IMG/VR virus record: IMGVR_UViG_3300025751_000002
DNA: 64,000 nucleotides
Direction: 5' to 3' (one strand)
Source of the DNA: an uncultured virus (IMG/VR IMGVR_UViG_3300025751_000002)
Taxonomy: Duplodnaviria; Heunggongvirae; Uroviricota; Caudoviricetes
This document shows, piece after piece, positions 1-64,000 of the stretch. The position numbers were made by a program, and so were the translations under genes. The notes below the pieces were generated by a model. The model searched no databases. It saw only the letters and a list, made by a program, of their open reading frames with translations, and was not told the DNA's origin. Position 1 is the first letter of the stretch. Every line of letters begins with the position of its first letter.

Positions 1-34
1 CATGATATTTATCTTTTATTAGTATTATAAGCCG

Positions 35-595
35 TTAGGCTTCCTCATCTTTTTTGATGTCTTCACCATCTTTTGGTTGTTCGTTAAGAAGAGAAGCAAC
101 AGATTGATTACCCTCTGCTTCGTTTAATGCACGCTTCTCTGCTGCAGCCATCATGTAACCCTTAGGATCAGGATTACGCATACGTGGCATAGGACTTGAA
201 CTCCTCTTATCAGGAGCTACGGTCGGACTAATGCGATATGCTTCCACCCAAACGGGAGAGAAACCAGGTTGATCCTCTGGACGTAAAGGAGTTAATGCAC
301 GTCCTTCGTTAAAGTCATAGCTTTCTTTACGAACAAAGCGACCGATATTGGCAAAAGCTTCATACTCCTCTGGTACATCACCAACAAATTGAAGGGAGGG
401 GTTATGTTTTAACTTACGTGTTTGTAAACGATTTAATAAATCAGATTGTTCAAATCGGCTTGGTACCCAGGGTGGTGCACCAGTAGATGCTTTAACTGCA
501 AAGGAGTCATTGAAATTAACGTTCCTTTTTTTGACAAAAGGATCCTTAGTGAAATCAATGTAACGATCTAATGCAAGCCGATGATCTTTAGCCAT
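35..595 (-). CDS. hypothetical phage protein
   Basis: 186-aa ORF, ATG start, 8-nt overlap with the upstream ORF. Confidence 0.7.
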   Translation of the reverse strand: MAKDHRLALDRYIDFTKDPFVKKRNVNFNDSFAVKASTGAPPWVPSRFEQSDLLNRLQTRKLKHNPSLQFVGDVPEEYEAFANIGRFVRKESYDFNEGRALTPLRPEDQPGFSPVWVEAYRISPTVAPDKRSSSPMPRMRNPDPKGYMMAAAEKRALNEAEGNQSVASLLNEQPKDGEDIKKDEEA

Positions 596-812
596 TGTCT
601 TTAGCTTTCTTGCGTTGCTTTAACCCTACCAGTGTTTTGCGTAGCCGTGCTTGTTTCACAGTTTTATCATCGTACTTATCAGGATTTGATAGTACATTTT
701 CTTGTAACTGAGCAGTGGTGATACCTTTGCGTTCAGCTTTAGCAGTAAAGGCACCCTCCTTCATCTCCATGCCTTGAATCCACTTTTTATTTTTCTTTTT
801 CTTTTCAGCCAT
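588..812 (-). CDS. small basic hypothetical protein
   Basis: 74 aa, Lys-rich, operon-like packing. Confidence 0.7.
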   Translation of the reverse strand: MAEKKKKNKKWIQGMEMKEGAFTAKAERKGITTAQLQENVLSNPDKYDDKTVKQARLRKTLVGLKQRKKAKDNG

Positions 813-814
813 GA

Positions 815-2725
815 CTACACATTAAAACCGCGTTGACGTAACACCATTTGCGGATCGCGTCCCTCAATTATAGCTTGACGTACAATTTGACTTGCATCAA
901 TACTACGGCGAGCAACAGCTGTGGGACGACGTTCTGTCATTTGCTCCAGGCTAGGTGGAATTGGTACATCACCTTCAGGAGAAGCTGTGGCTTGTTCCAA
1001 TCCTTCACGCACTAACTCGTTAATTGTCATTTGAGTCGGACGTGTTGACTCAGATGAACGACGAGAGGTTTGTTCTATACCATAGACGCCACTTGTGCTG
1101 CCGGTCTGTCCTTTGGGATCATACTCGGCGACTAGACGACCACCGCCAGTTTTAGGATCTAAATCAACGGAGCGACGCCCGGCTCGTAACTCAAGAGTTT
1201 GAGGGATAATATTACCTTGCGCATCATACTCATAAAACGGACGCACGCCCTCTTGAAAATCACCAAGTTTATAAGTAGATCCCAGTGATTCCAGGGAGCC
1301 CATATACCGCCGTAAAAAATCACGCTCTTCAAGCGCATCTCCTAAATCAACATTAAGAGCCTCTGGTTTGGGTAAGTTTTGTTGTTCGTATTTAACCTGG
1401 CCGAACATCTTGGTATACGCACCACCACCTTTGGGATCGCGATCCATAGCAACACGAAGCATTAACTCTTGTTCACCAAGCTCTTCTGCTTTAGCCGCTA
1501 ATTGTTGTTGTTGTAAACCAATGGAAGAAATTTCATTGGTAAGTTCAATGTCACGTTCAAGTAAATCTCCTGTGTTTTCTGGATAATTTGTTTTTTTATA
1601 AAACTGTCCGGTTGGAAATTCTTCTGTATTAATACCCATTTGCACTGTAGGTTTTACAGTGACCGGAGTAGAAGGAGCGGCAGAAAAACGAGAAAGTACG
1701 TTGGGGTCACCAGTGCTTGCATAAAGCTCTGCTGCCTCAAGAAGTTCAGGATTTTCACTTAAAATTCGTTCAGTACGTGTTGGGCTAAACTGACCAGAAA
1801 GTTCTTGACGTTTTTGTGACAAGAACGACTGTGCTTGTTGTTGTCGTCCTTGAGTTGCAGCAGGTAGTAACCGAAGAGGCTGTGGGCCATACTGTTTGCC
1901 TTCTTGTACCAAATTAGGTACTGTTGCATCCCCCCAAAAATTAGTTTGATCCACAGGAACACCATCTGGTGTCATGGACGCAGCAACATTTGCATTACCT
2001 GTTTGACGTGCAACTTGGTTGACTTGAGAAGCATCAAGATCTTCATTGCGCTGCACACCACGTAACACTCGACCCGTCCTTTGATCTTCGCCAGATTCCA
2101 GGGCAGCCATTGTTTGCGAAGAAAGATTTTGAATATTTCCAGTGCTCTGTCCGCGCCTAAATATTTCTCCTGTATTTGGATCTGTAATTAATACATCTTC
2201 AGTAGAACCACCTTTAGGTATAAATACTTTCTGCAAATCTTCCGCAGGTTTTGCTGCAACTTTTTTATATACTTCAGCACGCCTTTGTTTTTCTGCGTTA
2301 GCTAAATATTCATCTAGATTTACGGTGGCCTGTGGGATTGCAGCTACTCTTGAAGGCGCTACGCCCTCACTAGAGGGTGGGGTGCCGGGGGTGGGCGGCG
2401 CAGGTGTCCTAGGCGCAGTAGTACCAGAAGTCCGACCAGTGGCCGCCTGACGAACGATACCTAAATCACGTTGAGGTGTACTTTGGGTCTTGGTACCACG
2501 GGCAAATCTTCTTGTTCCTGCGAGTGCAGCACCTAATGCACCAAGGCCTAATACCGTACCGCCAAGGATTGCAGGAAGATTTGACTGTTGTTCCGGTTGT
2601 GCAAGTTGCCCGCGGCGGAATGCAAGTACCTCAGGAGCTAATTCGGCCCGTTCCTGCGGTGATTCTGGGTATGGAGCACCAGTAGCACGACTATATGCAG
2701 CAAAATCAGCAGGAGATAAGGCCAT
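815..2725 (-). CDS. large hypothetical protein (possible internal virion protein)
   Basis: 636-aa ORF, low-complexity Gln/Pro/Thr stretches, one hydrophobic Gly/Ala segment. Confidence 0.75.
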   Translation of the reverse strand: MALSPADFAAYSRATGAPYPESPQERAELAPEVLAFRRGQLAQPEQQSNLPAILGGTVLGLGALGAALAGTRRFARGTKTQSTPQRDLGIVRQAATGRTSGTTAPRTPAPPTPGTPPSSEGVAPSRVAAIPQATVNLDEYLANAEKQRRAEVYKKVAAKPAEDLQKVFIPKGGSTEDVLITDPNTGEIFRRGQSTGNIQNLSSQTMAALESGEDQRTGRVLRGVQRNEDLDASQVNQVARQTGNANVAASMTPDGVPVDQTNFWGDATVPNLVQEGKQYGPQPLRLLPAATQGRQQQAQSFLSQKRQELSGQFSPTRTERILSENPELLEAAELYASTGDPNVLSRFSAAPSTPVTVKPTVQMGINTEEFPTGQFYKKTNYPENTGDLLERDIELTNEISSIGLQQQQLAAKAEELGEQELMLRVAMDRDPKGGGAYTKMFGQVKYEQQNLPKPEALNVDLGDALEERDFLRRYMGSLESLGSTYKLGDFQEGVRPFYEYDAQGNIIPQTLELRAGRRSVDLDPKTGGGRLVAEYDPKGQTGSTSGVYGIEQTSRRSSESTRPTQMTINELVREGLEQATASPEGDVPIPPSLEQMTERRPTAVARRSIDASQIVRQAIIEGRDPQMVLRQRGFNV

Positions 2726-2837
2726 GAGTAGATTATTTGCTATCGATTAACCTGATATCTGTATTTTAAGGCAATAACGCAAAAAGATATGCGGTAAAGT
2801 AGTAATAACACAAGAAATATCAGTAGATTGCGTTACG

Positions 2838-3047
2838 ATGAACCCAAAGAACCGGGCTGAGCGCATTATTGCGTTAGAAGCAATTGAAAATGAAGCAAAA
2901 AAGCTTGCAGATAGCGGTGGTGATGAGATTGATGTACGTAATTTCATCTCTGGCGCACGCGAAGAGCTGGTAAAGCAACGTCCTGATAAAGAATCTTATT
3001 TTGAAGCAGCTGTTGCTGCAAAAAAATCAAAAGATTCCCGTAGATGA
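2838..3047 (+). CDS. hypothetical protein
   Basis: 69-aa helical-looking ORF followed by a terminator. Confidence 0.6.
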   Translation: MNPKNRAERIIALEAIENEAKKLADSGGDEIDVRNFISGAREELVKQRPDKESYFEAAVAAKKSKDSRR

Positions 3048-3083
3048 GAGTTTGCTTAGAACTTAATTAAAACTTAGTTAAAG

Positions 3084-3110
3084 GCCGGGGAAAAAGACCC
3101 CGGCTTTTTT
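3084..3110 (+). terminator. intrinsic terminator
   Basis: GCCGGGG-aaaaaga-CCCCGGC followed by T6. Confidence 0.8.
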
Positions 3111-3345
3111 GTCTGTAACGTTGGGCAAATCCCTTGGTATGACTACACTTTTTCGTTATTAATTCGTATTTTAGACAATTTTAATTATTAATTCGTGTCA
3201 CGTAGCTCCAGGGACCCATCCTTTGTTGCGGGCGGCGGCTCCTTATAGGTCAAAAAAGGATAAAAAATTTTCTGACGCTTCTGTAATACCCCATATGCCG
3301 TGGGATGTGTATAGAAAAAAAGAAAGGGTAAGGGTTAGATGTTGT

Positions 3346-3372
3346 CGGGGGCTGCGCATCCGTAAAACGCAG
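3346..3372 (+). ncRNA. variant H-type pseudoknot leader (family A-like)
   Basis: CGGG/TCCG stem, CTGCG/CGCAG second stem, TAAAA loop, 23 nt before ATG 3396. Confidence 0.4.
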
Positions 3373-3395
3373 GCGTTGTTTACCAATTCAAGTCA

Positions 3396-3692
3396 ATGAC
3401 CAAGTTTACAATCAGCATTTCAGAGATGTCTGAACGAATCAGCCAAGCAAGTTTGGCACTTTTCGACGGTAAGAAGGTTAAGTTAGCTCCAGGAGTATTC
3501 CGCGCTAGCGGAATGACACCAGTCGAGTTAATGAAGGAAGTGAAAGCTTCGTTAGTGTGCCAGGAGACAGAGGAACATCTGTCAAAGTTTGGCATTAAAG
3601 CTGGCGAGCGAAAGCAACGTGAGTGGAAAGTGAACGTAACTAGAAGAGCAGAAGACAAGAGCTTCGTTCTTTCAGCTGTTTGCATTGGTTGA
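3396..3692 (+). CDS. hypothetical early protein
   Basis: 98-aa ORF preceded by a CAATTCAA-type leader. Confidence 0.65.
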   Translation: MTKFTISISEMSERISQASLALFDGKKVKLAPGVFRASGMTPVELMKEVKASLVCQETEEHLSKFGIKAGERKQREWKVNVTRRAEDKSFVLSAVCIG

Positions 3693-3882
3693 ATGTTATC
3701 TTTTCCCCTGGTTTCCAGGGGTTTACATAGCATTTACCCTTGAAATGTCAGCATTTCCTGACTTGCGCTCATTATTGGACATCTCCGCGCTACACCTTTC
3801 GCCAGAAAGAACAGTTTGTTGTTTAATCACTGCGTCAAGCAGTGAATTATACCAGAGTTAATACTGTTTTTAGTTAGGTATT

Positions 3883-3908
3883 ACGTCGAGCTGGACGTTA
3901 AACGTAGC
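3883..3908 (+). ncRNA. family A pseudoknot leader, copy 1
   Basis: CGTC-gagctg-GACG-TTAAAC-gtagc. Confidence 0.55.
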
Positions 3909-3930
3909 ACAATTCAATCGCATTTCACCA

Positions 3931-4077
3931 ATGAACATCGATCAGGCTAATCGTTTGGAACAGCTCATGCTTCAGTTTGCAGATCTTGTACGTGAAGTTG
4001 ATGATTCTCAACTGACTTATCTATTCGACGAGATGCTCAATTACATGGGCAACGAAGACAACTACGATTTCATCTGA
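3931..4077 (+). CDS. small acidic protein (48 aa, below ORF-track cutoff)
   Basis: MNIDQANRLEQLMLQFADLV...NYDFI*, bracketed by structured elements. Confidence 0.65.
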   Translation: MNIDQANRLEQLMLQFADLVREVDDSQLTYLFDEMLNYMGNEDNYDFI

Positions 4078-4138
4078 CCACAAGCGTGATGCCGGGGGAT
4101 CAAATCCCCTGGTCAGGTATTGCCACAATCCAGTGGCA
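4072..4138 (+). ncRNA. family C tRNA-like three-way junction plus hairpin, copy 1
   Basis: ATCTG/CAGGT closing stem, small hairpin, GCCGGGGG-ATCAAAT-CCCCTGGT arm, then TGCCAC/GTGGCA hairpin. Confidence 0.6.
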
Positions 4139-4155
4139 TCTATTCCATACAAACC

Positions 4156-4338
4156 ATGACTCAACGCATTGCATTTGTTGTTATTGTCGCTGCTACATTC
4201 ATGGGCATTGGTACTCAGATCACTATCCATAAGTTGGATGAGGCGACTGCAAAACAATGCTTAACACATGATTGGCCAGCAGACGCAGCTAACATCCACC
4301 TTGCGTGGTGTGCAGCTAACAACTACCCAACCAACTGA
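4156..4338 (+). CDS. small membrane-anchored Cys-pair protein (paralog 1)
   Basis: N-terminal hydrophobic helix, LDEATAKQC..HDWP...IH..WC motif. Confidence 0.7.
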   Translation: MTQRIAFVVIVAATFMGIGTQITIHKLDEATAKQCLTHDWPADAANIHLAWCAANNYPTN

Positions 4339-4402
4339 TCCGTTAAAGCGGGTGACCAGGTGCAAACCCTGGTCCAGTTTTTGCCCTCAGCGGAGATGGG
4401 CA
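4333..4402 (+). ncRNA. family C element, copy 2
   Basis: AACTG/CAGTT stem, TCCG/CGGG hairpin, GACCAGG-TGCAAAC-CCTGGTC arm, TGCCC/GGGCA hairpin. Confidence 0.6.
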
Positions 4403-4422
4403 CCGCACAACAGGAGTTTCCT

Positions 4423-4611
4423 GTGACTACTGCACACAAAGCCATCCTTATCTACGTTGTTATCAATGTAGTTGTTGGTATACCAGCTGCCTTGATTGGT
4501 GCTCGTCACCTCGATCAAGCAACAGCTAAGCAGTGCAAAGCGCACGACTGGCCTGCTGCTGCACATCAGATCCATATGGATTGGTGCGCAGATAACGGTT
4601 ACGACACCTGA
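4423..4611 (+). CDS. small membrane-anchored Cys-pair protein (paralog 2)
   Basis: GTG start after CAGGAG; LDQATAKQC..HDWP...IH..WC motif shared with 4156-4338. Confidence 0.7.
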   Translation: MTTAHKAILIYVVINVVVGIPAALIGARHLDQATAKQCKAHDWPAAAHQIHMDWCADNGYDT

Positions 4612-4672
4612 TTCGTTAAGGCGAGTGGTAGGGTTCAAACCCCTACCCAGGTATTGCCACAATCCCGTGGCA
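4606..4672 (+). ncRNA. family C element, copy 3
   Basis: ACCTG/CAGGT stem, TTCG/CGAG hairpin, GGTAGGG-TTCAAAC-CCCTACC arm, TGCCAC/GTGGCA hairpin. Confidence 0.6.
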
Positions 4673-4690
4673 TCTATTCAACTACAGCTC

Positions 4691-4954
4691 ATGGAACCCC
4701 TCATCTATCAACCCTTGGCTGAGAAAACGTATCGTGTCACATGGTACGGCAGTGAGAATCAAATCCATTTCGAGAAGTGGTGCCTAGTAGCAACACCTAA
4801 CTTCGATGGGCCACACGAGTGGATAGCAATTGACACTCGTACATTAATGGGAGGTTTGCCTACTGGTACCAAAGAACTTCACCAAGAGATGGAGGAGTAT
4901 TACAACTACTGCATCGTCATGGAGATGGACTACATCGAATCTCTTATCCACTAG
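4691..4954 (+). CDS. hypothetical protein
   Basis: ATG 4691 in ORF 4496-4954, directly downstream of element C3. Confidence 0.65.
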   Translation: MEPLIYQPLAEKTYRVTWYGSENQIHFEKWCLVATPNFDGPHEWIAIDTRTLMGGLPTGTKELHQEMEEYYNYCIVMEMDYIESLIH

Positions 4955-5044
4955 ATTCCTGCACTTAACCCTACTTACGTAAGTGAGTGGGTTTTCTGCA
5001 GGATTCACATCCTGCATCAACCAAATCAATTCACATGGAGAACC

Positions 5045-5407
5045 ATGAATTATCTCACTCTCATCCACCACCTCGACACAGCAGTACAACTGGTAAGTAA
5101 GTTGTATGCACTAGGTGGAGAACTCTTTAGCATCACAGCGATGCTCTGGTGCTTGAACATCATTGCTTCAATGATTAAGAAGACATACCAGGCAGGTTAT
5201 GCCATTGGTAGTTTCTATCGTCAGTATTTACATCAACACTGTAAGTGGGTAGCAATCCACTTGGTAGCACTCATTGTGTTGATCATCCAGATGTTCTGGG
5301 AAGGTTGCATGTACATTTACCAGAACAGACAGAAGTATTACAAGGTAGTTAACGATATCAGGAATGACATTGGCATGTTGTTTGCATATCGTTACCTCAT
5401 CAACTAA
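5045..5407 (+). CDS. hypothetical membrane protein
   Basis: 120 aa with two hydrophobic segments. Confidence 0.65.
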   Translation: MNYLTLIHHLDTAVQLVSKLYALGGELFSITAMLWCLNIIASMIKKTYQAGYAIGSFYRQYLHQHCKWVAIHLVALIVLIIQMFWEGCMYIYQNRQKYYKVVNDIRNDIGMLFAYRYLIN

Positions 5408-5410
5408 TCA

Positions 5411-5447
5411 CTGGGCATCCACATAATATGTGTGGTGTAAGCCCCAG
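5411..5447 (+). ncRNA. family B bulged-hairpin leader, copy 1
   Basis: CTGGG-CATCCAC...GTGGTG-TAAGC-CCCAG. Confidence 0.55.
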
Positions 5448-5475
5448 GGATTCCAACCACTGTTAAGTTCAACTT

Positions 5476-5739
5476 ATGCCAATCACGTTTGACAATTCAG
5501 AGCTAAAGCAAGCTTTATATCAATTCGACATCAATGAAGAGGATTATTACATCCTTTGTACTGAAAACACTGTCTATATTGTGTGGTGTACCCATGGCAC
5601 AGATGCTTTGGCGCATGCGCGCCAGAATGACTGTGTATCAGTTGAAATCAAAGGTGAATGGTTTTACGCCGAAGAACTTCATGATTTTTTCGAGCCCCCG
5701 CACTGGGTTTGTGCACGTTACATCCTTGCTACTAATTGA
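5476..5739 (+). CDS. hypothetical protein
   Basis: 87-aa ATG ORF. Confidence 0.6.
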   Translation: MPITFDNSELKQALYQFDINEEDYYILCTENTVYIVWCTHGTDALAHARQNDCVSVEIKGEWFYAEELHDFFEPPHWVCARYILATN

Positions 5740-5742
5740 ATC

Positions 5743-5952
5743 ATGACTATTTACCGCATGGGCAAAGGTTTTGTGACCATTGACTCTCATCCCGAGTCCA
5801 ATAAGACTCGATGGGATGATATTGCAGTGGCAGCACTTGCAATCATCCTTGCTGCACTATCAGTACCTGCATTGTTAGGTATTGATATCACCAAGCTCAA
5901 CCCACAACAAACCTCTTGTCATCATGAGCATTCACGTAGCGTTAATCTCTGA
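5743..5952 (+). CDS. small membrane protein
   Basis: hydrophobic segment IAVAALAIILAALSVPALL. Confidence 0.55.
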   Translation: MTIYRMGKGFVTIDSHPESNKTRWDDIAVAALAIILAALSVPALLGIDITKLNPQQTSCHHEHSRSVNL

Positions 5953-6151
5953 CTACGGTTCCGGTATTTGGCATGTTTATGGCGAAGCACAAAGCTTTGG
6001 TATGTTCGCATGTCAACTCGAAGACCTGGGTTGCCAGGTCATCGAGAATCAATCGGATGAATGGGAGGGATGCACCAAGGAAGAAGTAGAGGAGGATGCG
6101 TGCTCCATTGCACAACTCCTCGCTGATCCTAGGTTCACACCACATATGTAG
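5924..6151 (+). CDS. hypothetical acidic protein
   Basis: ATG 5924 within ORF 5882-6151. Confidence 0.55.
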   Translation: MSIHVALISDYGSGIWHVYGEAQSFGMFACQLEDLGCQVIENQSDEWEGCTKEEVEEDACSIAQLLADPRFTPHM

Positions 6152-6226
6152 CGTGTGACCTGACCTCAGACTCTATACCTAGTACTTGTCTTTGGATGAG
6201 TACTAGGTATTATTTCAACGCACCTA

Positions 6227-6718
6227 ATGCATCCCATGGAAGCACTCAGTCAAGTTGATGTTTCAAAACCAGATCACGTCAGTGTGATTACCAGGGATAA
6301 CAAGGTGACCATCTCAGTTACAAAGGATGGGCAATCAGTTACCCTAGGTTTCCAACTGTTGAAATCAGTTAGTAATCAAAGTAAGCAACCTGTTGAGAAG
6401 GTTGATCTACTCGACTTGTTCTCTTCCCCCACACCCCCGAAACAGCCGACACCACAGGCAAAGGCTGTTAAGGTAGATCCTCCAAACATTAGCCTACGGA
6501 AACGTATGGCTAGATCAAGGCATTATGTCAATGGTAATGCCAAGTTAGGAAGTAAGGAGGTGCGTGAAATCAAACAACTATTAGCCGATGAAGCATTCAT
6601 GAATGAGTATACAACTCGCAATGAAGGTTTCAAAGAACTGGCTAAGATTTATGGAGTGACAAGCACTTCCATATCCAATATTGATCGTGGTATTTCATGG
6701 AATAATATTACGATCTAA
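6227..6718 (+). CDS. protein with C-terminal helix-turn-helix DNA-binding domain
   Basis: NAKL..KEVREIK...KELAKIYGVTSTSISNIDRGISW. Confidence 0.65.
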   Translation: MHPMEALSQVDVSKPDHVSVITRDNKVTISVTKDGQSVTLGFQLLKSVSNQSKQPVEKVDLLDLFSSPTPPKQPTPQAKAVKVDPPNISLRKRMARSRHYVNGNAKLGSKEVREIKQLLADEAFMNEYTTRNEGFKELAKIYGVTSTSISNIDRGISWNNITI

Positions 6719-6786
6719 ACCCTGTTATATCTGAAGTATTGGTTGGCACGTAAGATTTGCCAATACATGCCAATGCTTCAGCAAAC

Positions 6787-6837
6787 ACTAGGCATCCACT
6801 ATTGAGAACTATTCTCATCTGTGGTGTAAGTCCTAGT
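6787..6837 (+). ncRNA. family B leader, copy 2
   Basis: ACTAGG-CATCCAC...GTGGTG-TAAGT-CCTAGT. Confidence 0.6.
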
Positions 6838-6866
6838 CCTTCCCAAACCCTACCTCAATTCAAACC

Positions 6867-7142
6867 ATGCAGGACCCTACCTTCATCGATGCACAACGCA
6901 ATGCTGATCTCTTGGATACCATGGCAGATTATGCATTCGAACTAGAAGAAGCAATGCGTGAAGCAGAGCTTACTGAAATCCATTGGGTGTGCGTCGGTTA
7001 TGACACACTCCAGATGAGGAATGATGCATTGGGTTACATGGCAGATACTGCATTACAAGCAGAAGATATCTGTCGTAAGCTTCACCCAAACTTTGACATC
7101 TACTACACCAAGCGTTGCGAAGATTGGGAAGCAACCAAATGA
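6867..7142 (+). CDS. hypothetical protein
   Basis: 91-aa ORF with CTCAATTCAAACC-ATG leader. Confidence 0.65.
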   Translation: MQDPTFIDAQRNADLLDTMADYAFELEEAMREAELTEIHWVCVGYDTLQMRNDALGYMADTALQAEDICRKLHPNFDIYYTKRCEDWEATK

Positions 7143-7233
7143 ATCAATCACTTTGGAAACAATGTTGGGATGACGGTAACATCGTCATCCTTTTTATTGC
7201 AATCACTTCACTCATCATCACGGAACTACTGTC

Positions 7234-7605
7234 ATGCTTCATCCAGAAACCCAAGCAATCGCCAAAGCAATCACTGGTTACGAACCGTTCGAAGGCGATG
7301 AATGCCTTGAGCAATACCAAGCTGAAATCAACTTCGATCCCAAAGGAGTTGTCCTCGGAAAGCTTGACACCTACCCCAAGAACGGATCAGTGTACCGCAC
7401 CAAAGGAACCCTTAGGCTCTACTGGAAACCAACCGGAGGTAACTACTCGCAAGAAGACAAGGATGCGCTCCAAGGATGGTACGACATCCCGTGCAACGAA
7501 GACATAGAGGAATGGACAATGGATAGCGTATGCTTTACACCAGGTGATGATGAGGTTGAACCCGATCATCCAGACAGCTGGCTATCGTTGCTCGGACTCA
7601 TCTAA
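7234..7605 (+). CDS. hypothetical protein
   Basis: 123 aa ending VEPDHPDSWLSLLGLI. Confidence 0.65.
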   Translation: MLHPETQAIAKAITGYEPFEGDECLEQYQAEINFDPKGVVLGKLDTYPKNGSVYRTKGTLRLYWKPTGGNYSQEDKDALQGWYDIPCNEDIEEWTMDSVCFTPGDDEVEPDHPDSWLSLLGLI

Positions 7606-7621
7606 CCAATCAACTGAACTT

Positions 7622-7849
7622 ATGCAACCTCCAATTGGATTAACTGTCAACCAACGTAATCTCTACATGTATTACTTAAATCACATGAAGAAACGTCCTG
7701 ACGAACCATGTTATGTACCGATGCTTCCAAACCCAAGTAGGTTGAAGTATTACATGATTGCTATCCAACGACTGGAGGAGCATAAACTAGTAGCAGTCGA
7801 TCGAACTGCTGGGCATTACACCAGGTGGATCTTAAAGAAGCCTGAGTAA
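7622..7849 (+). CDS. hypothetical protein, possible winged helix
   Basis: LTVNQRNLY...AIQRLEEHKLV pattern. Confidence 0.5.
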   Translation: MQPPIGLTVNQRNLYMYYLNHMKKRPDEPCYVPMLPNPSRLKYYMIAIQRLEEHKLVAVDRTAGHYTRWILKKPE

Positions 7850-7851
7850 AT

Positions 7852-7904
7852 GCATGGGCATCCACTATTGAGAACTATTCTCATCTGTGGTATAAGTCCC
7901 ATGC
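7852..7904 (+). ncRNA. family B leader, copy 3
   Basis: GCATGGG-CATCCAC...GTGGTA-TAAGT-CCCATGC; core nearly identical to copy 2. Confidence 0.6.
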
Positions 7905-7932
7905 TAACCGTACACCTTTTACAACACAGCTC

Positions 7933-8268
7933 ATGACCAACCAAAGCTTTCCTGAAGTGCCTCCCACTGGCGTTCCCTCTGACGCAGTTCTTAAAGTGAA
8001 CTGGGTCAAGAACGAGTACTACTACGTTCAACAAGCTTTGACATTACTGAAAGATGTCATTGCACGTGAATCCAAGAGGCATGAGATGGATCAATATCTC
8101 ACACCAAGTATGTATGCAATGCTTGATGATGAGATCATTCCAATGCTAGAGAATGAACTGGACTACGAACCAAGTGATGCAGATCTTGGTTACGGTAGTG
8201 AACCACCTATGACAATGGATGAGATGTATAAGAAAGCAGTCGAGGACAAGCGTATCGCCTGGTCGTAA
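7933..8268 (+). CDS. hypothetical protein
   Basis: 111-aa ATG ORF. Confidence 0.65.
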   Translation: MTNQSFPEVPPTGVPSDAVLKVNWVKNEYYYVQQALTLLKDVIARESKRHEMDQYLTPSMYAMLDDEIIPMLENELDYEPSDADLGYGSEPPMTMDEMYKKAVEDKRIAWS

Positions 8269-8363
8269 GCTTTCCCCCCAAACCCCCCTGGAAGAGAACC
8301 AGGGGGGAATCTTTTATTAGTATTAGTTAATTACTTTAATCAACCTTCAAATAATCTTTAATC

Positions 8364-8564
8364 ATGACTAAACCTAAATCCTCTATCAACTTTGATAGAA
8401 CCATTGCTGGATTCAATGTTACAGAACATGGTGTTCAATCGTATTCCAAATCAATCAAGCTTGGTCCTTTACAACTAACTATTAATGCCCGTGGCTCAGG
8501 TGTCCGTGGATCAATTAGTATTCCTGGCACAGGCCTGAGCAAACGGAACATCAAGTTGTTCTAA
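8364..8564 (+). CDS. DUF4236-like small protein
   Basis: SKSIKLGPLQLTIN...SISIPGTGLS motif. Confidence 0.55.
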   Translation: MTKPKSSINFDRTIAGFNVTEHGVQSYSKSIKLGPLQLTINARGSGVRGSISIPGTGLSKRNIKLF

Positions 8565-8589
8565 CCAAACATTAAGAGAATCTAAAGCA

Positions 8590-8616
8590 CTGGGCGTCCT
8601 TTGGTGTAAGTCCCAG
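8590..8616 (+). ncRNA. family B leader, copy 4 (minimal)
   Basis: CTGGG-CGTCC-TTT-GGTG-TAAGT-CCCAG. Confidence 0.6.
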
Positions 8617-8642
8617 CTTCTAACCCAACTCCAACTTCAATC

Positions 8643-8810
8643 ATGCTTAATTTGTTTGATCGTATCAACATTGCTTCCTGCGCTGTCAAACGCGCAGAGA
8701 AAGCAATCCTTAAAGAAGATACTTTCCATGGCGAGTGGGAAACTGCTCGTGCCTGGACTAGGTATCGTTGCTACATCTCACCCAAGTGTCAATTCGTGGA
8801 GTGCGACTGA
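8643..8810 (+). CDS. small hypothetical protein (55 aa, below track cutoff)
   Basis: MLNLFDRINIASC...FVECD*, TGATG-coupled to the next gene. Confidence 0.6.
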   Translation: MLNLFDRINIASCAVKRAEKAILKEDTFHGEWETARAWTRYRCYISPKCQFVECD

Positions 8811-9061
8811 TGACTGTACTTTCAATCGAAGAAACAATCGTATCTGACACCCATGTCAAAATCACAGCAATTGTTGACGAGATGCGCCTCGTTTATCGCG
8901 CAACTCACTTCGAGCCTGATGAGTGGGCTCCTGCATTGTGTCAAACAACTATTGAGCTGGATCCAGAGGAACCAATCCCTCTTGATGAAGATGGCTTCTG
9001 TGCCTATCTTGATCAGCTCGATCCTCAATGGCAACTACTAGACAAGGATGACATCGAATGA
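8810..9061 (+). CDS. hypothetical acidic protein
   Basis: ATG overlaps the upstream stop. Confidence 0.6.
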   Translation: MTVLSIEETIVSDTHVKITAIVDEMRLVYRATHFEPDEWAPALCQTTIELDPEEPIPLDEDGFCAYLDQLDPQWQLLDKDDIE

Positions 9062-9215
9062 TTGGATTCTCTCTTGAATTTAAGCGCTGGTACTTTGTGC
9101 TGCGTGGTCCCAAAGGTCGTGTTTATCTAGCTACTGGCTTTGCAAAGCGAATGCCAGTCATGACACCGACTGGTACATACACCATCGAACAGTACCAAGA
9201 CCAGTACTGATCCAC

Positions 9216-9243
9216 CGTCCTGGACATGACGTTAAACTGTCCA
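9216..9243 (+). ncRNA. family A pseudoknot leader, copy 2
   Basis: CGTC-c-TGGACA-t-GACG-TTAAAC-TGTCCA. Confidence 0.65.
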
Positions 9244-9265
9244 TTCCACTTACCCACTCAATTCA

Positions 9266-10999
9266 ATGCAGTTCCAATTACCTTCCAACCTCCAAACCGA
9301 ACTCCTTGCCTACGATCCAGCACTGAAGGCGCTGGCTCAACAGGCCAAGCCTAAGACTACCAAGAAAGCTAAGTATCCACTGGGTAACATCCCTCACCTC
9401 ATACCACACAATGTGGTGCGTGAGTCAGATCAGCAGGCTGCGATTGATCACATCAACCAGCAGAAGGCACCTGATCGCTACAAAGTATTTACCACGCCTG
9501 TGGACGTAGCAACTCCGCAAGCTCGCCTCAAAGTCATTGCCATCTTGTATCACTACGAACAGGTGTGGTACGCAGCGTGGCTACCTCCCAAGCAGCAAGA
9601 AGATGAGTATGTTTATGGCCATGCCTATGCCTTCAAGAACACAGCAGCTGCTAAAAAGGTGGCACCTAACTGGATTTGGAACAGCAAGGACAAGTGCATC
9701 GAGCACGAAGGTGGTCGTGGTGTCCAGACCTTTACTTACTCAATGAATATCACCAAGGAAAACATCATTGGTAAAGCTGAGCATGGCTATCAACATTACC
9801 AATGGCGAGCAGGAAATCTTTATTGCCAGAAAGGTTATCAGATCAGAGACAATGCTGTTGAAGCATTTGAGAAAAGCCTACGTCAAAACATTCCCACATG
9901 GGAAGATTCCCGTGGATTATTTGATCGCATCCGTTGCGAGAACATCTTTGATGCAGCAGAGATACCTGGCGGTATGTCTAAGTATCTAGATAAGAACGAT
10001 GGTCTGACTATTGATAACTTAATTAATGCTGCTAAAAAGTTCAATCAGATGGAGAGGGTGTATACATCAGGCACTTATTGCACCTTGGTTAGTGTTGAAC
10101 GCATCATTTCCAAGCCTGCTATTAAGAAACTTTTACAAATACATCTTGACGAATGCACAAGAACTTATAACGATCCAGATAACAATCGCCAGAAACCAAT
10201 TAGGCAAGCCTGGTCTACATTCCTCCAGGTTATTAATGCCATTGATTGGATTAACAACATCTGGCCTGATTGCCCGCTTGATCATTACCAGACTCATTAC
10301 AAGGAACTTCTTTCTATTAAGCTTCATCAAGTTCGTGTGCGCACTATCGATGCTGACAAAACCATACTGATTGATTGGTTGCGTGAACACATGCCTGTTG
10401 CATCACTCTTCAAGATCATGTATAAGTATGTTGAAGAACAGGATTCCAAAACATCATGGATTGACTCTGATGTTGGTTATGCACGGTATGGATTCCATGA
10501 GCTGAATGACACATTCTCCATGGCAATCCGTATCCTTAACCATCGTGGAGAACTTGCACCACCAAAGCGTTGGCGCCTTAGTGAGTTCCATGACTACGTG
10601 CAAGCTGAGTCCTGGAAGATCCAAAATCCCAACGAATCCTTGCTTCAAGATTTATTTCCTGAACCTATCAGAGTTACACGCAATGGTAAAACCTGGTCAT
10701 TCTTCCAGCCTGTTGACACACATCAGTTGGCTATGTGGGGCCAAGCCGTACGCAACTGCGTCGGTTCTGCATCGCACTATGCCGATGACATCAAGAAGCG
10801 TAAGCACTTCATTGTGCTATGCATGATTGATGGTAAGCCTACCTTTACCATCCAACTGGTGGTTGATATGGGTATGATGTCCGTCAAGCAGATTGCTGGT
10901 GTTGCTAACCAGCGTCTCACGGAAGAGCAACGTGAAGCTTACACAGAAGCTTTCCGTGAGGTCTTGCAACAACGAGAGAAGCAGCTACAATCTGCCTGA
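9266..10999 (+). CDS. PcfJ-domain protein
   Basis: C-terminal L..WGQAVRNCVGS..Y...FIVL....FTIQL...QIAGVAN motif. Confidence 0.7.
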   Translation: MQFQLPSNLQTELLAYDPALKALAQQAKPKTTKKAKYPLGNIPHLIPHNVVRESDQQAAIDHINQQKAPDRYKVFTTPVDVATPQARLKVIAILYHYEQVWYAAWLPPKQQEDEYVYGHAYAFKNTAAAKKVAPNWIWNSKDKCIEHEGGRGVQTFTYSMNITKENIIGKAEHGYQHYQWRAGNLYCQKGYQIRDNAVEAFEKSLRQNIPTWEDSRGLFDRIRCENIFDAAEIPGGMSKYLDKNDGLTIDNLINAAKKFNQMERVYTSGTYCTLVSVERIISKPAIKKLLQIHLDECTRTYNDPDNNRQKPIRQAWSTFLQVINAIDWINNIWPDCPLDHYQTHYKELLSIKLHQVRVRTIDADKTILIDWLREHMPVASLFKIMYKYVEEQDSKTSWIDSDVGYARYGFHELNDTFSMAIRILNHRGELAPPKRWRLSEFHDYVQAESWKIQNPNESLLQDLFPEPIRVTRNGKTWSFFQPVDTHQLAMWGQAVRNCVGSASHYADDIKKRKHFIVLCMIDGKPTFTIQLVVDMGMMSVKQIAGVANQRLTEEQREAYTEAFREVLQQREKQLQSA

Positions 11000-11012
11000 A
11001 CCCACACGGTTT

Positions 11013-11046
11013 ACCAGCCTTAGCCTCGATACTAGGGCTGGTTTTT
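11013..11046 (+). terminator. probable intrinsic terminator
   Basis: ACCAGCC...GGCTGGT followed by a T run. Confidence 0.6.
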
Positions 11047-11050
11047 ACCT

Positions 11051-11269
11051 ATGACTGACTACACCGATGACCAACTACTTGCCATGGCCATGGCCAACAT
11101 TGGTGAGTACATCCATGGCAACTCACCTCAGTACATCTTGATCGAAGAAGATCCTCGCAATGAGGATGACTACGACACATGGGAGTACGGCACTGAACCG
11201 TTACCTCAAGATCATACTTGGCACTCCACATCAATTGATGTAGAGGTAAGTCCAAGTGAGGCCGACTAG
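11051..11269 (+). CDS. small acidic protein
   Basis: 72-aa ORF whose stop lies inside the tRNA 5' end. Confidence 0.6.
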   Translation: MTDYTDDQLLAMAMANIGEYIHGNSPQYILIEEDPRNEDDYDTWEYGTEPLPQDHTWHSTSIDVEVSPSEAD

Positions 11270-11336
11270 CCCAATTGGCAGAGGCAGCGGATTTAAGCTC
11301 CGCCAAGTCCCGGTTCGAATCCGGGGTCGGCTACCA
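11260..11336 (+). tRNA. trnL: tRNA-Leu(UAA), short variable loop, encoded CCA
   Basis: GGCCGAC/GTCGGCT acceptor stem, GCGGA-TTTAAGC-TCCGC anticodon arm, CCCGG-TTCGAAT-CCGGG T arm, A-CCA end. Confidence 0.9.
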
Positions 11337-11416
11337 ACCCAAACTCAATTTAGAACCATGCAATCTCACCTCGGGTAGTAACTATTTACTTCGTTTACAC
11401 TAGTAAAAAATGGTTT

Positions 11417-11719
11417 TTGTATATGCAAAATCGTCTTTACTTTCAACGCACAAAGCAAGCTTTAAATAAAGGTAAAGCTTTGTCTGATGAAGAAGTGCTT
11501 GGTTTGTTAAAAAACGACCAAGTTATTCGATCTGTATATGGTGCATTAGAAGATAGTGATCTTGGCTATCCAGGTGCAGCTGAAGTGTTTGCTGAGCCAG
11601 ACACTTATCAACAATTTTTACAAGAGTATATGAATGATGTTATTCCAATGATTGCTGATGACGGTCAAATTATTGAAGTGCCAAAACCTGGTCTTGAGAA
11701 TAAAAGATATTATTACTGA
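11417..11719 (+). CDS. hypothetical protein between the direct repeats
   Basis: 100-aa ORF; start uncertain. Confidence 0.6.
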   Translation: MYMQNRLYFQRTKQALNKGKALSDEEVLGLLKNDQVIRSVYGALEDSDLGYPGAAEVFAEPDTYQQFLQEYMNDVIPMIADDGQIIEVPKPGLENKRYYY

Positions 11720-11723
11720 TTAG

Positions 11724-11751
11724 CTGGGCATTCTTAAGATGTAAGTCCCAG
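11724..11751 (+). ncRNA. family B leader, copy 5
   Basis: CTGGG-CATT-cttaa-GATG-TAAGT-CCCAG. Confidence 0.6.
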
Positions 11752-11779
11752 GCCACCAACCCAAACTCAATTTAGAACC

Positions 11780-12142
11780 ATGCAAATCTTTGCTGCTTTC
11801 AAGCATCTCGTCCCTGAGTTCCATGCATTTGCCGATCAGGATGCACGGTACAACCTTGGTGCCACATGGACAGGACAAGATGGTCTTAAGGACTACCACA
11901 ACGTTGAGTTCAGGTATGTCCATAACTCCGAGCGTCTTGCCCTCCAGGGGGACCCACAACCCGATGGAAGCTGGCGCTACGTAGAACCGAATGGTTCGGT
12001 CCATACGATCTCTCCAGAGCGTGCTAGCGAGTTCCTAGATCGCACTCAGGCGCAAGCAACCATCATGGTATCTATGCTGGAAAAGTTACGTGATGCTGGT
12101 CTTGGTGACAATATCATCGACACCCAAGCACAAAGCGCTTAA
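11780..12142 (+). CDS. hypothetical protein
   Basis: 120-aa ATG ORF. Confidence 0.7.
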   Translation: MQIFAAFKHLVPEFHAFADQDARYNLGATWTGQDGLKDYHNVEFRYVHNSERLALQGDPQPDGSWRYVEPNGSVHTISPERASEFLDRTQAQATIMVSMLEKLRDAGLGDNIIDTQAQSA

Positions 12143-12164
12143 ACTTCTCCTGCACATTTGTTAT

Positions 12165-12189
12165 CCCCCGCTTTTGCGGGGGTTTCTTT
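12165..12189 (+). terminator. intrinsic terminator
   Basis: CCCCCGC-TTTT-GCGGGGG then TTTCTTT. Confidence 0.7.
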
Positions 12190-12190
12190 C

Positions 12191-12511
12191 ATGTCTGAAT
12201 CAGATCAATCCACTATCCAACAAGATATAAACAACTTAGCAAATGAACAAGTCATTGAAACAATCCTTGATGAAGCACCAGCTGATGCATGGATTGCAAT
12301 CAAAGAAGTATTAATTGAAGGCATCATCGATGCAATGCCTGGCCTGGTAATTGAAAAGATTACTGGCAAAGCAGATGACTTTGATCTTCTTCAAGACATC
12401 ATGTTTGATTGCTATGAACTTCCTGATAAGAGGAAGGAACTTCTGGAAGATTCGTTCCAGATCCTTGGTCAACAACAAGTTCTTGTACTGATTGCAAACC
12501 GCCTTCTCTAA
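12191..12511 (+). CDS. hypothetical acidic protein
   Basis: ATG 12191 in ORF 12158-12511. Confidence 0.6.
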   Translation: MSESDQSTIQQDINNLANEQVIETILDEAPADAWIAIKEVLIEGIIDAMPGLVIEKITGKADDFDLLQDIMFDCYELPDKRKELLEDSFQILGQQQVLVLIANRLL

Positions 12512-12828
12512 TGCCTTACAAACTTAAACGACCATGCATCAAATGTGATGGTCAAAACACAAAGGTTGTTTCAACTGATCACATCAATCCTTACCTTATC
12601 AAAAGGTATTGCAAATGTTTTGATTGCGATGCACGTTTTCGTACACTTGAAGTTCATGAACTACCACCCAAAACTCCTGGTCAACCCTTCACAGAAGAAG
12701 AGATCAAAGGGATACGAGAGTTGCATGCACTTGGTTTGAGCAGTGGTCAAATTGCTCTGAAGTACAAACGCAACTCTGGTTCCATTCGCAAGATCATTAA
12801 CAAACAACGTCGCAGTATCATCCAATGA
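12511..12828 (+). CDS. zinc-ribbon (NrdR N-terminus-like) plus HTH regulator
   Basis: CIKC...TKVVST...KRYCKCFDCDARFRTLE followed by an HTH-like segment. Confidence 0.65.
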   Translation: MPYKLKRPCIKCDGQNTKVVSTDHINPYLIKRYCKCFDCDARFRTLEVHELPPKTPGQPFTEEEIKGIRELHALGLSSGQIALKYKRNSGSIRKIINKQRRSIIQ

Positions 12829-13127
12829 CAAGCAACTCCCAGTACATCTACAAGATTGGTGATCGTGTTGCTGAACGCCCCAAGCAACGCGCAATGTTTG
12901 GTGTAAAGAAAGAAACAAAGGATTGGATTAAGAAGAATATCTTCCAAAGATATGGCACAGTAATTGGTATGGTTAACAAACCAAACAAGAATGGACGTAA
13001 GCAAAAGTACCTAATCATTCAATGGGATCACCTCAAAACACCAATGCAACATGCACAAATGCGTATCTGTCCTGCAGATGCTATTGAACAGTTGACTGCA
13101 ACTGGCTATGGTTGCTCTGTTGAATAA
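12825..13127 (+). CDS. hypothetical protein, SH3-like
   Basis: YKIGDRVAE...YGTV...YLIIQWD pattern. Confidence 0.55.
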   Translation: MTSNSQYIYKIGDRVAERPKQRAMFGVKKETKDWIKKNIFQRYGTVIGMVNKPNKNGRKQKYLIIQWDHLKTPMQHAQMRICPADAIEQLTATGYGCSVE

Positions 13128-13133
13128 AAGAAC

Positions 13134-13799
13134 ATGAATGTAAACCTTGTTTGGTCAACGCCAAACGCAGAAGAGATGATCGTTAAGATGGCACGTGTCT
13201 CTGCACCAAAGAATGAAAGCAACATGGACACAGCTCCAAGGTTGATTCGTTACTTGATTAACCACAAACACTGGTCACCATTTGAAATGGCTAACTTATG
13301 TGTTGAAATCAACACAACACGTGCTATCTCAGCTCAGATTTTACGCCATCGATCCTTCTCATTCCAAGAATTCAGTCAGCGCTATGCTGATACCAATCAG
13401 CTTGGCTCTGCAGTAATCCCACACCTACGTAGACAGGATCAAAAGAATCGTCAAAATAGTATTGATGATTTACCAGTTGAACTTGTTGGCTCCTACTACA
13501 GGAGGATCAGTCAGCTGTACGAAGAAAGCGAACATCTCTATAACGAGATGATTAGCAATGGTGTTGCAAAGGAATGTGCACGTTCAATCTTACCTTTATC
13601 AACTCAAACACGTTTGTTTATGAATGGAACACTCAGATCGTGGATGCATTACATTGATCTGCGTTGCTCCAATGGTACGCAGATGGAGCATGCTCAGCTT
13701 GCACGTGAAGCAAAGAAAGTATTCACTAAAGAATTCCCTTTGATTAGTGAAGCAGCATTCAATGAAAAAGCCCTTGTTAATCAAGGGCTTAATGGATGA
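13134..13799 (+). CDS. thyX: flavin-dependent thymidylate synthase
   Basis: HWSPFE and QILRHRSFSFQEFSQRY signature. Confidence 0.95.
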   Translation: MNVNLVWSTPNAEEMIVKMARVSAPKNESNMDTAPRLIRYLINHKHWSPFEMANLCVEINTTRAISAQILRHRSFSFQEFSQRYADTNQLGSAVIPHLRRQDQKNRQNSIDDLPVELVGSYYRRISQLYEESEHLYNEMISNGVAKECARSILPLSTQTRLFMNGTLRSWMHYIDLRCSNGTQMEHAQLAREAKKVFTKEFPLISEAAFNEKALVNQGLNG

Positions 13800-13837
13800 A
13801 TTAAAAAGTAGATACTGATTCTTTCTTCAGTTCTTTC

Positions 13838-13880
13838 ATGGCACGCTTGGACTCAACATCTGAGCGTGTCATCTTTTTCT
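13838..13880 (+). terminator. probable intrinsic terminator
   Basis: ATGGCACGCTT/GAGCGTGTCAT stem followed by a T run. Confidence 0.6.
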
Positions 13881-14166
13881 TTTTGTTCACCAAGTAAATA
13901 ATGAATGCCTGGTTCACTGGATCTGACCTCCGGTTACAAAGGGAAAGTAGCAAGCGTTACGGTACTTCAAGCAGAGCCATGGACGGTGGGCTAGGTTCCA
14001 CCAGGCTTTATCTTGTTGTACTTGTTGATCTTTGTTGTAAGAGCAGCCCCTGTATGTCAATGTCATTTGATTTGGTATCTATTGATACTGAAAGTATATG
14101 ATCATTGATGTATATGAAGCTGTTCGTGCTGTAACACAAACCTCTACATAAGTAAATCTTATGGAT

Positions 14167-14276
14167 AGAGGGTGTGGCTCCACGGTAATCACGTCGCAGA
14201 GCCATTCGTTTACTAACCGAAGGAAGCTACAAAAACTTCGGTTCCCTCTGGACCTGACGTAGCTCTTCTTCGGTCC
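14167..14276 (+). ncRNA. candidate structured RNA with loop-loop pseudoknot
   Basis: four Watson-Crick stems plus AGCTAC/GTAGCT loop-loop complementarity. Confidence 0.55.
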
Positions 14277-14294
14277 TGTTACATTCTACTTGTT

Positions 14295-14322
14295 ACGTCC
14301 TGGGATGACGTTAAACTCATCC
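14295..14322 (+). ncRNA. family A pseudoknot leader, copy 3
   Basis: CGTC-ctgggat-GACG-TTAAAC-tcatcc. Confidence 0.6.
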
Positions 14323-14344
14323 GTATTCCAACTCAATTTCAACC

Positions 14345-15115
14345 ATGCAATTCCTCAAGTTCTCCAACGGCAACAGCAAGCTGACCGATCGCCTTATCTT
14401 TTCTCTGCCTGCTGGTTACACCTGTCCTCACGCTGGTGTCTGCAAAACATTTGCTGATCCAGATACTGGTAAGATTCGTGACCTGCCCCAGTACACAGGT
14501 GTTGAAGCAGCTTATGAGTTTCGTTGCTTTGCTGCACTATCAGAGAAGTATCCCAACGTACGCAACCTGCGTTGGCATAACTGGAATCTGATCCGTGAAT
14601 GTATTGCCAATCAATCTGGTGATGCACAAGCCTATGCATTGCGTGATCTCATCGACGAATCACTGACCATGTGTGCGCCCAAGAAATTGGTACGCATCCA
14701 TGAGTCAGGTGATTTCTGGACAGAGAACTACATGCGTGCTTGGGCAATGGTTGCCATGATGCGCCCATACCAAACGTTCTATGCTTACACCAAGTCACTT
14801 GGTATGTGGCTCAACTTGCAGGATCAGATCCCTGACAATATGAAGCTCACTGCATCTCATGGTGGGACACTTGATTACCTCATCCCTAACCATAAGGATG
14901 TATTCCAACGTATCTCATACGTTGTCTACACAGAAGAACAAGCAGCTGAGCTTGGCCTCGAGATTGACCATGATGACAGTCATTGCCTGGGTGATAAGCC
15001 CTTTGCATTGCTTGTCCATGGCTCCCAGAGGGCTGGATCTGACGCAAGCAAAGCGATCAGTGCACGCAAGAAGGCTGGCAAGTTTGTTGGTTACAACAAG
15101 AACAAAATGAAATAA
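14345..15115 (+). CDS. GP88-like (gene product 88) Cys-containing phage protein
   Basis: GNSKL..IFSLPAGYTCPHAGVC...CFA...VRIHESGDF...FYAYTKS. Confidence 0.7.
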   Translation: MQFLKFSNGNSKLTDRLIFSLPAGYTCPHAGVCKTFADPDTGKIRDLPQYTGVEAAYEFRCFAALSEKYPNVRNLRWHNWNLIRECIANQSGDAQAYALRDLIDESLTMCAPKKLVRIHESGDFWTENYMRAWAMVAMMRPYQTFYAYTKSLGMWLNLQDQIPDNMKLTASHGGTLDYLIPNHKDVFQRISYVVYTEEQAAELGLEIDHDDSHCLGDKPFALLVHGSQRAGSDASKAISARKKAGKFVGYNKNKMK

Positions 15116-15127
15116 CGCCTGATTTAC

Positions 15128-15175
15128 TTGCACATCAGATGGAATTCGGTAGTATGCAACCGTCTTCCATCTGAT
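15128..15175 (+). promoter_or_regulatory. sigma70-like promoter overlapped by an 11-bp inverted repeat
   Basis: TTGCAC-16 nt-TAGTAT; ATCAGATGGAA (15134) and TTCCATCTGAT (15165). Confidence 0.4.
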
Positions 15176-15177
15176 TT

Positions 15178-15411
15178 ATGAGTTACGTCATTGCTTGTTG
15201 GCTGCATGATGCACCACATGCCATTACTGCCAATAGTGAAACGAATCGATTTGATTTAATTCCACTAGAATCTGACGTGGCATTGAACAGGATTTTCTCG
15301 CATCCTTATCGCGCAGGTGCGCAACAAATCTTGTCCTGGATTAACAACAATGACAGTGAACTTGCAAGTAAAGAACTCTCAATTCAAGATGAGTCCCGCT
15401 TCCGCAAATGA
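15178..15411 (+). CDS. hypothetical protein
   Basis: 77-aa ATG ORF upstream of pol. Confidence 0.55.
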   Translation: MSYVIACWLHDAPHAITANSETNRFDLIPLESDVALNRIFSHPYRAGAQQILSWINNNDSELASKELSIQDESRFRK

Positions 15412-17212
15412 AAAGTATCTTGTCTTTGATTTGGAAAGCGATGGACTTTATGACAAAGTAACTAAAGTACATTGCATTGTCATCCATGACATTGGATCCA
15501 ACCAAACTTTTTCTTATGGGCCTGATTGCATTGCTGATGCTATTGCTCATCTGGCAACCGCTGATGTTTTGATTGGTCACAACATCATCTTCTATGACAT
15601 CCCAGTACTAAACAAACTTTACTCATTCACCACTACTTCAGAGATCATTGACACACTCATTTGCACACGACTCATCTGGCCCAAGGAAAAACTCTACGAG
15701 CTTGACCTTGAACAATATCCGGAAGTTCCACCGAACTTACGTGGATCCGCATCGCTTAAGACATGGGGATGGCGATTGGCCGATCATAAAATCGAATTCA
15801 AAGATTTCTCTGAATACTCCAGCGAAATGCTTGCATACTGCAAACAAGACGTTGCTGTTACTACAAAACTTTGGGATCATATCGCCAAGCAATCCTATCC
15901 ACCATCTGCGCTTAAAGTTGAACATGATTTTGCGCTCGCAATTAATAAACAAATTAGAGCAGGTGTTCCATTTGATGTGGATGCATGTCTTGATTTGGTG
16001 GATGATCTCAGAACAAAACAAAGCAAACTTGAAGCAGAATTAAAGGAAGTATTTCCACCTATCCAACACCACACTTGGTTTACCCCCAAGGTAAACAACA
16101 AAAATCGTGGTTATGTAAAAGGAGTTCCTTTTGAAAAGATCCGAACTGAACAATTCAATCCTGGATCTCGTCAACAGATTGTTGATCGACTTAAGCAAAA
16201 GTACGGATGGCAACCAGAGAAAACAACTGAAAAAGGAAATCCAATCCTTGATGATGAAGTTTTAGAAAAGCTCCCCTACCCAGAAGCAAAACCTCTGGCA
16301 GAGTACATGCTCGTCAAGAAACGCCTTGGTCAAATCGCTGATGGGAACAACGCTTGGCTCAAGCTGGTTAATCATGACAGCGGTCGCATGCACGGTGACG
16401 TTGTTACTAACGGCTGCGTCACTGGTCGCTGCGCTCATCGGTACCCAAACATGGGCCAGGTGCCAGCGGGTTATTCAGCTTATGGTAAGGAATGTCGTTC
16501 ATTGTTTCATGCGCCACAAGGATGGAACATGATTGGTATTGATGCCAAGGCATTGGAGTTGCGTTGCCTTGCAGGTTATCTTGCCTTATATGATGATGGT
16601 GAATATGCGCGTGTTGTAACTAATCCTGATATTGATATTCATGTTTATAATCAAGAAAGATTTGGTGTGGCCACCAGGGATATTAGTAAGCGTTTGCTTT
16701 ATGCCTGCCTATATGGGGCAGGTAATTTAAAAGCAGGAACAATTATTGAACCAAATGAAAAGGATGAGGACGTATTGCGTAAAGCAGGAAGAACTGCAAT
16801 CAATTCATTCATGCAAGGTGTACCAGCCCTTAAACAATTGAAAGAAAAAATTGATGACAACATTACACACCGGGGTTATCTTATTGGTCTTGATCGTCGC
16901 GTTCTTTATTGTCGCTCAGCTTTCAAGGGATTGAATGTGCTCCTGCAATCAGCAGGTGCAATCTTAATGAAACAAGTTGTTATTAATGTACATAACAATA
17001 TTAAACAAGTGCTTGGTCTTGAGCACGGCAATGGATGGGAACAAGTTTTAATGGTGCATGACGAGATTCAACTCGTATGTGCACCCAGGTACACAGAACA
17101 AATCAGGGAACAAGCAATGCTTGCTTTCCCACAGGCACAGGAGTTCTTTGGATTCCAGTGCGACATTGAAGGCGATTCTCGTGTTGGGACCAACTGGTCT
17201 GAAACACATTGA
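15389..17212 (+). CDS. polA: family A DNA polymerase (T7-like, 3'-5' exonuclease plus polymerase)
   Basis: ExoI DLESDG, ExoII GHNIIFYD, ExoIII YCKQD; motif A DAKALELR, B KRLLYACLYG, C VHDE. Confidence 0.95.
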   Translation: MSPASANEKYLVFDLESDGLYDKVTKVHCIVIHDIGSNQTFSYGPDCIADAIAHLATADVLIGHNIIFYDIPVLNKLYSFTTTSEIIDTLICTRLIWPKEKLYELDLEQYPEVPPNLRGSASLKTWGWRLADHKIEFKDFSEYSSEMLAYCKQDVAVTTKLWDHIAKQSYPPSALKVEHDFALAINKQIRAGVPFDVDACLDLVDDLRTKQSKLEAELKEVFPPIQHHTWFTPKVNNKNRGYVKGVPFEKIRTEQFNPGSRQQIVDRLKQKYGWQPEKTTEKGNPILDDEVLEKLPYPEAKPLAEYMLVKKRLGQIADGNNAWLKLVNHDSGRMHGDVVTNGCVTGRCAHRYPNMGQVPAGYSAYGKECRSLFHAPQGWNMIGIDAKALELRCLAGYLALYDDGEYARVVTNPDIDIHVYNQERFGVATRDISKRLLYACLYGAGNLKAGTIIEPNEKDEDVLRKAGRTAINSFMQGVPALKQLKEKIDDNITHRGYLIGLDRRVLYCRSAFKGLNVLLQSAGAILMKQVVINVHNNIKQVLGLEHGNGWEQVLMVHDEIQLVCAPRYTEQIREQAMLAFPQAQEFFGFQCDIEGDSRVGTNWSETH

Positions 17213-17217
17213 TTGCC

Positions 17218-17244
17218 CGTCCTAAGTATGACGTTAAACTGCTT
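17218..17244 (+). ncRNA. family A pseudoknot leader, copy 4
   Basis: CGTC-ct-AAGTA-t-GACG-TTAAAC-TGCTT. Confidence 0.65.
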
Positions 17245-17264
17245 TAACACTGCTTTTTTACGCA

Positions 17265-18086
17265 ATGATGAACTGCGCTTTTGTCTGTGCATCCCTCGCC
17301 GAAACACCACGTGAGGTATACACATCTGCAACTTCTTCTTCTTACTGTGCGGAAGTAATTCTTCCTAGGGTAAGTCAAAACAAATCTGAAACTCGAATCA
17401 AGTATCACGTCTATGGCAAAGCAGCAGAAAGATTCCTGCGACTCAAGCAGAACTCCCTCATCTATATCCATGGTGCCACCTTACGATTTGATGTTCAGAC
17501 CAAGACCCACTCCTTACATGCAGGTTCTCTTGCAGAAGTTACTGAATCATTCCCGATCTTCAATGATGTAATTCTTGCAGGACGTTGTATCAAAGATATT
17601 GACAAGGAAGATCCACGTGCTTTCAAGACAACTGCTGATGGCACAATGATTTGCTCGCAAACATTAAGTGTTTCCACTGGTAGAAACCAGTGTGATCTAT
17701 TTAATTTCTATGCAATCAATAATGCTAATGATCGTTTGAATCTTGCAGAACTTATCTGCAACATGACTAAGAAAGGAACAGAGATGACTCTTCGTGGTCG
17801 CCTTGTAACAGATGCATGGAATGATAAACAAACCAATGAGCGCCGTACAGCAACCAAGATTCAAATCAATAAGGTAAATATTGTACGGACTCGTGATGAG
17901 TCCAAAGATAAACCTGTGGTTTCACAAACAACTGTGGCTGCCGAAGGGAATGTAGCTAGCCTATGGGGAGGCAAAACGGTTGAGGATTCCCAGGATGCAT
18001 GGAACGAAGCATCTGGTGGTGGCTTGCCTGAACTTCCAGGTCAATACACCGCAGCTCCTGTTTTTGCATCGGACGAACCCTTCTGA
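17265..18086 (+). CDS. ssb: single-stranded DNA-binding protein, two tandem OB folds
   Basis: VYGKAAE...KQNSLIYIHG and KKGTEMTLRGRLVTDAWNDKQT; acidic DEPF C-terminal tip. Confidence 0.75.
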   Translation: MMNCAFVCASLAETPREVYTSATSSSYCAEVILPRVSQNKSETRIKYHVYGKAAERFLRLKQNSLIYIHGATLRFDVQTKTHSLHAGSLAEVTESFPIFNDVILAGRCIKDIDKEDPRAFKTTADGTMICSQTLSVSTGRNQCDLFNFYAINNANDRLNLAELICNMTKKGTEMTLRGRLVTDAWNDKQTNERRTATKIQINKVNIVRTRDESKDKPVVSQTTVAAEGNVASLWGGKTVEDSQDAWNEASGGGLPELPGQYTAAPVFASDEPF

Positions 18087-18107
18087 TCTCTTGGTACAAT
18101 AAGTACC

Positions 18108-18134
18108 CGTCCTGGGATGACGTTAAACTCATCC
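18108..18134 (+). ncRNA. family A pseudoknot leader, copy 5
   Basis: identical 27-mer to copy 3; TACAAT box ends 7 nt upstream. Confidence 0.6.
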
Positions 18135-18155
18135 ACTTTTCACTAAGAACAAACC

Positions 18156-19172
18156 ATGACTTCTTCTCCGACCAAAACCAAGAAAGATGCACTGGCTACT
18201 CGTAGCCTTGATTCGTTTAAACTTTTTGCAAGCAAAGAGTTTATTTCTGGTTACCAGAACTTGGTAACAATTCAACCACTGAATAAATCAAAAGTACGTG
18301 GTTGGTTTGTACGTAAATCAGACCTTGATGTCTGTGGATGGACAGCAACGGAAGATGACTTTACCCCAGGTTCTGTCATCTGGAATTACAAGCAAACCTT
18401 TGGTATGGCTCCCAATACTTCTATTGAAGAGGGATTGAATTTTACTGAGCCTCGCATTCAAGTATTGTTGCGTTCACCTTTGATGGTGGAAGAAACTACT
18501 GGTATGCGCCAAGTAATTGGTACGTTTGAAGATGAAGAAGTAAAAGCAATCTTTGATAATGATAAGGTTGCTTCTGATCTTGCCAATAGCAAAGGCGAGA
18601 TGTACAAGCGTAAGTACAGTGTACGTACAAAGTATTTGATCTTTATCCTGACCAAGGATAATAAGCGTGCTCACAAAAATCCTATTGTGCTTACACTTAA
18701 AGGATTGAATGGTACTGATGTATCAGATAAAGTAAAGCTTTATGAGAAAGAGATGTCTAAGTGCTTAAGCAAAGCACTGGACTCTGAGATCCCACTTGCA
18801 TTCAACGAAAAGTTCTATGCAACCACAGTGTTTACACCTGTGCTTGCAAATGAAATGCGTGGTGCAAATAACGTTGAGATCTGTGCAATTGAATCCTTTT
18901 CGATTCCAGATTACTCAACGCAAGAAGCTGCAATTGAATCGTTGAATAACCTTTCAATTCCAGACGAGGATCGTGCATCTACTTGGAAGTTCCAAGAGTT
19001 GTTTGATGATTACATCAATCAACATGCAAAGCAAGATGCCAAGAAACTCAATGGTTCTTATGGCATCAAAGAAGGATTGAACATTCTTCCTGTCTCACGT
19101 AGCAACGACGCAGTTGATGTGAAGGTGCTTCCAGCACGTGATGAAATGACAGGGGAAGATTCATTCCTCTGA
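18156..19172 (+). CDS. conserved cyanobacterial/cyanophage protein (DUF5895-like)
   Basis: 338 aa in the replication cluster; family assignment from memory only. Confidence 0.45.
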   Translation: MTSSPTKTKKDALATRSLDSFKLFASKEFISGYQNLVTIQPLNKSKVRGWFVRKSDLDVCGWTATEDDFTPGSVIWNYKQTFGMAPNTSIEEGLNFTEPRIQVLLRSPLMVEETTGMRQVIGTFEDEEVKAIFDNDKVASDLANSKGEMYKRKYSVRTKYLIFILTKDNKRAHKNPIVLTLKGLNGTDVSDKVKLYEKEMSKCLSKALDSEIPLAFNEKFYATTVFTPVLANEMRGANNVEICAIESFSIPDYSTQEAAIESLNNLSIPDEDRASTWKFQELFDDYINQHAKQDAKKLNGSYGIKEGLNILPVSRSNDAVDVKVLPARDEMTGEDSFL

Positions 19173-19430
19173 TTTAGTTTTAACTTCTGGGTTAGCCAAG
19201 TCATCTCCATCAATAGAAATATTGTTGAAGATAAACATGTCTTGTACTAACCCACGAATTACACCTTGACGTTGAGTGGCGATCTGCGCAAGCAAGGTCG
19301 CCATTTCTTTTAAGGCACCAACTGAATTACAATCTTCAATGGAACGTTTAATCTTTTCAAGCCAAAACTTATCATCAAGCGTTGGTTCAATTTGGAATTT
19401 GGTTAGAGGCACGTACTTTATCTCTTCCAT
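19161..19430 (-). CDS. divergent NblA-like helical hairpin protein
   Basis: PTLDDKFWLEKIKRSI...LKEMATLLAQIATQRQGVIRGLV follows the NblA L.L...F spacing. Confidence 0.45.
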   Translation of the reverse strand: MEEIKYVPLTKFQIEPTLDDKFWLEKIKRSIEDCNSVGALKEMATLLAQIATQRQGVIRGLVQDMFIFNNISIDGDDLANPEVKTKSEE

Positions 19431-19512
19431 AAAGTATTAAGTTGTTACAAAACATTCTAACCAATGCATTAAACTCACACTAAATCTTTTGTTTCTGTTA
19501 AGGATTACTCAC

Positions 19513-19704
19513 ATGAAACCCGAACAAAAAGCTGCTGTCAAGGTTGGTGGTACCACAGCTCTGGTTACTGCTGGCCTTGCTCTTCTGTTGCCTTCTCCTG
19601 CCGCTTGGGCTGCAGTGATCTACGGATCGTATAGAATGGCAAAAGGCGCCTACCAACGCGCTAAGGAAGACCGGCTCCAGCAGGACTACTGGCTGGACAA
19701 CTGA
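19513..19704 (+). CDS. small membrane protein
   Basis: hydrophobic central segment. Confidence 0.55.
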   Translation: MKPEQKAAVKVGGTTALVTAGLALLLPSPAAWAAVIYGSYRMAKGAYQRAKEDRLQQDYWLDN

Positions 19705-19734
19705 TCCAACTTCAACCCAACCCAAGTCCAACTC

Positions 19735-20679
19735 ATGTCAAACCAACAGGTAACCGAGCTTGATGCTGCGCAAAAATTTATTTACACACGTACCAACATA
19801 CGTCGTGCCTTCAATGATTTTGATGACACTGACATTGCTGACATCTATCTTCAAGGCGAAGATTGTCTGATCTTACGTCGTGATGGTAGCCAGCAAACAT
19901 ACAACAGAGAACCCATCAAGGTTGCATATACCAGCTATACTCATCGCTTAAAAGATTTCTTTTCTTACCTTGGTCCTAACTATCGCGGTCCTAGTGTATG
20001 GCATAACAATGCTTATGTTCTTTTTAAAGGATGGTACTACTCCCATGCGTTAGGTCACCTTACACCTAATGCAAGATTGCAAGCTGCATGGGCGGATCGT
20101 TTCATTCATCTGAACGATGTACAAAAAGTAACTGCTCTATTGCAATCAGATCAAGCAGACCTTGGTCATCTCATTGCACCAGATGGTTTGCGTGCACAAG
20201 ATATGCCCATTGATTTCAACAGCAGCTTAGATACTGTTGAAGAAGTCAAGCCAATCTTTGGTGAGCCATGGTGTTCTTGTGGTTCGTATCAACAACAACT
20301 TAATAACATCTCTTCTTTTTCCCAGGAGATTGAAGGCTTCAAGCCATGGTGCATCCATCTGTCCTGGTTCAATAAGTACCGCGAGATGCTATCCAAACGT
20401 ACGGAAGCACGTAACCAAGCACCGAACGGCACACCAAGTAAGTGTGTTGCATGGTGGTACCAGCCGCCTTCTGACCATCTATCTGATGGTTTATTCAAGG
20501 TGCTCTACACAACATATGGTGCTCAAGCACCTGTCAGCCACTGGCGTAACTACAAACCAGATGAGCATTTCACACAAAACCATGCATGGGATTTGTTCTT
20601 CAATATGATGGAGGCGGGATACGTACCATTCCCTGGTCGCTCACTTCCACAACTTCAATCTGTTGTTAAAAAGCAATGA
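19735..20679 (+). CDS. SWIM zinc-finger protein
   Basis: WCSCGSY...WCIHL (CxC...CxH). Confidence 0.65.
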   Translation: MSNQQVTELDAAQKFIYTRTNIRRAFNDFDDTDIADIYLQGEDCLILRRDGSQQTYNREPIKVAYTSYTHRLKDFFSYLGPNYRGPSVWHNNAYVLFKGWYYSHALGHLTPNARLQAAWADRFIHLNDVQKVTALLQSDQADLGHLIAPDGLRAQDMPIDFNSSLDTVEEVKPIFGEPWCSCGSYQQQLNNISSFSQEIEGFKPWCIHLSWFNKYREMLSKRTEARNQAPNGTPSKCVAWWYQPPSDHLSDGLFKVLYTTYGAQAPVSHWRNYKPDEHFTQNHAWDLFFNMMEAGYVPFPGRSLPQLQSVVKKQ

Positions 20680-20942
20680 CAACCAAACCAATGGAACTTT
20701 CTGAACTCAATCTCCTGCTTGCCAGCAATAAACTCATTGCTGAGATCACCGACAAAGAAGATGGTGATGGCATTGAAATTAAATTGAACTGGGATGACAA
20801 TGATCCAGATCTAAAGCGTTGGGACAAGATGTCAAAGAAAAAGAAGTGTGAGTTGTTTGAAGCACTTCTTTACAAAATAGTTGAACCAAGGGTTGACGAG
20901 CCTGGTAAGCTAGCACTGTCCGCCAAGGACATCAAGCTCTGA
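20676..20942 (+). CDS. hypothetical protein
   Basis: 88 aa, ATGA-coupled. Confidence 0.6.
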   Translation: MTTKPMELSELNLLLASNKLIAEITDKEDGDGIEIKLNWDDNDPDLKRWDKMSKKKKCELFEALLYKIVEPRVDEPGKLALSAKDIKL

Positions 20943-20947
20943 CGAGA

Positions 20948-20975
20948 CGTCCTAAGCATGACGATAAACTGCTTA
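20948..20975 (+). ncRNA. family A pseudoknot leader, copy 6
   Basis: CGTC-c-TAAGCA-t-GACG-ATAAAC-TGCTTA. Confidence 0.65.
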
Positions 20976-20995
20976 TCCAAAACAACTTTAATTTC

Positions 20996-21109
20996 ATGTT
21001 TGAATCATTCATTTCTTTTTGTGTTCCAGTAATTAAAGATTTGCTTTGGGCAGCAGCAGGCATGCTGCTGACCTATGCACTCAACAAATTCCAAACTCAA
21101 TTCAACTAG
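20996..21109 (+). CDS. 37-aa hydrophobic peptide (below track cutoff)
   Basis: MFESFISFCVPVIKDLLWAAAGMLLTYALNKFQTQFN*, at the standard distance from the pseudoknot. Confidence 0.55.
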   Translation: MFESFISFCVPVIKDLLWAAAGMLLTYALNKFQTQFN

Positions 21110-21111
21110 TC

Positions 21112-21831
21112 ATGACACAAATTACTCAAGCTAAACTAAAAGAGCTTAACGTCATTAAACTCTACGAGCACTATGGTGCCCTGGAACGCTCTCTTCCTTT
21201 ACTCACTCCTGAGTCCCAGGAAATGGCTAAAGCGGAGTTGGAAGCTTGCGCCAACCTTCGCTCAGAAAAGATTGATCGCATCTATTACGCAATGGCTTCC
21301 CATGAAGATGCTATTGAACGGATCAAAAAAGAAGCAACGCTTGTCACAGAAGCCAAACGTCACCACGAATCCCAGCTGCGGTCCCTCAAGGGCTTGTTAA
21401 ATTATCTACGTCGTGTCCTACCAAAGGACTCGAATAAGATCACTGGTCGTAATTACGAGTTTACTCTTGCAAGAAAAAAAGAACTTAGTGTCGAAATCAC
21501 CTCGGATCCACAGTTTTGGCACACTGAAGAAAGAGCAACTTATTGCATTGAACAAGAAGTCACCACAACAAAAAGAACTGTGTTACGTTCAATGTCAGGA
21601 GAAGTTCTTTCCGAAAGAACAGAACCTAAAACCACAACAACAGTCGTACCAAACCTTGACGCAATACGCAGTGCCTACAAAGATGGTAAACAACTTCCGC
21701 TCGGAGTCAAAGTCACCCAAGAATACAGTGTCCGTTCAAAACGAATCTTCTCAGAAGCAAACGTGGACTTGGTTCCATCCGAATATCCAAGAGAGCTTCT
21801 ACGAGAAGATTCCAGCACCGAAGGATGCTGA
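21112..21831 (+). CDS. siphovirus Gp157-like coiled-coil protein
   Basis: EKIDRIYY...IERIKKE...LKGLL..L and PNLDAIRSAYKDGKQLPLGVKV. Confidence 0.6.
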   Translation: MTQITQAKLKELNVIKLYEHYGALERSLPLLTPESQEMAKAELEACANLRSEKIDRIYYAMASHEDAIERIKKEATLVTEAKRHHESQLRSLKGLLNYLRRVLPKDSNKITGRNYEFTLARKKELSVEITSDPQFWHTEERATYCIEQEVTTTKRTVLRSMSGEVLSERTEPKTTTTVVPNLDAIRSAYKDGKQLPLGVKVTQEYSVRSKRIFSEANVDLVPSEYPRELLREDSSTEGC

Positions 21832-21847
21832 TGATGCACGCTTCTTG

Positions 21848-22084
21848 ATGAATGCACATAATCAAGCAATTACTGATTTTAATCTCCAGCTAGAGATCAA
21901 TGATCTAACAATGGAGATGGTAAAAGCAAATAACCCTCTTATCGTTGGCCGCGATAAAGGTAAGGATATGGATTATGATGCATTGGAATACAAGAAGTTT
22001 AAATTACTTACTAGTAAGCGGTACCACCAGAACTCTGCTCATGCATACTGGTACTGGCTGGAACGTGAACGTTTGGATAAATAA
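21848..22084 (+). CDS. hypothetical protein (start uncertain)
   Basis: 3' part of ORF 21413-22084. Confidence 0.5.
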   Translation: MNAHNQAITDFNLQLEINDLTMEMVKANNPLIVGRDKGKDMDYDALEYKKFKLLTSKRYHQNSAHAYWYWLERERLDK

Positions 22085-22118
22085 AGTCGCATACAATAGA
22101 TAAAGCAGCAGGAGTTCC

Positions 22119-22382
22119 ATGGGCGGTGATTCAGTACTAAATAAATTAATTGCTGGATTTACCAGTGATGGAACTCCTCTTTCTGCAACAATTGGTTCAA
22201 AGATTGAGCATGGTGTTGTCATCTTGACAGCAGCCATGCTTTCTAATGAAAACCTTGCGGCATCAATGGATGCAGAGGAAATGGTTGATGCTGCCATTAA
22301 TTACTACAACTTAATTCAAGAACGTCTTGGTTACTACCAAGCTCATCAAACAAATTCCCTGGAGCGTTTGCTAGAAAAATAA
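22119..22382 (+). CDS. hypothetical protein
   Basis: 87 aa with AGGAG SD. Confidence 0.65.
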   Translation: MGGDSVLNKLIAGFTSDGTPLSATIGSKIEHGVVILTAAMLSNENLAASMDAEEMVDAAINYYNLIQERLGYYQAHQTNSLERLLEK

Positions 22383-22416
22383 ATCCTGTTAAAGTAAACA
22401 GGTCTATTACTAGCAG

Positions 22417-22611
22417 ATGGAAACTGTTCCGGTACCAAAACTCACCATATCATTTGCAGTTGATGTTGAAGTTGCTTACAACTCCTTCAATGGTAAAACT
22501 GCAGATGAATTATCTGAATCATTACAAGATGAACTTCATGACCTGTTGTTTGAACTAGATCAGGTCACTGGCGTTTATACTAGCTGCACATCCATTTCTT
22601 CTGATGACTGA
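22417..22611 (+). CDS. hypothetical protein
   Basis: 64-aa ATG ORF. Confidence 0.55.
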   Translation: METVPVPKLTISFAVDVEVAYNSFNGKTADELSESLQDELHDLLFELDQVTGVYTSCTSISSDD

Positions 22612-22906
22612 CGATCTTGCAACAAAGCTCCGGACTGCCGGTGCTTTTGATTCTCCATGGTTAAAAAACCAACTTGAAACATGGGATGTAAGCTCTGAGC
22701 AAAAGAAAGCTGATTTCATGGAGCACATGTACCAGTGCAGTGGCCGTAAGGATGCACCCCCTGGTGTCAAAGGAACATACACTGGTTTGTGGTTTGACTT
22801 CTGCGTCAACGAAGCAGGTCCTGCTATGCGCCAACGTTATTTTGAAATGCTTGAAGCAATTCGCCTCTATGAAGCAGGGCAATTAAAAATGGAATCCGTT
22901 TCTTAA
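22604..22906 (+). CDS. hypothetical cyanophage protein
   Basis: FMEHMYQCSGR...YTGLW motif. Confidence 0.6.
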   Translation: MTDDLATKLRTAGAFDSPWLKNQLETWDVSSEQKKADFMEHMYQCSGRKDAPPGVKGTYTGLWFDFCVNEAGPAMRQRYFEMLEAIRLYEAGQLKMESVS

Positions 22907-22976
22907 TTTTCTTGTAATTTTAATTGTACAAAGACGTATCACACTAGTGATGCGTCTATTTATTTTAAAGAAAAAA

Positions 22977-23315
22977 ATGGATTCTCAACAAAGTATTGAC
23001 CAATGGAAAAAGTGGTACAAACACAACAAGTTGGTTGCTGAATTAGACCAGCCTCTTGTTACTAAATCTTCCAGGGAAAAAATGCACAACACAACAGATG
23101 CTGTCCAAAGCTTAAATCAAAAGACACATTTTGATAAAGCAAAGGAATATTTCCTTGATACAATCTCTCAGTACAGCGAAGAACTATCTGGTCAACAGAT
23201 CTTTAAAGCTTTCTATGCTGCTGCCCAGGAAAACCTTGATTACTTTGATAAGGAATATAAAAAAGCAAAGCAAATTGTTGATTGCATCCAGGCATTGAAC
23301 AATGACAAGAACTAA
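22977..23315 (+). CDS. hypothetical protein
   Basis: ATG 22977 in ORF 22947-23315. Confidence 0.6.
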   Translation: MDSQQSIDQWKKWYKHNKLVAELDQPLVTKSSREKMHNTTDAVQSLNQKTHFDKAKEYFLDTISQYSEELSGQQIFKAFYAAAQENLDYFDKEYKKAKQIVDCIQALNNDKN

Positions 23316-23526
23316 AGATCCTACTTATCCACAATGGATATGTGATGCATGCGGTCAAAACTTTGGTACCTGGTACACAAAAGGTACTTACGTTGGTCCA
23401 CCACATCACTACGCTACCTACCACGAAGGATCGTGTGATTTATGTAAACAAGAAAAAGTCCCTGTTACTGAGCCCAGGGACTACGGTCATCTCCATGCCA
23501 AGTGGAAAGAGAAATATTATTCCTAA
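23302..23526 (+). CDS. small Zn-finger-like protein
   Basis: WICDACG...CDLC..VTEPRDYG. Confidence 0.6.
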   Translation: MTRTKDPTYPQWICDACGQNFGTWYTKGTYVGPPHHYATYHEGSCDLCKQEKVPVTEPRDYGHLHAKWKEKYYS

Positions 23527-23529
23527 TCA

Positions 23530-23889
23530 TTAATCTTTGGTAGGCAAATCAAAAGGTTCATTGGATTTGTTCCAGAACTTTTGATTTGCCTCCAGCAATG
23601 CTTCTGTTACTTCTTGCTTAAAAGAACCACGGGGGACAAAGATATCATCCATATCAACTTTGTATTCAGGATGCTTTTGTTCAAATTCAACTTCTGTAGC
23701 ATACAACAGGGATTGCACAATATCGTTGATCACTTCAAGTGTTTTTCCTTGGATATTTTCCCAGGTGTATCCAGGGAACAGATCATCTTTCACACGATCA
23801 AGCAACGCTTTCTTGCAATGCCATCGTGCATCAAACATGCTGGTGAATGATTCCCAATCTTCTTGAGTTTTAAAATTAGGAATACTCAT
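23530..23889 (-). CDS. hypothetical protein
   Basis: ATG 23889 in ORF 23530-23949. Confidence 0.6.
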   Translation of the reverse strand: MSIPNFKTQEDWESFTSMFDARWHCKKALLDRVKDDLFPGYTWENIQGKTLEVINDIVQSLLYATEVEFEQKHPEYKVDMDDIFVPRGSFKQEVTEALLEANQKFWNKSNEPFDLPTKD

Positions 23890-24018
23890 CTTACCCAAGA
23901 AACAAAAAATTAATTTGGTGTCCGGTAGCTGGTCCTCACGCGGTGCCAACCTTGCCGCAGCCGGACGCTACGGACGCTTGCGATCTCTCGAAAAAGATTG
24001 CTCGCGCATACTAGCGGA

Positions 24019-25272
24019 TTATGTGGCGGTGATGGCTTGAAGAGTTGCGTCAGGGAGGCGTTCCGGGAAGTAGGTTAGGCGGGAGATGGTGCCGTTCAAG
24101 TAGTCTAAATTAGATCTAGATCCAAGTTCAAGCTCTGAGCAATTTGGTAAATTCGCAGTGCCAGCAGTTGCAACGATAGTCCCGCTATTCGCAACACTTG
24201 TAGAGCTGCCACTAAAGGCAAAAGCTTCTTTAAGAGCAGAAGAATAAAAAAGATAAAACTGTTGTGTGGCATTGAAGCAATACGCTTGCCCATCTCTTAA
24301 CTGTATCCTATTGCCTGTACCAGTTTCGATTGCTTGGATTCTTGCAGGTAAACCGAGTCCTTGGCTGCCTAGGTTGGTGAAAAATGTGCCCTCACTCTGG
24401 TTATACCAACTACTAAAATTACTTCCACTAATAGTCGCCATATCCGCCGACCGTGTTAATGCGGTGCCGGTGGTTGGGATGTAGGAGGTTGGGAAGGCTC
24501 CTGTTTCTAGTTGGGCGCCCCATAGAAGAACGCCTGATGTATTGTCTCCAGTATATTGATCTGAACCATTTTCATCAACTAATCTAATTAAAGCTAACGC
24601 AGAAGAAGTTGCAACTGGCGTAAAAGTTAAAACACATCTCCACCAGCCATTTGGAAGCTCTTCAGTTAAAGCAGTAGCAAACAGTTCTCCACTTGTTGCT
24701 CCTGTTAAAAGATCAAAAAAAGCAGTTCTTGAGGAAGCTCCATCAAAAAGCACCATCCTAATTTGAGTGCGCCCAGAAGCTTTTGCAAATACGCTAAAAG
24801 AGTGAGGAGTGTTTGAGACTGCAACAGTTTTAAATGTTTGATGGGTTCCAGTTGTAAGATTTTCAGTAATTTTGTCTGCAGTCAAAGTACCATCTGGCGC
24901 ATTCAAAACATTTAAAGATGGAACGGCGCCTGTAAAACCCCAATTTGCAAGGCTAAACTCTTGACTATAAGGGAACAGGTTTGTTCTACTCTCCTCAATC
25001 AACAACCCAAGGCTCTCACCAGTGGTTGGGTTGTGGTCGAAGCGTGGTGTGTCAGCACTTGATAGTTGAATAATTCCGTTCTCATCTACATAGGTACCAG
25101 GACTTTGGTTAGTACCTACAGGACGGCTGAACGTAATCAAGTTCTGACCCGTCATATAATCATTTAAATTCTTCTGTGATGCAAAGCGCAGGTCCAGGCT
25201 CGGTACCACGCCCTTAGCATCTGAATACAGCTTGTTGTCGCCTTTGGCGGTGTTGGTTGTTTTCCAAGTCAT
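24019..25272 (-). CDS. tail fibre / carbohydrate-binding-module virion protein
   Basis: PRFDHNPTTGESLGLLIEESRTN, WGAQLE.GAFPTSYIPT and TRSAD motifs. Confidence 0.7.
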   Translation of the reverse strand: MTWKTTNTAKGDNKLYSDAKGVVPSLDLRFASQKNLNDYMTGQNLITFSRPVGTNQSPGTYVDENGIIQLSSADTPRFDHNPTTGESLGLLIEESRTNLFPYSQEFSLANWGFTGAVPSLNVLNAPDGTLTADKITENLTTGTHQTFKTVAVSNTPHSFSVFAKASGRTQIRMVLFDGASSRTAFFDLLTGATSGELFATALTEELPNGWWRCVLTFTPVATSSALALIRLVDENGSDQYTGDNTSGVLLWGAQLETGAFPTSYIPTTGTALTRSADMATISGSNFSSWYNQSEGTFFTNLGSQGLGLPARIQAIETGTGNRIQLRDGQAYCFNATQQFYLFYSSALKEAFAFSGSSTSVANSGTIVATAGTANLPNCSELELGSRSNLDYLNGTISRLTYFPERLPDATLQAITAT

Positions 25273-26120
25273 TAGATTGCAGCTCCAATGGCTGTGATAA
25301 GTGTAGATACACGAGCATCGAGAAGCTCTAGCCCGGAGCTAACCAGATCGTTGGGTAGGGTTTCACCAATTGAATAAAAAGCAATCCGGTCAGATGAAAC
25401 ATTCGAGGGGCCGGGCCTAGCAAAAATTAGGATGTTATTGCTTGTTGGGGTCTGGGATGTGTAGATAACATCAGAGCTAGTTTGATTGTGTCTAAAAACA
25501 AAAAGATTTGAAACGCTCCTGTCAACTGCAACAAAGGAGTTATCCGCAGTCAAACCGTTAACAATTCCACCAGATCCACCGCAGTTTGCCCTAGGTATTA
25601 CCCTAGGAGTAGCTGGCGCAATGAGGACTGATGTACCACCAGAAGTACCTAAACTATCTGAGCCAAATACCATGCGACTATTAACTGGGTCCGCTTCTGT
25701 GATATAAACTGAGACGTGTTTGCTGTTTTGCGGATCAGCGTTGTTGGCCCGATTGGTGTCTAAATACTTTGTGCTCCCATTGCCAAGCAGGCCAGTTCTT
25801 CTGTTGTAATCTGATGCAGTAAACGGGCCATTATTAGTAGGAGCACTGCCTTTCAACGGCACCAGTGCACCACTCAGAGTTCTAGCACCTGCAAGGATAC
25901 AAGATGCTTTAATAGCATCCCAGATGCCATCAGCTTTGCAGCCCAAAATAAAATCTGAGTACGCAACCTTTACTTCTTCTTCAAGACCTTGATTATCTGC
26001 TGTTTCAACCGCAGCAATGTATGCAGCAACATCAGGGTCAGCAGGACCGTGGATATAGTCCTTTGCAAGAACCACTTTGCCGGGGAGGCCGGCAAAGTCA
26101 CCTTTCCAAACAAGGCTCAT
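25272..26120 (-). CDS. tail-associated lectin-like protein
   Basis: YIAAVETAD...CILAGARTLSGALVPL...GNGSTKYLDTN. Confidence 0.6.
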   Translation of the reverse strand: MSLVWKGDFAGLPGKVVLAKDYIHGPADPDVAAYIAAVETADNQGLEEEVKVAYSDFILGCKADGIWDAIKASCILAGARTLSGALVPLKGSAPTNNGPFTASDYNRRTGLLGNGSTKYLDTNRANNADPQNSKHVSVYITEADPVNSRMVFGSDSLGTSGGTSVLIAPATPRVIPRANCGGSGGIVNGLTADNSFVAVDRSVSNLFVFRHNQTSSDVIYTSQTPTSNNILIFARPGPSNVSSDRIAFYSIGETLPNDLVSSGLELLDARVSTLITAIGAAI

Positions 26121-26731
26121 TACGCTGCTCCATTCACTTCAGGAAACGGGCGGTCATACTTCACGATCTCTGCAGGACGATCAGGAGCAAGTAAATTGCG
26201 TTGTACCAAGAGAGCCAAGGCATCAGTCACGCGCTGGTCATCAAGAGCGACGCGCTCGGCTGCAGTGAGTTCGTCAATCAGAGCTTTAATCTCAGCAGCA
26301 TCAGCATTTTGCTTTTCGGCTGCTTCAATCTCGGCTTCGTTATCAGGCGTGCAAGCTGCCTTGTAAGCGGCAACTGCTGCTTCGTACTCGGCAATATCCT
26401 CAGGCGTAGGATCCGGGATTGCGGCGAACTTGGCAACCGCGTCGTCGTATGCCTGCTGTTCTGCTGCAGTAGGAATGCCGCCGATCGGATCAGGCACCAC
26501 GGTGGTGTCTTCTGATGCGGCCAGGATGTTGGCGTATTCAGTTGGTGTGAAGCGTGCGAAGAAACCAGCGCTGGTCACAATGCCGTAGCTGTTGGCGTCG
26601 GCGTAGCGTTTGCCGTCTTGCGTGAGGAGCCAAGTGGCGTAATCCTCGGGCGAAAGCTTGGCGCTATTGGCGGCAAAGATTAGGCCGTCAATGGTGCGGG
26701 TGTCGGTGATCGTAACGGTGAGAGTGTCCAT
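26120..26731 (-). CDS. tail fibre assembly-like protein
   Basis: FFARFTPTE motif, position among fibre genes. Confidence 0.5.
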   Translation of the reverse strand: MDTLTVTITDTRTIDGLIFAANSAKLSPEDYATWLLTQDGKRYADANSYGIVTSAGFFARFTPTEYANILAASEDTTVVPDPIGGIPTAAEQQAYDDAVAKFAAIPDPTPEDIAEYEAAVAAYKAACTPDNEAEIEAAEKQNADAAEIKALIDELTAAERVALDDQRVTDALALLVQRNLLAPDRPAEIVKYDRPFPEVNGAA

Positions 26732-26742
26732 TTTTTTAAAAA

Positions 26743-27387
26743 TTACTTACCAATAACTGTCCAAGCAGTACCATTGTACCAACAAAGATAAGGGGTTGCT
26801 CCTGAGCCGCTATTGACAACAGTATCTCCCCAAGCTAAAGAAGCATCCCCATCGCTAACTCGTGCAAGCTGCCCCACTCCAACACCTGCAGGTAAATTGC
26901 CAACAGTTGTTTCAATAGAAACAGCAATAATACTTGTGCCGCCTGACTGTAAATCTAAAAGCTTACTATCAGCTGCGCTATTTGTATCTGTAACATTTAC
27001 TTTTAAACCAGTAAATACCGTAGTTGAACTATTCCATGTAAGTTCAGTGTTTAAATTTGCACTGCCAGCTAATGCTCCAGAGTTGTTGTACTGGATGTTG
27101 CCGGTTGCGCCAGCAACAAGACCAACAGTACCAGTTTGATCCGGGAAGCTGATCGTGCGGTTGGCGGTTGGAGTGACCGATTGAATTGTTGTTGAAAAAC
27201 TGCCGCCGCTATCTAAATTAACGTCACCACTAATCGTAAGTTGATCACTGGTTTTGTTCCAGGTTAATGCCGTATCTCCTGCTAACGTACCGCCATCATT
27301 AAACTGCACCTGGGTATCTGAACCAGCTGCTGTATTAGTATCAACAATATCGAAGTTCCCTGTAAAGGGATTAAATACATATGGCAT
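26743..27387 (-). CDS. tail fibre-like protein
   Basis: AGSDTQVQFNDGG and IQYNNSGALAGS repeats, PTANRTISFPD. Confidence 0.65.
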   Translation of the reverse strand: MPYVFNPFTGNFDIVDTNTAAGSDTQVQFNDGGTLAGDTALTWNKTSDQLTISGDVNLDSGGSFSTTIQSVTPTANRTISFPDQTGTVGLVAGATGNIQYNNSGALAGSANLNTELTWNSSTTVFTGLKVNVTDTNSAADSKLLDLQSGGTSIIAVSIETTVGNLPAGVGVGQLARVSDGDASLAWGDTVVNSGSGATPYLCWYNGTAWTVIGK

Positions 27388-27390
27388 GGC

Positions 27391-27924
27391 TCAACTCTTT
27401 GTCACACTAGTAAGATTACTGCCACTATACGTTAATGCCAAGTTGGCAACCGTGCTACCACCTGCTCCGCCATCTTTATATACAACGCCTGTTAAAGAGC
27501 TTCCGCTATAGGTTAAAGAGATATAATCATGCTGAGGAATTGCCAGTCCCTGTAATACATCAACATTACCAGTAATTGAAACGGTGCTACCGGTAACTGA
27601 CATTGCGCCACCGGTAATTGAAACCCCCCCTGTAACACCAACGGTGCTACCAGTAACTGCAATAGTGCCACCAGTAACTGAAACTCCCCCTGTAACACCA
27701 ATTGTGCTACCAGTAACTGCAATAGTGCTACCAGTAACTGCAATAGTGCCACCAGTAACTGAAACTCCCCCTGTAACACCAACGGTGCTACCAGTGACTG
27801 AAACACTTCCGCCAGTAATTTGAACTCCGGTAACAACAATAGTACCGCCCGTAATGGTCATAACTCCGCTAACGGGCATGGCGGTACTATTTGTAATCTG
27901 TACCTTCCACCCTTGATTTATCAT
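27391..27924 (-). CDS. heptad (V/I)TG(G/S) repeat virion protein
   Basis: more than a dozen 7-aa repeats such as VTGGTIA, VTGSTVG and VTGGVS. Confidence 0.7.
   Translation of the reverse strand: MINQGWKVQITNSTAMPVSGVMTITGGTIVVTGVQITGGSVSVTGSTVGVTGGVSVTGGTIAVTGSTIAVTGSTIGVTGGVSVTGGTIAVTGSTVGVTGGVSITGGAMSVTGSTVSITGNVDVLQGLAIPQHDYISLTYSGSSLTGVVYKDGGAGGSTVANLALTYSGSNLTSVTKS
27570..27860. repeat. tandem repeat of 21-bp-type units within the CDS
   Basis: recurring GTGCTACCAGTAACTGCAATA / GTGCCACCAGTAACTGAAACTCCCCCTGTAACACCAA. Confidence 0.8.
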
Positions 27925-28004
27925 TTCCTTTTAAGGGCATCTTTTATTTTTTAATTCTAACAGTTTTAACTCAACAAATCACAGTAGAATAAAGAAAAAA
28001 TACC

Positions 28005-29282
28005 ATGTATAGAATTCGTTTCGTAAACGATTTAGGTAATGGCCACTCTGGCTATATCGAATATCAAAACTTATATGTTCAAACAATTTCTGGGCAATCA
28101 ATTACAACACAACCAAATGGCCCGGCAGGTTCTGATGCCTTTGGTAGATTACGTACATCAAATCCAGTAACCATATTTGATAGCCAGCATCGCTATCAAG
28201 AGAATGATAAATGGTCTACAGCAAGTGGTAACTCTGGTTCAACCACATATCAAGTAAATAAAAGTGCTGTTGACCTTAATGTAACCACTGCTTCTGGTGA
28301 TTACATTTACCGTGAAACCAAACGTGTTTTCCCTTATCAACCAGGGAAATCTTTGTTGATTAATAATTCGTTTGTTTTTGCGGCAGCACAAACAAACCTA
28401 CGTCAACGCGTTGGTTATTTCGGTACTGATAATGGCATTTACTTTGAACAAGATAATGCAACCTTATATATGGTACTTAGATCCAAAGTGTCTGGATCTG
28501 TTGTTAATACACGTATTCCGCAAGGCGAATGGAATGGAGATAAATTAAATGGCCTTGGTCTTTCTGGTTTAACGCTTAATCCAACAAAAGGAAATATTTT
28601 CTGGACTGATGTTGAATGGCTTGGTGTTGGTGATGTAAGGTGCGGCTTTATTATCAATGGACAGTTAATTGTTTGTCATACATTTAAAAATGCAAACGCA
28701 AAAGACTCCACCTACATGACAACCGCTGCACTACCCTTGCGGCAAGAAATTGAAAATACAGATACCATTGCATCTGGTACTTCTGCGCAACAAATCTGTG
28801 CTTCCGTTGTATCAGAAGGTGGTTACACAGCTGCTGGTCAAACGTATGCAATCGATCGTGGTGCCACGCCCATCACACTTGCGACTGGCGGTACAACATA
28901 TCCAATAATATCAATTCGTTTAAACTCAAGTCGTTTAGATGCTGTTGTTATCCTTTCTGAAATCTATGGTGTCATCACAAGCAACGACAGATGTAAATGG
29001 ACATTAATTAAAAACGCAACACTAACGGGAGCAAGTTATGCAACCCATTCAAACAACAATGTACAATACGACACCTCGGCAAGCGCACTAAGTGGAGGCA
29101 CCGTAATTAACGGTGGCTACATTAACCTCCAAGGTGAAAGTCAAGTTGGTGGTCCGACTGATTTTACATACCAATTGGGTAGAACAATTGCAGGTGTGAG
29201 TGATGTACTTACTCTTGCTGTAACTCCTATTTCGAACAATACTAATGTGTTATTTGGATTAAAATGGATTGAAGCACTGTAA
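28005..29282 (+). CDS. conserved virion structural-type protein
   Basis: DAFGRLRTSNP...FPYQPGKS...EWLGVG beta-rich protein. Confidence 0.65.
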   Translation: MYRIRFVNDLGNGHSGYIEYQNLYVQTISGQSITTQPNGPAGSDAFGRLRTSNPVTIFDSQHRYQENDKWSTASGNSGSTTYQVNKSAVDLNVTTASGDYIYRETKRVFPYQPGKSLLINNSFVFAAAQTNLRQRVGYFGTDNGIYFEQDNATLYMVLRSKVSGSVVNTRIPQGEWNGDKLNGLGLSGLTLNPTKGNIFWTDVEWLGVGDVRCGFIINGQLIVCHTFKNANAKDSTYMTTAALPLRQEIENTDTIASGTSAQQICASVVSEGGYTAAGQTYAIDRGATPITLATGGTTYPIISIRLNSSRLDAVVILSEIYGVITSNDRCKWTLIKNATLTGASYATHSNNNVQYDTSASALSGGTVINGGYINLQGESQVGGPTDFTYQLGRTIAGVSDVLTLAVTPISNNTNVLFGLKWIEAL

Positions 29283-29286
29283 ACCC

Positions 29287-29832
29287 ATGTATACTCCTAC
29301 ATCTCAGCCAGAGGTAACACCTGTTCAGTTGCAACAAACTGAGCTAAAAGCTGTACCAAAAAAAGTTGCAGCTAAATCAAAGGCTGGTGATGTGGGTGGT
29401 TTTATCCAGCAGTGCATTTCACTTTGTTCTTATATCAAAGATCTGGAAACGCAATCCCATCTCATCCACCTGAACTATGAAGGTGCCAATTTCTTAGGTG
29501 TCCATGCATTTCTTAAGGATCAATACGAGTCTCACTTAGCGCAATTTGATACGCTTGGTGAATACATCCGCAGCATGGACTACCTTCTTCCCATGTGTGC
29601 CAACGGATTAGCTGATGCTGGTCCTGGTATGAAACATGTAACAAGCTACAAAGGTACCGATCAACTCTCTACTTACTACAAAAATCTAGAAGAATTAGCT
29701 AACAAAGCTAAAAAACTAGAAAAAGCTGCAGCCAAAATTGGTGCTGTTGACATCCAAAATTACATGGCTGATCTTGTTGGCCAATCATTTAAAGCTGCTT
29801 GGTTTATTAAAGCTACTTTGAGAAATAATTAA
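29287..29832 (+). CDS. dps: Dps / ferritin-like protein
   Basis: HLIHLNYEGANFLGVHAFLKDQY...FDTLGEYIR...AAWFI ferroxidase pattern. Confidence 0.8.
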   Translation: MYTPTSQPEVTPVQLQQTELKAVPKKVAAKSKAGDVGGFIQQCISLCSYIKDLETQSHLIHLNYEGANFLGVHAFLKDQYESHLAQFDTLGEYIRSMDYLLPMCANGLADAGPGMKHVTSYKGTDQLSTYYKNLEELANKAKKLEKAAAKIGAVDIQNYMADLVGQSFKAAWFIKATLRNN

Positions 29833-30146
29833 TCAACCTGTCCGCGAAACCACTTCTGCCGTCCCATAAACCATTCGGCTAACGTAACTGGATCCTGTGG
29901 TCCCACCAGGTGATCACTAGGATCTGGTTCACCAAGATCCATGGCATTACAAAACTCATCCAATTCATTTGCAGGTTCATCACCCTGGATAGCTTTGCGA
30001 CGTGCTTGACGAATCCATGTATTAACAGTTGGATTGCGATCGGCTAACTTCTGTAACCATGCCATATCCTTTAATTCAACTGGTGCCCCCTTACCAATGC
30101 AGTCGCACAAGAATTGAACCCGTAGCCTGGTATTGGTTGAAAGCAT
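29829..30146 (-). CDS. hypothetical cyanophage protein
   Basis: MLSTNTRLR...LDEFCNAMDLG. Confidence 0.65.
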   Translation of the reverse strand: MLSTNTRLRVQFLCDCIGKGAPVELKDMAWLQKLADRNPTVNTWIRQARRKAIQGDEPANELDEFCNAMDLGEPDPSDHLVGPQDPVTLAEWFMGRQKWFRGQVD

Positions 30147-30414
30147 TGTCTTCTTCTTTTGTTACTAGTTTATAATGCTCTAGCCTGTGACAGTTAGAAC
30201 ACAGTGGAATACATTTGGCAATTTCATCTGCTATCTTTTCCCAACCCCAACCATCACCTATCATCCTTGACACAGCATGTTTTTTGTCGCCAACATGATG
30301 AAAATCAAGTAAACGATAATCATCCAGGCCGCAGTGCTCACAACTTAACGTCTTTTTGTACTCAATAAATTTTTCTCGATTACGCTTGATGCGTTCACGT
30401 TTTCTTGTAAGCAC
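30091..30414 (-). CDS. HNH endonuclease
   Basis: CEHCG...LDFHH...CIPLCSNCHRLEH. Confidence 0.75.
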   Translation of the reverse strand: MLTRKRERIKRNREKFIEYKKTLSCEHCGLDDYRLLDFHHVGDKKHAVSRMIGDGWGWEKIADEIAKCIPLCSNCHRLEHYKLVTKEEDNAFNQYQATGSILVRLHW

Positions 30415-30566
30415 TTATTCCAGTGTCGTATAACTCCACTTACTATAAACAAATTTGTCGTAAGGTACGAGATAAAAATAATCGTTCTGATTAAAGCAAC
30501 TGCATCTGCTTCCTTGTTTTTGTTAGATGCTTTTTCTCCTAGTGCCAAGCACCACAAACGCCACAT

Positions 30567-30590
30567 AAAAAATCCCAGTATTACTGGGAT
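30567..30590 (-). terminator. hairpin, probable terminator
   Basis: ATCCCAGT/ACTGGGAT palindrome followed by a T run on the minus strand. Confidence 0.5.
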
Positions 30591-30693
30591 CATAACTTCC
30601 TTCTACGCTAGCTGTTGCCTTGAGCAGTTACACGAAAGGTGGAAGGGATTCGACTATTTCCCTTAGAGCTGTATTGCTCCACCGGTTAGGATA

Positions 30694-30900
30694 TCATGAC
30701 TTTTGCTGCTTGTAACGTCTTGCTGCCCTACCAGCTTTCTTTGCTTTTTCTGTATTCGGAATAAATTGTTTACCTTCTTTGCTACCAGCTCTTTTCTTTT
30801 GATCTGTCTCCTCACGTTCTTCTTTTGATAAAGAAGCCCACGCCTTCTCTGGTAAGTAACGTTTGGTATATCCCTTTTGAATTGCTTTATCTGCCATCAC
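30694..30900 (-). CDS. DUF5872-like protein, C-terminal half
   Basis: KRYLPEKAWASLS...TDQKKRAGSKEGKQF. Confidence 0.6.
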   Translation of the reverse strand: MMADKAIQKGYTKRYLPEKAWASLSKEEREETDQKKRAGSKEGKQFIPNTEKAKKAGRAARRYKQQKS

Positions 30901-31181
30901 TTACTATCCTTATATCTTTTGGCAGCAGCTTTAGCTTTCTTTCCTTTTTCATATTGATCTTTTGTCATCCACTTTTCTTTCCCCCACTTCTCCAGTGACT
31001 TTTGTTTCTTACCCTTACCTCCTTTATATCCACCACCTGCTTCTTCGTACTCACGCGCAACAATCTGAGCTTTACGTGCACTCCACTGGCCCGCCTTGCC
31101 ACCTTTAGTACCAGCCATTACGCGATCTTTAATCCGCTCACGTAACCCTGGTTTTGTATACTTACTATTCTCCTGAGACAT
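30897..31181 (-). CDS. DUF5872-like protein, N-terminal half
   Basis: YTKPGLRERIK...GGKAGQWSARKAQ...GGGY. Confidence 0.65.
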   Translation of the reverse strand: MSQENSKYTKPGLRERIKDRVMAGTKGGKAGQWSARKAQIVAREYEEAGGGYKGGKGKKQKSLEKWGKEKWMTKDQYEKGKKAKAAAKRYKDSK

Positions 31182-31303
31182 CAGGATTATCTTTTTGCTC
31201 TTTTAATATTTTAGCCCACTTACATTCCTTTGCTTTCTTCTGCCAATCACGTGGCGGATGTGGTATTAAATACTGGAGTTGCCTAAAGTATTCTTCGAGG
31301 CGT

Positions 31304-31519
31304 TCAGCCTCGGTTTTGGGGCGTTTGATCTCCATCTGATTTACTTGCAAATTGCTGCATTAAATCATCCATCTGCTCCAACGATTCAAGACGGCACAAC
31401 AAATCTGAAATGGTTGTAATCGTAATTGGATGCTCGGTACGTGCAGCAAATGCCAATGCATCACGCATGTACTCAGCAGCTTGATCAATGGATTCTTTTA
31501 CTTGGGTAGAAAGGGACAT
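31304..31519 (-). CDS. hypothetical cyanophage protein
   Basis: MSLSTQVKESI...RDALAFAARTEHP. Confidence 0.6.
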   Translation of the reverse strand: MSLSTQVKESIDQAAEYMRDALAFAARTEHPITITTISDLLCRLESLEQMDDLMQQFASKSDGDQTPQNRG

Positions 31520-31563
31520 TTCAGATTTCTTTGGTGTTCTAAGTATAGGTGAAAAAAGTAATC

Positions 31564-32298
31564 TCATGGTTTGTGAAGGATAGGAATTCTGCACATATAT
31601 ATCCTGTCATAACCTCTTTGTAAAAATTCAAAGCAAATGGTAGTGGTATCACAATCCCATTTGCCATTTAATGGGTTGATTTCCGAAAACCTAACGCCAT
31701 CAGCAATTGGTTCTGCATTGTATACACAGAAACAATTAAATGTAGATGCCAAATTTAGTCGCGAAGGAAGTTTTGATACCTTTGGTCCAGTGTATTCCGA
31801 ATCTTCGGTATCCATTCGCGTCGCCCAACTGTCATAAATCCAATCAGGAACACCCATGCCAATAGGCAATACACTATACCCAGAAGCAACGTCGTAAGAA
31901 GTATCAAATAAAATCCGGACAAGAGCAGGATCATAAACAATATCTGGTTCAATGCATACGATCTTATCGTATGTAGATAGCTTATTTTTTAAATCAGCTA
32001 ATTCCAGGGTTTCATTCCTTGCTTTAGCAAGGTATTTAACACGTTCTTCTGCTTTAATTGAACCAAAGTATGGCCAACCGTAATCAACGCTTTTGCAGAT
32101 TACGTCATTAAATACTGTTTCAAGCAAAGAAATTTCTTGTTCTAATATTTCTTTTGTTCCATCAACTGAATCATTTTCTAGTACAACAAGATCAAATGTC
32201 ATATCTGGATTGCATGTAACCAAACGCTGCAGCTGTGCAGACCAACAAGCAATGTGCGGCTCGCGGTTTCTAATGATGGTTGAAATTAAGCAGCGCAT
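31564..32298 (-). CDS. GT-A fold glycosyltransferase
   Basis: LENDSVDGT, LAKARN, EPDI, YDSWA. Confidence 0.7.
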   Translation of the reverse strand: MRCLISTIIRNREPHIACWSAQLQRLVTCNPDMTFDLVVLENDSVDGTKEILEQEISLLETVFNDVICKSVDYGWPYFGSIKAEERVKYLAKARNETLELADLKNKLSTYDKIVCIEPDIVYDPALVRILFDTSYDVASGYSVLPIGMGVPDWIYDSWATRMDTEDSEYTGPKVSKLPSRLNLASTFNCFCVYNAEPIADGVRFSEINPLNGKWDCDTTTICFEFLQRGYDRIYMCRIPILHKP

Positions 32299-33458
32299 TT
32301 GTACAGCTCCTTCGACAGGTCAAATACGTTCTCTTTAGTTATAAAATGGTTGTTGCCAATGTAGAAAGCATTTGTGTGGATTTCCTCACTATTAGGTAAG
32401 TAAGGTGTTTTTTTATAGTCCTTCATAAAGGGCTGACGTAGTAAGTTACCAACAAGAAATGGACGGGTTTCTATGCCCAGGGCACGCAGTACTCTAATCA
32501 ACTCATTGCGATGGCTAGCGGTATCACAATGGAAAGGTAATGTCATTGCGCTGTTCCCATAAGGATTTGGTAAGTGTTTGATCCAGGGGTGATCAACCAT
32601 TGCCATGTAAAAATCGTAATAATTATCTTGACGTTTTCGGATAAATTCATCTAATTTTTTTAGCTGCACACTGCCCAACACAGCGCCAAGTTCGTTATTG
32701 CGGAAGTTATAGCCTTCGGTTGGAAACAAGAAAGCTGGATCAATATCAATGCTCTCTGCTTCGTACTTAAGGCGTTCTTCTTTATCCATCTCACGTGACA
32801 TGCCATGAGATCGTTTTGCACGCATTAGGTTATACAAATCTTTATTGTTTGTACACACCATGCCACCTTCAATAGTGGTCATATGGTGTCCGAAGTAAAA
32901 AGAAAATGTAGAACCCAGGCCTGTATTACCAACCTTCACGCCTTCTGTATCGACTGCTCCATGGGATTCACAGCAATCCTCAAGCAAAATTGCATCGGGC
33001 CAATACTCCTTAATTTGTTGCAATTCATTTGCAAACCCCATGATATGCGTTACATACACCACATCTGGTGTAATGCCTACTTCTTTGAAACGCTTTAACG
33101 ATTCAAAGGTAGGAGAGTAAGATCCATACTCAATGTCATAGAAAAATAAATCGTGCCCTTGTTGCTTAAACGTTGAGATGTTTGTTGCCCAGTTCACGGC
33201 AGGGCAAAAAATCTTTAACTTCTTTTCCTTTGAAAAATACAATTCCCTTACTGCATCCAATAGCAGTGTGTTTGCTGTCGTACCACTGCTAACGAATAGG
33301 GAATACTTACGCCCTTGCCACTTGGACCACTCGGTTTCAAACGCACGGCACCTGGGACCATTCGTAAAACGATCATTGGTCAAAATAAATTTGATTAGCT
33401 CAAACTTCTCAGAGAAACCAATGGCATTCTTTTGTAGTGGCCAATCAAATTTCGACAT
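32286..33458 (-). CDS. PLP-dependent DegT-family enzyme, ColD-like (GDP-4-keto-6-deoxymannose 3-dehydratase)
   Basis: SSGTTAN, EDCCESHG, STFSFYFGHHMTTIEGG with His in place of the Schiff-base Lys. Confidence 0.8.
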   Translation of the reverse strand: MSKFDWPLQKNAIGFSEKFELIKFILTNDRFTNGPRCRAFETEWSKWQGRKYSLFVSSGTTANTLLLDAVRELYFSKEKKLKIFCPAVNWATNISTFKQQGHDLFFYDIEYGSYSPTFESLKRFKEVGITPDVVYVTHIMGFANELQQIKEYWPDAILLEDCCESHGAVDTEGVKVGNTGLGSTFSFYFGHHMTTIEGGMVCTNNKDLYNLMRAKRSHGMSREMDKEERLKYEAESIDIDPAFLFPTEGYNFRNNELGAVLGSVQLKKLDEFIRKRQDNYYDFYMAMVDHPWIKHLPNPYGNSAMTLPFHCDTASHRNELIRVLRALGIETRPFLVGNLLRQPFMKDYKKTPYLPNSEEIHTNAFYIGNNHFITKENVFDLSKELYKCAA

Positions 33459-33508
33459 TTCTAACGCTTAAATCTTGGTTATAGTTACGAGTATAAACAA
33501 AAGTTCCG

Positions 33509-34546
33509 ATGAAAAAAGCACTGATTACAGGAATTACTGGCCAAGATGGTGCCTACCTCACACGTAACCTAATCGACAAGGGGTACCAGGTGCTTGGTCT
33601 TGTTCGCAACAATGCAAACTCCGGTAATAAAGATAAACTGAATTGGATCTTCCATGATTACATCCCACCTGAAGTCTCATTTGAGTTCTCTGATATGACC
33701 GATGCAACCTCGGTGCATCGTGCCGTAAATAATTTTGCTCCTGATGAGGTATACAACCTTGCTGCTCAAAGCCATGTAGGCGTTAGCTTTAAATCACCTG
33801 GCAGTACTTCCTACACAAATGCAATTGGTGTACTCAATATCCTAGAAGCATGTCGTAATGCAAATGCAAAACCAAAGTTCTATCAGGCGGCTACGTCTGA
33901 GATGTTTGGTAAAGTCCAACAAGTACCGCAAACTGAATCAACTCCCTTCTATCCCAGGAGTCCATATGGTGTTGCCAAGCTTTTTGGTTACTGGCTAACG
34001 ATTAACTATCGTGAAAGCTACGACCTTTTCGGATGTAATGGCATCCTTTTCAACCACGAATCTCCCCTGCGTGGTGAAGAGTTTGTAACACGTAAAATCA
34101 CCAAAGCAATTGGGAGAATCTGGAACGGTAAACAAGAGTACGTTGAACTAGGTAACCTTGATTCCAAGAGGGACTGGGGGCATGCACGGGATTACGTAGA
34201 AGCAATGTATCTTATGCTTCAGCAGGACCAGGCTGATGACTATGTAATTTCAACGGGTAAGCAAACAAGTGTTAGGAAGTTCTGTGAAATTGCATTTGAA
34301 ACCGCAGGTCTTCCAATTACCTGGGAAGGTGAAGGCTTAAATGAGGTTGGTTATTGCAAAAAGATGGATCAAGTCGTAATCAGAATTAATCCTGAGTACT
34401 ACCGACCAGCGGAAGTAGATTCTCTACTTGGTGATTCAACTTACGCAAAAGAAAAACTAGGATGGAAAATTCAATCCACCCTAGAACAACTCATTCAAGA
34501 AATGATTGCTTACGACTTAGCGCATGCTTCCGCTAGGCGGCGTTGA
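33509..34546 (+). CDS. gmd: GDP-mannose 4,6-dehydratase
   Basis: ALITGITGQDGAYL, NLAAQSHV, PRSPYGVAK, LGNLDSKRDWGHA. Confidence 0.95.
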   Translation: MKKALITGITGQDGAYLTRNLIDKGYQVLGLVRNNANSGNKDKLNWIFHDYIPPEVSFEFSDMTDATSVHRAVNNFAPDEVYNLAAQSHVGVSFKSPGSTSYTNAIGVLNILEACRNANAKPKFYQAATSEMFGKVQQVPQTESTPFYPRSPYGVAKLFGYWLTINYRESYDLFGCNGILFNHESPLRGEEFVTRKITKAIGRIWNGKQEYVELGNLDSKRDWGHARDYVEAMYLMLQQDQADDYVISTGKQTSVRKFCEIAFETAGLPITWEGEGLNEVGYCKKMDQVVIRINPEYYRPAEVDSLLGDSTYAKEKLGWKIQSTLEQLIQEMIAYDLAHASARRR

Positions 34547-35358
34547 TTATTTTCAATCACAAGGGGGTGGGGTAATACTTCCTCCTTGTGTTTAATTTCA
34601 GCTTTCAAATTAGGATCTGCAATCACTTCATAGCCATTAGCGCGAACACCTCGGCAGAATTCCCAGTGCTCAACACCATCCATCACTGCCCACTCAGCAT
34701 ACTCCTCTCCGTTAATTGCATCTTCACGTACCAAGGCAATTGAACCAAACGCACTGTTGCAGCTAACAGGTTCACCGTTGTCCCAGGCTTCTCGATCTTC
34801 TTTGGTGAGGAATGGATTTGCAGCGAACGTAAGGCATTGCTGGCCAAAACAATCAACGAGTGACCAGCTGTCGTAATAAGATGGACGATCAGTATCTTCT
34901 ACGTAATCACGTACGTTCTGCGTTGTATTAGGAGAAATCATTCCCCAGCTTCGATTTGTTTCTAGCTTTTCAACCATCTCTGTGATAAGCCTGGGCTCCC
35001 AATAAACATCACTATCAACAACAAGGAGATAATCGTAGTTGTAATAATTGTTTAAAGGTGCCAAGGCAAGGTTTCGATACCTTGCTTGATACGTCACACG
35101 ATCTAACGATGCAACACTACCCCACTTTGGTGCATCAATGCATTCACTGGTAAGCAAACCCTTTCTGCCTCGGAGCCACGAAAGCAGGATTTGTGGCGTG
35201 TCATCTACCGAATCATTTTCAAAAAAAGAATACACACAGCCAATCTGATGTTCTTTCAGTTCTTTCTCTAGTGCTTCAAACTGAGCAAGCGAGCGTTCAA
35301 TATAACTTGCACTATTGCGCCAAAGGGAAAGGATGGCAACAATCTTTTGCTTCTTCAT
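34510..35358 (-). CDS. GT-A fold glycosyltransferase (paralog of 31564-32298)
   Basis: FENDSVDDT, ARYRN, VDSDV (DxD), YYDSWS. Confidence 0.7.
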   Translation of the reverse strand: MKKQKIVAILSLWRNSASYIERSLAQFEALEKELKEHQIGCVYSFFENDSVDDTPQILLSWLRGRKGLLTSECIDAPKWGSVASLDRVTYQARYRNLALAPLNNYYNYDYLLVVDSDVYWEPRLITEMVEKLETNRSWGMISPNTTQNVRDYVEDTDRPSYYDSWSLVDCFGQQCLTFAANPFLTKEDREAWDNGEPVSCNSAFGSIALVREDAINGEEYAEWAVMDGVEHWEFCRGVRANGYEVIADPNLKAEIKHKEEVLPHPLVIENNQRRLAEACAKS

Positions 35359-35918
35359 AGATCAATACGTGTGTACGGAATGTCATCAGATTTTAAACGA
35401 TCTTCGTACTCATCAGCTTCAATTGTTTCTACATCTTCAAACGACAAATTATTAAAGCAACCAGTTCGTCGTTCGTCATCAAAATCAAAGTAAAACCTAG
35501 TTAAGTTAGAAGACATAACCAAAGCACACGCCAAATAAAACAGATGTAATCACTAATGCAATCCTAACGTCACGATCAAAACTAAAGAACTGATCAAAGG
35601 CAGCTCTCCATAGCGCAGAAAAGGCCCACTTAAAACAAGAGATGTATCCCCGTATACCAAGGAAAAACTTGTTCATCGCAGGAAGTGCAAGGTTTCTTTA
35701 ATGTATTTTACCGATTTAATTAATTCGGCCCTGCTTTGTTTGCCCATCAAGATAAGTGCCAATTGCTGCATCGCACACTGAATCCTTTCTTCTCTGCTCT
35801 CCTCCTTCACCGGGAGGCAACCTCACTAAAGAAAATGTACGCATCAATACTGATAACTACCAACATGGCGCCCAGTACTGCGGCAATTCCGTAGTAAAAC
35901 TCTTTCATTTTTTAAGAG

Positions 35919-36443
35919 TTAAATAATGTTTAAAACGGCATAAACACCAAAATGTTTCTGCGCAAAAACATTGTAAGCCAATGCTGCTTGTTCTTCCTTA
36001 TCAAAACAGCCTAGATGATATTTTTTATTATTTAACCATGCTTGTGCGGCCCATTTGTTTCGTTTTTTATACACACCTTTCCATCTGCTTTGCGGCTCTG
36101 TTTTATATTTTTTCTTTTTTCCATTTGCTGCATTTTGAGATCTATTGGCAAGTCTTAAATCTTTTTTGTTGTTTTTATCACCATCATTAATGGTGTGATC
36201 GACTTCAAAATTACCTGGGTCTTTTTTATTTCTAAGCAAATACAATATTCTGTGTACGTAATAATCTTTCTTGTTTATGCGAACTACCCAATAACCATGA
36301 GGTTTTAAAGAACCAGCCGGATCGCCTGGCTTAAATCGCAAAGAAGTTGGATTTTTCCAAACGAGTCCGCTTTTTGAACTGGAACATTCTTGGAAATAAT
36401 AAAATGCTTTTTCGTAGGAAAGCAAAGGCTTTTTGGTTTTCAT
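35919..36443 (-). CDS. HNH homing endonuclease with AP2-like domain
   Basis: YVHRIL...VDH..NN...LRLANRSQN and KGVY...WAAQ...HLGCF..EEQAALAYN. Confidence 0.85.
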   Translation of the reverse strand: MKTKKPLLSYEKAFYYFQECSSSKSGLVWKNPTSLRFKPGDPAGSLKPHGYWVVRINKKDYYVHRILYLLRNKKDPGNFEVDHTINDGDKNNKKDLRLANRSQNAANGKKKKYKTEPQSRWKGVYKKRNKWAAQAWLNNKKYHLGCFDKEEQAALAYNVFAQKHFGVYAVLNII

Positions 36444-36477
36444 TTTTGATAGAATAAAATCAATACACTAGGCCGTA

Positions 36478-37314
36478 ATGACCTGCATTTGGGAAGAATC
36501 CAAAAAACAATGGTCCCAAACCCTAACGGAATTGAATAAAGGTCCTGCCAGGATAGCAATAAAAGGACGTAGACATTACGTTACACCGTTACCTACTGGA
36601 CCTGCGCCGTCTGTAACTACTATTATTAGCGAAACAGCTTCCGAAGCAAACAAACGGAAGCTTGAAATGTGGTCTAAAGCTAATCCAGGTGTTAAAGAAG
36701 CTGCTGCAGAACGTGGTACTGCCATTCACTACGGCATGGAACAGTACCTCAAAGGTAATAAAACCCCGGACATTAAAGAAGAATACGCTGATTTTTGGTC
36801 GGGTATGCCACCGATTCTGGATCAGTTCCAGGAAGTCCTTTGGGCTGAGTCTCCTGTTCTGGATAAGTTTGACTTCACTATTGGTGCTGATGATGTCGCT
36901 CGTGTCTGGGGTTGTGATGACGAAGGCAGGGCTTGGGCTGGTGCTCCTGACATTATCGCTGTTGCTAATAATAAGTTAACTCTTGCTGACCTAAAGACCA
37001 GCGTCAAACCTTACAGCCGTAAGTGGCCTAAAGATGTAGAAAAAGGTTCCCAGGAATGGAGAGATCTGTTGGGTGGTCACCTTAAGTTTAAAAAAACTTG
37101 CAAGCAACTCGCGGCATATGATATTGCAATTGAACAAACACTCGGCATGACCGTACAGCAAGCAGCTATTTTAGTTTCTACACCTGTGCGTACGCAAATT
37201 TTTAAAATTTCGAGAAAATTTCTTAATTCTTTAAGAGAAGACTGGTACGCATTAGTTGCTGAGTATTACACCCAAATCGAAAATTGTGGAGTTTATGACC
37301 CAGACCTCATCTAA
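36478..37314 (+). CDS. PD-(D/E)xK exonuclease
   Basis: PSVTTII, RGTAIH, AGAPDII...ADLKTS, QLAAY. Confidence 0.8.
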   Translation: MTCIWEESKKQWSQTLTELNKGPARIAIKGRRHYVTPLPTGPAPSVTTIISETASEANKRKLEMWSKANPGVKEAAAERGTAIHYGMEQYLKGNKTPDIKEEYADFWSGMPPILDQFQEVLWAESPVLDKFDFTIGADDVARVWGCDDEGRAWAGAPDIIAVANNKLTLADLKTSVKPYSRKWPKDVEKGSQEWRDLLGGHLKFKKTCKQLAAYDIAIEQTLGMTVQQAAILVSTPVRTQIFKISRKFLNSLREDWYALVAEYYTQIENCGVYDPDLI

Positions 37315-37723
37315 GCGTTGCACTCGCTGCAAAAAAGTAAAACAATTTAGTTATTTTGGTTTTTCTGGCTATATTAAAAAGAATGGCGAAGCAAGCCTTT
37401 CTTCAATATGTCGTGAATGCCAAAACGAATTGCGAGTAGAAAGAAAATTTGGTGTAAATTATAAACACTATAAAGCAATTCTAAAAGCGCAAGGTGGTTG
37501 TTGTGCTAACCCAGGTTGCCGTTCTATGACGCCCGGCGCACCCGGAAGGAAGCGGTTTTATATAGACCATTGCCATGAAACAGGAAAAATAAGAGGACTT
37601 CTCTGCCACTCATGTAATCTTGCATTAGGACACATACAAGATAAAGTTGAGAAACTAGAAGGTTTAATTACGTATTTAAATGATCAAACAACTTCTTGGG
37701 GCCATATACAAAAAAATAATTAA
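37295..37723 (+). CDS. endonuclease VII-like protein
   Basis: QGGCCANPGC...IDHCHETGKIRGLLCHSCNLALG. Confidence 0.8.
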   Translation: MTQTSSKRCTRCKKVKQFSYFGFSGYIKKNGEASLSSICRECQNELRVERKFGVNYKHYKAILKAQGGCCANPGCRSMTPGAPGRKRFYIDHCHETGKIRGLLCHSCNLALGHIQDKVEKLEGLITYLNDQTTSWGHIQKNN

Positions 37724-37991
37724 ATGGTGGCATAAAATATGGTTTGAAGCAAAGCTAAAAGCAACGCTTGATACCATTGAAATTAACAATAGGATTCAAG
37801 CTGAACTAGAGCTAGAGAAAGCTAATCAACCAATCTACAAAGAACACCCAATTGATTCTGAACTACAGACCGGTGAGTCCCAAAAGCTTGGTGGGATGAT
37901 CCAACTTACTGCACCTTGGTATACTGATGGCCTACAACCCCCACACTCCCATGGAAGCACGCAAGCGTCTGGCTTGGACGATCGCATGTGA
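37680..37991 (+). CDS. hypothetical protein
   Basis: 103-aa ORF. Confidence 0.5.
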   Translation: MIKQLLGAIYKKIIKWWHKIWFEAKLKATLDTIEINNRIQAELELEKANQPIYKEHPIDSELQTGESQKLGGMIQLTAPWYTDGLQPPHSHGSTQASGLDDRM

Positions 37992-38180
37992 ACGTGCTGT
38001 TGTCACGAAGGAAGATGCCGTTCTGCTATACGAAAAGATGATGAAAGAAATGGAAGCAACAGATAAACGTAATAAATATAAAGAAACTGAGTCCAATAAG
38101 TCTTGATTATTTTAAATTAACATTGGCGCTCATGTGATTTGGTGCACGTAGGATAAAAGAACACAAACCAGGCGCTCCCC

Positions 38181-38390
38181 ATGGACATCTATGTCGGCAT
38201 GGGTGAGTGGATGAATAGTCTCATGAGTCGCATGCAAGATGCGATGGATGGGGACTCTTTTTATCTGCCCACCCTCATGCATCTACATGCCTACACAATC
38301 CTAAAGGAAGGCGCATTTCCACATAAACACTTTAGAGTAGAACTCACACCCACCAAGGCACATGACGAGCACGAATTACAAATCTCTTAA
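38181..38390 (+). CDS. hypothetical protein
   Basis: 69-aa ATG ORF before the primase. Confidence 0.5.
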   Translation: MDIYVGMGEWMNSLMSRMQDAMDGDSFYLPTLMHLHAYTILKEGAFPHKHFRVELTPTKAHDEHELQIS

Positions 38391-40971
38391 AGCAGGAGAA
38401 ATTCGTCTCGACTACATCCCTATCGATTGGCCTCTCACCCCCCTTGGGGCAAATAAAGATCCTTACATCCAGGGTTGGCAGAAAACTCCGTTTAGCGTAG
38501 ACGAAATTGAAAAAGAACTCACAACGGGAGAATGTAAAGCAATTGGCGTACTTGGCGGCCCTGCCTATAACCATCCTTTTGGCTTGGTCTGGGTTGATGT
38601 TGATGGACCTAGCGTTTATCAACTCATCGAAGAAATCAGCAATATTCCATTACAAGATGCATTGCCTCCCACCCTTACCATCCTCAGCGGTAAAGTGGGC
38701 AGGGAACGCAGGCTATACAAACTAGACCGTAATAAACACAAGCACTTCCTGCGTAATAAGTACACCTGGCACGCACAAGAAAACAAAGAACGTCTTGAAA
38801 TCTTGTGGAAGAAACACCAAGGTGTGTTAATGGGTTTGCACCCAGAAACTGAAGGTTACTTCACAGCTGATGGCTTGGGTTTTGAATGGGCAGATAAACT
38901 GCCTGAACTACCGGACTGGATCCTGAATGGCATCATCACCAAAAATGCCAAGCTAGGGAAACCGGCACAGGAAACCAGCCGAATGGTTGGTAGTAATTTC
39001 GTTGTCCAAACGCATATCTCATTAGAACGCAATATCAAACAAGCTATTGAAGCAACTTGGGGTATGGCCCCAGGGGCAGCAGATGATTACGACATCTGGA
39101 TCACTGTTGGACAAGTGCTTCATAACTTGGATGAAAGCCTTCTTGATATTTGGGATGAATGGTCCAAACAATCAGATAAGTACAGAGAAGGCGAATGCCA
39201 TAAACGCTGGCTGTCCTTTACTAAAGGTGCAGGCCGTGGCCTCGGTTCCCTTATTCACATCGCTAGTGAGAATGGTTGGACTCCTCCTCAGGACCATAAG
39301 GCGCTAAGTGTTGATGATGAGACACTAGCTGATTCGGAAAAACTACTTCCTCAAATTGAAGAGGATTCTTATATTCACATGGAAATTCTTGCGCAGGAAA
39401 ACTTAGGTTCACAAACTCAAAGCCAGGCGCCTCAGCCGGTAAACAAGTCTGATAAGAAACAGAAATCAAAAGAAAAGCAGCAGCACAATCAACCATCGAA
39501 CAAGATTACCGATGAAGTGCTTGGTATGTATAGCGGAAATTTGCTCTTCAGTCAACCGCACAACCAGTTCTTTGCCTATGACATCACCAGGGGCGTATGG
39601 GAGAAACAAACCAAAATTGAAACTTATGGTTCTATCCGTGAGAAATTACACATCCTTACTCATACCGAGTGGTTGCCCCGTGGCTTCAATCAACGGCTAA
39701 TTGAAGATGTCTATAAACAGCTCCAGGCGTTACTTCCTTTCAGCGATTGGTATGAAGGTACTGATCACCTTCTATTTACCAATGGTGTCCTTGACGTTGA
39801 ATCAAAGAAGCTACTGCCATTCAACAGGGAGCTTTACCTGACCCAACAGATGCCCTATCAATACGATGAGCATGCAACCTGTGAACCAATCATCAAATGG
39901 TTGAAGCACACGCAACATGGTTCCTGGCATCGCGCACAAGTATTACGTGCATGGTTACGAGCAACCCTCCTGGGGCGCTCTGAAATCCAAAAGTTTCTTG
40001 AAATCGTTGGTCCTGGTAAATCTGGTAAATCAACCTACGCAAATCTTGCAGTAGCACTCGTTGGTAAAAGCAATACCTACTCCACTGATTTTGAAAACAT
40101 GGAGAAGAATCGCTTTGAAGCAGCTGCTTATATGGGTAAAAAACTACTCCTATTCCAGGATGCTGATCGTTGGGGTGGTTCTGTCTCCAAACTAAAAGCA
40201 ATCACTGGTAATGATTGGATTCGTAGCGAACGTAAGTATCAGGGAGAAGCACTAGATCCTTTTCAATACCAAGGCATGGTAGTTATTACTGCCAATGAAG
40301 CCATTCAATCCACTGATTACACATCTGGTTTGGCGCGTCGGCGCCTTACAATCCCATTCGATCGACCATTTGAAGGTACACAAGCTGAACAAAAAGAACT
40401 AATCAAGTTCGATAGCAAAGGCAATCCACAAGGAATATTTGCTGCTTTGCTCCCAGGCCTCGTTAACTGGGTACTGGATATGTCAGAAAATGAAATGCGT
40501 TCCTACTTAATGGAAACCGCAAAGCATGTTGACTTCTTCCAGAAGTATGAAAAGGAACAAAGCCTTCGTTCTAACCCACTTCTTGACTGGATGGATAAGC
40601 ATGTGGTCTTTGATCCAGGTGTTGCTGCAGTTATCGGTACCTGTAAAGCAGGACAAGGTGGTAGTAACTTCTATGACAAGCACACCAGGTGGATGTACCC
40701 AAGCTATGCCGAGTTTTGCAGGAGTTGTAATGTAGGTTTTGTGGGACGCAGCCGCTTTGAAGTACTCTTCTTTGATATCTGTAAGCACCAGCTGAAGCTC
40801 AATATCTTTGGTAAAAATGAAGGGCGTGGCATCAAGGTGATTAATGCTGCACTGCGTGACTCAAACCCAACCAAGTATGAGCACTACCCTTCTGTTGTTG
40901 AGGTATCAGCTAATCCCGAAAAGTACTTTGAGCTTTATGGCATGAACCCTTCGGGTAACAATACTAAATAA
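38362..40971 (+). CDS. primase-polymerase / PriCT-2 / D5-like SF3 helicase
   Basis: N-terminal prim-pol WVDVDG, YDIWITVG...WDEWSKQSDKY, Walker A GPGKSGKST, LKAITGND. Confidence 0.85.
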   Translation: MTSTNYKSLKAGEIRLDYIPIDWPLTPLGANKDPYIQGWQKTPFSVDEIEKELTTGECKAIGVLGGPAYNHPFGLVWVDVDGPSVYQLIEEISNIPLQDALPPTLTILSGKVGRERRLYKLDRNKHKHFLRNKYTWHAQENKERLEILWKKHQGVLMGLHPETEGYFTADGLGFEWADKLPELPDWILNGIITKNAKLGKPAQETSRMVGSNFVVQTHISLERNIKQAIEATWGMAPGAADDYDIWITVGQVLHNLDESLLDIWDEWSKQSDKYREGECHKRWLSFTKGAGRGLGSLIHIASENGWTPPQDHKALSVDDETLADSEKLLPQIEEDSYIHMEILAQENLGSQTQSQAPQPVNKSDKKQKSKEKQQHNQPSNKITDEVLGMYSGNLLFSQPHNQFFAYDITRGVWEKQTKIETYGSIREKLHILTHTEWLPRGFNQRLIEDVYKQLQALLPFSDWYEGTDHLLFTNGVLDVESKKLLPFNRELYLTQQMPYQYDEHATCEPIIKWLKHTQHGSWHRAQVLRAWLRATLLGRSEIQKFLEIVGPGKSGKSTYANLAVALVGKSNTYSTDFENMEKNRFEAAAYMGKKLLLFQDADRWGGSVSKLKAITGNDWIRSERKYQGEALDPFQYQGMVVITANEAIQSTDYTSGLARRRLTIPFDRPFEGTQAEQKELIKFDSKGNPQGIFAALLPGLVNWVLDMSENEMRSYLMETAKHVDFFQKYEKEQSLRSNPLLDWMDKHVVFDPGVAAVIGTCKAGQGGSNFYDKHTRWMYPSYAEFCRSCNVGFVGRSRFEVLFFDICKHQLKLNIFGKNEGRGIKVINAALRDSNPTKYEHYPSVVEVSANPEKYFELYGMNPSGNNTK

Positions 40972-40972
40972 G

Positions 40973-41866
40973 TTAGTAAGAACTAGATAAAAGGCCTTCT
41001 AGTTCTTCAATTTTTTTATCTTTTTCTGTTTTAATGCCAAGTGTATTTGATAGCAGGCCACCAAGTCCCATACCCGTAATAACACCAATTTCGTCACCGG
41101 CAAAACGACCTACTGCGCGACCAACATTCTCGCCAGTAACATTTTTGGGGCCTTGTAAAAGTTTTTCAAAGGCCTCTCCCATGTCCATTTCAAGACCTGG
41201 CACTGTTTTACCTTTCTGTAGCATTGCCATTTTTGCAATGTTGTTATCCATATTTGCCGCAGCTTGTACATTAATTAAATTCTCAACTTGATTAAATCCT
41301 TGATTCATTAAATTTTGAAGGCCTTCACCCATTTGTTGTCTTTGAGCTGGAGAAAGATTTTCCAACATTTCAAGACCTGCGCGTCCCTGTCCTGCTGCGC
41401 CAACAAAAGTTTGATACTTTTTAAATGTTTCCGCATCTACTCCATATTTATTTGCAAACGCTTGTGGGTTTTGTAAAGCTTCGTTTAAAAGCTGTGCCGA
41501 TGTTTGTTTTTTAAGCTCTTGTTTGATCTGTCCTTTTCCATAACGCAGTGTTTCTGCGCCGCCGCTTGCTAAAGTTTTTTGTCCTGCAAGCCTTCCAAAA
41601 GAAGCTAATAATCCTGATTGATCTTTTAGAGCTTGTGGGTGCAACCGTTTGCCTATTGCTGCGCCAATATTTTTACCTAGTAAACCAAGGCCAATTCCAC
41701 CTGCAATACCTCCAAGTGTCTGGATAGCAATCTGAGAGGCTGGCGTATCTGAACCAATTAAACTAAGCCCTGCTGCGCCTCCCGCCATAACACCTTCAAC
41801 GCCTTCCTGAAATAAATCACTCTGTTGCAGACGCATAAACTTGCCTGCTAGATCAGCTTTTGACAT
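40973..41866 (-). CDS. hypothetical Gly-rich protein
   Basis: ATG 41866 in ORF 40973-42034, preceded by TAAAATAAA. Confidence 0.65.
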   Translation of the reverse strand: MSKADLAGKFMRLQQSDLFQEGVEGVMAGGAAGLSLIGSDTPASQIAIQTLGGIAGGIGLGLLGKNIGAAIGKRLHPQALKDQSGLLASFGRLAGQKTLASGGAETLRYGKGQIKQELKKQTSAQLLNEALQNPQAFANKYGVDAETFKKYQTFVGAAGQGRAGLEMLENLSPAQRQQMGEGLQNLMNQGFNQVENLINVQAAANMDNNIAKMAMLQKGKTVPGLEMDMGEAFEKLLQGPKNVTGENVGRAVGRFAGDEIGVITGMGLGGLLSNTLGIKTEKDKKIEELEGLLSSSY

Positions 41867-41935
41867 TTTATGTTTTTCTTTTATTTTAATATCATCTATT
41901 TTTTTGTATAGTAAAGGCAGAGTAACTAGTTTATC

Positions 41936-43213
41936 TTGGCAAAAAAACCTAAAGTGCTTTGGTGTGGTGACGTTGTTGCAATGACGGGCTTTGCCCGTGT
42001 AACTGAAAATGTCATCTACCGCCTTAAAGATCACTTTGAAATCGTTGTACTAGGCAATAACTGGTGGGGTGATCCATGTGATCAACAGAAGGATTTCAAA
42101 ATGTATCCTTCGTCAAATCGATTCCAAACGGCTCCTTTTGGTGAGCAACGCATCAGGGAAATCGTTGAACGAGAAGAACCTGACGTGGTATTTAGCATTA
42201 ATGACATGTGGATCATTAATGAGCAATACCGTCAAATTCAAGACCTGCACCAGCAAAAGAAATTTAAATTCGTGGGTTATGCACCCATGGATTCTTATGG
42301 TTGGACTGGTTGTATTGCAGATACTGCCAACAACTGGGATGCAGTTGTTTCCTACACAGAATTTGGTGCATACGAATTTGTAAAAGGCGGTATCACCAAA
42401 CCCATTGCCGTCATTCCGCATGGTGTTACACCAGGGCAGTTCTATCCCATGGATAAACAAGAATGCCGTAAGCAACTGGGGTTAAAGCCGGAGTCGTTTA
42501 TTGTTTTTAATGGAAACCGTAATCAGTTCCGTAAACGTATTGACATTACGATCCAGGCATTTGCTCAGTTTGCCGTAGATAAACCAGAAACACAGCTCTA
42601 CCTGCACATGGGAATGAAGGATCAGGGTTGGGACATCATGAATACCTTTGCCAAGGAAATGGCCAAGGTAGGCCTGGATCCCAACAATCGTTTGGTCATG
42701 ACCAGCCAGGGGGACCAGCCGCCGAACGTACCTTTTGAAATGCTCAACGTCATCTACAACGCTGTTGATGTGGGCGTCAACACCTGCAAAGGAGAAGGCT
42801 GGGGTCTTGTCAACTTTGAACACGCTGCCTGTCGTGTGCCCCAGGTGGTGCCAAACCACACCTCCTGCAAAGAAATCTTTGAGGGCTGCGGTGAGCTGAT
42901 TCGTTGCGACCACGTTGATGTAGACACCAACTACAGCCGTGAGATGCCCTGCCCCTCCTCTGAGCACCTAACAGAGATCCTGAACGATCTGTACCACTCC
43001 CCTGACCGCCGCCAACGTGTCGCTGAGGACTGCTACACACGGGTAACGGATCCCCAATTCCACTGGGATACGGTGGCATCCCAGTTTGGTGGCGTATTTG
43101 AGGACGTGTTGAACCAGGTGGATCATGCTGTCTCACTGGAGGCCAAGAATACCGGTCGGAAACGTAAGAAAAGCAAAGGAAACCGTCGTGAAACGGTGGA
43201 AGCAGTAAAGTAA
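41936..43213 (+). CDS. GT4-family (GT-B) glycosyltransferase
   Basis: TGFARV, IPHGV, NRNQFRKRID, EGWGLVNFEHAAC (Ex7E). Confidence 0.85.
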   Translation: MAKKPKVLWCGDVVAMTGFARVTENVIYRLKDHFEIVVLGNNWWGDPCDQQKDFKMYPSSNRFQTAPFGEQRIREIVEREEPDVVFSINDMWIINEQYRQIQDLHQQKKFKFVGYAPMDSYGWTGCIADTANNWDAVVSYTEFGAYEFVKGGITKPIAVIPHGVTPGQFYPMDKQECRKQLGLKPESFIVFNGNRNQFRKRIDITIQAFAQFAVDKPETQLYLHMGMKDQGWDIMNTFAKEMAKVGLDPNNRLVMTSQGDQPPNVPFEMLNVIYNAVDVGVNTCKGEGWGLVNFEHAACRVPQVVPNHTSCKEIFEGCGELIRCDHVDVDTNYSREMPCPSSEHLTEILNDLYHSPDRRQRVAEDCYTRVTDPQFHWDTVASQFGGVFEDVLNQVDHAVSLEAKNTGRKRKKSKGNRRETVEAVK

Positions 43214-43233
43214 TCCGGTGACTGTGGGTACCA

Positions 43234-43260
43234 GGCCTCTGCTTCGGCAGGGGCTTTTTT
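43234..43260 (+). terminator. intrinsic terminator
   Basis: GCCTCTGC-TTCG-GCAGGGGC followed by T6. Confidence 0.8.
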
Positions 43261-43282
43261 GTGGGTATATGACGTAAAGGAA

Positions 43283-43568
43283 CAGGGTATACCTGCTATC
43301 CCATGCAGTTGGCGTCGTATACCTGCTTGTTTGTGCAGGGTATACCGCCTATCTATCTTTATAGGTAAAAATGTGACACTTCAAAAGTAAAGTGTCGGTA
43401 TCAACCTAAGTCCCAACGATACCTGGGGGAGGGCATGTGACACTTCTGAGTAAAGTGTCGTTGCATGTGACATTTCACTTCTAAAGTGTCACATTTCTGT
43501 ATATAAAGATAGATAGAGGGTATACCCTGCAAAAAAGCGTTGCACTCACGTCGTATACCTGCTATCTT
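43283..43568. repeat. large imperfect inverted repeat with iteron-like repeats (candidate replication origin)
   Basis: arms about 60 bp between 43334 and 43531; GTATACC x5; ATGTGACA...AAAGTGTC x3. Confidence 0.75.
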
Positions 43569-43594
43569 TTGCATCTAGCACCCTCTGGATCCCA

Positions 43595-43972
43595 ATGCCC
43601 CGTAATTACACCCCGATGATGCCGCTCTGGTGGGTGGAGGAGCAGCTGGAATTAACCGACAGGTATCCAACAGGGCTGGCGTGGCGTACGAAGAATCGCT
43701 TCCACGAACCTGGGGACTCGGCAGGGATCCTGCATCAGAACGGCAAATTCTTTTACGTATCTCTTGCAAATGTGAAATTCACTGCCCATCGCCTGGTTTA
43801 TTACCTCCGCACAGGCATTGATCCTGGTAATGCAGATGTACTACATCTTCCTGATAATCCTGAGCGGGACAACAGGAAAGAACTCATCCTCAAACAAAGA
43901 AAACCTGCACGCATTCCCAAGTACAGACGCAACCGCAACCCAAAAGAACTACAAACAACCCTGGTGAACTAA
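43595..43972 (+). CDS. HNH-like protein (degenerate)
   Basis: TGLAW...AHRLVYYL..G.DP...VLH...DN. Confidence 0.55.
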   Translation: MPRNYTPMMPLWWVEEQLELTDRYPTGLAWRTKNRFHEPGDSAGILHQNGKFFYVSLANVKFTAHRLVYYLRTGIDPGNADVLHLPDNPERDNRKELILKQRKPARIPKYRRNRNPKELQTTLVN

Positions 43973-44713
43973 ATGGCAAATTTCGTTAGTGGCTACCAAC
44001 GGCACGTGGATGCCTTCTCAGATTTTGTTTTTGTCCATGACATTGATTCTTTGTCTGATGAACAGTTAGATGCCCACGGTTACTACCGTGGCTTTGTTTG
44101 TCCGCACGGTCATTACATCCGTAATAAAGATAAGCACTGGTGTTATGAATGCGTCAGAAAAATAATGAACAATAATTGTGGTTTTGATATCAATTACATG
44201 CACGGTCAATACAAAATAAAACTTCTTTCCTTGTGGGAACGTATCACTATTGGTGAACCAGACGAATGCTGGGATTCACATACGCTTACAACACCACGTG
44301 TAAACATACCTTCTTACCGTTCGTTAAATAAACCAAGAGTTACCGATAATATCAATGTGCATAAAGTGATTTACCATTGCGCCTGGGGTGATGTCGGCAG
44401 TTTATTTGTGACACGTACTTGTAAAAATAAAAAATGCATGAATCCTTTGCATATGGTATCCAGTTGGAATCGTGTGTTTCCACCTGAGACCATGCATCCT
44501 TTCTGCCCTGAATTTGATCCTCAAAAACTAATGTACTTTGCAAGGAATAACATGCAAGAAAAACCTAAACAACTCCTGGAAGCAGAGTACAAAAACACAA
44601 TCCAACATCCGCTAGTGAATAAAAATACCCCCGATTATGATGAGGAGAAGGAAATGTATTACGGTTTATATGCGAAGAAATACCACAAGTCAAGTAAGGA
44701 GGAGTCAGGATGA
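43973..44713 (+). CDS. Zn-binding HNH-related protein
   Basis: CPHGH...CYEC, ECW, VHKVIY, CKNKKCMNPLH. Confidence 0.55.
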   Translation: MANFVSGYQRHVDAFSDFVFVHDIDSLSDEQLDAHGYYRGFVCPHGHYIRNKDKHWCYECVRKIMNNNCGFDINYMHGQYKIKLLSLWERITIGEPDECWDSHTLTTPRVNIPSYRSLNKPRVTDNINVHKVIYHCAWGDVGSLFVTRTCKNKKCMNPLHMVSSWNRVFPPETMHPFCPEFDPQKLMYFARNNMQEKPKQLLEAEYKNTIQHPLVNKNTPDYDEEKEMYYGLYAKKYHKSSKEESG

Positions 44714-45569
44714 CCCCTTGGTTTTGGGTACTTTCAGCCAAACATCTCTACGTTATCTAACAGGATCTTTTGGTCCAAAATACCGTCCAATTGGTAAAGC
44801 AGATACCGGTCAAATTTCAAACGGAGGCATTGGTGGAGGTACCTACAATAACTGGTTTCAAATAAACATTACCTCTCCTGCTTGGATTATCATTGCCAAA
44901 GGTCCGCCAAGACCTAAGTATATCCAAGTGTCTGCTTACAATTTAAATAAGATACCTTTAACAAGTAAAGGAATTTTTGATGCAGATTCTATTGCGATAG
45001 GAAATTACTATCCTTATCTTGGTCAAATAATATCGGCGGGTTCTGATCTATACAATACCTATGAAAGGTTACGTTTAGATCGTGGCGATGATCGGTATTT
45101 CCCACTGGAAGCAGGGAGCTATCTTATTTGTGTTTCTAGTACACGCAATGAACCCTTGGATTATTCGCTGGGAATTATAATTGAATTCCCTGAAACAGAA
45201 GGTTTATTTGCATTAGAAGATAATGACGGAAGTATTCTGTCGCAAGAAACTTCTGTTAATTCCGCTGAGGTTGAAAGTCCTGTTAATTCAAATATTTCAA
45301 TTCCACTTGATGCTTTTACAGAAGAAGAATGTATTATTAATCCAGGAATAACTGTTACAGTAGAAGCATCAGCTGAATGGTTAATTGGCGATCGAATTCC
45401 AGAGGCAGACCTTGCCTTATTTGGTGTTATTTTAGAGCCTGGTGATCCTGCTTACTTCCAAACAATTCATGATCATTCATTGTCAGAATGGAAAGCGGCT
45501 TGGGATCGAGAGCATCAACAAGACGATCGCTTCCCTGAACTATTTGTAGGTTTGACTAACCGAGGATGA
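44670..45569 (+). CDS. hypothetical protein, possibly virion
   Basis: about 300-aa beta-rich ORF. Confidence 0.6.
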   Translation: MRRNTTSQVRRSQDDPLVLGTFSQTSLRYLTGSFGPKYRPIGKADTGQISNGGIGGGTYNNWFQINITSPAWIIIAKGPPRPKYIQVSAYNLNKIPLTSKGIFDADSIAIGNYYPYLGQIISAGSDLYNTYERLRLDRGDDRYFPLEAGSYLICVSSTRNEPLDYSLGIIIEFPETEGLFALEDNDGSILSQETSVNSAEVESPVNSNISIPLDAFTEEECIINPGITVTVEASAEWLIGDRIPEADLALFGVILEPGDPAYFQTIHDHSLSEWKAAWDREHQQDDRFPELFVGLTNRG

Positions 45570-45836
45570 TTAAACAACTTTTTTCTTTTCTGTTCCAAAA
45601 GGTAACACCTGGTACTACAACAGAACGTTGGTTGCGTTATTGTAAAAAGAATCCAAGTGCTGCTTGCTGTCGTATTTACGATTTATAAATGGAAAAAGAA
45701 AAAGAAACAAAAGAAAAACAGTCAAACATCTCAGAAGCCACTGAAAAAGATTGGGCTGACTTCTTTGAAGTACAAGAAGATTTAAGGTATCTATTTGATA
45801 GGTGACAAATTAGAATAAAAGAAATGAGGCAAACTA

Positions 45837-46001
45837 ATGCTACATCTTAATCAGTACATTGAAGTTGCATTTGCTGTACACGCAGCAGCTTCTGCTATTT
45901 GTGCTTTGACTCCTACCAAGAAAGATGACACCATCCTTGGTTATCTCTATAAGGTAATTGAGTTCCTTGCACTTAACATTGGACGTGCCAAAGAGCGTTA
46001 A
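45837..46001 (+). CDS. small holin-like membrane protein (54 aa, below track cutoff)
   Basis: hydrophobic helix, LTPTKKDD, amphipathic helix; near the endolysin; TAGAATAAA upstream. Confidence 0.5.
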   Translation: MLHLNQYIEVAFAVHAAASAICALTPTKKDDTILGYLYKVIEFLALNIGRAKER

Positions 46002-46159
46002 TCAGGTAATGCCTGGAACCAAAAAACGCATCCATTATTTGCTTCTACCCAATCCCTAGTTGCGTACGCTTCTTCTTTTGGAAGTGTTACGCATTTTTTT
46101 TCTTCTCCAACTTCCCAGCAAATGTTAACCCTTATGTAGGGTTCTTTATATTTTTTCAC
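45998..46159 (-). CDS. small hypothetical protein
   Basis: 3' part of ORF 45998-46231. Confidence 0.45.
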   Translation of the reverse strand: MKKYKEPYIRVNICWEVGEEKKCVTLPKEEAYATRDWVEANNGCVFWFQALPD

Positions 46160-46160
46160 C

Positions 46161-47162
46161 TTAGTAATTCCAACGCACCCGTATCTTACTACTGCGGATG
46201 CCCACGTGTACAAAGCCCTTGGAAGCACCATAGCCTAGGGAGTAAGGCCAATGGGCATCGCACCAGGATTGAACAGCATGTGTATCTGCCCCCTGGATGT
46301 AGAAGTCAATTGCTCCTTTAGAGGGCTCGCTGTAAGTGTGCTCACTACCTGGTGCACCGCCCACCTGAGTGTTGATGGGCTCTGGCCTGGAACCACTTGT
46401 GATGATAATTGGCTTACTGCCAAAGGCTAACCTTACTTTTTCCAAAAATAAACACAGTTGTTTTGCAGTATCACATTGATGCTGCTGTTTAAATTTACGT
46501 TCCTTCTGTTGAAGGATTAATTCACCGTACGTAATATTAGGGGTTACTTTAAAGTCAAGAGGACTATTGGGTTTGAAATCATTGTTATATGGATTTGGAT
46601 CATCAGCTCTTCCGATAGTACCAAGCTTGCCATCCATTATTTGAATTAATTTAGAAGCATAGGCTGGATCAGTAGCGTAACCCTCTTTATATAAAAGCTC
46701 TGCGCATTCATTCCTACTATTTGCTCTATTAACTCCTTTATATCTACCAAAGTCCTTGTACCAGCGATCTACAAGGTAATGAACACATGTTTCTATATCA
46801 GGGAAATCAAGAAATCCATCTTTAATAGTTACCCACTTTCCGTTAATAAACTCCTGTGTTGTTGCTGACGTACCTGGCCCCTTAAGGCCAAAGAAGTTAT
46901 TTTTACCTGACGTATGCCTGCCACCTGCTGATTCCAGGCGCCATTGAGCAGCTACGCATTCTGGGAACTTGGCACCAGCTTTCTTTGCAGTTGCTACTAC
47001 GCCGTCCCAGTTATTTAAATCTTCTTGTTTCTTATTTCGATATTTCTCTGCAAATGCATTTAAAACATTGGGATTAACTTGTAATTCAAGCCAATCCCAT
47101 GCTTCGATTTGATGCTGCTCGTTTTGAAAGTATTTTGCAGCATCTCTAAGTTTAATTGTCAC
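46161..47162 (-). CDS. endolysin: GH73 glucosaminidase plus peptidase M15
   Basis: AQWRLES..NNFFGLKG..GYATDPAY and ITSGSR..SEH..AIDF..FVHVG. Confidence 0.85.
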   Translation of the reverse strand: MTIKLRDAAKYFQNEQHQIEAWDWLELQVNPNVLNAFAEKYRNKKQEDLNNWDGVVATAKKAGAKFPECVAAQWRLESAGGRHTSGKNNFFGLKGPGTSATTQEFINGKWVTIKDGFLDFPDIETCVHYLVDRWYKDFGRYKGVNRANSRNECAELLYKEGYATDPAYASKLIQIMDGKLGTIGRADDPNPYNNDFKPNSPLDFKVTPNITYGELILQQKERKFKQQHQCDTAKQLCLFLEKVRLAFGSKPIIITSGSRPEPINTQVGGAPGSEHTYSEPSKGAIDFYIQGADTHAVQSWCDAHWPYSLGYGASKGFVHVGIRSSKIRVRWNY

Positions 47163-47164
47163 TT

Positions 47165-47719
47165 TTACCTCAACCCGTACATATAAATAGTACCAGTTGC
47201 AGCAGTGGGTCCGTTAAAACGAAAAACATCAAAAGGAAGACCGTTTGTGCTTTTTGCTGCAAAATGACCTTCTCTTTCAATAGCACCAAGACTATTGTTT
47301 AATTTGTTTAATACGACTCCCGTGCTAGTAGTTGTAGTAGATCTAAATTGAACTTCAGTTGAATTTGTCCCAAAATCAGGGCAGTTAATAATAATTTCGG
47401 CATCAACAATCCCACTGGTTGTGTTGTAAAACATGTTTGCAACAATAGTGGATAATGTATTCAGCGTAGGATCTTGCAAAGCAGTACTAGATGCATCTGT
47501 ATTGATATTGCCAAGACTACCTAAATTACCTGCTCGAAAAGTAAATGTATTTTGAGATGATGTTATCCATTTTACTTGAAATTTTAACTCTCTAAAATTA
47601 GTAAAATCATAATTAAAAAGAGACGCTGGAGTTAAAGTAATTTCATTAGTGTTAATAATTTTCTGGGCTTCTAATAGAACGTAAGGAGTTTTAGTGTAAG
47701 TAAATAAAGGTGTAGGCAT
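47165..47719 (-). CDS. tail fibre-associated protein
   Basis: ends GTIYMYGLR; coupled to the fibre gene. Confidence 0.55.
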   Translation of the reverse strand: MPTPLFTYTKTPYVLLEAQKIINTNEITLTPASLFNYDFTNFRELKFQVKWITSSQNTFTFRAGNLGSLGNINTDASSTALQDPTLNTLSTIVANMFYNTTSGIVDAEIIINCPDFGTNSTEVQFRSTTTTSTGVVLNKLNNSLGAIEREGHFAAKSTNGLPFDVFRFNGPTAATGTIYMYGLR

Positions 47720-50700
47720 TAGTCAACCCTCCATCCAAAAGTGCTGTTAATGTATGTTAATTTTATTTGTCTATTTAGTAAATGAGGAACAAAAGCAATT
47801 AAATTGTCTGCTATTCCCATAATATTTTCACCGTTTCTACTAATAGTAATGAAAAAAGGATCTCTAAAGCTAGTTGTTCCAACAAATAAATCTTCTTGTA
47901 AATTTACAGGATCCAGTAAAAAACCGACATGGGCGCCTATAGGAGGAGAAGATGGCAAAGTAATATTTACAGAACTAGGAATAACCGGAGGACTAGGAGT
48001 GTATAAATAATACTCTCCATTAGCTAAAGTTTTACTTGATGTTCCAGAAGTAAATGTCTGTGGTACAAAAGGAGTGCTTCCTACTGTAAGTGTTCCAGAT
48101 ACTGTAGCATCTCCCGAAACAATTAAATTATTGTTTACTACTGTACTAGGAGCTGATAATTGAACCGTTATACCAGAAGTATTTAAAGGTATGATTGAAA
48201 ATAAATTTGCAGAAGTACTATAGTTAATTTGGCCAACACCAAAGTTTGATTGACCTGAACCATACCAAATGTTCGCACTTGAAGAAGAAATTATACCAAT
48301 GCCTTCTTGTGAGCCTCCCCCATCAATAATTAAATTGTTAGAGTTTGGGCTGTAATCACTTGCATTTCCTGTGCCAATACTAAGCTTTGCTCCATTAACA
48401 TTTTCAAAACGTGCAACAGTAGCTCCAGATGCAATAACGTCTAATTTATTTGTAAAGTTTTGAGCAAAACCAAGTTTTTCCCCAACTGGCCTATTTCCTA
48501 TATCAAAAGCAGGGCTCGCAGTACTCCCTGGAAGACGCGATTTAACAACACCACCTTCAACAAAAAAACCAAATACACCTGATCTTGCTGTTATTTTTTC
48601 ACCTGAAATAAAAGTACCTGTCAAAGAAGTAAACTGACCAGTTGTTGCTGTCAGTGTTTGATTGACATTTAAATTGGTATTAAATGTAGAAGGTGCTCCA
48701 ACGCTAACTGCTTCAAAAATACCGCTAACTGTATTAACTGTATGCCCTGTAATTAATTGACCTGATAACAAAGAAGTAAATATACCGGTTGCGGAAGTTA
48801 CCGTATTAAATGCATTATTAATAACAATACGGTCAAAGGTACCACTAGTTACATTTAAGGTATTACCTGTAATTGTCTGACCAGAAAGATTTGTATACAC
48901 ACCGGAAGTGCCTTGTACAGTGTTGCCGGTAACTGTATTACCTAAAACAGTACTAAATTTACCACTTACACCTGTGACTGTTTGACCTGTAACTACAGTA
49001 AACCTGCCCGCATTTCCTGTTACCACTAAACCAGAAACTGCCTGGGTAAATGTTCCTGTTGTACCAGTAATATTTGTAAAGCTAAGATTTACACCAGTCG
49101 CGGTTGTAAAAGAACCTGTTACCGCAGTTAGTTTTTGATTAACAGTAAGTTGAGTATTAAAAGTGGAAGGGGCGTCTACGGTAATTGTATTAAAATGACC
49201 ACTGGTTACGTTTAACAAATCACCGGTAATTGTGCCGCCAGAAAGAAATGTAAATGTTCCGGAAGCATTTGTTAATGAAGGAAAATCAACAGTAGCACCT
49301 GAAATATAACTAAATAAACCACTGGCTATGTTGAGTGTATTGCCAGTTAACGTATTAAATTGTCCGTTATTGCCAGTAATTGTTTGTCCTGACAGATAAG
49401 TATAAATGCCGCTATCAGTGGTAATAGAAGGAAGTTGTAAAGTTGTTCCTGAAATGGTTCCAAAAATGCCGGTTGTCGCTTCTACTCGATTTCCAGTTAC
49501 CGTATTAAATTTACCTGTTGTACCACTAACGGTTGTGCCGAATACTTGTGTAGTGAAATTACCGTTAACGCCTGTTAAATTAGTAAACCTGCCTGCATTT
49601 CCAGTTACGACAGCACCGGATAACAGCCCTGGAAAAACACCTGTTTGAATTGTTGCTTGCTGATTGACTGTGATTGTGGTATTAAATGTTGACGGGGCAT
49701 CAACAGTAATGGTATTAAAATGACCACTTGTCGCATTTAATAAATCACCTGTGATTGTTTGGCCTGACAGGTTGGTAAAAGTACCACTATTAACAGTAAA
49801 AGAAGGAAGAGCTAATGTTGCACCTGAAATATAACTAAAAAATCCACTAGTTGCGTTAACTGTTTTGCCAGTTAACGTAGTAAATTGACCTGCATTACCA
49901 GTAATCGTTCCACCTGACAGATTTGTAAAGTTACCAGAAGCTAAGTCCAGAGAAGGAACTTGGATGGTCTGACCGGTAATCTGATTAAATACACCCGTCC
50001 CACCACTGATAACATTTCCAGTTAAGGTATTAAATCTACCCTGGGCGCCGGTAACAGTTTGGCCAAATAATGTATTTGTGTAATAACCGTTTTGACCAGT
50101 TACTGAAGTAAACTTAGCAGTTGTTCCAGTGACAGTTTGTCCTGATAAAACAGCAGTAAATACACCAGTTGCGCTGGTAAGTTTTTCAGTAACAGTCAGT
50201 TGAGAGTTAAAAGTAGAAGGGCCATCAACAGTTGTTGTACTAAAATGACCTGTTGTTGCTTGTACTTTATTGCCTGTAATTAATGTTCCCGATAAATTTG
50301 TAGTAAAAACGCCTGTTTCTGCCGTAATTTTATTTGTATTTTGAATTACTGTAGCTTCAAAAGTAGCGGCAGTAAGTGTGCCTGTAAAATTACCATTATT
50401 AGAATTTACTACTAAACCAGTTATTTGATTGGTTGATTCAAGTGTTTGTGCTTGGACAGTGCCGGATGGTACATTGATCCGCCTAAAAGTACCTGTTCCA
50501 GCATTAACAAAATTACTGGATACTGTTGCAAATGTACCAGACACACCAGTAAGGGATGTTGCCTGAATTGTTGTACCAGTGACCAATGCACTGGAAACTT
50601 GCGACGTAAAATTACCCGTTGTAGCAGTTGCTGTGACAACTGTTAAAGACGTACCAGATATATCAGTGCCCGAGATCGTATTTGCAGTAACAGAATCAAT

Positions 50701-50826
50701 ATTTAGTGCGCCTGTTGCGCTAATTGTTCCAGATACTAAATTAACCAGACCAGACAATGCAATTGTTCTGTCTGCACCGCCATCTGTAAAAGTAACGGTA
50801 TCAATTTTAATACGTCCGTAGGGCAT
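47719..50826 (-). CDS. long Thr/Gly-repeat tail fibre
   Basis: 1035 aa with many SG.TITG/TG.F repeats. Confidence 0.75.
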   Translation of the reverse strand: MPYGRIKIDTVTFTDGGADRTIALSGLVNLVSGTISATGALNIDSVTANTISGTDISGTSLTVVTATATTGNFTSQVSSALVTGTTIQATSLTGVSGTFATVSSNFVNAGTGTFRRINVPSGTVQAQTLESTNQITGLVVNSNNGNFTGTLTAATFEATVIQNTNKITAETGVFTTNLSGTLITGNKVQATTGHFSTTTVDGPSTFNSQLTVTEKLTSATGVFTAVLSGQTVTGTTAKFTSVTGQNGYYTNTLFGQTVTGAQGRFNTLTGNVISGGTGVFNQITGQTIQVPSLDLASGNFTNLSGGTITGNAGQFTTLTGKTVNATSGFFSYISGATLALPSFTVNSGTFTNLSGQTITGDLLNATSGHFNTITVDAPSTFNTTITVNQQATIQTGVFPGLLSGAVVTGNAGRFTNLTGVNGNFTTQVFGTTVSGTTGKFNTVTGNRVEATTGIFGTISGTTLQLPSITTDSGIYTYLSGQTITGNNGQFNTLTGNTLNIASGLFSYISGATVDFPSLTNASGTFTFLSGGTITGDLLNVTSGHFNTITVDAPSTFNTQLTVNQKLTAVTGSFTTATGVNLSFTNITGTTGTFTQAVSGLVVTGNAGRFTVVTGQTVTGVSGKFSTVLGNTVTGNTVQGTSGVYTNLSGQTITGNTLNVTSGTFDRIVINNAFNTVTSATGIFTSLLSGQLITGHTVNTVSGIFEAVSVGAPSTFNTNLNVNQTLTATTGQFTSLTGTFISGEKITARSGVFGFFVEGGVVKSRLPGSTASPAFDIGNRPVGEKLGFAQNFTNKLDVIASGATVARFENVNGAKLSIGTGNASDYSPNSNNLIIDGGGSQEGIGIISSSSANIWYGSGQSNFGVGQINYSTSANLFSIIPLNTSGITVQLSAPSTVVNNNLIVSGDATVSGTLTVGSTPFVPQTFTSGTSSKTLANGEYYLYTPSPPVIPSSVNITLPSSPPIGAHVGFLLDPVNLQEDLFVGTTSFRDPFFITISRNGENIMGIADNLIAFVPHLLNRQIKLTYINSTFGWRVD

Positions 50827-50840
50827 TGTATTTTCCTAAA

Positions 50841-51176
50841 TTAAATACCAATAACAGTCCATGTGGTTCCGTTGTACCAGCACAAAGCTTTTGCGCTACC
50901 TCCTCCTGTTACAGGGTTACCAACAGATGGAGAGTTTGCATCCGTAACAATTACTTGTGTACCTAGCGTGCCTACAGGCAACTCGCTAAACAGGTAAGAA
51001 GAGGGAAGAAGGCTGGCATAGAAACTGCTTAAATATTGTTTGAATTCGGTAAAGGTAATTTTTTTGTTGCGCAGTGTGGGGTCAACTTCAAAAACTGAGA
51101 CCAGAGTTAAAAGGTCTAGCTCTTGAATGTCGGCCCCATTAATTGATGGAAAATCGGTAATACGTCGATTTGACAC
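50841..51176 (-). CDS. tail-associated protein
   Basis: RRITDFP N-terminus; C-terminal LCWYNGTTWTVIG. Confidence 0.6.
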   Translation of the reverse strand: MSNRRITDFPSINGADIQELDLLTLVSVFEVDPTLRNKKITFTEFKQYLSSFYASLLPSSYLFSELPVGTLGTQVIVTDANSPSVGNPVTGGGSAKALCWYNGTTWTVIGI

Positions 51177-51220
51177 CTATCCACTGCTAACTATTCTCTT
51201 TTTATTATAGAGCTGATTAC

Positions 51221-51529
51221 TTAGTTTACCTTAATTTCAATACGTGGCAACACATTGGTTGCAAAGTTCCAAGTCCATTGAATTCCTGTTACAATTCCGC
51301 AAGAAAGCAAAATAACAATGAGGATTTCTGCAACCGTTAAATTACGTCGAACGTAAACAACACGTTGCGGTTGAGGAGGAATAGATACACCCCCTTCTCT
51401 TTGACCCAGTGTTTGTTGTACTGCTGCCTGACGTGCCCTGGCTTTCAGCATCTCCAGCATCTCTGGAGTAATAGGCGGTTCTGATTGCTGGGGAGCAGGT
51501 GGTTGACTAGGGGGAATTTGTTCTTCCAT
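51221..51529 (-). CDS. hypothetical membrane protein
   Basis: C-terminal hydrophobic segment. Confidence 0.6.
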   Translation of the reverse strand: MEEQIPPSQPPAPQQSEPPITPEMLEMLKARARQAAVQQTLGQREGGVSIPPQPQRVVYVRRNLTVAEILIVILLSCGIVTGIQWTWNFATNVLPRIEIKVN

Positions 51530-51580
51530 GTTCCAGGTTGGTTTTTCACAGATTAGCACCTAAAAGAGGTTGTTGAAATT

Positions 51581-51991
51581 ATGCAGTACGGTTTAAGAAA
51601 AAGCCTGTCCGACATTGCGCATGAGTTGAAAGGTATCAGGAATGTCCTTTCTTCCATGTGGCAAAGCCGCTATGCAACAGGAGAAACTGATGGATTGAAT
51701 CCACAGGCTTTTGCTGATGAATACATCTCTACAGAAGAGTGTGGCAAAAGGCTTGGCGTATCTGATCAAACGATACGTAACTGGATTTCAATTGGAAGAA
51801 AAGATCCGTCAAAAGGGTGGACCGAAGGGATCCATTACGTGAACGTATCACCTGATGTAAAACGAAAAGCAGTTATACGTGTCCCCTGGAACTACCTTGT
51901 CCAATCATTTGCGCGTAATGAAAAAACAGATGAAAAGAACTTAAGAGGTACATACAACTTATACAAACCAGACAAGGAATTTCTTGAGTAA
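51581..51991 (+). CDS. HTH (excisionase/MerR-like) DNA-binding protein
   Basis: YISTEECGKRLGVSDQTIRNWI...EGIHY. Confidence 0.7.
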   Translation: MQYGLRKSLSDIAHELKGIRNVLSSMWQSRYATGETDGLNPQAFADEYISTEECGKRLGVSDQTIRNWISIGRKDPSKGWTEGIHYVNVSPDVKRKAVIRVPWNYLVQSFARNEKTDEKNLRGTYNLYKPDKEFLE

Positions 51992-52467
51992 TGGCACATC
52001 GTTTTAAAGGAATCGATATAGATTCAATAACCATCAAAAACCATGTGCAGGAATTACCTGAATCTCTGGTGCTCCAGATTGAAATGTTCTTGCCGCCGGA
52101 AGGTTCGTTTGATGATGGGTGTCTTAGGAGGTACCTGCAAAATTTAAAAAGCTACGAAGAAGAGGATGCTAACTCTGGCATGACACTTGCCAATAGATTG
52201 CGTCTTGCTTTCCTAGATTTAAAACCCGATACAATTTGTGGTAAATTTCCCCAAGCTGAGTTGCCTTTAAAAAGAAGGTTGCGTTGCGTTGCAGAGTATC
52301 TGATACGTTCTGGGGAATTTAGTAAGGTAAGGGATGAAAACGGAAAGCTTCTTAAAAAAAGAGGAGTGTTGGGCAAATTAGTTGTACTATACCAACCAAC
52401 ACAAAAGCTTATAGAATCACTTCATAAACAAGGATTATTAGAAGAATGGACCGCCGAGAAAAATTAA
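51991..52467 (+). CDS. hypothetical protein
   Basis: 158 aa, TAATG-coupled. Confidence 0.65.
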   Translation: MAHRFKGIDIDSITIKNHVQELPESLVLQIEMFLPPEGSFDDGCLRRYLQNLKSYEEEDANSGMTLANRLRLAFLDLKPDTICGKFPQAELPLKRRLRCVAEYLIRSGEFSKVRDENGKLLKKRGVLGKLVVLYQPTQKLIESLHKQGLLEEWTAEKN

Positions 52468-52832
52468 TTGCTTCTGTTATTGGTCCAGAAATGGACGAAA
52501 CAAAAGCAAAGATGCTTGATGCAACAATCAAGTTGGTGCTAGGTGATATGGGCCAGCAATACTGCAAGATGTGGGAGCTGGAAGGTCCAGGTGTAATGGT
52601 GTTTCAACCAAAGAACAAAGAACGTTCGATGTTCTTTTGGACGCTAAAAGAACTGCATGCTGCACAAGAAGATTGTGAACGTAGCAACGAAGGTGATCTA
52701 GCAGAAACATTCCGTCGAATCTTGGCAGCTGCACAGAAGATTGATCCAACGGAAAAAGCTGGTTATGTAATCAACGATAATGAGGGCTTGCGTTACCTTG
52801 AAATTGATTACAACCAGGTGTCTGACAAATGA
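52446..52832 (+). CDS. hypothetical protein
   Basis: 128 aa in the operon. Confidence 0.65.
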   Translation: MDRREKLIASVIGPEMDETKAKMLDATIKLVLGDMGQQYCKMWELEGPGVMVFQPKNKERSMFFWTLKELHAAQEDCERSNEGDLAETFRRILAAAQKIDPTEKAGYVINDNEGLRYLEIDYNQVSDK

Positions 52833-53425
52833 GTGAACATAGGGTACGTAGCGTAACAGCACGTAATGAAGGCGCTGAGCTTATCACGTCATCTGACCTT
52901 GTGATGGCTGCAAATGAACTGATGGGTGGCATTGATCTTGATGTTGCAAGTTCAAAAGTTGCCAACGAATATGTACAAGCTACAGAATATTACACACCAT
53001 CGGATGATGGTTTGAATAGCCAGCAGTGGTACGGAAGTGCTTATTTGTTTCCACCAGCGGGCGCATACTTCTGGGATAAAAAGAATGAACGCTGGAAGAT
53101 GACAAGGGCATCTTCTATTTCATTGACTTCATCCCATGCAGTGTGGTTTCGTCGGATGTACCATGCGTGGTTAGCGAGAGAGATTAAACAAGGTTTATAT
53201 TTCTCCAACTGTCCTGACATGATTCGTTACGAGCCAAAGATCTTCAAGTTTCCAATGTGCATCTTACGAACTGCACCTTATCTATTGTGCAATAAAGATG
53301 GAGAGGTAAAAAGAAAACAAACGTGCACCTCATTCCTTGTCTACTTGCCGCCACAGGATGCTTCCACTGATGCTGTGGATACGTTCGTCAAAGTGTATGG
53401 AGAACGTGGCCATCTCCTTGTTTGA
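52829..53425 (+). CDS. phage N6-adenine methyltransferase-like protein with altered catalytic motif
   Basis: IDLDVASS..AN...YY...DDGL..QWYG.AYLFPPA in place of NPPY. Confidence 0.6.
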   Translation: MSEHRVRSVTARNEGAELITSSDLVMAANELMGGIDLDVASSKVANEYVQATEYYTPSDDGLNSQQWYGSAYLFPPAGAYFWDKKNERWKMTRASSISLTSSHAVWFRRMYHAWLAREIKQGLYFSNCPDMIRYEPKIFKFPMCILRTAPYLLCNKDGEVKRKQTCTSFLVYLPPQDASTDAVDTFVKVYGERGHLLV

Positions 53426-53457
53426 TTTAGTATACTAAAGAGCGATTACAGGGATTT

Positions 53458-54045
53458 ATGAGCGTCCTTGCCGACTGGGAAATCAAAAAACTCGCTGAAG
53501 AAGAGGAGATGATTCAACCTTTTGTTGATCATCTGATCAGTCGTGAGGATGACCGTAAGTTACTTAGCTATGGCCTTAGCTCTTATGGTTACGATATCCG
53601 CCTTTCCCCAAAACAATGCTTGATCTTCGGTAAGGTACAAGCTGGTGATTGTGATCCAAAAGATTTTGATCCCGACATCTTAAAGCCCGCTGATCTCCTG
53701 GAGGATGAACGCGGTAAGTACTTCTTGCTGCCTCCATATGGCTATTGCCTTGGCGTTGCACAAGAACGTTTGAAGTTACCTCGTGACGTTACTGTTGTTG
53801 CTGTAGGTAAATCTACCTATGCACGCTCTGGTATCTTGGTAAACATTACGCCAGCAGAAAGTGGTTGGGAAGGCTACCTGACGCTTGAAATTAGTAATTG
53901 CACTGGTTTGTTCAATCGCATCTATGCGAACGAAGGGATTACTCAATTACTTTTCTATCGTGGTAATCCTTGCCACACTACTTACCAGGATCGGAAAGGT
54001 AAGTATCAAGACCAACCTAATAACGTAGTGTTTTCTCAGGTTTAA
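53458..54045 (+). CDS. dcd: dCTP deaminase
   Basis: SYGLSSYGYDIRL, GKSTYARSG, TLEISN, YANEGITQLLF. Confidence 0.93.
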   Translation: MSVLADWEIKKLAEEEEMIQPFVDHLISREDDRKLLSYGLSSYGYDIRLSPKQCLIFGKVQAGDCDPKDFDPDILKPADLLEDERGKYFLLPPYGYCLGVAQERLKLPRDVTVVAVGKSTYARSGILVNITPAESGWEGYLTLEISNCTGLFNRIYANEGITQLLFYRGNPCHTTYQDRKGKYQDQPNNVVFSQV

Positions 54046-54416
54046 CCAAAGGGTTTGCCGAATTGAATCGAAGGCTTACGGGCGTAGCTCATACCACCGG
54101 CACGCCCGCCTGAGTCCCCAAGAGAAGGTAATTCAACACCATTGATCTCCAAACGTGAGCGTGGTGTTTCTCCATCGATTGTAGGCTCTGCGATACCAGC
54201 ACGTTGGCGGTATCTACCAGCAGTGCGTGCCGCTTTAAAAAATTTAGCTACACGATTTTGTTTACGATTAACCGATTCAGCCGCATCTCTTTTATCTTCA
54301 TCCAGCCTTCTTAGATCTGTGTCATATGCCTGTTCAGGCCGTAGGTCAGATACTTCAGCTCCAGAAGTACCTGAATCCTGCCGAGGATCGTATGTAGGTC
54401 TTAATATGTTTGCCAT
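54042..54416 (-). CDS. hypothetical protein
   Basis: ATG 54416 with TACAATAA upstream. Confidence 0.6.
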   Translation of the reverse strand: MANILRPTYDPRQDSGTSGAEVSDLRPEQAYDTDLRRLDEDKRDAAESVNRKQNRVAKFFKAARTAGRYRQRAGIAEPTIDGETPRSRLEINGVELPSLGDSGGRAGGMSYARKPSIQFGKPFG

Positions 54417-54452
54417 CTTATTATTGTAAAAGAAGTAAATCAACTAATTGCT

Positions 54453-54797
54453 GTGATGCATTCTGCTGCAAGCTTTCTGGATAACTTTGTCAAAGATGAA
54501 GTTAGTTGCCGTTGTTTGACTGATGAAACATTCGGTCAACCTCTCGCTAATGAAGAAAATGACGTACCATTGTATGACATGTACAATCGAGGTTTAGTGG
54601 CATGCGAGAGTGGATTGGAACGGAAACAACTGAATTTAGAGGGAGCACGTCTGGGAACGACGGGCTATATTCCTTCAATGGAGGAAGGGATGGAAATGGG
54701 AGCATCACCGAGGTCCAAGACGCTGGTAATGGAGCTGGAGGAGCCGGACGAGAAGGAGATGATGCTGTCGGCCAAAAGACGTGGTTTGATGCGGTAG
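54453..54797 (+). CDS. hypothetical protein
   Basis: 114-aa ORF. Confidence 0.55.
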   Translation: MMHSAASFLDNFVKDEVSCRCLTDETFGQPLANEENDVPLYDMYNRGLVACESGLERKQLNLEGARLGTTGYIPSMEEGMEMGASPRSKTLVMELEEPDEKEMMLSAKRRGLMR

Positions 54798-54805
54798 ATG
54801 AAAGT

Positions 54806-55072
54806 ATGGAATGCAAGGATGGTGTGTGTCCTGTCCCCTGGTTAAAAAAACCTACTGACACCGATTACGTAAACCATCCTCCTCATTACACAGAAGGCGG
54901 GCTTGAATGCATTGAAGCAATTGAAGCCCAGCTTACACCAGAGGAATATCGTGGTTATCTAAAAGGTAATATTGCCAAGTATGTTTGGCGTGAGAAACAT
55001 AAAGGTGGCACTGAATCACTTAGGAAAGCGTCCTGGTATTTAGAACGCCTTATTGGATTCGATAAGGACTAG
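54806..55072 (+). CDS. DUF3310 (T7 gp1.7-like) protein
   Basis: VNHPPHY..GGLECIEAI...GNIAKYVWR..HKGG.ESLRKASWYL. Confidence 0.8.
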   Translation: MECKDGVCPVPWLKKPTDTDYVNHPPHYTEGGLECIEAIEAQLTPEEYRGYLKGNIAKYVWREKHKGGTESLRKASWYLERLIGFDKD

Positions 55073-55353
55073 AAAGGTTGTAGATCATCATCTTCGTCGT
55101 CGTCTTGCAAACAAGCGGCGGCGAGTTCTGCTAATTCAATATCAGTTGGATGATCCCAATCAATTTCAATTTCTTCTTCTGCCATGATGTTTTTAATGGC
55201 GTGCCATTCCATCATTCGTTGATGGTACAGATTAAGAAGTGCACACCGTAACTCTTCCCACGTCATTTCCTGGGACTCCACCTCAGCTTTGCGCATTGCA
55301 AATTGAAGTTCCAGGGGCAGTGCGAACTCCCGTGGTTCTACTGAATGCTCCAT
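55069..55353 (-). CDS. nblA: NblA-like phycobilisome degradation protein
   Basis: LPLELQFAMRK...QEMTWEELRCALLNLYHQRMM matches the NblA helix-loop-helix pattern. Confidence 0.7.
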   Translation of the reverse strand: MEHSVEPREFALPLELQFAMRKAEVESQEMTWEELRCALLNLYHQRMMEWHAIKNIMAEEEIEIDWDHPTDIELAELAAACLQDDDEDDDLQPF

Positions 55354-55383
55354 TCCGGTCTTCATGCTTTTGATGAAATTATT

Positions 55384-56049
55384 CTAATCGTAGCTGTTAA
55401 AGATAGAATCCAGGGCGGAATCACAAAAGTCAAGCCACGGATCCTCATCAATGCAAAAATCGTTGGCAAATTCAGAAAGTAAATAAGGATTTAACTTTTC
55501 TTCAAGATTGCGTATTGCTCTGACCTGATGCGGAGATGCGCAGTAATTACGGAATGCTTTCAATAAGATTTCCGTTGATGACCAGGGGTTTGCTTCAACT
55601 TCTTGTAGGAACAAGTTGATCTCTTCCCTTCTGCGATCCAGAAGTCCACCAATTACTTTGTGGTATTCATCAAAGATCCATTTGCCTATTTCCTCTGTAG
55701 CACCAGAGAAATCTTCTGCTTCAATGCAATCAATCACACTGCTGTACAGAAAAGCGTCCCAGCCTACGGAATGGACAAATGATACTAGGGCCTGATGCAT
55801 GGATCCATCAAGACCAAGGTTGAGTTTTAATAGTTGATTTTCAATAACTGATAATTCATGGAAAAGATATTCCAGTGCTTTTTCTTTTGTACAGCACTGG
55901 CCTTTTTTGACGGGAGAACCATCGGGATAGAACTGTGTCCCATACCCGATGGTATAAGGTTCACCACCTGTATGGGGATCAGGGTATGCCTTTTCGTTAA
56001 ACCCTTCGTATTTACGAATTAGATTAACGGCATGCGAAAGATCCGCCAT
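55384..56049 (-). CDS. GH24 phage lysozyme
   Basis: IRKYEG...AYPD...YTIGYG (E-x8-D), GLLDRRREE. Confidence 0.85.
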   Translation of the reverse strand: MADLSHAVNLIRKYEGFNEKAYPDPHTGGEPYTIGYGTQFYPDGSPVKKGQCCTKEKALEYLFHELSVIENQLLKLNLGLDGSMHQALVSFVHSVGWDAFLYSSVIDCIEAEDFSGATEEIGKWIFDEYHKVIGGLLDRRREEINLFLQEVEANPWSSTEILLKAFRNYCASPHQVRAIRNLEEKLNPYLLSEFANDFCIDEDPWLDFCDSALDSIFNSYD

Positions 56050-56084
56050 GGAAGTAACTACTATTACTTCCAATCATACACAAT

Positions 56085-56207
56085 TTATTTACCTTGCCCT
56101 CGACGCAACTTACGTCCATGACTTGCCTTGGAATGCTGGCCGTTACCTTGCTTAGTTTTCTTGGGCTTGGAAACAATCAACAGGGCATTGGACTTGGGCT
56201 TAGCCAT
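56085..56207 (-). CDS. 40-aa basic peptide (below track cutoff)
   Basis: MAKPKS...KPKKTKQGNGQHSK...RRGQGK*. Confidence 0.6.
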   Translation of the reverse strand: MAKPKSNALLIVSKPKKTKQGNGQHSKASHGRKLRRGQGK

Positions 56208-56288
56208 CGTGTCAAATGAGTAGCTCCTAAAGCTTAGCGCAAAAAGTACCAGGGGCAAGACTACTTAATCTCATCACCACTTCACCTT

Positions 56289-56714
56289 TTACTTTTGAAC
56301 TGTACCTTTCTTTCTTCTATTATTGCATTGCTCTTTATGCGTAGCCCATCTAACGTTTCCTGGCTCGTAATGCCCTAAGTTGTCAATACGGTCAAGCGAC
56401 ATACCTTCTGGCCTAATTCCAATTTCAGCGATCAACGCTTCTAAAGATTGAAACCGAAATTCAATATTAGTGTAATAACCGCCGTGACCTGTTTTACAGC
56501 GACGTTTTGCTCTGTAATAGCTATTGCGTGTCCTTAGTAAACCCGCATCATTTTTTACTCCTGTTCCTTTTCGAACGCTTTTTCTCCCTTTGTATTTACA
56601 GGATCGGCAAGTCCATGTCCCACCTTTCCTGTTGTATTGGTCAATTCGAATAGACGAGTTTTTTCCGCAATCCGTACAGGCTACGTCAACATAATTCCAC
56701 CGTGACTCAGGCAT
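56289..56714 (-). CDS. HNH homing endonuclease
   Basis: CTDC...[41 protein letters not shown]. Confidence 0.85.
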
Positions 56715-57052
56715 GTGGCAAGTAACTCTGAAGAAAGTATACCACTTATGATGATCCACTTCACTTTATGCGACCAGTAACGTGCTGACATTTTATCAGG
56801 ATTAGGATCCTGGGCATTATGCCTAGCGTAATACGACTTCTTTCTTGCTTTATCTTTTTCACTCTTTGGATTTTTACCAGCACCTTCTACGCCTTGTTGA
56901 CCAAAGCGTACAATCTTTTCCTTACCTCCTTCACACGCTTTAACCACATGACTCTTGGTTGCATGTCCAGGGGTACGTTTTGGTTTATTACAAGGCATTG
57001 AATCCTTGGCTAATTTTGCAGCTTTAGCTGCTTTCTTCCTTTTATCTGACAT
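56681..57052 (-). CDS. basic hypothetical protein with 3' end disturbed by the HNH insertion
   Basis: KIVRFGQQG...RKKSYYARH...[11 protein letters not shown] followed by an apparently foreign tail. Confidence 0.7.
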
Positions 57053-57057
57053 AAGTA

Positions 57058-59286
57058 TTAACCGAATAGCGAACCAAATCCACCGCCTCTACTCATATTA
57101 AAATAGGAAGGTGCATTTTCATCTTCCTCATCACCAAACATATCAAAGTATTTTAATCTAAGTTGACTGGGTGTTTTACCAAGTTTTGGTACATCTGTAT
57201 CTGAACCAAGTGCTCGATCAATCGATGACATTGCAGCAAAAGGATCAGAGAAATCAGGTAATTCAAATCCTAATAAACCAGTTAATCCTTTGGAAGAAGT
57301 AGCCTGCCCAACGTCAATTGCACTCAAACTTTTATCTTCTTCCGTTGCATCAGGAAGAAATTCTTTATAAAAATCTGCTTCACTGCCGCCAAATCCTGCG
57401 TTCTTAAATACTTTATACAATGCACTGCCACCAGCTGGAGCAGCTACTTGTTCATCGGTATCTCTTTGAATGTAACCATAACCAAGTTGTTCTTGCGTTG
57501 GCTTAATCTTTTGTTCGTTTAGCTGTCTAATGTCTTCTCGAATCTGTAAAGCAGGATCTGTACGTAAGATCTGAGCCAAGGCATCTTTTACTTCTCCAGC
57601 TGGATCTGTCTTTTCATTAACACCAAGTCCTCGCAAGCGATCTTGTAACTCAGCAGGTAAAGCTGCAATATTTAACTTATCTACTAAATCAGCTGCCTTA
57701 GCTTCTGCTGATACAAAATCAGCAAATACAGGACTTGGCAAAGAAGCTTTTTGCGCCTCCAACGCGGTCGCAAGGTCACCTTGAATGTATTGTGCAAGAT
57801 CTTGCCTGGTGTAAGTATCAGGGGCAGGATCATATCCTTTGCCTTTACCAATAACTTCGTAATGAAGGCGAGCAAAATCAGCTTTGTTTTCTAGATCTAA
57901 ACCATATTCATAAGCTAGTTGACTCCAGGATTTACCATCAATAACAGCAGCATCACTGTTGCGTGCGTTCCAGGCTGCATCAACAGCTATTTTTTGTTCA
58001 GCGTAGGTTGCTTGTTTTGCAGTTACATCAGTGCCTGTAATTGTTTCAGGATTAAAGTAAAAATTAGCATCAAAGCCACGTGTAACCTGGTTTGAACCAA
58101 GGCTATCAATATATGTATTTGCTTGTTTATTAGCGTAATCTTTTAATGCGCTAGATGCAAGCTGTGTCTGCAGAGCGTTCTGCTCATCTTTTGTAACGTC
58201 AATATAACTAACAAATTCAGAGATAGATTTAGAAGTATCAAAACGCGGTTTTAAATAATCATTGATGAAACCATTAACAAATTCTTGTTCTAGTTTGTAT
58301 TTAATATTTGCATCTTCTGGGTTGGTGATCTCGCTCATATTGCGATATCTTTCTGTTAATGTTTTGTCAAACCAATCTTGCCAGTTGTAAGCAACAGAAG
58401 ATCCAATACCAAGGCTTCTGTCCAACGTCGCAGATAATCCTTTTTCAACATCAGAACCAGCATTGAACCCAAGAAAACCACCAAATCCTGAATCGCCTAA
58501 TATTGAATTTTTAATATCTTGTTTTAAAGAATTAACAGATGGCATTCCCATTCCCTGGAAAATATTAGCCATTTGCTCTTTCTTTAATGCCTTGCTGTAC
58601 TCATTAAGAGTTTGTTTCAATACGTCTGCTGATAAGGCACCAAATGCTTGTTCCCCTTGTTTATCAACAAGGCTTTGGGTGGCAAGCGCTGCAAGTGAAT
58701 CCGGTCTTGCTTCGCTTGTACCAGTTATTGTTTCCCTTAAGATCTGACGCTCTCTATCGGTAGGTGCTCTACCAACTTCTGTATACACTTCAAGATCTCT
58801 TGGTTTACCTAACCTGCCACTTGGTGCGCCAACCAGGGTGTAATTTGCATGCAAAAAAGAATCTAAATCAGCGTACTTCTTTGTAATATCAACGTCAGCA
58901 ATCTTTTGCCCGCCAAAAGAAACAGAGGTGGATGCGTTATTCCAGCTAGCAACTTCATCTGGTACTTGCTTTGAATAAAACTTGGCATCAAAGGTAGATA
59001 GATCAGCGCCTTGTTTAGTCGGATCCCACTGGGAAATGCCTGAAGCAGTAGCGTAAAAATTTTCTAGTTCCTGTACTGTTTGCTGATCAATGTAATCATT
59101 TGGATTTGTATAATTACCCTGGAGCGATTGATCCAGGGATTCCATCAACTGCTTGTAGTTTGTATCTCCAGCTTGTATTCCATTAAAACGCTGCGCAATC
59201 TGACCAGCAACAGCCTTCTCATCTTCTGTTGCGTCAGCTGGTAATACAGGAGTAAGTACACCAGCCTTTACGTTAAACCGGATCAT
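57058..59286 (-). CDS. large hypothetical virion-type protein
   Basis: 742-aa ORF. Confidence 0.75.
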   Translation of the reverse strand: MIRFNVKAGVLTPVLPADATEDEKAVAGQIAQRFNGIQAGDTNYKQLMESLDQSLQGNYTNPNDYIDQQTVQELENFYATASGISQWDPTKQGADLSTFDAKFYSKQVPDEVASWNNASTSVSFGGQKIADVDITKKYADLDSFLHANYTLVGAPSGRLGKPRDLEVYTEVGRAPTDRERQILRETITGTSEARPDSLAALATQSLVDKQGEQAFGALSADVLKQTLNEYSKALKKEQMANIFQGMGMPSVNSLKQDIKNSILGDSGFGGFLGFNAGSDVEKGLSATLDRSLGIGSSVAYNWQDWFDKTLTERYRNMSEITNPEDANIKYKLEQEFVNGFINDYLKPRFDTSKSISEFVSYIDVTKDEQNALQTQLASSALKDYANKQANTYIDSLGSNQVTRGFDANFYFNPETITGTDVTAKQATYAEQKIAVDAAWNARNSDAAVIDGKSWSQLAYEYGLDLENKADFARLHYEVIGKGKGYDPAPDTYTRQDLAQYIQGDLATALEAQKASLPSPVFADFVSAEAKAADLVDKLNIAALPAELQDRLRGLGVNEKTDPAGEVKDALAQILRTDPALQIREDIRQLNEQKIKPTQEQLGYGYIQRDTDEQVAAPAGGSALYKVFKNAGFGGSEADFYKEFLPDATEEDKSLSAIDVGQATSSKGLTGLLGFELPDFSDPFAAMSSIDRALGSDTDVPKLGKTPSQLRLKYFDMFGDEEDENAPSYFNMSRGGGFGSLFG

Positions 59287-59639
59287 GATGCTTTTCTATA
59301 TGCGTTAAAATCGACGAGGCTAAACTCATCTGGTTTCATCCAGGTTTTTATTCTATTCAACTTTTCTTCACTAAAGAAATCTTGTTGTTTGTACCAGGTT
59401 TCCATGTCGGCTGATGCCTTGTTAGCATTGCATCGGCAACAAGCAGGAACAAGGTTGTTCCGGTTAGAACAACCAGATTTAAAGCGAGGAATAATATGAT
59501 CAAGGCTTGTAGCAACTCCTTCACAATACCCACACTTATTATCCCAAGCTTGGTATATACTTTGTCGGAAACGTTTTTTGGCAAGTTTAGGTGTTAATTC
59601 AACTAGCAGGGCAAGCGGCTCATGCTGGTTGCAAAACAT
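59283..59639 (-). CDS. HNH endonuclease (McrA-like)
   Basis: CGYC...SLDHIIP..GC..RNNLVPACCRCNANK. Confidence 0.85.
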   Translation of the reverse strand: MFCNQHEPLALLVELTPKLAKKRFRQSIYQAWDNKCGYCEGVATSLDHIIPRFKSGCSNRNNLVPACCRCNANKASADMETWYKQQDFFSEEKLNRIKTWMKPDEFSLVDFNAYRKAS

Positions 59640-59781
59640 ACTTTTCTTGCTGTTAATTTATTTTAGTTTGCCCACATATGTAAGGTAACAAGATAAACAG
59701 ATAAAGCTTTGCTTAAATTGCTTGACACACTGCTGTGCCAGGTTAATTTGTGCCTGTACTCAAAGCCTCATTACCGCATCA

Positions 59782-60000
59782 ATGGCTAAGCATCCGGGCT
59801 GGGTTTCAGGTCAACAAGCCGAAAAACTTTTGGGCATCGACCGCAAAACGCTCCATCGCTATCGTGACAACGGCACGCTAAAGCTTGGTCCTCATTATGC
59901 AGCGTTCTCTGAAACCCGTTCCAGGGACAGCTTTCGTTGGAATGTAACAGCAGTCAGGAAACACCTGCAAAAGCAGGGTATGATGCCGCTGGCCGCTTAA
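59782..60000 (+). CDS. excisionase-like HTH protein
   Basis: WVSGQQAEKLLGIDRKTLHRYR...GPHY. Confidence 0.65.
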   Translation: MAKHPGWVSGQQAEKLLGIDRKTLHRYRDNGTLKLGPHYAAFSETRSRDSFRWNVTAVRKHLQKQGMMPLAA

Positions 60001-60382
60001 CTTGCCTATAGTGCTTCTTACGGAGATTGTGAGCAAGAAGCAAGTCAGTAATGTTTAATTCAACATTCTGAAAAGCCATTGCTTCATAAAGGGACAAACA
60101 AAGGGAACCAAGGCAGCTCTGTAGGTCACAGGGCTGTTTTTCTTTTAGGGAAAAAAGAAAAGCCCACTGAGGATGGACTGGTTTAATCGATCGTTTTTTG
60201 GATGGTAATGATATTGAGTAATCTTGATTCCATGTAAGATTTTTCAGTTGTTCAGGCTTAAGGCCATAGGCAGCAACCATGCCATAGAGCCAAGCAACAT
60301 CTTTTGTTTTTTTCGTGGATGCTAAACGGAAGTACTCATCTACAATCCGCTGATCCAGGGGCGGTTGATAGGTCATGTCCAA
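59954..60382 (-). CDS. truncated tyrosine-recombinase-like protein
   Basis: WLYGMVAAYGLKPEQL (box I, R to K) and HNLR; ends before box II Tyr. Confidence 0.5.
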   Translation of the reverse strand: MDMTYQPPLDQRIVDEYFRLASTKKTKDVAWLYGMVAAYGLKPEQLKNLTWNQDYSISLPSKKRSIKPVHPQWAFLFSLKEKQPCDLQSCLGSLCLSLYEAMAFQNVELNITDLLLAHNLRKKHYRQVKRPAASYPAFAGVS

Positions 60383-60486
60383 ATGAGCTGAGTAACCGAA
60401 CCATATCCAATGGTGGGACCAACTCGCAAGGGTTAAATAAAAGCTTAATAAGTCCAGAGGGACTTAATATAAGTATACATTATTAA

Positions 60487-62037
60487 TTAAGGTGAATATT
60501 CATTTCCGTTCTTGTCAAACATAACGAAGTTTTCAAGCAAGATACGATCGGTTGCAAAGTTAAACAACCTTTGTATCATCGGAAAAATCATTGGCGATTG
60601 ACAGTTATAAGGAGGAACATCCATTTTTGATAAAGCATTCCTGGTCTGCATGAAATCTTTAATGCTTTCCTGTTCCTTCTCTGATTTTGAAACTAACTTT
60701 TGCTCCCATTCAGCCATGCTTTCAATCCCTACTGGGAAATCGGATGGTTCAGGTGGGAATACATTATCTCTAAATTTCAATGCATAGATATGTTTGCAGT
60801 AACGCAACTCATCCAAGAGTGGGGTCCAGGTGTCGTTAACTGCTGTAACCGTAATTTGTTCAATAGAGTTTGCGTCAGTTGTTTGCGTGACTGATGCGTA
60901 ATCTTCAAAAACAGGTAAACCTTCTGGAGTTGATCCACGGATAGAAATATTGCTTGTGCTTCTTACATACGTTGCACCAAAATCTGCATATACCCCTGGA
61001 TTATCTCTTGTTGACCTTCGATCGGTAGGAGCATTATCCGTTACTTCATAGTTCAAACCAAAGTTATCAGGCGATGTAACTTCCAAGGATCTATTTTGAT
61101 TTGATTTAGTCATGCTGGAGTTATCAATAATTCCATCACGTTTGGTTATTTCAAAACGCCCTGGTTTCAATGTAGACAAACTTGTGCGTGGAAACTGCCG
61201 CCTATTTGAATCACCTTTTGAACTTAGATATGCATATTCCCTACGTGTGAAATCTTGGCAGGTGCACGAGTAACGCGAACCAGAATTAAGAAATCTCCCT
61301 GGAGTAAAACCGATTGGAGAAGGTGTTATAAAAGCCCCGTCAGGGCTTACCTGCACGGATCCAGCCTTCTTGAAGGTAAGGATACCTGTGTCCTGGTTAA
61401 TGGCCACTACAACGGCTTGTACGTAGCCGTAGCGCGTTTGTGTGGCTGGGTTGATTGTATCTTGATCAATAATTTCACCACTAACCGTAAGAATACGGTC
61501 TTCAAAGATTTCTGTATTAGCTGGTTTTAATCCATTAGGTTCTCCTGCAACAGGAATGTAAAAAGGAGAAGGTAATGGATTAGATGCGCTCCAGGTACCC
61601 GCTAGCTTTACATACCAGAAGTTTGCATCTTCTGTAACTGATTCAATGAATAAGTTTTGACTACTCACTGGATCAGTAAGTTGATCGGTACGAATAGAGC
61701 CAGCGAATCTCCAAATAGCCCACTGCATCCCAAGCTCTTTATTGCTTGTGGGATAACCAACGAAAGCGCCTGAGATTGTAGTCGCAGGGTTACCACTGGA
61801 TATGGTGTTAGGTATTTCGTAACGAAAACGATATGTATAGTCGTTATTATAAAAAGTTGCCGTAGCAAGTTCATATCCTCTACGCCAGCGAGACCAGGCC
61901 GATTCTCTATTTACTGCATAGAGTGAATCAGGTACTGATCCTCTAGAAAATTCTGTCGTAATAGGTTTAACCGGACGAGGATCGAATTTCTTCGCCCGGT
62001 CAAAATTACCAAAAGAGCTTCCACTCTTCTTTGGCAT
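60487..62037 (-). CDS. hypothetical protein with split SWIM-like motif
   Basis: YSCTCQDF ... YCKHIYAL. Confidence 0.65.
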   Translation of the reverse strand: MPKKSGSSFGNFDRAKKFDPRPVKPITTEFSRGSVPDSLYAVNRESAWSRWRRGYELATATFYNNDYTYRFRYEIPNTISSGNPATTISGAFVGYPTSNKELGMQWAIWRFAGSIRTDQLTDPVSSQNLFIESVTEDANFWYVKLAGTWSASNPLPSPFYIPVAGEPNGLKPANTEIFEDRILTVSGEIIDQDTINPATQTRYGYVQAVVVAINQDTGILTFKKAGSVQVSPDGAFITPSPIGFTPGRFLNSGSRYSCTCQDFTRREYAYLSSKGDSNRRQFPRTSLSTLKPGRFEITKRDGIIDNSSMTKSNQNRSLEVTSPDNFGLNYEVTDNAPTDRRSTRDNPGVYADFGATYVRSTSNISIRGSTPEGLPVFEDYASVTQTTDANSIEQITVTAVNDTWTPLLDELRYCKHIYALKFRDNVFPPEPSDFPVGIESMAEWEQKLVSKSEKEQESIKDFMQTRNALSKMDVPPYNCQSPMIFPMIQRLFNFATDRILLENFVMFDKNGNEYSP

Positions 62038-62828
62038 CAGAAGAATCCGCCTTGTGCGGTTACGTGAGCACCTGGCGTGTAACCAGAAATATTCAAGCCA
62101 TCAGGGAACACACCAACGTAAATGCGATCACCACGCTCCAGGTAAATGCCTTTGTTGCGTAGAGGCGCAGTGGGACCAAGGCCATTTGTGTTACCTGCGC
62201 CAACAACAGGTGTTGCAAGCTGAGGAAGGAGATCAGAGCAATCAACAGTACCGCTACCTGCTGGCACTGTTTTTGCAAAGAGTACACGGTAGTCACCCGA
62301 TGCAGGGATAGGTGTTGTCGTACCACGGGTGTGGTAGAAGACAAAGGTAACATTGGGTTGATCTCCCCAGGCTACACCGTTATAAAGGAAACCTGAAGAA
62401 GATCCGCCTGAGTACTCAAAAGATGTATTAATACCTGTCAGGGTAGTTGCACCTGTATAGGTGTAATAACCGTAGCCACTTGCAGGAGCTGGAGTAACAA
62501 CACCTGTTTCAGCAACAAAAACAACTTGACCGCTAACAAGAGAAATTACACTGCCAGATGTGACTGTATTAACTGTGTAATCAGCAGGACGATAGAAGTC
62601 ATTACGAGTAATGGTGATTGAATCAACGACGCCACCACTGTTGTTATCTTCTTGTAGTGCAGCATCCATATCCACGAGGATAGATGGTGCTTGTCCACCT
62701 TGCACGAAAAGTGTATTGGCAGTAGAACTACCAACAGTTTGAGTGGTTACGCGAACCGAATCAAAAAGTGGCCTATCAACCAGGAGCGGTTGCTTGTTTG
62801 TGCTAGTACTGGATATTTTACTAAACAC
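62037..62828 (-). CDS. hypothetical virion-type protein
   Basis: STSTNKQPLLVDRP N-terminus, beta-rich; start uncertain. Confidence 0.65.
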   Translation of the reverse strand: MFSKISSTSTNKQPLLVDRPLFDSVRVTTQTVGSSTANTLFVQGGQAPSILVDMDAALQEDNNSGGVVDSITITRNDFYRPADYTVNTVTSGSVISLVSGQVVFVAETGVVTPAPASGYGYYTYTGATTLTGINTSFEYSGGSSSGFLYNGVAWGDQPNVTFVFYHTRGTTTPIPASGDYRVLFAKTVPAGSGTVDCSDLLPQLATPVVGAGNTNGLGPTAPLRNKGIYLERGDRIYVGVFPDGLNISGYTPGAHVTAQGGFF

Positions 62829-62906
62829 CCTGTCTATGCTAGTTTGACAGGGGCCTCCAAAAACTTCTCTTATTCTAATGGCACAAACAACTTTTCAATA
62901 TAAACC

Positions 62907-63635
62907 TTATTGACCAAGCAAGCCTAATACTTCTTGTAGGCCAAACTGTGGACGTTGCTGGAATAGTGATTGCATCACTTGTCCTTTCATTGTATCAAGA
63001 AAAGAACGAGCTTCAGGTTTTGCCTCTTCTTCACCAGATAAATTAATGTTGATACTAACAGGTAAACCCAGGGGATTTTGAAGCTGTTTTTTTAATTTCC
63101 TTTCTTGTTTTTTTGTAAGTTGAGTTGTGGCCCCAAACGTTTGTGTTTCTTGTGGCTGACCAAAAACTTTCTGGAGATCAGCAAGTTTTTTAACAGGTTG
63201 GCCATAGTAACTCTCGCCACTTTCGGTGGGAAGAGAAGCCCATTCTGGTGCTAGTGCAGAGGATACACGCTGGCTAAAACCTTCTTTTTCAAGGGTTGAT
63301 AAACCACCGATAGGCATCAAGCGATTACGCAACAAACGTGTAGCAGCAAGATCTTGATTCTGTGGACCAAAATCAGATAAGCCTAGTGCTTTTGCTTGTC
63401 GCTCCCAGGTAAAGGGCATGAATTGGTATGCACCAGCAGCTGCACTTTTATAGCGTCCTCCATCAATAACTTTGTCTGGATGCCGCTTTAGATCAGGTGC
63501 CAAGCCACCGCCAAACATGACGCGATAGGAATCGGGTCCGCCACGTTCAGTACCTTCCGCAAAACGAATAACTCGCAATGCGTTCTGGATGGCAGGTCTT
63601 GAAACGTAGCTTTGTAGTAATTCGCGTTCTGTCAT
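62907..63635 (-). CDS. lambda-type lysozyme / lytic transglycosylase (GH104) domain protein
   Basis: IRFAEGT..YRVMFGG..HP..SAAAGAYQF..TW..DFGPQNQD..EWASLP. Confidence 0.85.
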   Translation of the reverse strand: MTERELLQSYVSRPAIQNALRVIRFAEGTERGGPDSYRVMFGGGLAPDLKRHPDKVIDGGRYKSAAAGAYQFMPFTWERQAKALGLSDFGPQNQDLAATRLLRNRLMPIGGLSTLEKEGFSQRVSSALAPEWASLPTESGESYYGQPVKKLADLQKVFGQPQETQTFGATTQLTKKQERKLKKQLQNPLGLPVSININLSGEEEAKPEARSFLDTMKGQVMQSLFQQRPQFGLQEVLGLLGQ

Positions 63636-63645
63636 TTTTATTGCC

Positions 63646-63762
63646 TCATTCAGCTACCCAATTTGACTGTGCTTTGAGACCAGGTGTAAATACTGTTTGC
63701 GTAATTGCAACCAGGGATACAGTGGCTGCTAAGCGTTTAACAAAATTAGGGCAGAGAATCAT
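63646..63762 (-). CDS. 38-aa peptide, signal-peptide-like
   Basis: MILCPNFVKRLAATVSLVAITQTVFTPGLKAQSNWVAE*. Confidence 0.4.
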   Translation of the reverse strand: MILCPNFVKRLAATVSLVAITQTVFTPGLKAQSNWVAE

Positions 63763-64000
63763 CGTGATAAAGCAACAACACTGGCTCCCGTGAATCAAAG
63801 ATTCTTGTCCAGCAGGCTGGTCTTACATGCTACGCAATGCCAAGATATTATTCTTTTGCTTGATTAAGTAATGCCTGGAATTTTTTCCGCATTTCTGCAT
63901 CAACTTCTAGCCCGCCTGCACCGTAAGTAGGTTGCATGTTGACAGTAGAAGGAAGGCCTTGCGGTGCACCTAAACCAGGAGGTGGGGTTGGAATCATTTG

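Follow-up and report, generated by a model that had tools for sequence, protein, structure and literature searches.

Why should so many early and replication genes of a single phage stand behind a compact fold that ends at a nearly constant distance from the start codon? The question arises from a 64-kb stretch of DNA (the window) from an S-EIV1-like cyanophage, in which such folds head most of the early and replication genes. The original prediction described about 15 genes of this kind and proposed a phage-wide post-transcriptional program; the observation is confirmed, and its interpretation is partly supported by the comparisons presented here.

Leader folds of the early and replication arm

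Between 3.9 and 21 kb, 14 plus-strand open reading frames (ORFs) and 1 tRNA, close to the predicted tally, are headed by a fold of family A (n = 6), B (n = 5, with one further copy within a coding sequence ahead of the tRNA) or C (n = 3). The families cluster along the genome, with C at 4.1–4.7 kb, B at 5.4–11.8 kb and A mostly at 9–21 kb, and all are limited to the early and replication arm, which gives no support to the phage-wide program that had been proposed. The family A core GACGWTAAAC occurs six times in the window, always on the plus strand, against 0.11 expected (six or more in 0 of 100 shuffles), and the family B 3' core TRTAAGYCC five times, again only on the plus strand and between 5.4 and 11.8 kb, against 1.35 expected (five or more in 3 of 100 shuffles). 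Covariance models of A and B, built partly from the window's own copies, returned six matches each, all on the plus strand and led for B by the copy within the coding sequence (B6, 54.6 bits), with the next B match below these six falling on the minus strand at E = 0.076. Families A, B and C have no entry in Rfam. Covariation across related phages had been named as a check, and all three families recur with compensatory stem changes in related IMG/VR phages and in the isolate S-EIV1.

Family A folds as an H-type pseudoknot with covariation in both helices, and its copies in the window are as follows.

3883..3908, + strand: A1, variant pseudoknot (stem 1 ACGUC/GACGU, 6-nt loop, UAAAC, stem 2 partner GUAGC); covariance match at E = 0.003; spacer 22 nt, ATG 3931
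9216..9242, + strand: A2, pseudoknot (CGUC CU GGACA U GACG UUAAAC UGUCC); upstream stop 9208-9210 ends 5 nt before the fold; spacer 23 nt, ATG 9266 (PcfJ-like, 577 aa)
14296..14322, + strand: A3, pseudoknot; covariance match; preceded by a non-coding stretch of ~500 nt; 22 nt before ATG 14345 (GP88 family)
17218..17244, + strand: A4, pseudoknot (stem 2 AAGUA/UGCUU); covariance match; polA stop ends 5 nt before the fold; spacer 20 nt, ATG 17265 (SSB)
18108..18134, + strand: A5, pseudoknot; covariance match; 21 nt before ATG 18156 (DUF5895)
20948..20974, + strand: A6, pseudoknot (linker AUAAAC); covariance match; stop 20940-20942 ends 5 nt before the fold; spacer 20 nt, ATG 20995 (conserved 37-aa ORF, MFE..)

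Across 69 distinct copies of A, 97.7% paired, compensatory change was seen at seven of the nine pairs with a score matched by 0 of 500 shuffles, although fold copies here comprise paralogues as well as orthologues and covariation counts are thus not independent events. Besides CGUC/GACG, stem 1 appears as GGAC/GUCC (five times), GGUC/GACC (three), UGUC/GACA (two) and AGUC/GACU (one). In a scan that dropped the requirement for stem 1 pairing, pairing was nevertheless complete in 12 of 12 non-CGUC members that have L1 = CU and a YWAAAC linker, one of which (UGUC/GACG) is closed by a G.U pair. On the sense strand, G.U outnumbers A.C by 35 to 4, indicating that this is the folded strand. The A1 subtype is also present in two other records (L006 and L410). 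By nearest-neighbor folding, which does not model pseudoknots, the stability of A and B is unremarkable (z from -0.28 to +0.79); loop and linker bases of the folds are invariant while their stems covary.

The family B hairpins, and the tRNA that shares their setting, are listed next.

5411..5447, + strand: B1, outer stem CUGGG/CCCAG, GGCAU, inner hairpin CCACA..UGUGG, then UGUAAGC; spacer 28 nt, ATG 5476
6787..6837, + strand: B2, outer stem ACUAGG/CCUAGU, extra hairpin nested in the inner stem; spacer 29 nt, ATG 6867
7853..7903, + strand: B3, outer stem CAUGGG/CCCAUG; spacer 29 nt, ATG 7933
8590..8616, + strand: B4, minimal B form (CUGGG CGU CC UUU GG UGUAAGU CCCAG); spacer 26 nt, ATG 8643
11216..11257, + strand: B6, B-type fold within the 3' end of coding sequence 11051-11269, 2 nt ahead of the tRNA 5' end
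11260..11336, + strand: tRNA-Leu(UAA) in a leader slot, with the upstream stop codon (11267-11269) inside the tRNA
11724..11751, + strand: B5, CUGGG CAU UCUUAAGA UGUAAGU CCCAG; spacer 28 nt, ATG 11780

Family B accepts inserts of 3–28 nt between its halves, and B6 is kept in relatives, where ACUUGG/CCAAGU becomes ACCUGG/CCAGGU and the inner stems vary. Taken together, the compensatory stem changes, the G.U excess of A and the insert tolerance of B support reading the elements as RNA-level folds rather than plain DNA motifs. The tRNA had been predicted to occupy the same type of slot, and indeed its 3' spacer plus ATGCAA (11329-11363) is 97% identical over 35 nt to that of B5; RNA-library contigs (three libraries, low depth) link 11342 with 11786/7, so that in them gene 11780 directly follows the tRNA.

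Family C comprises three copies.

4078..4137, + strand: C1, 7-bp hairpin with loop AUCAAAU, then hairpin GCCAC..GUGGC; spacer 18 nt, ATG 4156
4336..4406, + strand: C2, UGA, P0 (CCG UUAAAG CGG), P1 (GACCAGG UGCAAAC CCUGGUC), subtype II pseudoknot (GCCC..GCGG AGAU GGGC A CCGC); spacer 16 nt containing AGGAG, start GTG 4423
4609..4671, + strand: C3, UGA, P0 (UCG UUAAGG CGA), P1 (GGUAGGG UUCAAAC CCCUACC), hairpin GCCAC..GUGGC; spacer 19 nt, ATG 4691

C1 begins directly after the stop codon 4075-4077 (folding z = -3.2). Family C, described earlier as a tRNA-like junction, has a T-loop-like 7-nt loop; neither ARAGORN nor the Rfam tRNA model recognized it as tRNA-like.

Spacing, stop codons and start codons

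The elements keep to one strand and occupy the gap from an upstream stop to a start codon, with the distances constrained. Spacers measure 20–23 nt for A (end of stem 2 to ATG), 26–29 nt for B (outer stem to ATG) and 16–19 nt for C, in agreement with the lengths originally given, and are predicted to be unpaired; they are also G-poor as described, with a G fraction of 0.00–0.10 in 13 of the 14 headed genes (gene 4423, at 0.30, is the exception). Among 61 copies of A, the upstream stop lies 5 nt before the fold in 30, 6 nt in 7 and 7 nt in 3, bearing out the claim, as does C1, that elements begin at or just after the stop; in three more rows (-8, -12 and -20) an open frame of 46–111 codons ends inside A, which we take to be chance frames.

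Constancy of spacing in homologs was borne out in part: the end of UAAAC lies 24–28 nt from the start codon in 48 of 61 A copies, and the B outer stem 22–30 nt from ATG in 21 of 27, but in unrelated phages A and B sit 14–54 nt from starts that often have a Shine-Dalgarno sequence (SD), which argues that the folds do not of themselves fix the spacing. Likewise, starts are mostly SD-less as reported, yet this is not special to the region, being the rule across the whole window, late genes without such folds included, with GGAG-type SDs present at the C-headed GTG 4423 and at gene 5045. Where genes of the early arm have no fold, they mostly overlap the preceding gene or directly adjoin it (examples are 8810, 9058, 12511, 12825 and 13134).

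Exchange of leaders and wider distribution

Leaders are modular. The GP88 orthologue carries A in the window and in two relatives (L023, L030), an A variant in two others (L011, L018) and B in a further one (L013), whereas the SSB orthologue is headed by A in all related loci that reach that gene. A, B and C are exchangeable and share interchangeable slots. Near-identical copies also occur within one genome: A3 equals A5 across all 27 nt, B2 and B3 are 98% identical over 43 nt, and C3 is 88% identical to C1 over 43 nt. Together with an indel flanked by repeated 35-nt leaders, these copies point to the elements as recombination joints, as had been suggested.

The promoter-early stem-loops (PeSLs) of T4-type phages, invoked earlier as an analogy, are sigma-70-like promoters joined to terminator stem-loops (PMC2839356). 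They resemble the window elements in being short repeated regulatory cassettes between small early genes whose copies recombine to shuffle genes, here seen in the leader-flanked indel, the near-identical copies and the leader swaps between orthologues. The analogy extends to shuffling only: PeSLs are DNA-level transcription signals, whereas the window elements show RNA-type covariation, no promoter consensus and a fixed start-codon distance.

All 22 related records contain family A, and 14 of the 22 contain B (6 of 6 among those at least 90% complete). Beyond these relatives, both are spread over many phages and prophages that are unrelated and have distant hosts; A is present in at least 145 IMG/VR stretches, with stem 2 paired at 5 of 5 positions in 66 of 81 matches, and A-pattern matches in bacterial genomes pair at 5 of 5 in 26 of 35. 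In Firmicute-type phages A lies ahead of scaffold-like genes, and B lies 45–51 nt ahead of a major-capsid-like gene, suggesting use elsewhere ahead of highly expressed genes, which we count in favor of the protective role proposed next.

A protective role for the leader folds

Tentatively, we favor the explanation that the elements are modular 5' protective RNA caps joined to SD-less leaders, which would shield individual cistrons against 5'-to-3' decay while their repeats also serve as recombination joints. They would act as cis-acting RNA modules within polycistronic early and replication transcripts made by host RNA polymerase, each joining a fold that is compact and mechanically robust, be it a pseudoknot (A), a two-helix hairpin with an internal loop (B), a hairpin plus pseudoknot (C) or a tRNA, to a G-poor, non-pairing leader of ~16–29 nt that runs to the start codon, usually without an SD. 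The fold would be a directional roadblock at which 5'-to-3' decay of an attacked upstream transcript stops, candidate activities being the RNase J exonuclease and 5'-end-dependent scanning by RNase E, and the downstream cistron would be left with a protected 5' end and a free ribosome landing pad. Cyanobacteria encode RNase J. The tight spacing may mainly be a packing limit consistent with ribosome footprints, in that the gaps to the stop before the fold (5 nt for A) and the start after it (~20 nt) would be the smallest that a ribosome at termination and a 30S subunit at initiation permit. Being repeated, the modules could double as joints for recombination and gene exchange. Two observations count against a plain 5' cap model, which predicts neither: B6 lies inside a coding sequence 2 nt before a tRNA, and C starts at the stop codon itself, so that a terminating ribosome must open its first helix.

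The commonest fold, A, closely resembles coremin, and the folds therefore probably shield each message; this match lends indirect support to the idea of protected mRNAs put forward in the original prediction. RNA viruses of plants and fungi, beny- and cucumoviruses among them, carry coremin (xrRNA-C) or its Watson-Crick variant as RNAs that resist Xrn1, and coremin is reported to stall both Xrn1 and scanning ribosomes and to stimulate frameshifting (PMC6546385, PMC10520033, PMC10321173). Bacterial RNase J1 is reported to be blocked by a flaviviral xrRNA as well, suggesting that such folds are general mechanical blocks.

In detail, coremin hp1 (CGUC/GACG) equals the 4-bp stem 1 of A, and its loop-closing pair, which must be pyrimidine-purine, is C-G in 68 of 69 A copies. 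The fourth pair, dispensable in coremin, is the most variable in A (CG 58, GC 8, UA 2, AU 1), and both tolerate swaps of lower pairs. The first loop base is a pyrimidine in coremin and C in A. The linker UUAAACU is common to both; of the residues essential in coremin, A15–A17 and C18 are invariant in A and U19 is over 90% conserved (coremin numbering). Each forms a loop-to-linker pseudoknot that includes an A-U19 pair, the A7-U19 pair of Watson-Crick-type coremin corresponding to A-U in 68 of 69 A copies, and each occurs in untranslated or intergenic viral RNA, sometimes in tandem. There are also differences. The A loop has 8 nt (CU + 5 + U) where coremin has YGAD or YGNNAD, and A has neither the G at loop position 2 nor the hp2 that coremin needs for Xrn1 resistance. 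Stem 2 of A, with five Watson-Crick or wobble pairs, reaches 3 nt past the coremin spacer. Finally, A sits in mRNAs of DNA phages, in cells without Xrn1, and where the nuclease resistance of coremin is established, that of A is presumed from likeness. Families B and C have no known nuclease-resistant relative.

Bacterial mRNAs have 5' stabilizers of their own, such as hairpins at the 5' terminus and stalled ribosomes, which obstruct RNase J1 or RNase E. The role proposed here would be the same, a 5'-proximal obstacle to 5'-end-dependent decay, but those stabilizers are single and gene-specific, whereas here several conserved fold families are each used many times over within a genome and shared by distant phages.

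Alternative explanations

It is possible, though doubtful, that the elements are translation-initiation modules, in which the fold docks on the 30S platform or protein S1, or insulates the leader, and an SD-less start at a measured distance allows SD-independent initiation. The narrow, family-specific spacing and the G-poor spacers, predicted unpaired, would fit, and fold-less arm genes that overlap or abut their neighbors are expected if fold and leader serve only de novo initiation. On the other hand, SD-less starts extend to late genes without folds, the distances in unrelated phages are loose and often accompanied by an SD, one B copy heads a tRNA instead of an ORF, and coremin-type folds block rather than recruit ribosomes.

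An unlikely alternative is that the folds are processing or punctuation signals, with RNase E, RNase P, RNase III or another endonuclease cutting beside a fold that guards the 3' end of the upstream message. Adjacency to the upstream stop suits this idea, as do the T-loop-like loop of C and the filling of the same slot by a real tRNA, a substrate of RNase P and RNase Z, with a B fold 2 nt before its 5' end. RNase III needs ~20 bp, and the helices here fall far below that; C is not seen as tRNA-like by either program, and the likeness to coremin suggests a block against 5'-to-3' movement rather than a 3' stabilizer. The RNase III sites of T7 early mRNA, ~20-bp interrupted duplexes cut by that enzyme, were offered as an analogy, and they are likewise structured, lie between cistrons of a phage early transcript and are thought to give stable monocistronic messages. 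The analogy fails on helix length, A being a 9-bp pseudoknot and minimal B a 5-bp outer stem around a 17-nt interior.

We consider it quite improbable that the elements are operators bound by an RNA-binding protein, of phage or host, that acts in trans, whether for translational repression across a regulon (as with T4 RegA and gp32) or antitermination (nut, put), the three families being three regulatory classes. Invariant loop and linker bases beside covarying stems, the clustering of families by genome position (C, then B, then mostly A) and several intrinsic terminators within the arm, two of them just 8 nt before a start codon, are in its favor. Opposing it, the same orthologous gene has A in one genome and B in another, the occurrence of A and B across unrelated phages of distant hosts argues against a clade-specific protein partner, and no candidate binding protein was identified.

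Unlikely to the point of being nearly dismissed are DNA-level promoters or operators, such as hairpin promoters read by a phage RNA polymerase or sites used by a modified host polymerase: the elements are strand-specific and upstream of genes, the B 5' half (GGGCAUCC + tetraloop + GG) is similar to the 15-bp Syn5 cyanophage promoter, at whose GG transcripts begin, and UAAACU of A, read by eye, fits a TAnnnT -10 pattern, but against this stand the pairing-preserving compensatory changes, the sense-strand G.U excess, the inserts tolerated between B halves and natural Syn5 promoters that have neither the 3' half nor the outer stem of B. Nor was a T7-type RNA polymerase (PF00940) found in 5 of 5 near-complete relatives or S-EIV1 (Syn5 control, E = 4e-77), or a polymerase to serve such promoters among the 47 larger ORFs (at least 38 aa) of the window, and the arm is poor in consensus sigma-70 sites, with 18 observed against 36.8 expected.

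A fourth conserved hairpin

The division into three families, each heading a gene, holds for A, B and C but leaves aside the B copy inside a coding sequence and a fourth hairpin, family D.

3352..3372, + strand: family D hairpin, CUGCG / 11-nt loop CAUCCGUAAAA / CGCAG, with GGGGG before it

Its stem is invariant and so yields no covariation evidence. The rightward early arm opens with the gene at ATG 3396, which the hairpin precedes by 23 nt; in five relatives (L033, L037, L038, L039 and L041) it lies 22–24 nt before the first ATG, with a position further upstream in S-EIV1.

Leader families of the early arm

The virus of the window is uncultured, comes from freshwater, and is related to Synechococcus phage S-EIV1, which alone among named phages was matched by megablast (816 nt of the DNA polymerase gene at 76.8% identity); a record near-identical to the window exists in IMG/VR. 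Rightward genes, many of them small ORFs, fill 3.4-23.5 kb and encode, among others, a PcfJ-like protein, ThyX, a GP88-family protein, a family A DNA polymerase, SSB, DUF5895, and a Gp157/Gam-like protein; a scan of the 47 larger ORFs of the window revealed no RNA polymerase. Inspection of the 100-nt stretch preceding each + strand gene, combined with repeat finding, again showed the three fold families and G-poor spacers before genes described in the original prediction, whose anatomy is thus right. The folds are 27-70 nt in size, and the spacers, unpaired by folding prediction, measure 20-23 nt for family A, 26-29 nt for family B, and 16-19 nt for family C, matching the lengths claimed. SD-less starts are likewise present in this arm but are not special to it, as most late genes also lack an SD.

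Leader elements and terminators in the window
Before ATGs 3931, 9266, 14345, 17265, 18156, and 20995, + strand: family A (pseudoknot)
Before 5476, 6867, 7933, 8643, and 11780, + strand: family B (bulged hairpin)
Before 4156, 4423, and 4691: family C (hairpin plus hairpin or pseudoknot)
3352-3372: fourth conserved hairpin, heading the first gene, 3396
3080, 7167, 8283, 11013, 12165, and 13838: separate intrinsic terminators

Family A has the layout CGUC-CU-N5-U-GACG-UUAAAC-N5', and its 10-nt core occurs six times in the window, always on the + strand, against 0.11 occurrences expected. Family B consists of the 5' strand of an outer stem, GGCAU, an inner hairpin of variable size, UGUAAGU, and the 3' strand of the outer stem; a sixth copy, B6, which is the top match of the B model, lies within CDS 11051-11269, at its 3' end, and stops 2 nt short of the tRNA-Leu. 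Family C begins with a mini-hairpin (CCG UUAAAG CGG) from the upstream UGA, continues with a 7-bp hairpin carrying a T-loop-like loop, and closes with a second hairpin or pseudoknot. All three families lack a U tract, and no consensus promoter was found at the A, B, or C elements of the window. The hairpin at 3352-3372 recurs in the same place in five relatives and is also found in S-EIV1.

Several other features of the arm were observed. The small membrane-protein genes 4156-4338 and 4423-4611 are paralogous (shared motif ..ATAKQC..HDWPA...), each with its own family C leader, and are a tandem duplication of gene and leader together. An intrinsic-terminator-like hairpin at 7167-7191, GGGAUGACG..CGUCAUCC, repeats the sequences of stems 2 and 1 from the family A copies before 14345 and 18156. 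Strong terminator-like hairpins with U tracts at 11013-11042 and 12165-12182 have their 3' ends only 8 nt from ATGs 11051 and 12191; either these genes are expressed solely via read-through or the hairpins are themselves leader folds. Between ThyX and the A copy before 14345, about 500 nt (13800-14295) lack a convincing ORF and hold a 14-bp terminator-like hairpin (13838-13872) along with weak Rfam noise below threshold.

Conservation and covariation

The elements are conserved, strand-specific RNA folds. Our comparison set comprised 26 loci surrounding homologues of the DNA polymerase (amino-acid identity 71-100%), extra upstream stretches, and the S-EIV1 record. In oriented loci, 66 of 67 matches to the family A pattern fall on the gene strand, and a covariance model (the A and B models include the window's own copies) finds one to six copies in 22/22 related records, on one strand only per record. 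Across 69 distinct copies of A, 97.7% of cells are paired, both sides have changed in 7/9 pairs, and the covariation score was reached by 0/500 shuffles, while slid controls were only 19-56% paired. Stem 1 occurs as GGAC/GUCC, GGUC/GACC, UGUC/GACA, and AGUC/GACU variants; in a scan demanding only stem 2 pairing, it was fully paired in 12/12 non-CGUC members with a CU loop start and YWAAAC linker, which supports both helices of the pseudoknot. G.U wobbles exceed A.C by 35 to 4, indicating that the folded strand is the sense strand.

The other two families behave similarly. For B, 87% of cells are paired over 30 sequences, with compensatory change in 5/7 outer-stem and 3/3 inner pairs and 0/500 shuffles reaching the score; B is present in 14/22 related records and in 6/6 of those at least 90% complete. 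In the CDS-embedded B6, one side has changed synonymously and the other non-synonymously, with pairing kept. For C, 92.9% of cells are paired over 14 sequences, with compensatory change in 8/10 pairs. The 7-bp stem is fully paired in 90/92 distinct copies of a wider set, with 27 different stem sequences, and the second module of subtype II is a pseudoknot, paired in 42/42 copies with four different pair sets. Covariation across homologous phages, proposed as a check on the leaders, is therefore present in all three families, although these counts are not independent events because the copies are related by descent. Nearest-neighbour folding z-scores of A and B were unremarkable.

Comparison with known RNA families

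The Rfam search suggested for the elements matched none of them: at gathering score the tRNA is the sole Rfam 15 match in the window, and when E was relaxed to 5 no match in positions 3000-22000 overlapped A, B, or C. Family C had been called tRNA-like: its 7-nt loop (UGCAAAC or UUCAAAC) does resemble a T-loop, but the likeness stops there, as ARAGORN recognised only the real tRNA and the Rfam tRNA model gave no match on C at E up to 5. A 36-nt copy of B searched by BLAST against named phage records returned two weak, chance-level matches only, and our literature search found no paper with both GGCAUCC and GUAAGUCC.

Three functional identities for A were considered and rejected. Its topology is like that of a preQ1-I riboswitch, but it has no Rfam match, precedes diverse genes, and has a single junction base and hence no obvious ligand pocket. 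It also has a likeness to the 5' half of the pistol ribozyme; again there is no Rfam match, and the G-poor spacer is unable to form the remaining helices. Recoding by readthrough or frameshifting at the upstream stop was set aside because no slippery sequence precedes the stops at the A copies before 9266, 17265, and 20995, and at the first of these the downstream ORF is out of frame.

Placement between stop and start codons

Placement of A was measured on 61 distinct copies, an upstream ORF being counted if it had at least 45 open codons. Stem 1 begins exactly 5 nt after the upstream stop in 30 of the 61, 6 nt after it in 7, and 7 nt after it in 3; in three rows (-8, -12, and -20) the stop of a 46-111-codon open frame falls within the element, and these we took for chance frames. 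UAAAC lies 24-28 nt before the start codon in 48/61. The outer stem of B is 22-30 nt before the ATG in 21/27 copies, and B starts -1 to 9 nt after a stop in 14/27. About 5 nt separate the A-site codon from the point where mRNA enters the ribosome, and the 30S subunit covers about 20 nt upstream of a start. A fold obliged to stay folded in a tightly packed genome would be expected to accumulate at these ribosome-footprint limits (~5 nt and ~20 nt). Family C is directly preceded by a stop triplet in 89/92 copies, so a terminating ribosome must open its first helix, an arrangement that a simple cap model does not explain.

In unrelated phages, A still lies 5-7 nt after a stop in four cases (loci L190, L192, L200, and L206), but its distance to the next start ranges over 14-54 nt and an SD is often present. 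Fixed downstream spacing is thus a trait of this clade's leaders and not of the A fold. Recruitment of ribosomes by the folds, to be weighed against these spacings and the SD-less starts of arm and late genes alike, seems to us less likely than protection. In three loci of a different, ~77-kb phage (L200, L206, and L207; record G026), a second conserved box (CUCCCACCUAAACUUUUUACGG-like) follows each A, with an SD and ATG 40-42 nt downstream.

Family A and the coremin fold

Family A resembles coremin, the xrRNA-C of plant and fungal RNA viruses. In three papers (PMC6546385, PMC10520033, PMC10321173), coremin is described as a hairpin of 4 bp, C1G2U3C4/G9A10C11G12 (hp1, 3-5 bp), with a loop (lp1) of YGAD or YGNNAD in which G at position 2 is required, a conserved spacer UUAAACUAC (U13U14A15A16A17C18U19A20C21), and, directly downstream, a second hairpin, hp2, needed for Xrn1 resistance. 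As given there, the loop-closing pair must be pyrimidine-purine (C-G or U-A functions, G-C abolishes function), the second and third pairs can be swapped, the fourth is dispensable, and spacer bases A15-A17, C18, U19, and A20 are essential; in the Watson-Crick type, loop bases 6-8 pair with spacer bases 18-20, and natural coremin-like RNAs include longer loops of 7-8 nt.

Stem 1 of A has the same 4-bp sequence, its closing pair is C-G in 68/69 copies, its lower pairs vary with compensation, and its fourth pair is the most variable. The first loop base is C, the penultimate loop base A also fits, and family A carries UUAAACU, as in part of the coremin spacer, with an A-U pair where coremin has A7-U19. 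In the linker, AAAC is invariant and the next U more than 90% conserved; the base corresponding to coremin position 20 is mostly G, with A in some copies, and pairs with the loop, as bases 18-20 do in the Watson-Crick type. The differences are equally clear: the loop of A (C-U/C-NNN-Y-A-U/A/C) has 8 nt and at position 2 bears U or C but never G, stem 2 is 5 bp long, and the second hairpin is missing, the sequence after stem 2 being G-poor and predicted to be unpaired up to the ATG. Because coremin stalls scanning ribosomes and stimulates -1 frameshifting, and because bacterial RNase J1 is blocked by a flaviviral xrRNA, we read A by analogy as a coremin-like mechanical roadblock and not as a proven member of the coremin family. 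Our literature search, which for natural phage xrRNAs went by titles and abstracts, found no report of coremin- or xrRNA-type elements in phages, most subscription papers lying outside its reach. One IMG/VR contig (L092) has a tandem pair of A-type pseudoknots separated by 8 nt, an arrangement reminiscent of the coremin motifs that are described as tandem copies in some plant viruses.

Candidate functions

The elements are real, conserved, and largely undescribed structured RNA leader modules. Our tentative reading is that A, B, C, and the tRNA may be interchangeable phage roadblock RNAs, possibly the first natural RNAs in the bacterial world to resist exoribonucleases and one of them sharing the coremin fold, which would set per-cistron half-lives within polycistronic transcripts and double as gene-exchange joints among phages of many bacterial phyla. 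Of the ideas in the original prediction, protection appears, on these analogies, the best supported. Should the folds halt 5'-to-3' decay in bacteria, exoribonuclease-resistant RNAs would belong to viruses in general and not to the RNA viruses of eukaryotes alone. Phage control of mRNA stability at the level of single cistrons would become open to direct testing in culture, with S-EIV1 on Synechococcus PCCC-A2c, and the elements could serve cyanobacterial and Gram-positive synthetic biology as small parts that stabilise mRNA.

Other readings fare less well. Endonucleolytic punctuation, with cuts beside the folds, is rather improbable, and service as protein operators more improbable again. A role as DNA-level promoters is unlikely. 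In its 5' half B is similar to the Syn5 promoter (15 bp, fixed spacing to +1, cognate T7-like polymerase), but natural Syn5 promoters lack the 3' half of B, B accommodates 3-28-nt inserts, and PF00940 (T7-type polymerase), which was recovered in the control Syn5, is absent from S-EIV1 and from 5/5 near-complete relatives; B as a Syn5-type promoter was rejected. Consensus sigma-70 sites are also depleted in the arm.

Modularity, exchange, and the tRNA slot

Orthologous genes can be headed by different families. Upstream of the orthologue of the GP88-family gene at 14345 lies A in the window, L023, and L030, the GGAC/GUCC variant in L011 and L018, and B in L013. In that last related locus, the gene after SSB is also headed by B where other genomes have A. 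Within the window, the B copies before 6867 and 7933 are 98% identical over 43 nt, the A copies before 14345 and 18156 100% over 27 nt, and the first and third C copies 88% over 43 nt, while orthologous copies differ, which suggests gene conversion among leader copies. In one IMG/VR contig (L410) a composite leader joins the first two helices of C, its first half, to an A1-type pseudoknot (A1 being a copy of A in the window) in place of C's second hairpin.

The original observation that the tRNA occupies the same kind of slot is borne out, its 3' flank being 97% identical over 35 nt to the spacer of the B copy before 11780 plus the first six bases of that gene. Direct repeats of 35 nt (11329-11363 and 11751-11785, 97% identical) lie on either side of the AT-rich gene 11423-11719. 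The RNA-library material, taken from three metatranscriptome libraries and one unlabelled run, consists of low-depth contigs; possibly DNA-derived contigs in three RNA libraries join 11342 to 11786/7, so that the tRNA directly precedes gene 11780 and gene 11423-11719 is missing. This gene, within window 11380-11720, has the look of a cassette that was inserted recently together with an AT-rich upstream region of its own. The UAG stop of CDS 11051-11269 (11267-11269) forms positions 8-10 of the tRNA (11260-11336), and relatives are arranged alike; with the stop inside the tRNA, an RNase P cut at the tRNA 5' end would strip the stop codon from the upstream message.

Together, the absence of the repeat-flanked gene from variant contigs and the orthologues with different leader families support the proposal that leaders serve as recombination points, and the leader modules would account for the swapping of small early genes among related cyanophages. 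The analogy drawn with the promoter-early stem-loop (PeSL) cassettes of T4-type phages carries over in part. PeSL copies recombine and shuffle genes, as the repeat-flanked gene loss and leader swaps do here, but a PeSL, as described in PMC2839356, combines a strong sigma-70-like promoter with a terminator stem-loop, whereas A, B, and C have neither consensus promoter nor U tract.

Breadth beyond the clade

All three families extend to other phages, with at least 145 IMG/VR stretches carrying the A pattern, at least 134 carrying B, and at least 121 carrying C. Among 81 A matches listed, stem 2 is fully paired in 66 and paired 4/5 in 12; among the B matches listed, the outer stem extends at least 2 bp past the conserved GG/CC in 69/75 distinct copies. 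A stricter A pattern had 35 matches in bacterial and archaeal genomes, with full pairing in 26; most of the matches are in Firmicutes, with others in a phytoplasma, Saccharibacteria, Anaerolineales, and a Bacteroidetes MAG; presumably these are prophages. The gene strand of S-EIV1 has five A, two B (plus a CDS-embedded one), and two C, none annotated. The families are abundant in aquatic and gut phage contigs and missing from Rfam, and their description would improve phage annotation, both of gene starts and of transcript architecture.

In other phages, A precedes scaffold-like genes, and B either separates a 159-aa ORF from a major-capsid-like gene or stands at the head of GGC-rich repeat arrays of ~500 nt. 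In unrelated phages (IMG/VR contigs L379, L380, and L383), B follows directly on a stop and heads a ~500-nt non-coding stretch made up of GGC-rich repeats with a period of ~11 nt and repeated long hairpins.

Follow-up and report, generated by a model that had tools for sequence, protein, structure and literature searches.

Coremin (xrRNA-C), found in beny-, cucumo- and other eukaryotic RNA viruses, has been experimentally shown to stall the exonuclease Xrn1, and its 20-nt motif has been given as GUCCGAAGACGUUAAACUAC (PMC10520033). It has been reported that three A and the C, U and A that follow are essential in its spacer, that two U can be changed, and that the loop must begin with Y and finish with A-D (PMC6546385). 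According to PMC10520033 and PMC10321173, Xrn1 resistance of coremin requires a second hairpin. Coremin has also been modelled as a pseudoknot of the kind described below, and variants with a Watson-Crick stem 2 that stall Xrn1 have been selected; the related xrRNA-WCC form (screen matches, Sanxia picorna-like virus 5) is reported still to require the second hairpin (PMC10321173).

The window analysed here is the whole 64,000-nt stretch of the uncultured virus record IMGVR_UViG_3300025751_000002, whose phage is a cyanophage related to Synechococcus phage S-EIVl (about 71% identical). A pattern search with CGTC-N6-8-GACG-WTAAAC gave six exact matches, on the plus strand only, against a mean expectation of 0.00 in 100 dinucleotide-preserving shuffles of the window, and GACGWTAAAC alone gave six matches against 0.11 expected. 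All six copies listed in a preliminary description of this DNA are thus real, although two of the starts, given as 3883 and 14295, were off by one and are corrected to 3884 and 14296. Stem 1 (CGTC/GACG) and the TAAAC linker are common to the six, as had been stated, and a loop with a matching downstream complement of 4-6 bp can be read in each of them, most weakly at 3884. The genes that they head are also those named before (PcfJ-like, GP88, SSB, DUF5895 and two short ORFs), and the ATG, previously put 20-22 nt beyond the knot, lies 19-22 nt beyond the end of stem 2. The features are as follows:

9216..9243, plus strand: canonical knot, 46.2 bits, E 3e-8
9216-9219 with 9228-9231, plus strand: stem 1 of this knot, CGTC/GACG
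C9220, plus strand: loop 1
9221-9226 with 9238-9243, plus strand: stem 2, TGGACA/TGTCCA, 6 bp
T9227, plus strand: junction
9232-9237, plus strand: loop 3, TTAAAC
9208-9210 and 9266, plus strand: flanks, upstream ORF stop 5 nt before the knot and PcfJ-like ATG (9266) 22 nt after it
9244..9265, plus strand: leader from knot to ATG (example), G-poor, CA-rich, without Shine-Dalgarno sequence
17218..17245, plus strand: canonical knot, CGTC/GACG, stem 2 AAGTA/TGCTT (5 bp including one G-U), 44.7 bits
17210-17212 and 17265, plus strand: flanks, DNA polymerase stop 5 nt before and ssb ATG (17265) 19 nt after
20948..20975, plus strand: canonical knot with loop 3 ATAAAC, stem 2 TAAGCA/TGCTTA (6 bp), 42.1 bits
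20676-20942 and 20996, plus strand: flanks, ORF whose stop lies 5 nt before and ATG (20996) of a short conserved ORF (MFESF...) 20 nt after
14296..14323, plus strand: variant knot, 7-nt loop CTGGGAT, stem 2 GGAT/ATCC, 24.0 bits, E 0.003
14345, plus strand: GP88 ATG, 21 nt after the 14296 knot
18108..18135, plus strand: variant knot with the same loop as at 14296, stem 2 GGAT/ATCC, 26.1 bits, E 0.001
18084-18086 and 18156, plus strand: flanks, ssb stop 21 nt before and DUF5895-like ATG (18156) 20 nt after
3884..3908, plus strand: divergent copy, stem 1 CGTC/GACG, 6-nt loop GAGCTG, loop 3 TTAAAC(G)
Within the 3884 copy, plus strand: possible stem 2, GCTG/TAGC, 4 bp including one G-U, the weakest of the six
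3931, plus strand: ATG of a 48-codon ORF, 22 nt after the 3884 copy
3346..3373, plus strand: earlier proposed variant, a loosely drawable knot (CGG/CCG, TAAAAC, CTGCG/CGCAG), ATG 3396 about 23 nt downstream

A covariance model was trained on 67 distinct elements, which came from other viral contigs and S-EIVl and included three of the window copies; it recovered five of the six window copies, those at 9216, 17218 and 20948 with 42-46 bits and those at 18108 and 14296 with 24-26 bits, and no further match reached E 0.01 when both strands of the window were searched. At 3884 the model matched GACGTTAAAC only (10.7 bits, E 2.9). The element proposed as a variant at 3346 had no match at E up to 10, and its membership is unproven. 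The stem-2 register of the 14296 and 18108 knots is ambiguous, as GGAT/ATCC gives 4 bp and the model favours 5 bp and a 2-nt bulge; in the nested minimum-energy fold the GGAT/ATCC helix runs on into stem 1 as a competing helix. The 14296 type is also present in a related contig.

The element is well supported as an H-type RNA pseudoknot, since both stems covary heavily across viral contigs; the earlier reading of the fold therefore holds, with much better support between genomes than inside the window. Among the 67 elements, stem 2 covaries at five of six pairs and the outer pair of stem 1 covaries as well; the covariation score is 0.435, whereas shuffles give 0.200, none of 500 reaching the observed value, and slid partners give no more than 0.117. 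In the same alignment 94% of cells are paired, a percentage that is inflated for the inner pairs because rows were chosen beforehand to have 4 or more stem-2 pairs and GTC/GAC was fixed by the search pattern; double changes occur at 7 of 10 pairs, and UG stands in 20 rows at one stem-2 pair. The second pair of stem 1 is kept in 66 of 68 sites picked for absence of the usual C at this pair and for a 5-6 bp stem 2 (C-G 28, A-U 28, U-A 7, U-G/G-U 3). When a sequence-only pattern was used, the stem-2 complement directly followed UUAAAC in 76 of 90 matches with an 8-nt loop and in 3 of 48 with a 6-nt loop. Each copy, once transcribed, would be expected to fold by itself into a knot of about 28 nt with a 4-bp stem 1, a 1-nt loop 1 (C), a stem 2 of 5-6 bp and a 1-nt junction, in which the loop UUAAAC probably runs along stem 1.

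S-EIVl carries the element ahead of its orthologous genes (PcfJ-like, GP88, ssb, DUF5895-like and MFEF), and both stems show compensatory changes there; its copy before the MFEF ORF, the orthologue of the 20948 copy, has AGTC/GACT as stem 1. Related contigs contain 3-10 copies each, on the gene strand except for two 1-mismatch matches that look like chance, and the covariance-model search yielded 35 matches at E up to 1, which within each genome share a single strand. The same core was detected in a Microviridae record, in Moorella phage MTATph1 and in Nostoc phage NMeng1, which are unrelated phages, and at no fewer than 124 loci of bacteria belonging to many phyla; the same knot is widespread in DNA phages and bacteria. 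Three loci have knots 7-21 nt before tRNA genes, and in Firmicute prophages an intrinsic terminator precedes the knot by 5-10 nt. Knots of other phages and of bacteria stand at variable distances from starts with ordinary Shine-Dalgarno sequences.

The position between genes is also constrained. An upstream ORF ends near 70 of 86 knots, and the gap from stop codon to knot is exactly 5 nt in 24 of these 70, 4 nt once and never 0-3 nt. Among the 64 knots with a nearby start, 41 have the AUG 25-28 nt after UUAAAC. The 25 nt immediately preceding each of the six window ATGs contain 0-3 G; this G-poor type of leader lies behind every copy and is also present ahead of genes of the module that have no knot.

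The invariant core of the knot is UC-C...A-D-GA..UUAAAC-U. It is the same as the 20-nt coremin motif in its invariant bases and in their order, as these are reported in PMC6546385 and PMC10520033. Both RNAs have a short stem with C-G as its closing pair and U-A below it, a loop C...A-D and then (G)UUAAACU, and in both the two U and the pairs lower in the stem can change but AAA cannot; among the relatives AAA is invariant (one mismatch allowed) and natural variation is confined to the two U. The loop begins with C in 5/5 S-EIVl and 33/33 related-contig knots, although this base was left unfixed in the search, and in the window the divergent 3884 copy alone has G there. Of 90 elements, 83 have A at position 11 and 81 have A, G or U at the last position. 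A location close to a stop codon or between genes is shared as well, and tandem copies occur both here (L055/L056) and in coremin, for which PMTV, BSBMV and TAV are named (PMC6546385). The hosts of coremin are eukaryotic RNA viruses, whereas the knots described here belong to DNA phages and bacteria; their loop has 8 nt (CUNNNNAU), with U or C at the second position where the coremin consensus has G, and, unlike coremin, they have a Watson-Crick stem 2 of 5-6 bp starting right after UUAAAC. As described in PMC10321173, xrRNA-WCC shares an antiparallel Watson-Crick stem 2 between the stem-1 loop and spacer-end bases, a one-base loop 1, an A-rich strand modelled in the stem 1 minor groove, and an A-U pair, 7:19, that equals A11-U23 here; its stem 2 has 3 bp and includes the C of AAAC, whereas here it has 5-6 bp and starts one base later, and its loop-1 base is G where the knots have C. 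Judged by sequence, the knot and the Xrn1-resistant coremin RNA appear to form one structural class, a likeness that could be convergence on a minimal fold. According to the preliminary description, a match to an already described Rfam family with known function would remove novelty, an objection that applies in part: a Rfam search of 3300-21100 gave no family, PreQ1 included, matching at E up to 10, but the core is a motif already described in the literature. The fold is therefore not wholly new, and the novelty lies in its pseudoknotted form in prokaryotes. A literature search found no prokaryotic report of such a knot.

Two parallels had been offered earlier, exonuclease-blocking pseudoknots and the T4 gene 32 pseudoknot, and the former is favoured because the invariant core equals the Xrn1-stalling coremin motif. 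On this basis, our best explanation, which we hold to be about evenly balanced between right and wrong, is that the knot acts as a self-folding mechanical roadblock shielding downstream RNA from 5'-to-3' decay. Placed between the cistrons of polycistronic early/replication transcripts, it would block enzymes travelling 5'-to-3' on RNA without protein help, the likeliest being the host exonuclease RNase J and/or the 5'-end-dependent RNase E. The 5-nt gap would let the upstream ribosome reach its stop codon without unwinding the knot, while the next initiating ribosome would bind just behind it, within about 20 nt. Decay begun upstream would then halt 1 nt short of the knot, so that the gene behind it would retain a stable mRNA that can be translated. 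RNase J has been named in a cyanobacterium (PMC12464536) and scored above the curated cut-off in four of five motif-bearing genomes, the exception being a 1.3-Mb Omnitrophota assembly, in which no RNase J above the cut-off was found. Counted against the roadblock reading is that a knot as such is not enough. Coremin needs its second hairpin for resistance, and the form found here is without one, a second hairpin following 12 of 76 knots versus 21.2 +/- 3.6 in shuffles. A metatranscriptome search returned sparse, low-depth contigs, uninformative about RNA ends.

The spacing could instead reflect an action on ribosomes rather than nucleases, the knot being an intercistronic insulator that keeps terminated upstream ribosomes from sliding on and re-initiating, or a tuner of how efficiently ribosomes initiate de novo on the leader behind it, which has no Shine-Dalgarno sequence. 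The sharp 5-nt minimum, at which a terminating ribosome has the knot at its entrance, and the narrow distance to the AUG agree with this, and coremin is reported to block scanning eukaryotic ribosomes (PMC10520033) and to stimulate -1 frameshifting, an effect also seen in an E. coli screen (PMC10321173). Viral -1 frameshift H-type pseudoknots are similar in size and topology, and the distance from A-site codon to knot, 5 nt here, equals the spacer of such signals; however, these have a slippery heptamer in front, whereas the knots follow a stop codon and the downstream frame relative to the upstream ORF is not constant (+1, +1 and -1 in the three 5-nt copies). Selection for a folded knot would explain the spacing equally well, and the variable distances and ordinary Shine-Dalgarno starts elsewhere also argue against a ribosomal role. 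Knots before tRNA genes and after prophage terminators are not tied to translation, and the G-poor leaders of knot-less genes in the same module indicate that the knot is not needed for initiation, so that we consider action on ribosomes doubtful. Rho moves 5'-to-3' on RNA, and a roadblock between cistrons could stop it, which would give anti-polarity in poorly coupled early operons; the several prophage copies directly after intrinsic terminators would fit this or another antitermination or pausing signal. Nevertheless, nothing in the sequence connects the knot with Rho sites or with RNAs that bind polymerase, and the C-rich, G-poor leaders behind it would favour rather than prevent downstream Rho loading, making a role in transcription improbable.

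A repressor function was also considered, in which the knot would be an operator for a phage RNA-binding protein; in the style of T4 gene 32, the phage SSB would nucleate on it, spread over the leader and repress a replication regulon. One copy heads ssb in the window, as does one in S-EIVl, the leaders are unstructured and G-poor, and candidate structured RNAs upstream of GP32-type genes have been reported in many viruses (PMC10690425). The T4/T2 gene 32 mRNA element, which according to the same source is without a Rfam model and is compared here by description rather than sequence, is likewise a compact H-type knot 5' of an unstructured phage ssb leader; it serves one gene only and depends on its own protein. 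The parallel is disfavoured because the knot heads six unrelated genes and, unlike the T4 element, occurs far outside phages having this SSB, with copies in bacteria, in phages unrelated to this one and ahead of tRNA genes. With the core in so many bacterial phyla, it is not tied to a phage protein and no shared protein partner is plausible; its conserved bases moreover match those that coremin is reported to need for protein-free function in vitro. An operator of this kind is therefore highly improbable. Small ligand-binding RNAs offer a further comparison, the preQ1-I kind being a compact H-type knot with an A-rich tail that the architecture resembles. The element lies immediately 5' of genes, as would suit such a riboswitch or a DNA-level signal (hairpin promoter or origin), but we find either hardly credible. 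The Rfam search, as noted, did not match PreQ1, the downstream genes are functionally unrelated, and the loop is fully taken by the freely covarying stem 2, so that no conserved pocket is left; the G-U pairs of stem 2 and the strict sense-strand bias point to RNA rather than DNA.

The window belongs to a tailed phage, in which DNA polymerase A, a primase-helicase, ThyX, and tail and virion proteins were identified, and the related Synechococcus phage S-EIVl is its closest deposited relative (70.8% identity across 57% of a 7.2-kb replication stretch). By searching for CGTC-N6-8-GACG-WTAAAC, six matches could be detected in the window, all on the + strand and with none expected by chance, and the ten-base core alone returned the same six sites against 0.11 expected. 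These copies of the element, an H-type RNA pseudoknot (hereafter the knot), are confined to the co-directional early and replication module at approximately 3.3-21 kb, the rest of the 64 kb being without any.

Copies of the knot in the window
3884, + strand: stem 2 of 4 bp, loop beginning with G
9216, + strand: stem 2 of 6 bp
14296, + strand: stem 2 of 4 bp
17218, + strand: stem 2 of 5 bp
18108, + strand: stem 2 of 4 bp
20948, + strand: stem 2 of 6 bp

Stem 1 is CGTC/GACG in 6/6 copies, and the spacer is TTAAAC in five and ATAAAC in one. In each copy the loop has a matching downstream complement, stem 2 ends 19-22 nt before an ATG, and the genes that follow encode a PcfJ-like protein, GP88, SSB, a DUF5895 protein and two short ORFs; all of these features had been claimed in the preliminary description (with the spacing given as 20-22 nt) and were borne out. 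A covariance model derived from A1, which aligns 67 distinct knot elements, recovered five window copies at E <= 0.003 with no other match in the window; it aligned with copy 3884 in part only, and the variant proposed at 3346, which gave no match, is a doubtful member. A near-identical IMG/VR record, the nearest virus record, carries five identical knot copies. Approximately 190 nt without a convincing ORF (14102-14295) lie between the end of a short ORF at 14101 and the knot at 14296.

The pseudoknot fold, also claimed previously, is strongly supported by comparison with relatives. In S-EIVl, the orthologues of the PcfJ-like, GP88, ssb, DUF5895-like and MFEF genes are each headed by the element, again on the gene strand and with changed stems: stem 1 reads TGTC/GACA or AGTC/GACT, and stem 2 reads CAAGCA/TGCTTG or GGCA/TGCC, among others. 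Five related contigs contain 3-10 copies each, on a single strand except for two 1-mismatch matches resembling chance. A pattern scan of IMG/VR with GTCC-N5-8-GACGTTAAAC gave at least 128 loci, and pooling the listed matches with the window, S-EIVl and the related contigs resulted in 164 distinct sites. Among the matches listed in this pool, at least four contiguous pairs between the loop and the bases after TTAAAC were found in 76/90 sites with an 8-nt loop, and in 3/48 of those with a 6-nt loop, which served as an internal control.

The 67 distinct 29-nt elements of A1 were scored for ((((.[[[[[[.))))......]]]]]]. and showed 94.2% of cells paired versus 82.9% in shuffles, the rows having been preselected for at least four stem-2 pairs. 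Two-sided changes were present at 7/10 pairs, and the covariation score was 0.435 versus 0.200 after shuffling (0/500 shuffles as high) and at most 0.117 when partners were slid by 1-3 columns, with the same row selection and with GTC/GAC fixed by the search pattern. Of the six stem-2 pairs, five showed double changes in many rows (30, 26 and 19 in three cases), and the fifth pair, which was unforced, is paired in 59/67 rows with 26 double changes. Among relatives, the outer pair of stem 1 is C-G, U-G, U-A or A-U, and the second pair is G-C, C-G, A-U or U-A. To avoid the bias of the fixed GTC/GAC, stem 1 was examined in a scan for sites in which position 15 is not C, which yielded 86 distinct sites among the matches listed; 68 of these have a stem 2 of 5-6 bp, and the second stem-1 pair is kept in 66 of the 68 (C-G in 28, A-U in 28, U-A in seven, and U-G or G-U in three).

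The knot was compared with coremin (xrRNA-C), an Xrn1-stalling RNA motif of eukaryotic RNA viruses that is described as halting a 5'-3' exoribonuclease one nucleotide before hairpin 1. In the coremin papers, the motif is given as GUCCGAAGACGUUAAACUAC and its structure as unsolved (PMC10520033); it comprises a hairpin 1 of 3-4 bp with a C-G closing pair, a YGAD or YGNNAD loop (longer loops are tolerated), a spacer in which AAA, C, U and A are essential and the two leading U are changeable, and a second hairpin, and its model is an H-type knot in which loop 1 is a single base and the A-rich strand runs along stem 1 (PMC10520033, PMC6546385, PMC10321173). The phage knot shares the 3-4 bp hairpin 1 with its C-G closing pair and the spacer (G)UUAAACU with constant AAA; the same bases are invariant in the same places, and the knot varies where coremin tolerates change. 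Spacer variants in relatives include CTAAAC, TAAAAC and ATAAAC, with TTAAAG and TTAAAA once each; AAA is unaltered in all relatives found with a mismatch allowed, and the two leading U take the variation. Among the matches listed, the base after the spacer is U in 81/90 sites with 8-nt loops, the penultimate loop base is A in 83/90, and the last is A, G or U in 81/90. The first loop base, which was fixed as C by the pattern in these 90 sites, is also C in the 38 knots of S-EIVl and the related contigs, where the search did not fix it.

On the other hand, the loop of the phage knot is 8 nt long with U or C in the second place rather than the G of coremin (U 74/90, C 10 and G only three among the matches listed), so that the consensus YGAD or YGNNAD does not describe it. 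Stem 2 is a full helix of 5-6 bp that begins directly after UUAAAC, and the second hairpin that follows the coremin spacer is absent: a hairpin of at least 4 bp follows 12/76 knots among the matches listed versus 21.2 +/- 3.6 in shuffles, and behind the window copies only weak long-range pairs are predicted. Selected coremin variants with a Watson-Crick stem 2 (xrRNA-WCC) are reported to stall Xrn1 (PMC10321173). Like these, the phage knot has a Watson-Crick stem 2 in which loop 1 pairs with the 3' part of the spacer and which is kept by compensatory change, although its register is shifted by one base and its stem 2 is longer than in the form published there. The element is placed in the coremin class as a new, fully Watson-Crick form from prokaryotes, and is not regarded as a new kind of RNA. 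The novelty as an RNA family suggested in the preliminary description stands in so far as no Rfam family matches, and is lost in so far as the core is the coremin motif already given in PMC10520033.

Sites with 6-nt loops in DNA viral contigs fit YGNNAD in 25/48 cases versus approximately two expected given the fixed first C, and a hairpin follows 28/48 of them versus 19.8 +/- 3.1 in shuffles (both among the matches listed). Such coremin-like hexaloop sites in long DNA viral contigs carry CGCAAU, CGAAAU, CGACAG and other loops followed by GACGUUAAAC (IMG/VR loci L025, L035, L037, L045, L068, L075, L091 and L010/L018/L038, among others); in one group the spacer continues directly into AAGGAG and then ATG, and the two types of site, hexaloop (L068) and knot (L069), coexist on one 28.8-kb viral contig. 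Tandem knots, two to three at a spacing of approximately 15 nt before one ATG (L055 and L056, on one 11.4-kb viral contig), recall the tandem coremin copies known from some plant viruses, according to PMC6546385.

The knot is not restricted to this phage group. Relatives sought through the SSB protein amounted to only three loci, and pattern scans were far more productive: a prokaryotic scan with one genome per species gave at least 124 loci, such locus counts being minimum values and the taxonomic spread a sample, not a full survey. The matches listed include Omnitrophota, Desulfobacterota, Bacillota, Planctomycetota, Saccharibacteria, Zixibacteria and others, with only one in betaproteobacteria, apparently inside a gene. 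With a 34-nt query, the knot was also retrieved from three deposited phage records: one of Microviridae, Moorella phage MTATph1 and Nostoc phage NMeng1. Placement ahead of a tRNA gene of the same strand, 7-21 nt away, is seen in three loci, two from Saccharibacteria genomes and one from a viral contig (L173, with the knot at 151-174 and tRNA-Gln at 196-270, L228 and L288), and in NMeng1 (L395) the knot precedes an annotated pseudo-tRNA. In Firmicute genomes and prophages, a hairpin plus T run resembling an intrinsic terminator stands 5-10 nt before the knot, which is followed by a Shine-Dalgarno start (L151, L152, L165, L199, L214, L224 and L232); judging from ORF sequences, the genes flanking the Enterococcus case resemble prophage head genes. 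Elsewhere, the knot stands at varied distances before ordinary Shine-Dalgarno starts. Many bacterial knots in Omnitrophota, Desulfobacterota, Bacillota and others directly follow or overlap the end of a tiny ORF with the C-terminus ...(K/R)xxMLRxVAHC(K/T/S)(E/G)GC (L269-L272 and L274 in genomes G007-G009 and G011, and many of L145-L268), whose neighbours have permease-like, Rrf2-type-regulator-like, ferredoxin-like and copper-chaperone-like N-terminal sequences. The knot's own UGA or UAA closes two of the three reading frames through it.

The position of the knot between genes is narrowly set. An upstream ORF of at least 30 codons ends nearby in 70/86 knots among the matches listed, and the gap is exactly 5 nt at window copies 9216, 17218 and 20948.

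Gap between the upstream stop codon and stem 1 in 70 knots (among the matches listed)
0-3 nt: 0 of 70
4 nt: 1 of 70
5 nt: 24 of 70
6 nt: 5 of 70
7 nt: 8 of 70
longer: a thin tail
apparent overlaps: 5 of 70

mRNA enters the ribosome roughly 11-12 nt past the first base of the P-site codon. With the stop codon in the A site, five further bases would place stem 1 at this point of entry, so that the upstream ORF could be completed with the knot unmelted. Downstream, an ATG is located 25-28 nt past UUAAAC in 41/64 knots with a nearby start, and almost never nearer than 23 nt (among the matches listed); the distance of 19-22 nt from stem 2 to the ATG corresponds roughly to how far an initiating 30S subunit extends on its 5' side.

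Several known kinds of element were considered. Autoregulation of the T4 gene 32 (SSB) type, drawn as a parallel in the preliminary description, would suit the copy before ssb, but the knot is not specific to that leader: it heads six different genes in the window and elsewhere precedes tRNA genes, tiny ORFs and bacterial prophage head genes, and the parallel is considered unlikely. The preQ1-I riboswitch (RF00522) and other Rfam families gave no covariance-model match; at the gathering score only a tRNA was found in the whole window, at E up to 10 nothing appeared at the window copies, and nothing was found in 20 bacterial loci carrying the knot. A tRNA-Leu(taa) is present at 11260-11336. Presumed resemblances to the pistol ribozyme and luteoviral frameshift knots were compared through the Rfam scan alone and are not relied on. 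Programmed -1 frameshifting or readthrough of the upstream stop is rejected because the knot is preceded by a stop codon and not by a slippery heptamer at 5-8 nt, and because the copies do not share one frame relation. The idea that the knot marks primary transcript starts is unsupported, no sigma-70-like site occurring at any window copy. Across 2700-21500 (+), sigma-70-like promoters are depleted (17 versus 36 expected) and terminator-like hairpins enriched (31 versus 14.3 expected), with none of the latter directly before a window copy.

Examples of terminator-like hairpins in the window
3080-3108, + strand
8283-8307, + strand
11013-11042, + strand
12165-12182, + strand
13838-13872, + strand

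By analogy with coremin, a nuclease-roadblock function of the knot is plausible. A self-contained mechanical roadblock fits best, because the conserved bases coincide with those of an RNA able to stall a 5'-3' exonuclease in the absence of protein, the knot is too widespread for a protein partner specific to phages, and it also precedes untranslated RNAs. Such a roadblock would be obliged to stay folded between ribosomes; decay or processing begun upstream would halt just before it, and the mRNA of the following gene would stay stable. RNase J would be the obvious 5'-3' enzyme in cyanobacteria and most phyla matched, and RNase E, whose search starts at a 5' monophosphate, would be a second candidate. 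RNase J was above the cut-off in 4/5 motif-bearing genomes tested, but it is too common, and lacking in one genome, for its presence to decide anything. Two points of the published account bear on this function: the coremin form needs a second hairpin, whose absence here counts against a roadblock, and ordinary frameshift knots do not stall Xrn1 (PMC10321173). In the chief competing explanation, the knot would act on ribosomes, either insulating against re-initiation or tuning initiation, which accounts for the stop and AUG spacing equally well but leaves the tRNA contexts unexplained. Two RNA runs (shares of 0.13 and 0.07) gave 24 and 10 short, low-depth contigs over 20 kb, with DNA carry-over possible, and these sparse contigs contained no transcript starts or ends. 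In run X3, an unlabelled sequencing run with many phage relatives, apparent contig joints within window 3301-23300 fall at 3884, 9215 and 17218 (three times), and the knot appears to be the stretch best shared by these relatives.

Exonuclease-resistant RNAs are known from eukaryotic RNA viruses, and no natural phage or bacterial one was found in the literature searched: bacteria and phages are unmentioned in the available text of PMC10520033, PMC6546385 and PMC10321173, papers using the phrase 'coremin motif' include none on prokaryotes, and searches for exonuclease-resistant RNA in phages or prokaryotes brought up papers on flaviviruses and genome editing only. RNase J and 5'-end-dependent RNase E pose the same selective problem in prokaryotes. 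It is tentatively suggested, as possible rather than probable, that the knot represents at once the first natural prokaryotic class of translocase- or exonuclease-resistant RNA, a shared fold and an intercistronic insulator. One minimal protein-free fold may be common to eukaryotic RNA viruses, DNA phages (both tailed ones and Microviridae), contigs of giant-virus size and numerous bacterial phyla. Phages may use it as a modular insulator between cistrons, placed one ribosome edge (5 nt) after the stop and one initiation footprint (approximately 20 nt) before the AUG; all mRNA may then be ribosome-covered or knotted, with RNase J or RNase E decay or scanning halting at each knot. The stop-5 nt-knot-20 nt-AUG layout suggests a general partitioning of phage mRNAs into separately stable units. 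Hundreds of natural variants with compensatory changes in both stems provide a direct secondary-structure model for coremin and point out the invariant bases as candidates for tertiary contacts, and if the joint reading is true, this natural covariation would settle the unsolved coremin secondary structure. A portable 28-nt stabiliser or insulator would also serve cyanobacterial and Gram-positive synthetic biology.

The leaders after the knots are G-poor and CA-rich and lack a Shine-Dalgarno sequence, and since knot-less genes of the module share such leaders, the knot is not what makes them translatable. A second leader element, (G)GTGTAAGTCCCA, heads module genes without a knot, approximately 30 nt before the ATG and followed by a CA-rich leader.

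Copies of (G)GTGTAAGTCCCA in the window
5436-5446, + strand: before the ATG at 5476
6825-6835, + strand: before the ATG at 6867
7891-7901, + strand: before the ATG at 7933
8605-8615, + strand: before the ATG at 8643
11740-11750, + strand: before the ATG at 11780

This second element may be a promoter or another leader RNA.

Follow-up and report, generated by a model that had tools for sequence, protein, structure and literature searches.

A small bulged hairpin common to many unrelated phages is probably an undescribed RNA signal

The repeats that a first-pass annotation had grouped as family B in a 64-kb stretch of phage DNA (hereafter the window) are true copies of a small hairpin with a nearly invariant UAAG bulge. 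The window belongs to a cyanophage related to Synechococcus phage S-EIVl. The motif is common to many unrelated phages, in which it is intergenic, and is very rare in bacterial genomes. The hairpin is probably an undescribed RNA signal. We consider it likely that family B acts as RNA, and our preferred reading, held at a probability of about 0.4, is that it serves in cis between cistrons as an RNA element recognised for processing or stability.

Family B has five copies in the window, all intergenic and all on the + strand, at the positions given in the annotation. Their features, the leaders that follow them and a cassette carrying the last copy are listed below (E, covariance model).

5411..5447, + strand: copy 1, CTGGG outer stem and bulge TAAGC (E 1.8e-07, MFE -17.4 kcal/mol, z -2.42); the 13-nt apical insert is a hairpin of its own; begins 3 nt past the stop of ORF 5045-5407, with TAAG 38 nt 5' of ATG 5476.
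6787..6837, + strand: copy 2, ACTAGG/CCTAGT outer stem with a G:C to A:U change, bulge TAAGT (E 0.0027, z -3.39); 25-nt apical insert with a TTGAGAA..TTCTCA palindrome; TAAG 40 nt 5' of ATG 6867.
7852..7904, + strand: copy 3, GCATGGG/CCCATGC outer stem and GGTA-TAAGT variant (E 0.00068, z -5.13); begins 2 nt past stop 7849, with TAAG 40 nt 5' of ATG 7933.
8590..8616, + strand: copy 4, minimal form CTGGG-CGTCC-TTT-GGTG-TAAGT-CCCAG (E 1.7e-06); not stable alone (MFE -7.3, z +0.29); 25 nt past stop 8564, with TAAG 36 nt 5' of ATG 8643.
11724..11751, + strand: copy 5, minimal form CTGGG-CATTC-TTAA-GATG-TAAGT-CCCAG with a covarying inner pair (E 7.1e-10, z +0.20); 4 nt past stop 11719, with TAAG 38 nt 5' of ATG 11780.
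5448-5475, 6838-6866, 7905-7932, 8617-8642 and 11752-11779, + strand: leaders from hairpin to ATG, read directly.
11341..11763, + strand: polymorphic cassette of an AT-rich 100-aa ORF (11417-11719) and copy 5.

Matches to RTRTAAGYCC without mismatch occur exactly five times in the 64 kb, only at these copies. The two-part pattern GGCRTYC-N(3-33)-GRTRTAAGYCC was found five times in the window and never in 300 dinucleotide-preserving shuffles, and its 3' half alone five times, compared to a shuffle mean of 0.80 (sd 0.79, maximum 4). Furthermore, a covariance model trained on 46 foreign tetraloop members and then run on the window recovered all five copies with E between 7.1e-10 and 0.0027; of its 29 matches at E<=10, the remaining 24 were generic hairpins with E>=0.078. 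No Rfam family matched the hairpin. The apical inserts of copies 1 to 5 measure 13, 25, 25, 3 and 4 nt. Copies 2 and 3 carry an identical 25-nt insert and are 98% identical to each other (repeat family D3). The insert differs in the S-EIVl orthologue of copy 2 (L001 5132-5180), and the orthologous position 5' of the 'DP(T/N)F' gene shows quite different inserts among related phages. Contigs from an RNA library (records 17 and 18) cross copies 3 and 4 uninterrupted, a weak point in favour of an RNA role that may reflect DNA carry-over.

The consensus hairpin had originally been drawn with four contiguous CRTY/GRTR pairs. The fold stood, but another inner register fits the data best: C4:G16, R5:U15, a bulged U6, Y7:R14 and C8:G13. 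Under either register, 98.4% of the inner-helix cells of a 46-row alignment are paired. In the best model, the 5' side rises through an outer stem of 5 bp or more, two pairs, the bulged U and two more pairs, the 3' side carries the 5-nt bulge UAAGY, and the apex is a loop or an inserted hairpin of 3-33 nt. The outer-stem variants described in the annotation were confirmed (CTGGG/CCCAG in three copies, ACTAGG/CCTAGT and GCATGGG/CCCATGC in one each), and their covariation extends well outside the window. The parts that covary are the outer stem and one inner pair, Y7:R14, which alternates between C:G and U:A. At least two further outer pairs form in 60 of the 72 distinct matches with inserts of at most 5 nt (14% expected by chance), and in 93/112 from an independent metagenome scan. 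In the 46-row alignment, 91% of the cells are paired compared to 82% when shuffled and at most 50% when slid, with both-sided changes at six pairs. Pairing is retained in homologues, whereas its loss there was one of the outcomes that the annotation had named as refuting its proposal.

The bulge is almost invariant: TAAG was present in 91/92 matches from a search that left positions 17-21 free. Other unpaired bases are also fixed among relaxed matches (ATC in 63/69, TGT in 91/104). A near-invariant bulge within a covarying outer stem is what a site recognised by sequence on a folded single strand would show. This pattern bears out one part of the earlier proposal of a protein- or ligand-binding site; for the other part, no protein or ligand partner was found. 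GNRA and UNCG-type tetraloops are abundant among the apical loops (GTAA 8, GCAA 6, GAAA 3, GCGA 2 and TTCG 6 among the 72 matches; GNRA in 23/112 of the metagenome set). Against the cis-acting RNA reading, the minimal copies 4 and 5 are unstable alone (z +0.2 to +0.3). An excess of G:U over A:C would be expected inside helices; the ratio was 14:3 in the viral-contig set but 11:12 for metagenome matches, which does not establish strand asymmetry, and apical inserts showed no advantage of sense over antisense folding (14 vs 12, p = 0.54). The suggestion that GG-UGUAAGU-CC closes on itself as a T-loop, linking family B to family C, conflicts with the pairing data: G13 and G14 are already paired with C8 and Y7, and where G14 becomes A, Y7 becomes U (CATTC...GATG), while A14 would be unable to pair with C22.

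The hairpin base lies -1 to +12 nt past the stop codon of a co-oriented upstream gene in 74/90 instances, and in approximately 89/101 of the metagenome set. All five copies in the window are on the coding strand, and the annotated distance of 36-40 nt from TAAG to the next ATG was confirmed (38, 40, 40, 36 and 38 nt). The leader after each copy is G-poor and C/A-rich and lacks a Shine-Dalgarno sequence. More widely, a start codon follows the hairpin base by 18-32 nt in 52/104 instances; the distance to the next start codon is regular in the S-EIVl-like group only and reaches 212 nt elsewhere, a further point against the cis-acting RNA reading.

The same core was found at no fewer than 232 non-redundant loci in viral and metagenome contigs. 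Its carriers range from 30 to 68% GC and include S-EIVl-like phages, S-CBWM1-like myoviruses, GC-rich phages and a low-GC 132-kb phage. In contrast, 596 Gb of cellular genomes gave 35 matches, most of them chance-like. S-EIVl-like phages bear 2-5 copies each (2, 4, 5, 5 and 2 in close relatives, at differing positions). Two S-CBWM1-like myovirus fragments have a single copy directly 5' of the major capsid gene, which fits an expression-boosting add-on. BLASTP found no protein common to the carriers except primase, ThyX and two weak matches, and Pfam revealed no polymerase, integrase or RNA-binding family among the 83 ORFs of the window. The lack of a common protein across such a GC span leaves two candidates for the partner, universal host machinery and the RNA itself. 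However, if one host factor served cyanobacteria, Firmicutes and GC-rich hosts alike, cellular targets would be expected as well, and the motif is nearly absent from cellular genomes.

In the mechanism that we propose, host RNA polymerase would transcribe family B inside polycistronic phage mRNAs, and the transcript would fold into a short hairpin whose helix sequence is free to vary. The U-A-A-G-Y bulge, the opposed bulged U and the flanking G:C pairs, all of them fixed, may then form a sequence-specific recognition surface. Placed in the intercistronic spacer, after the upstream stop and at the 5' edge of the unstructured leader of the downstream gene, the hairpin would most likely mark a processing or stability boundary. 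Recognition of the bulge, by a conserved factor or by the RNA itself, could give the downstream message a 5' end that is structured and protected, or protect the 3' end of the upstream message, and expression of the flanking gene would thereby be uncoupled and raised.

Could the hairpin act on transcription instead? We consider it unlikely that family B is a promoter, namely a hairpin-bearing relative of the Syn5 type used by a phage polymerase that escaped recognition or by a modified polymerase of the host. Transcription would then start close to the G of TAAG, with the bulge, extruded or pre-melted, as initiation bubble and the 25-30-nt leader as 5' UTR. The Syn5 promoter was published as ATTGGGCACCCGTAA, then G(+1) (PMC3950665), and it resembles family B in GGGCAYCC (7/8 bases the same) followed by GTAAG in the same order. 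It is likewise a cyanophage regulatory site near a stop codon, the second Syn5 promoter lying a few nt past one and 5' of a long leader. The density, five sites over 6.3 kb of small early genes, is typical of promoters, ATG spacing is constant among S-EIVl-like phages, and TTGAGA stands 16-17 nt 5' of TRTAAG in copies 2 and 3 and in 3/4 related loci (20 nt in L061). However, the Syn5 site as described there is a contiguous 15-bp duplex without a hairpin, present twice per genome, whereas family B has split halves and covarying flanks; 3-33 nt between the conserved halves would not be tolerable for a duplex-reading polymerase, and a duplex promoter gives stem covariation no role. Syn5 encodes its polymerase, whereas a T7-type RNA polymerase (PF00940) was found in 0/9 carrier records, three of them rated 100% complete, in a search with a positive Syn5 control. 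Read as a sigma-70 -10 box, TGTAAG is missing A at position 2 and T at position 6. Sigma-70-like sites show no enrichment, with 12 found compared to 21.6 in shuffles, and S-CBWM1-like phages have one copy or none per 65-139 kb. In the low-GC 132-kb phage, a perfect TTGACA-17-TATAAT promoter (L203 8046-8074) precedes a 35-aa ORF, the motif lies 6 nt past its stop, and a second promoter and the next gene follow, an order in which a canonical host promoter drives transcription of the motif, which is not the promoter itself. Canonical promoters on either side of the motif in G012 speak against a promoter, and the fact that the motif there ends a short unit, with a new promoter next, is what would be expected of an RNA signal on the transcribing polymerase. 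Such a signal, which we think quite unlikely, would either close the upstream unit, as a terminator or attenuator without a U-tract, or allow polymerase through downstream terminators, as a put/nut-like antitermination element. The motif does lie directly past stop codons, and intrinsic terminators on the + strand of the window (approximately 6176, by eye, 7167, 8283, 11013 and 12165) alternate with the five copies, an alternation absent from the relatives G004, G003 and S-EIVl. To our knowledge, Cyanobacteria lack Rho. None of the five copies has a terminator-like flag or a U run, and the next genes follow within 27-40 nt, too close to fit a new promoter, and would be silenced by full termination. 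Nor does family B appear to resemble the boxA/boxB or put consensus.

The RNA might also work unaided, as a very small self-cleaving ribozyme or other self-contained module that encloses a conserved internal loop or bulge between two stems and makes a protein-free cut between cistrons. The distribution would suit this idea, being patchy, host-independent, cross-phylum and confined to mobile genomes with no common protein, and the minimal copies have the low thermodynamic stability often found in catalytic cores. All known natural ribozymes are larger than family B would be. Twister-sister-like 'lantern' ribozymes of 31-35 nt, with two stems and conserved loops of 5+6 nt (PMC11620745), offer a precedent for the shape class. 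They share with family B a size of about 30 nt, conserved unpaired bases between freely covarying stems and a dispensable apical stem-loop, but they have a C-A cleavage site, whereas family B has a 5-nt bulge opposite a single U (1+5 nt) and other letters. Searches for ribozyme families found none at E<=10 in the window, and none reached its gathering score in carrier loci totalling 148 kb; the uncut passage of RNA-library contigs through copies 3 and 4 is weakly unfavourable. We regard this alternative as decidedly improbable. Very improbable in our view is a module for recombination or mobility at the DNA level, with cassettes exchanged at a conserved sequence between genes, akin to integron attC or to PeSLs. 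attC sites have extrahelical bases and variable terminal structure and lie directly after cassette ORFs, traits that the hairpin shares. The copy 5 cassette is missing from contigs of two other runs, in which the joint 11340>11764 skips that copy, and close relatives differ in copy number and positions. PeSLs, which lie between ORFans and combine a stem-loop with a promoter in one conserved unit, mediate indels (PMC4122927). However, the cassette edges are a 35-nt direct leader repeat (11329-11363 / 11751-11785, repeat family D6, 97%) rather than the hairpin, a search of the window revealed no integrase or transposase, and outer-stem covariation locus by locus indicates selection for the fold at individual sites, not copying of a whole unit. 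Exchange may be a by-product of a regulatory role, not a rival to it.

Among known systems that come near to family B, N4 virion-polymerase promoters and integron attC sites are likewise functional hairpins, formed by one DNA strand. Their consensus sequences are unrelated to it, N4 has a giant virion polymerase whereas the largest ORF of the window (1035 aa) has no matches, and attC has an integrase partner that was not found here. PeSL and PmSL composite terminator-promoter cassettes of T4-like phages (PMC4122927) are likewise conserved intergenic stem-loops that flank small ORFans in a plastic, indel-linked early region, but PeSLs set a sigma-70 or Mot-type promoter beside a plain stem-loop, an arrangement not seen in family B. 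Unlike PeSLs, family B has an invariant bulge and is common to unrelated phage lineages. Lambda boxB, the MS2/PP7 operators and HIV TAR are protein-binding bulged hairpins with the same signature, a classical one for protein recognition as the annotation had argued, in which the helix covaries freely while the bulge and neighbouring pairs are fixed; each has a known cognate protein encoded in the same genome, whereas the carriers of family B have no protein in common. In phage T7, RNase III processing hairpins lie between early genes. Those sites are also related hairpins with an internal loop or bulge, on one strand between small early genes, and a role in cutting and stabilising polycistronic early RNA is presumably common to both. 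T7 sites, however, are double helices of approximately 20 bp and RNase III has little sequence specificity, whereas minimal copies of family B have approximately 9 pairs and the element keeps approximately 17 fixed bases across phages of unrelated hosts.

Family B is a real, sharply defined and widespread phage intergenic motif. The first-pass annotation, made from the window sequence alone, had described five copies of a bulged hairpin, and our scan found all five on the + strand, each with its RTRTAAGYCC core intact (0 mismatches):

5411-5447, + strand, copy 1, core at 5435
6787-6837, + strand, copy 2, core at 6824
7852-7904, + strand, copy 3, core at 7890
8590-8616, + strand, copy 4, core at 8604
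11724-11751, + strand, copy 5, core at 11739

In the window the two-part pattern is present five times, against no occurrence in 300 dinucleotide shuffles; the shuffle expectation for its 3' half alone is 0.80 ± 0.79. Furthermore, the covariance-model search proposed with the initial description, conducted with a model built from 46 foreign tetraloop members only, recovered exactly the five copies (E = 7.1e-10 to 0.0027), and the remaining 24 matches at E ≤ 10 in the window were generic hairpins with E ≥ 0.078. Spacing and stems also behaved as announced: the next ATG follows TAAG at 38, 40, 40, 36 and 38 nt, within the claimed 36-40 nt, and the outer stems differ from copy to copy, with apical inserts of 13, 25, 25, 3 and 4 nt.

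We observed that the outer stem is maintained well beyond the window. At least two extra outer pairs beyond the fixed G/C were formed in 60 of 72 distinct matches with inserts of at most 5 nt (chance, 14%) and in 93 of 112 members of an independent metagenome set. In a 46-row alignment, whose columns 7-34 and 8-33 are biased because rows were selected for two outer pairs, the next three, unselected outer pairs were formed in 36, 31 and 25 rows by many pair types. Over this alignment 91% of cells were paired; shuffling gave 82%, and sliding the partner gave 50% at most. Three inner registers were compared, and pairing was high in each. With core positions numbered 4 to 21, the predicted register that fits best pairs C4 with G16, R5 with U15, Y7 with R14 and C8 with G13, leaving U6 bulged and U17-A18-A19-G20-Y21 as a pure bulge. 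This register is favored because it also explains the joint change from CATCC..GGTG to CATTC..GATG, the C:G-closed GNRA and UNCG tetraloops and the presence of either A or G at position 5 (A:U or G:U), and accounts for the fold of copy 1 at minimum free energy. Covariation contradicts the suggestion that GG-UGUAAGU-CC be read as a T-loop related to family C, another family of the initial description. A T-arm has a 7-nt loop closed by its own G53:C61-type pair; in family B, the partners of G13 and G14 are C8 and Y7, a G14>A change is accompanied by C7>U, and an A14:C22 pair would be impossible. UGUAAGU does keep U and A at the positions of U54 and A58 of the tRNA T-loop.

Relaxed scans revealed ATC at positions 5-7 in 63/69 sequences, TGT at 15-17 in 91/104 (AGT in 7, TAT in 6) and TAAG at 17-20 in 91/92, while position 21 was T in 72 cases, C in 28, A in 2 and G in 2. 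The apical part is free, as illustrated by unrelated inserts of 12-25 nt at the orthologous site 5' of the 'DP(T/N)F' gene in the window, Synechococcus phage S-EIVl and several viral contigs. An apical palindrome, TTGAGAA-N2-3-TTCTCAA, is found in window copies 2 and 3 (6802-6821 and 7868-7887) and in four other loci (L040, L061, L077 and L127), placing TTGAGA 16-17 nt (once 20 nt) upstream of TRTAAG; the palindrome may serve as an operator or a -35-like box, or may be a mere extension of the RNA.

Copies 4 and 5, which have 5 outer and 4 inner pairs, are not stable in isolation (-7.3 kcal/mol, z of +0.3 and +0.2), whereas the longer copies 1-3 are (z of -2.4 to -5.1). Strand asymmetry, assessed as G:U versus A:C in the helices, was 14:3 in the viral-contig set, an excess that the metagenome set did not reproduce (11:12) and that therefore counts against the RNA reading favored below, and folding of 30 apical inserts favored the sense strand in 14 cases versus 12 for the antisense strand. 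A pseudoknot between bulge and leader was rejected, as CTTA was not enriched in the downstream flanks (50/232 versus 52.0 ± 6.6 in shuffles).

The motif occupies a consistent place between genes. Among 106 loci, a co-oriented upstream ORF was found in 90, and in 74 of these the base of the hairpin lies -1 to +12 nt from its stop codon; in the metagenome set, the same placement applies to about 89 of 101 cases. The next start codon is 18-32 nt downstream in 52/104 loci, mostly from S-EIVl-like phages, whose leaders are G-poor, C/A-rich and devoid of a Shine-Dalgarno sequence. This distance is 49-50 nt in a group of loci preceding capsid genes and reaches 212 nt elsewhere. The context is clearest in a 132-kb phage of 30% GC (G012, locus L203, 8046-8311). 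A perfect sigma-A-type promoter, TTGACA-17-TATAAT, at 8046-8074 precedes a 35-aa ORF (8164-8271) with its Shine-Dalgarno sequence; 6 nt past the stop codon comes the motif, then a second promoter-like site about 100 nt further on, and the next gene at 8471. In this phage the motif is predicted to be within a transcript initiated at a canonical host promoter. For the window, contigs from RNA libraries cover 10/30 and 13/30 bins of a 7-kb stretch, where bins without cover are uninformative; they span copies 3 and 4, though they may represent DNA carry-over, which weakens them as evidence for a role at the RNA level.

The nearest cultured relative of window positions 5000-12000 is S-EIVl (KJ410740; 71.4% identity over 21% of the query), and the genome extends about 15 kb beyond the window. 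PHROG and Pfam searches identified a ThyX thymidylate synthase, a family-A DNA polymerase, SSB, a primase, tail and virion proteins, a lysozyme and an NblA-like ORF, and revealed no RNA polymerase or integrase and no recombinase family among the 83 window ORFs. Genes lie on the + strand from about 2.8 to 23 kb, and family B occupies the first part of this block, amid small ORFs of no known family. Other features are:

815-2725, - strand, ORF of 636 aa
9266-10999, PcfJ-like protein of 577 aa
12511-12828, small ORF with an NrdR-type zinc ribbon
29269-29832, ferritin-like ORF
30091-30414, 35919-36443 and 59283-59639, three HNH endonuclease-like ORFs
47719-50826, - strand, ORF of 1035 aa
55069-55365, NblA-like (phycobilisome degradation) ORF
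57058-59286, - strand, ORF of 742 aa

Further hairpins were seen around 4 kb: T-arm-like structures directly after stop codons at about 4095-4110, 4346-4374 and 4631-4647 (e.g. a 5-bp stem with a TTCAAAC loop), and a 43-nt repeat (4103-4145 and 4637-4679) containing a TGCCAC..GTGGCA hairpin about 20 nt upstream of the ATGs at 4158 and 4692. They probably correspond to the other families of the first-pass annotation, and show that some hairpin and a C/A-rich leader precede each early gene.

Copy number and positions of family B vary among relatives, and the surroundings of copy 5 reveal turnover:

11260-11336, tRNA-Leu(UAA)
11329-11363 and 11751-11785, 35-nt direct repeat, 97% identical
11341-11763, cassette bracketed by this repeat, with an AT-rich 100-aa ORF and copy 5

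The repeat spans the last bases of the tRNA gene, the leader and ATGCAA. Contigs from two other runs join 11340 to 11764 and thus lack the cassette together with copy 5; in a third form, 20 other letters replace the cassette. The anticodon loop of this tRNA (11290-11298) reads TTTAAGC and has T-AAG-Y in common with the family-B bulge, a likeness that may be a coincidence.

A search of viral contigs with GGGCRTYC-N(3-33)-GRTRTAAGYCCC revealed at least 134 loci, and a stricter scan of metagenome contigs, confined to inserts of 3-6 nt, at least 124. Over all sequence analyzed, we counted at least 232 non-redundant instances that combine two or more outer pairs with 50-nt flanks; their sources include freshwater and marine samples, among others, and they cross host phyla. 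Under strict settings, 596 Gb of cellular genomes yielded only 35 loci, 8 of them with inserts of at most 8 nt; most have long unstructured gaps, matching the chance prediction, and the convincing ones are in MAG contigs, such as L170, which reproduces the motif and flanks of viral locus L129. Some viral matches are unrelated look-alikes, e.g. a group of low-GC prophage hairpins with a T run before integrase-like genes.

Several copies within a few kb are typical of S-EIVl-like phages: five in a viral record near-identical to the window (G001; the same five copies), five in G004, four in G003, and two each in S-EIVl and the more distant G009. One copy each, between an ORF of 154-159 aa and the major capsid gene, is present in two S-CBWM1-like cyanomyovirus fragments, whose capsid protein is 67% identical to that of S-CBWM1; the cultured phages S-CBWM1 and S-TIM5 lack the motif. 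Other carriers comprise a complete 51-kb phage of 68% GC (G008), the GC-rich fragments G013 (two copies) and G014, a fragment with a podovirus-like head module, and a 39%-GC fragment with replication genes, besides the AT-rich G012. The adjoining genes, encoding capsid, portal, DNA ligase, DNA polymerase or ORFans, have nothing in common. When every ORF from the window, from G008, G009 and G012 and from six partial loci was compared by BLASTP, only G009, of the same lineage, was matched, apart from a primase, ThyX and two weak hits; by this search no protein is common to the carriers. In G008, G013 and G014, three phages rich in GC, the motif adjoins a gene of PHROG family 4652, which the window lacks:

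L182, 3973-4602, PHROG family 4652 gene
L191, 7015-7656, PHROG family 4652 gene
L192, 6248-6940, PHROG family 4652 gene

In G014, 170-400 nt of G-rich repetitive non-coding sequence separate the motif from the portal gene. When two 40-nt members were compared to 50,697 phage records by BLAST, which is blind to split motifs, only chance partial matches were obtained; additional isolates may therefore be carriers.

Family B is apparently undescribed and was found neither in Rfam nor in the literature searched. The 4227 models of Rfam 15, run on window positions 4500-12500 at E ≤ 10, gave tRNA-Leu as the only significant match and no match of any rank overlapping a copy, and at gathering score 148 kb of carrier loci returned only two tRNAs and one Glutamine-II riboswitch. 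The latter is an aptamer of G009 (L180, 8076-8131) scoring 41.3 bits for a gathering score of 33. Phage RNA hairpin motifs from the Weinberg surveys of 2010 and 2017 are reportedly present in Rfam. Literature searches with exact 11-mers returned only unrelated eukaryote oligonucleotide contexts among the matches listed, and RNA spellings of the motif had no occurrence among them.

Could family B be a promoter instead of an RNA element? Two portions of the motif do recall the promoter of the Syn5 polymerase, given in PMC3950665 as ATTGGGCACCCGTAA followed by G(+1), both genomic copies of which we located in the Syn5 record: GGGCAYCC (7 of 8) and GTAAG occur in the same order, and in members with a GTAA apical loop the 5' half reads almost as the whole Syn5 promoter. 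However, T7/Syn5-type promoters are contiguous duplexes of about 15-23 bp in fixed register to +1, while the family-B halves lie 3-33 nt apart. Furthermore, the single-subunit RNA polymerase domain PF00940 was detected in none of nine motif-bearing records (S-EIVl and G002-G009, of which G003, G008 and G009 are rated 100% complete, the window being scanned by ORF only), with Syn5 as positive control at 4.2e-77. A hidden polymerase was sought in the 1035-, 742- and 636-aa ORFs, which gave no Pfam, PHROG or PDB-sequence match and have homologues only within the same lineage (G009). We regard this sequence resemblance as a lead; the two halves do not adjoin, the loop varies and such a polymerase is missing. 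Host-type promoters fared no better: a consensus scan for TTGACA-N16-18-TATAAT-like boxes found no site at the copies, 11 kb held 12 sigma-70-like sites versus 21.6 in shuffles, and TGTAAG lacks A2 and T6 of a -10 box.

Termination was also considered. Intrinsic-terminator-like hairpins on the + strand of the window (3080, 7167, 8283, 11013 and 12165, with one at about 6176 by eye) alternate with the five copies. Of the 17 terminator-like sites in 2500-13500, none coincides with a copy of family B; instead of the U run that follows the GC-rich stem of an intrinsic terminator, C/A-rich leaders follow. Transcription units running from motif to terminator were also rejected, as the alternation is missing in G004, G003 and S-EIVl. 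As for recombination, the cassette absent from variants includes a copy of the motif. An integron attC site would call for an integrase in the element and for R/L core boxes; core boxes of the attC consensus were not seen in the motif, and no recombinase family was found among the window ORFs. In our reading, the turnover of the cassette results from regulatory sequence being repeated and is not what the motif is for.

Taken together, these features mark a recognition site formed by one folded strand: selection of the fold locus by locus, a bulge region with about 17 fixed bases, strict coding-strand orientation, an intercistronic place, transcription from a host promoter in at least one phage, a single copy before the capsid gene, and spread over unrelated hosts without a cognate protein. 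That strand would be mRNA, and some role at the RNA level is probable. Within it, we favor an intercistronic element for processing or stability, to which we tentatively assign a probability of about 0.4. That cellular genomes almost lack family B speaks against its being a simple regulatory site of the host and keeps alive the idea that the RNA acts alone. About 17 fixed bases without a cognate phage protein point to a conserved cellular target or an intrinsic activity. An autonomous phage RNA module of a new class, needing no phage protein, would go furthest in this direction, and we consider it improbable. One form would be a self-cleaving ribozyme of about 27-30 nt, smaller than any natural one so far and cut in or beside the UAAGY bulge; the other would be a bulged hairpin directly engaging a universal host RNA or machine, for example by showing U-AAG-Y as a lysine codon or as the anticodon-loop letters of the phage tRNA-Leu(UAA). 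Either would be a plug-in passed between unrelated phages and setting mRNA boundaries.

Phage genomes contain many unannotated intergenic signals, and to our knowledge transcription in S-EIVl-like cyanophages is unstudied; family B provides a ready marker of their early-gene units. A cellular target or intrinsic activity, if true, would offer a handle on how phages set message boundaries and yields, and a compact part for synthetic operon design. Just another stabilizing hairpin would be a modest finding, yet a new RNA family.

Mimicry of SRP RNA domain IV, the anticodon loops of tRNA-Tyr and tRNA-Leu, the 11-nt tetraloop receptor, the K-turn or the UAA/GAN motif is not claimed, as none of these is known to fit family B fully. 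A T7-type RNase III site spans about two helical turns, whereas copies 4 and 5 offer only nine pairs, five of them outer and four inner, the other three copies being longer. Ribozymes as small as 31-35 nt with the same stem-loop-stem shape exist (PMC11620745), with loops that differ from family B; twister-sister-like loops have 5 + 6 nt and a conserved C-A at the scissile bond, compared to 1 + 5 nt (3 + 7 in the alternative register) and other letters in family B. Finally, the turnover of the copy 5 cassette recalls the PeSL cassettes of T4-like phages, as portrayed in PMC4122927. PeSLs have sigma-70 boxes beside the stem-loop, and family B lacks such boxes. Family B shares their setting: its copies lie between ORFans, flanked by ORFs without Pfam or PHROG family, in a plastic region with indels where the cassette at 11341-11763 is missing in variants.
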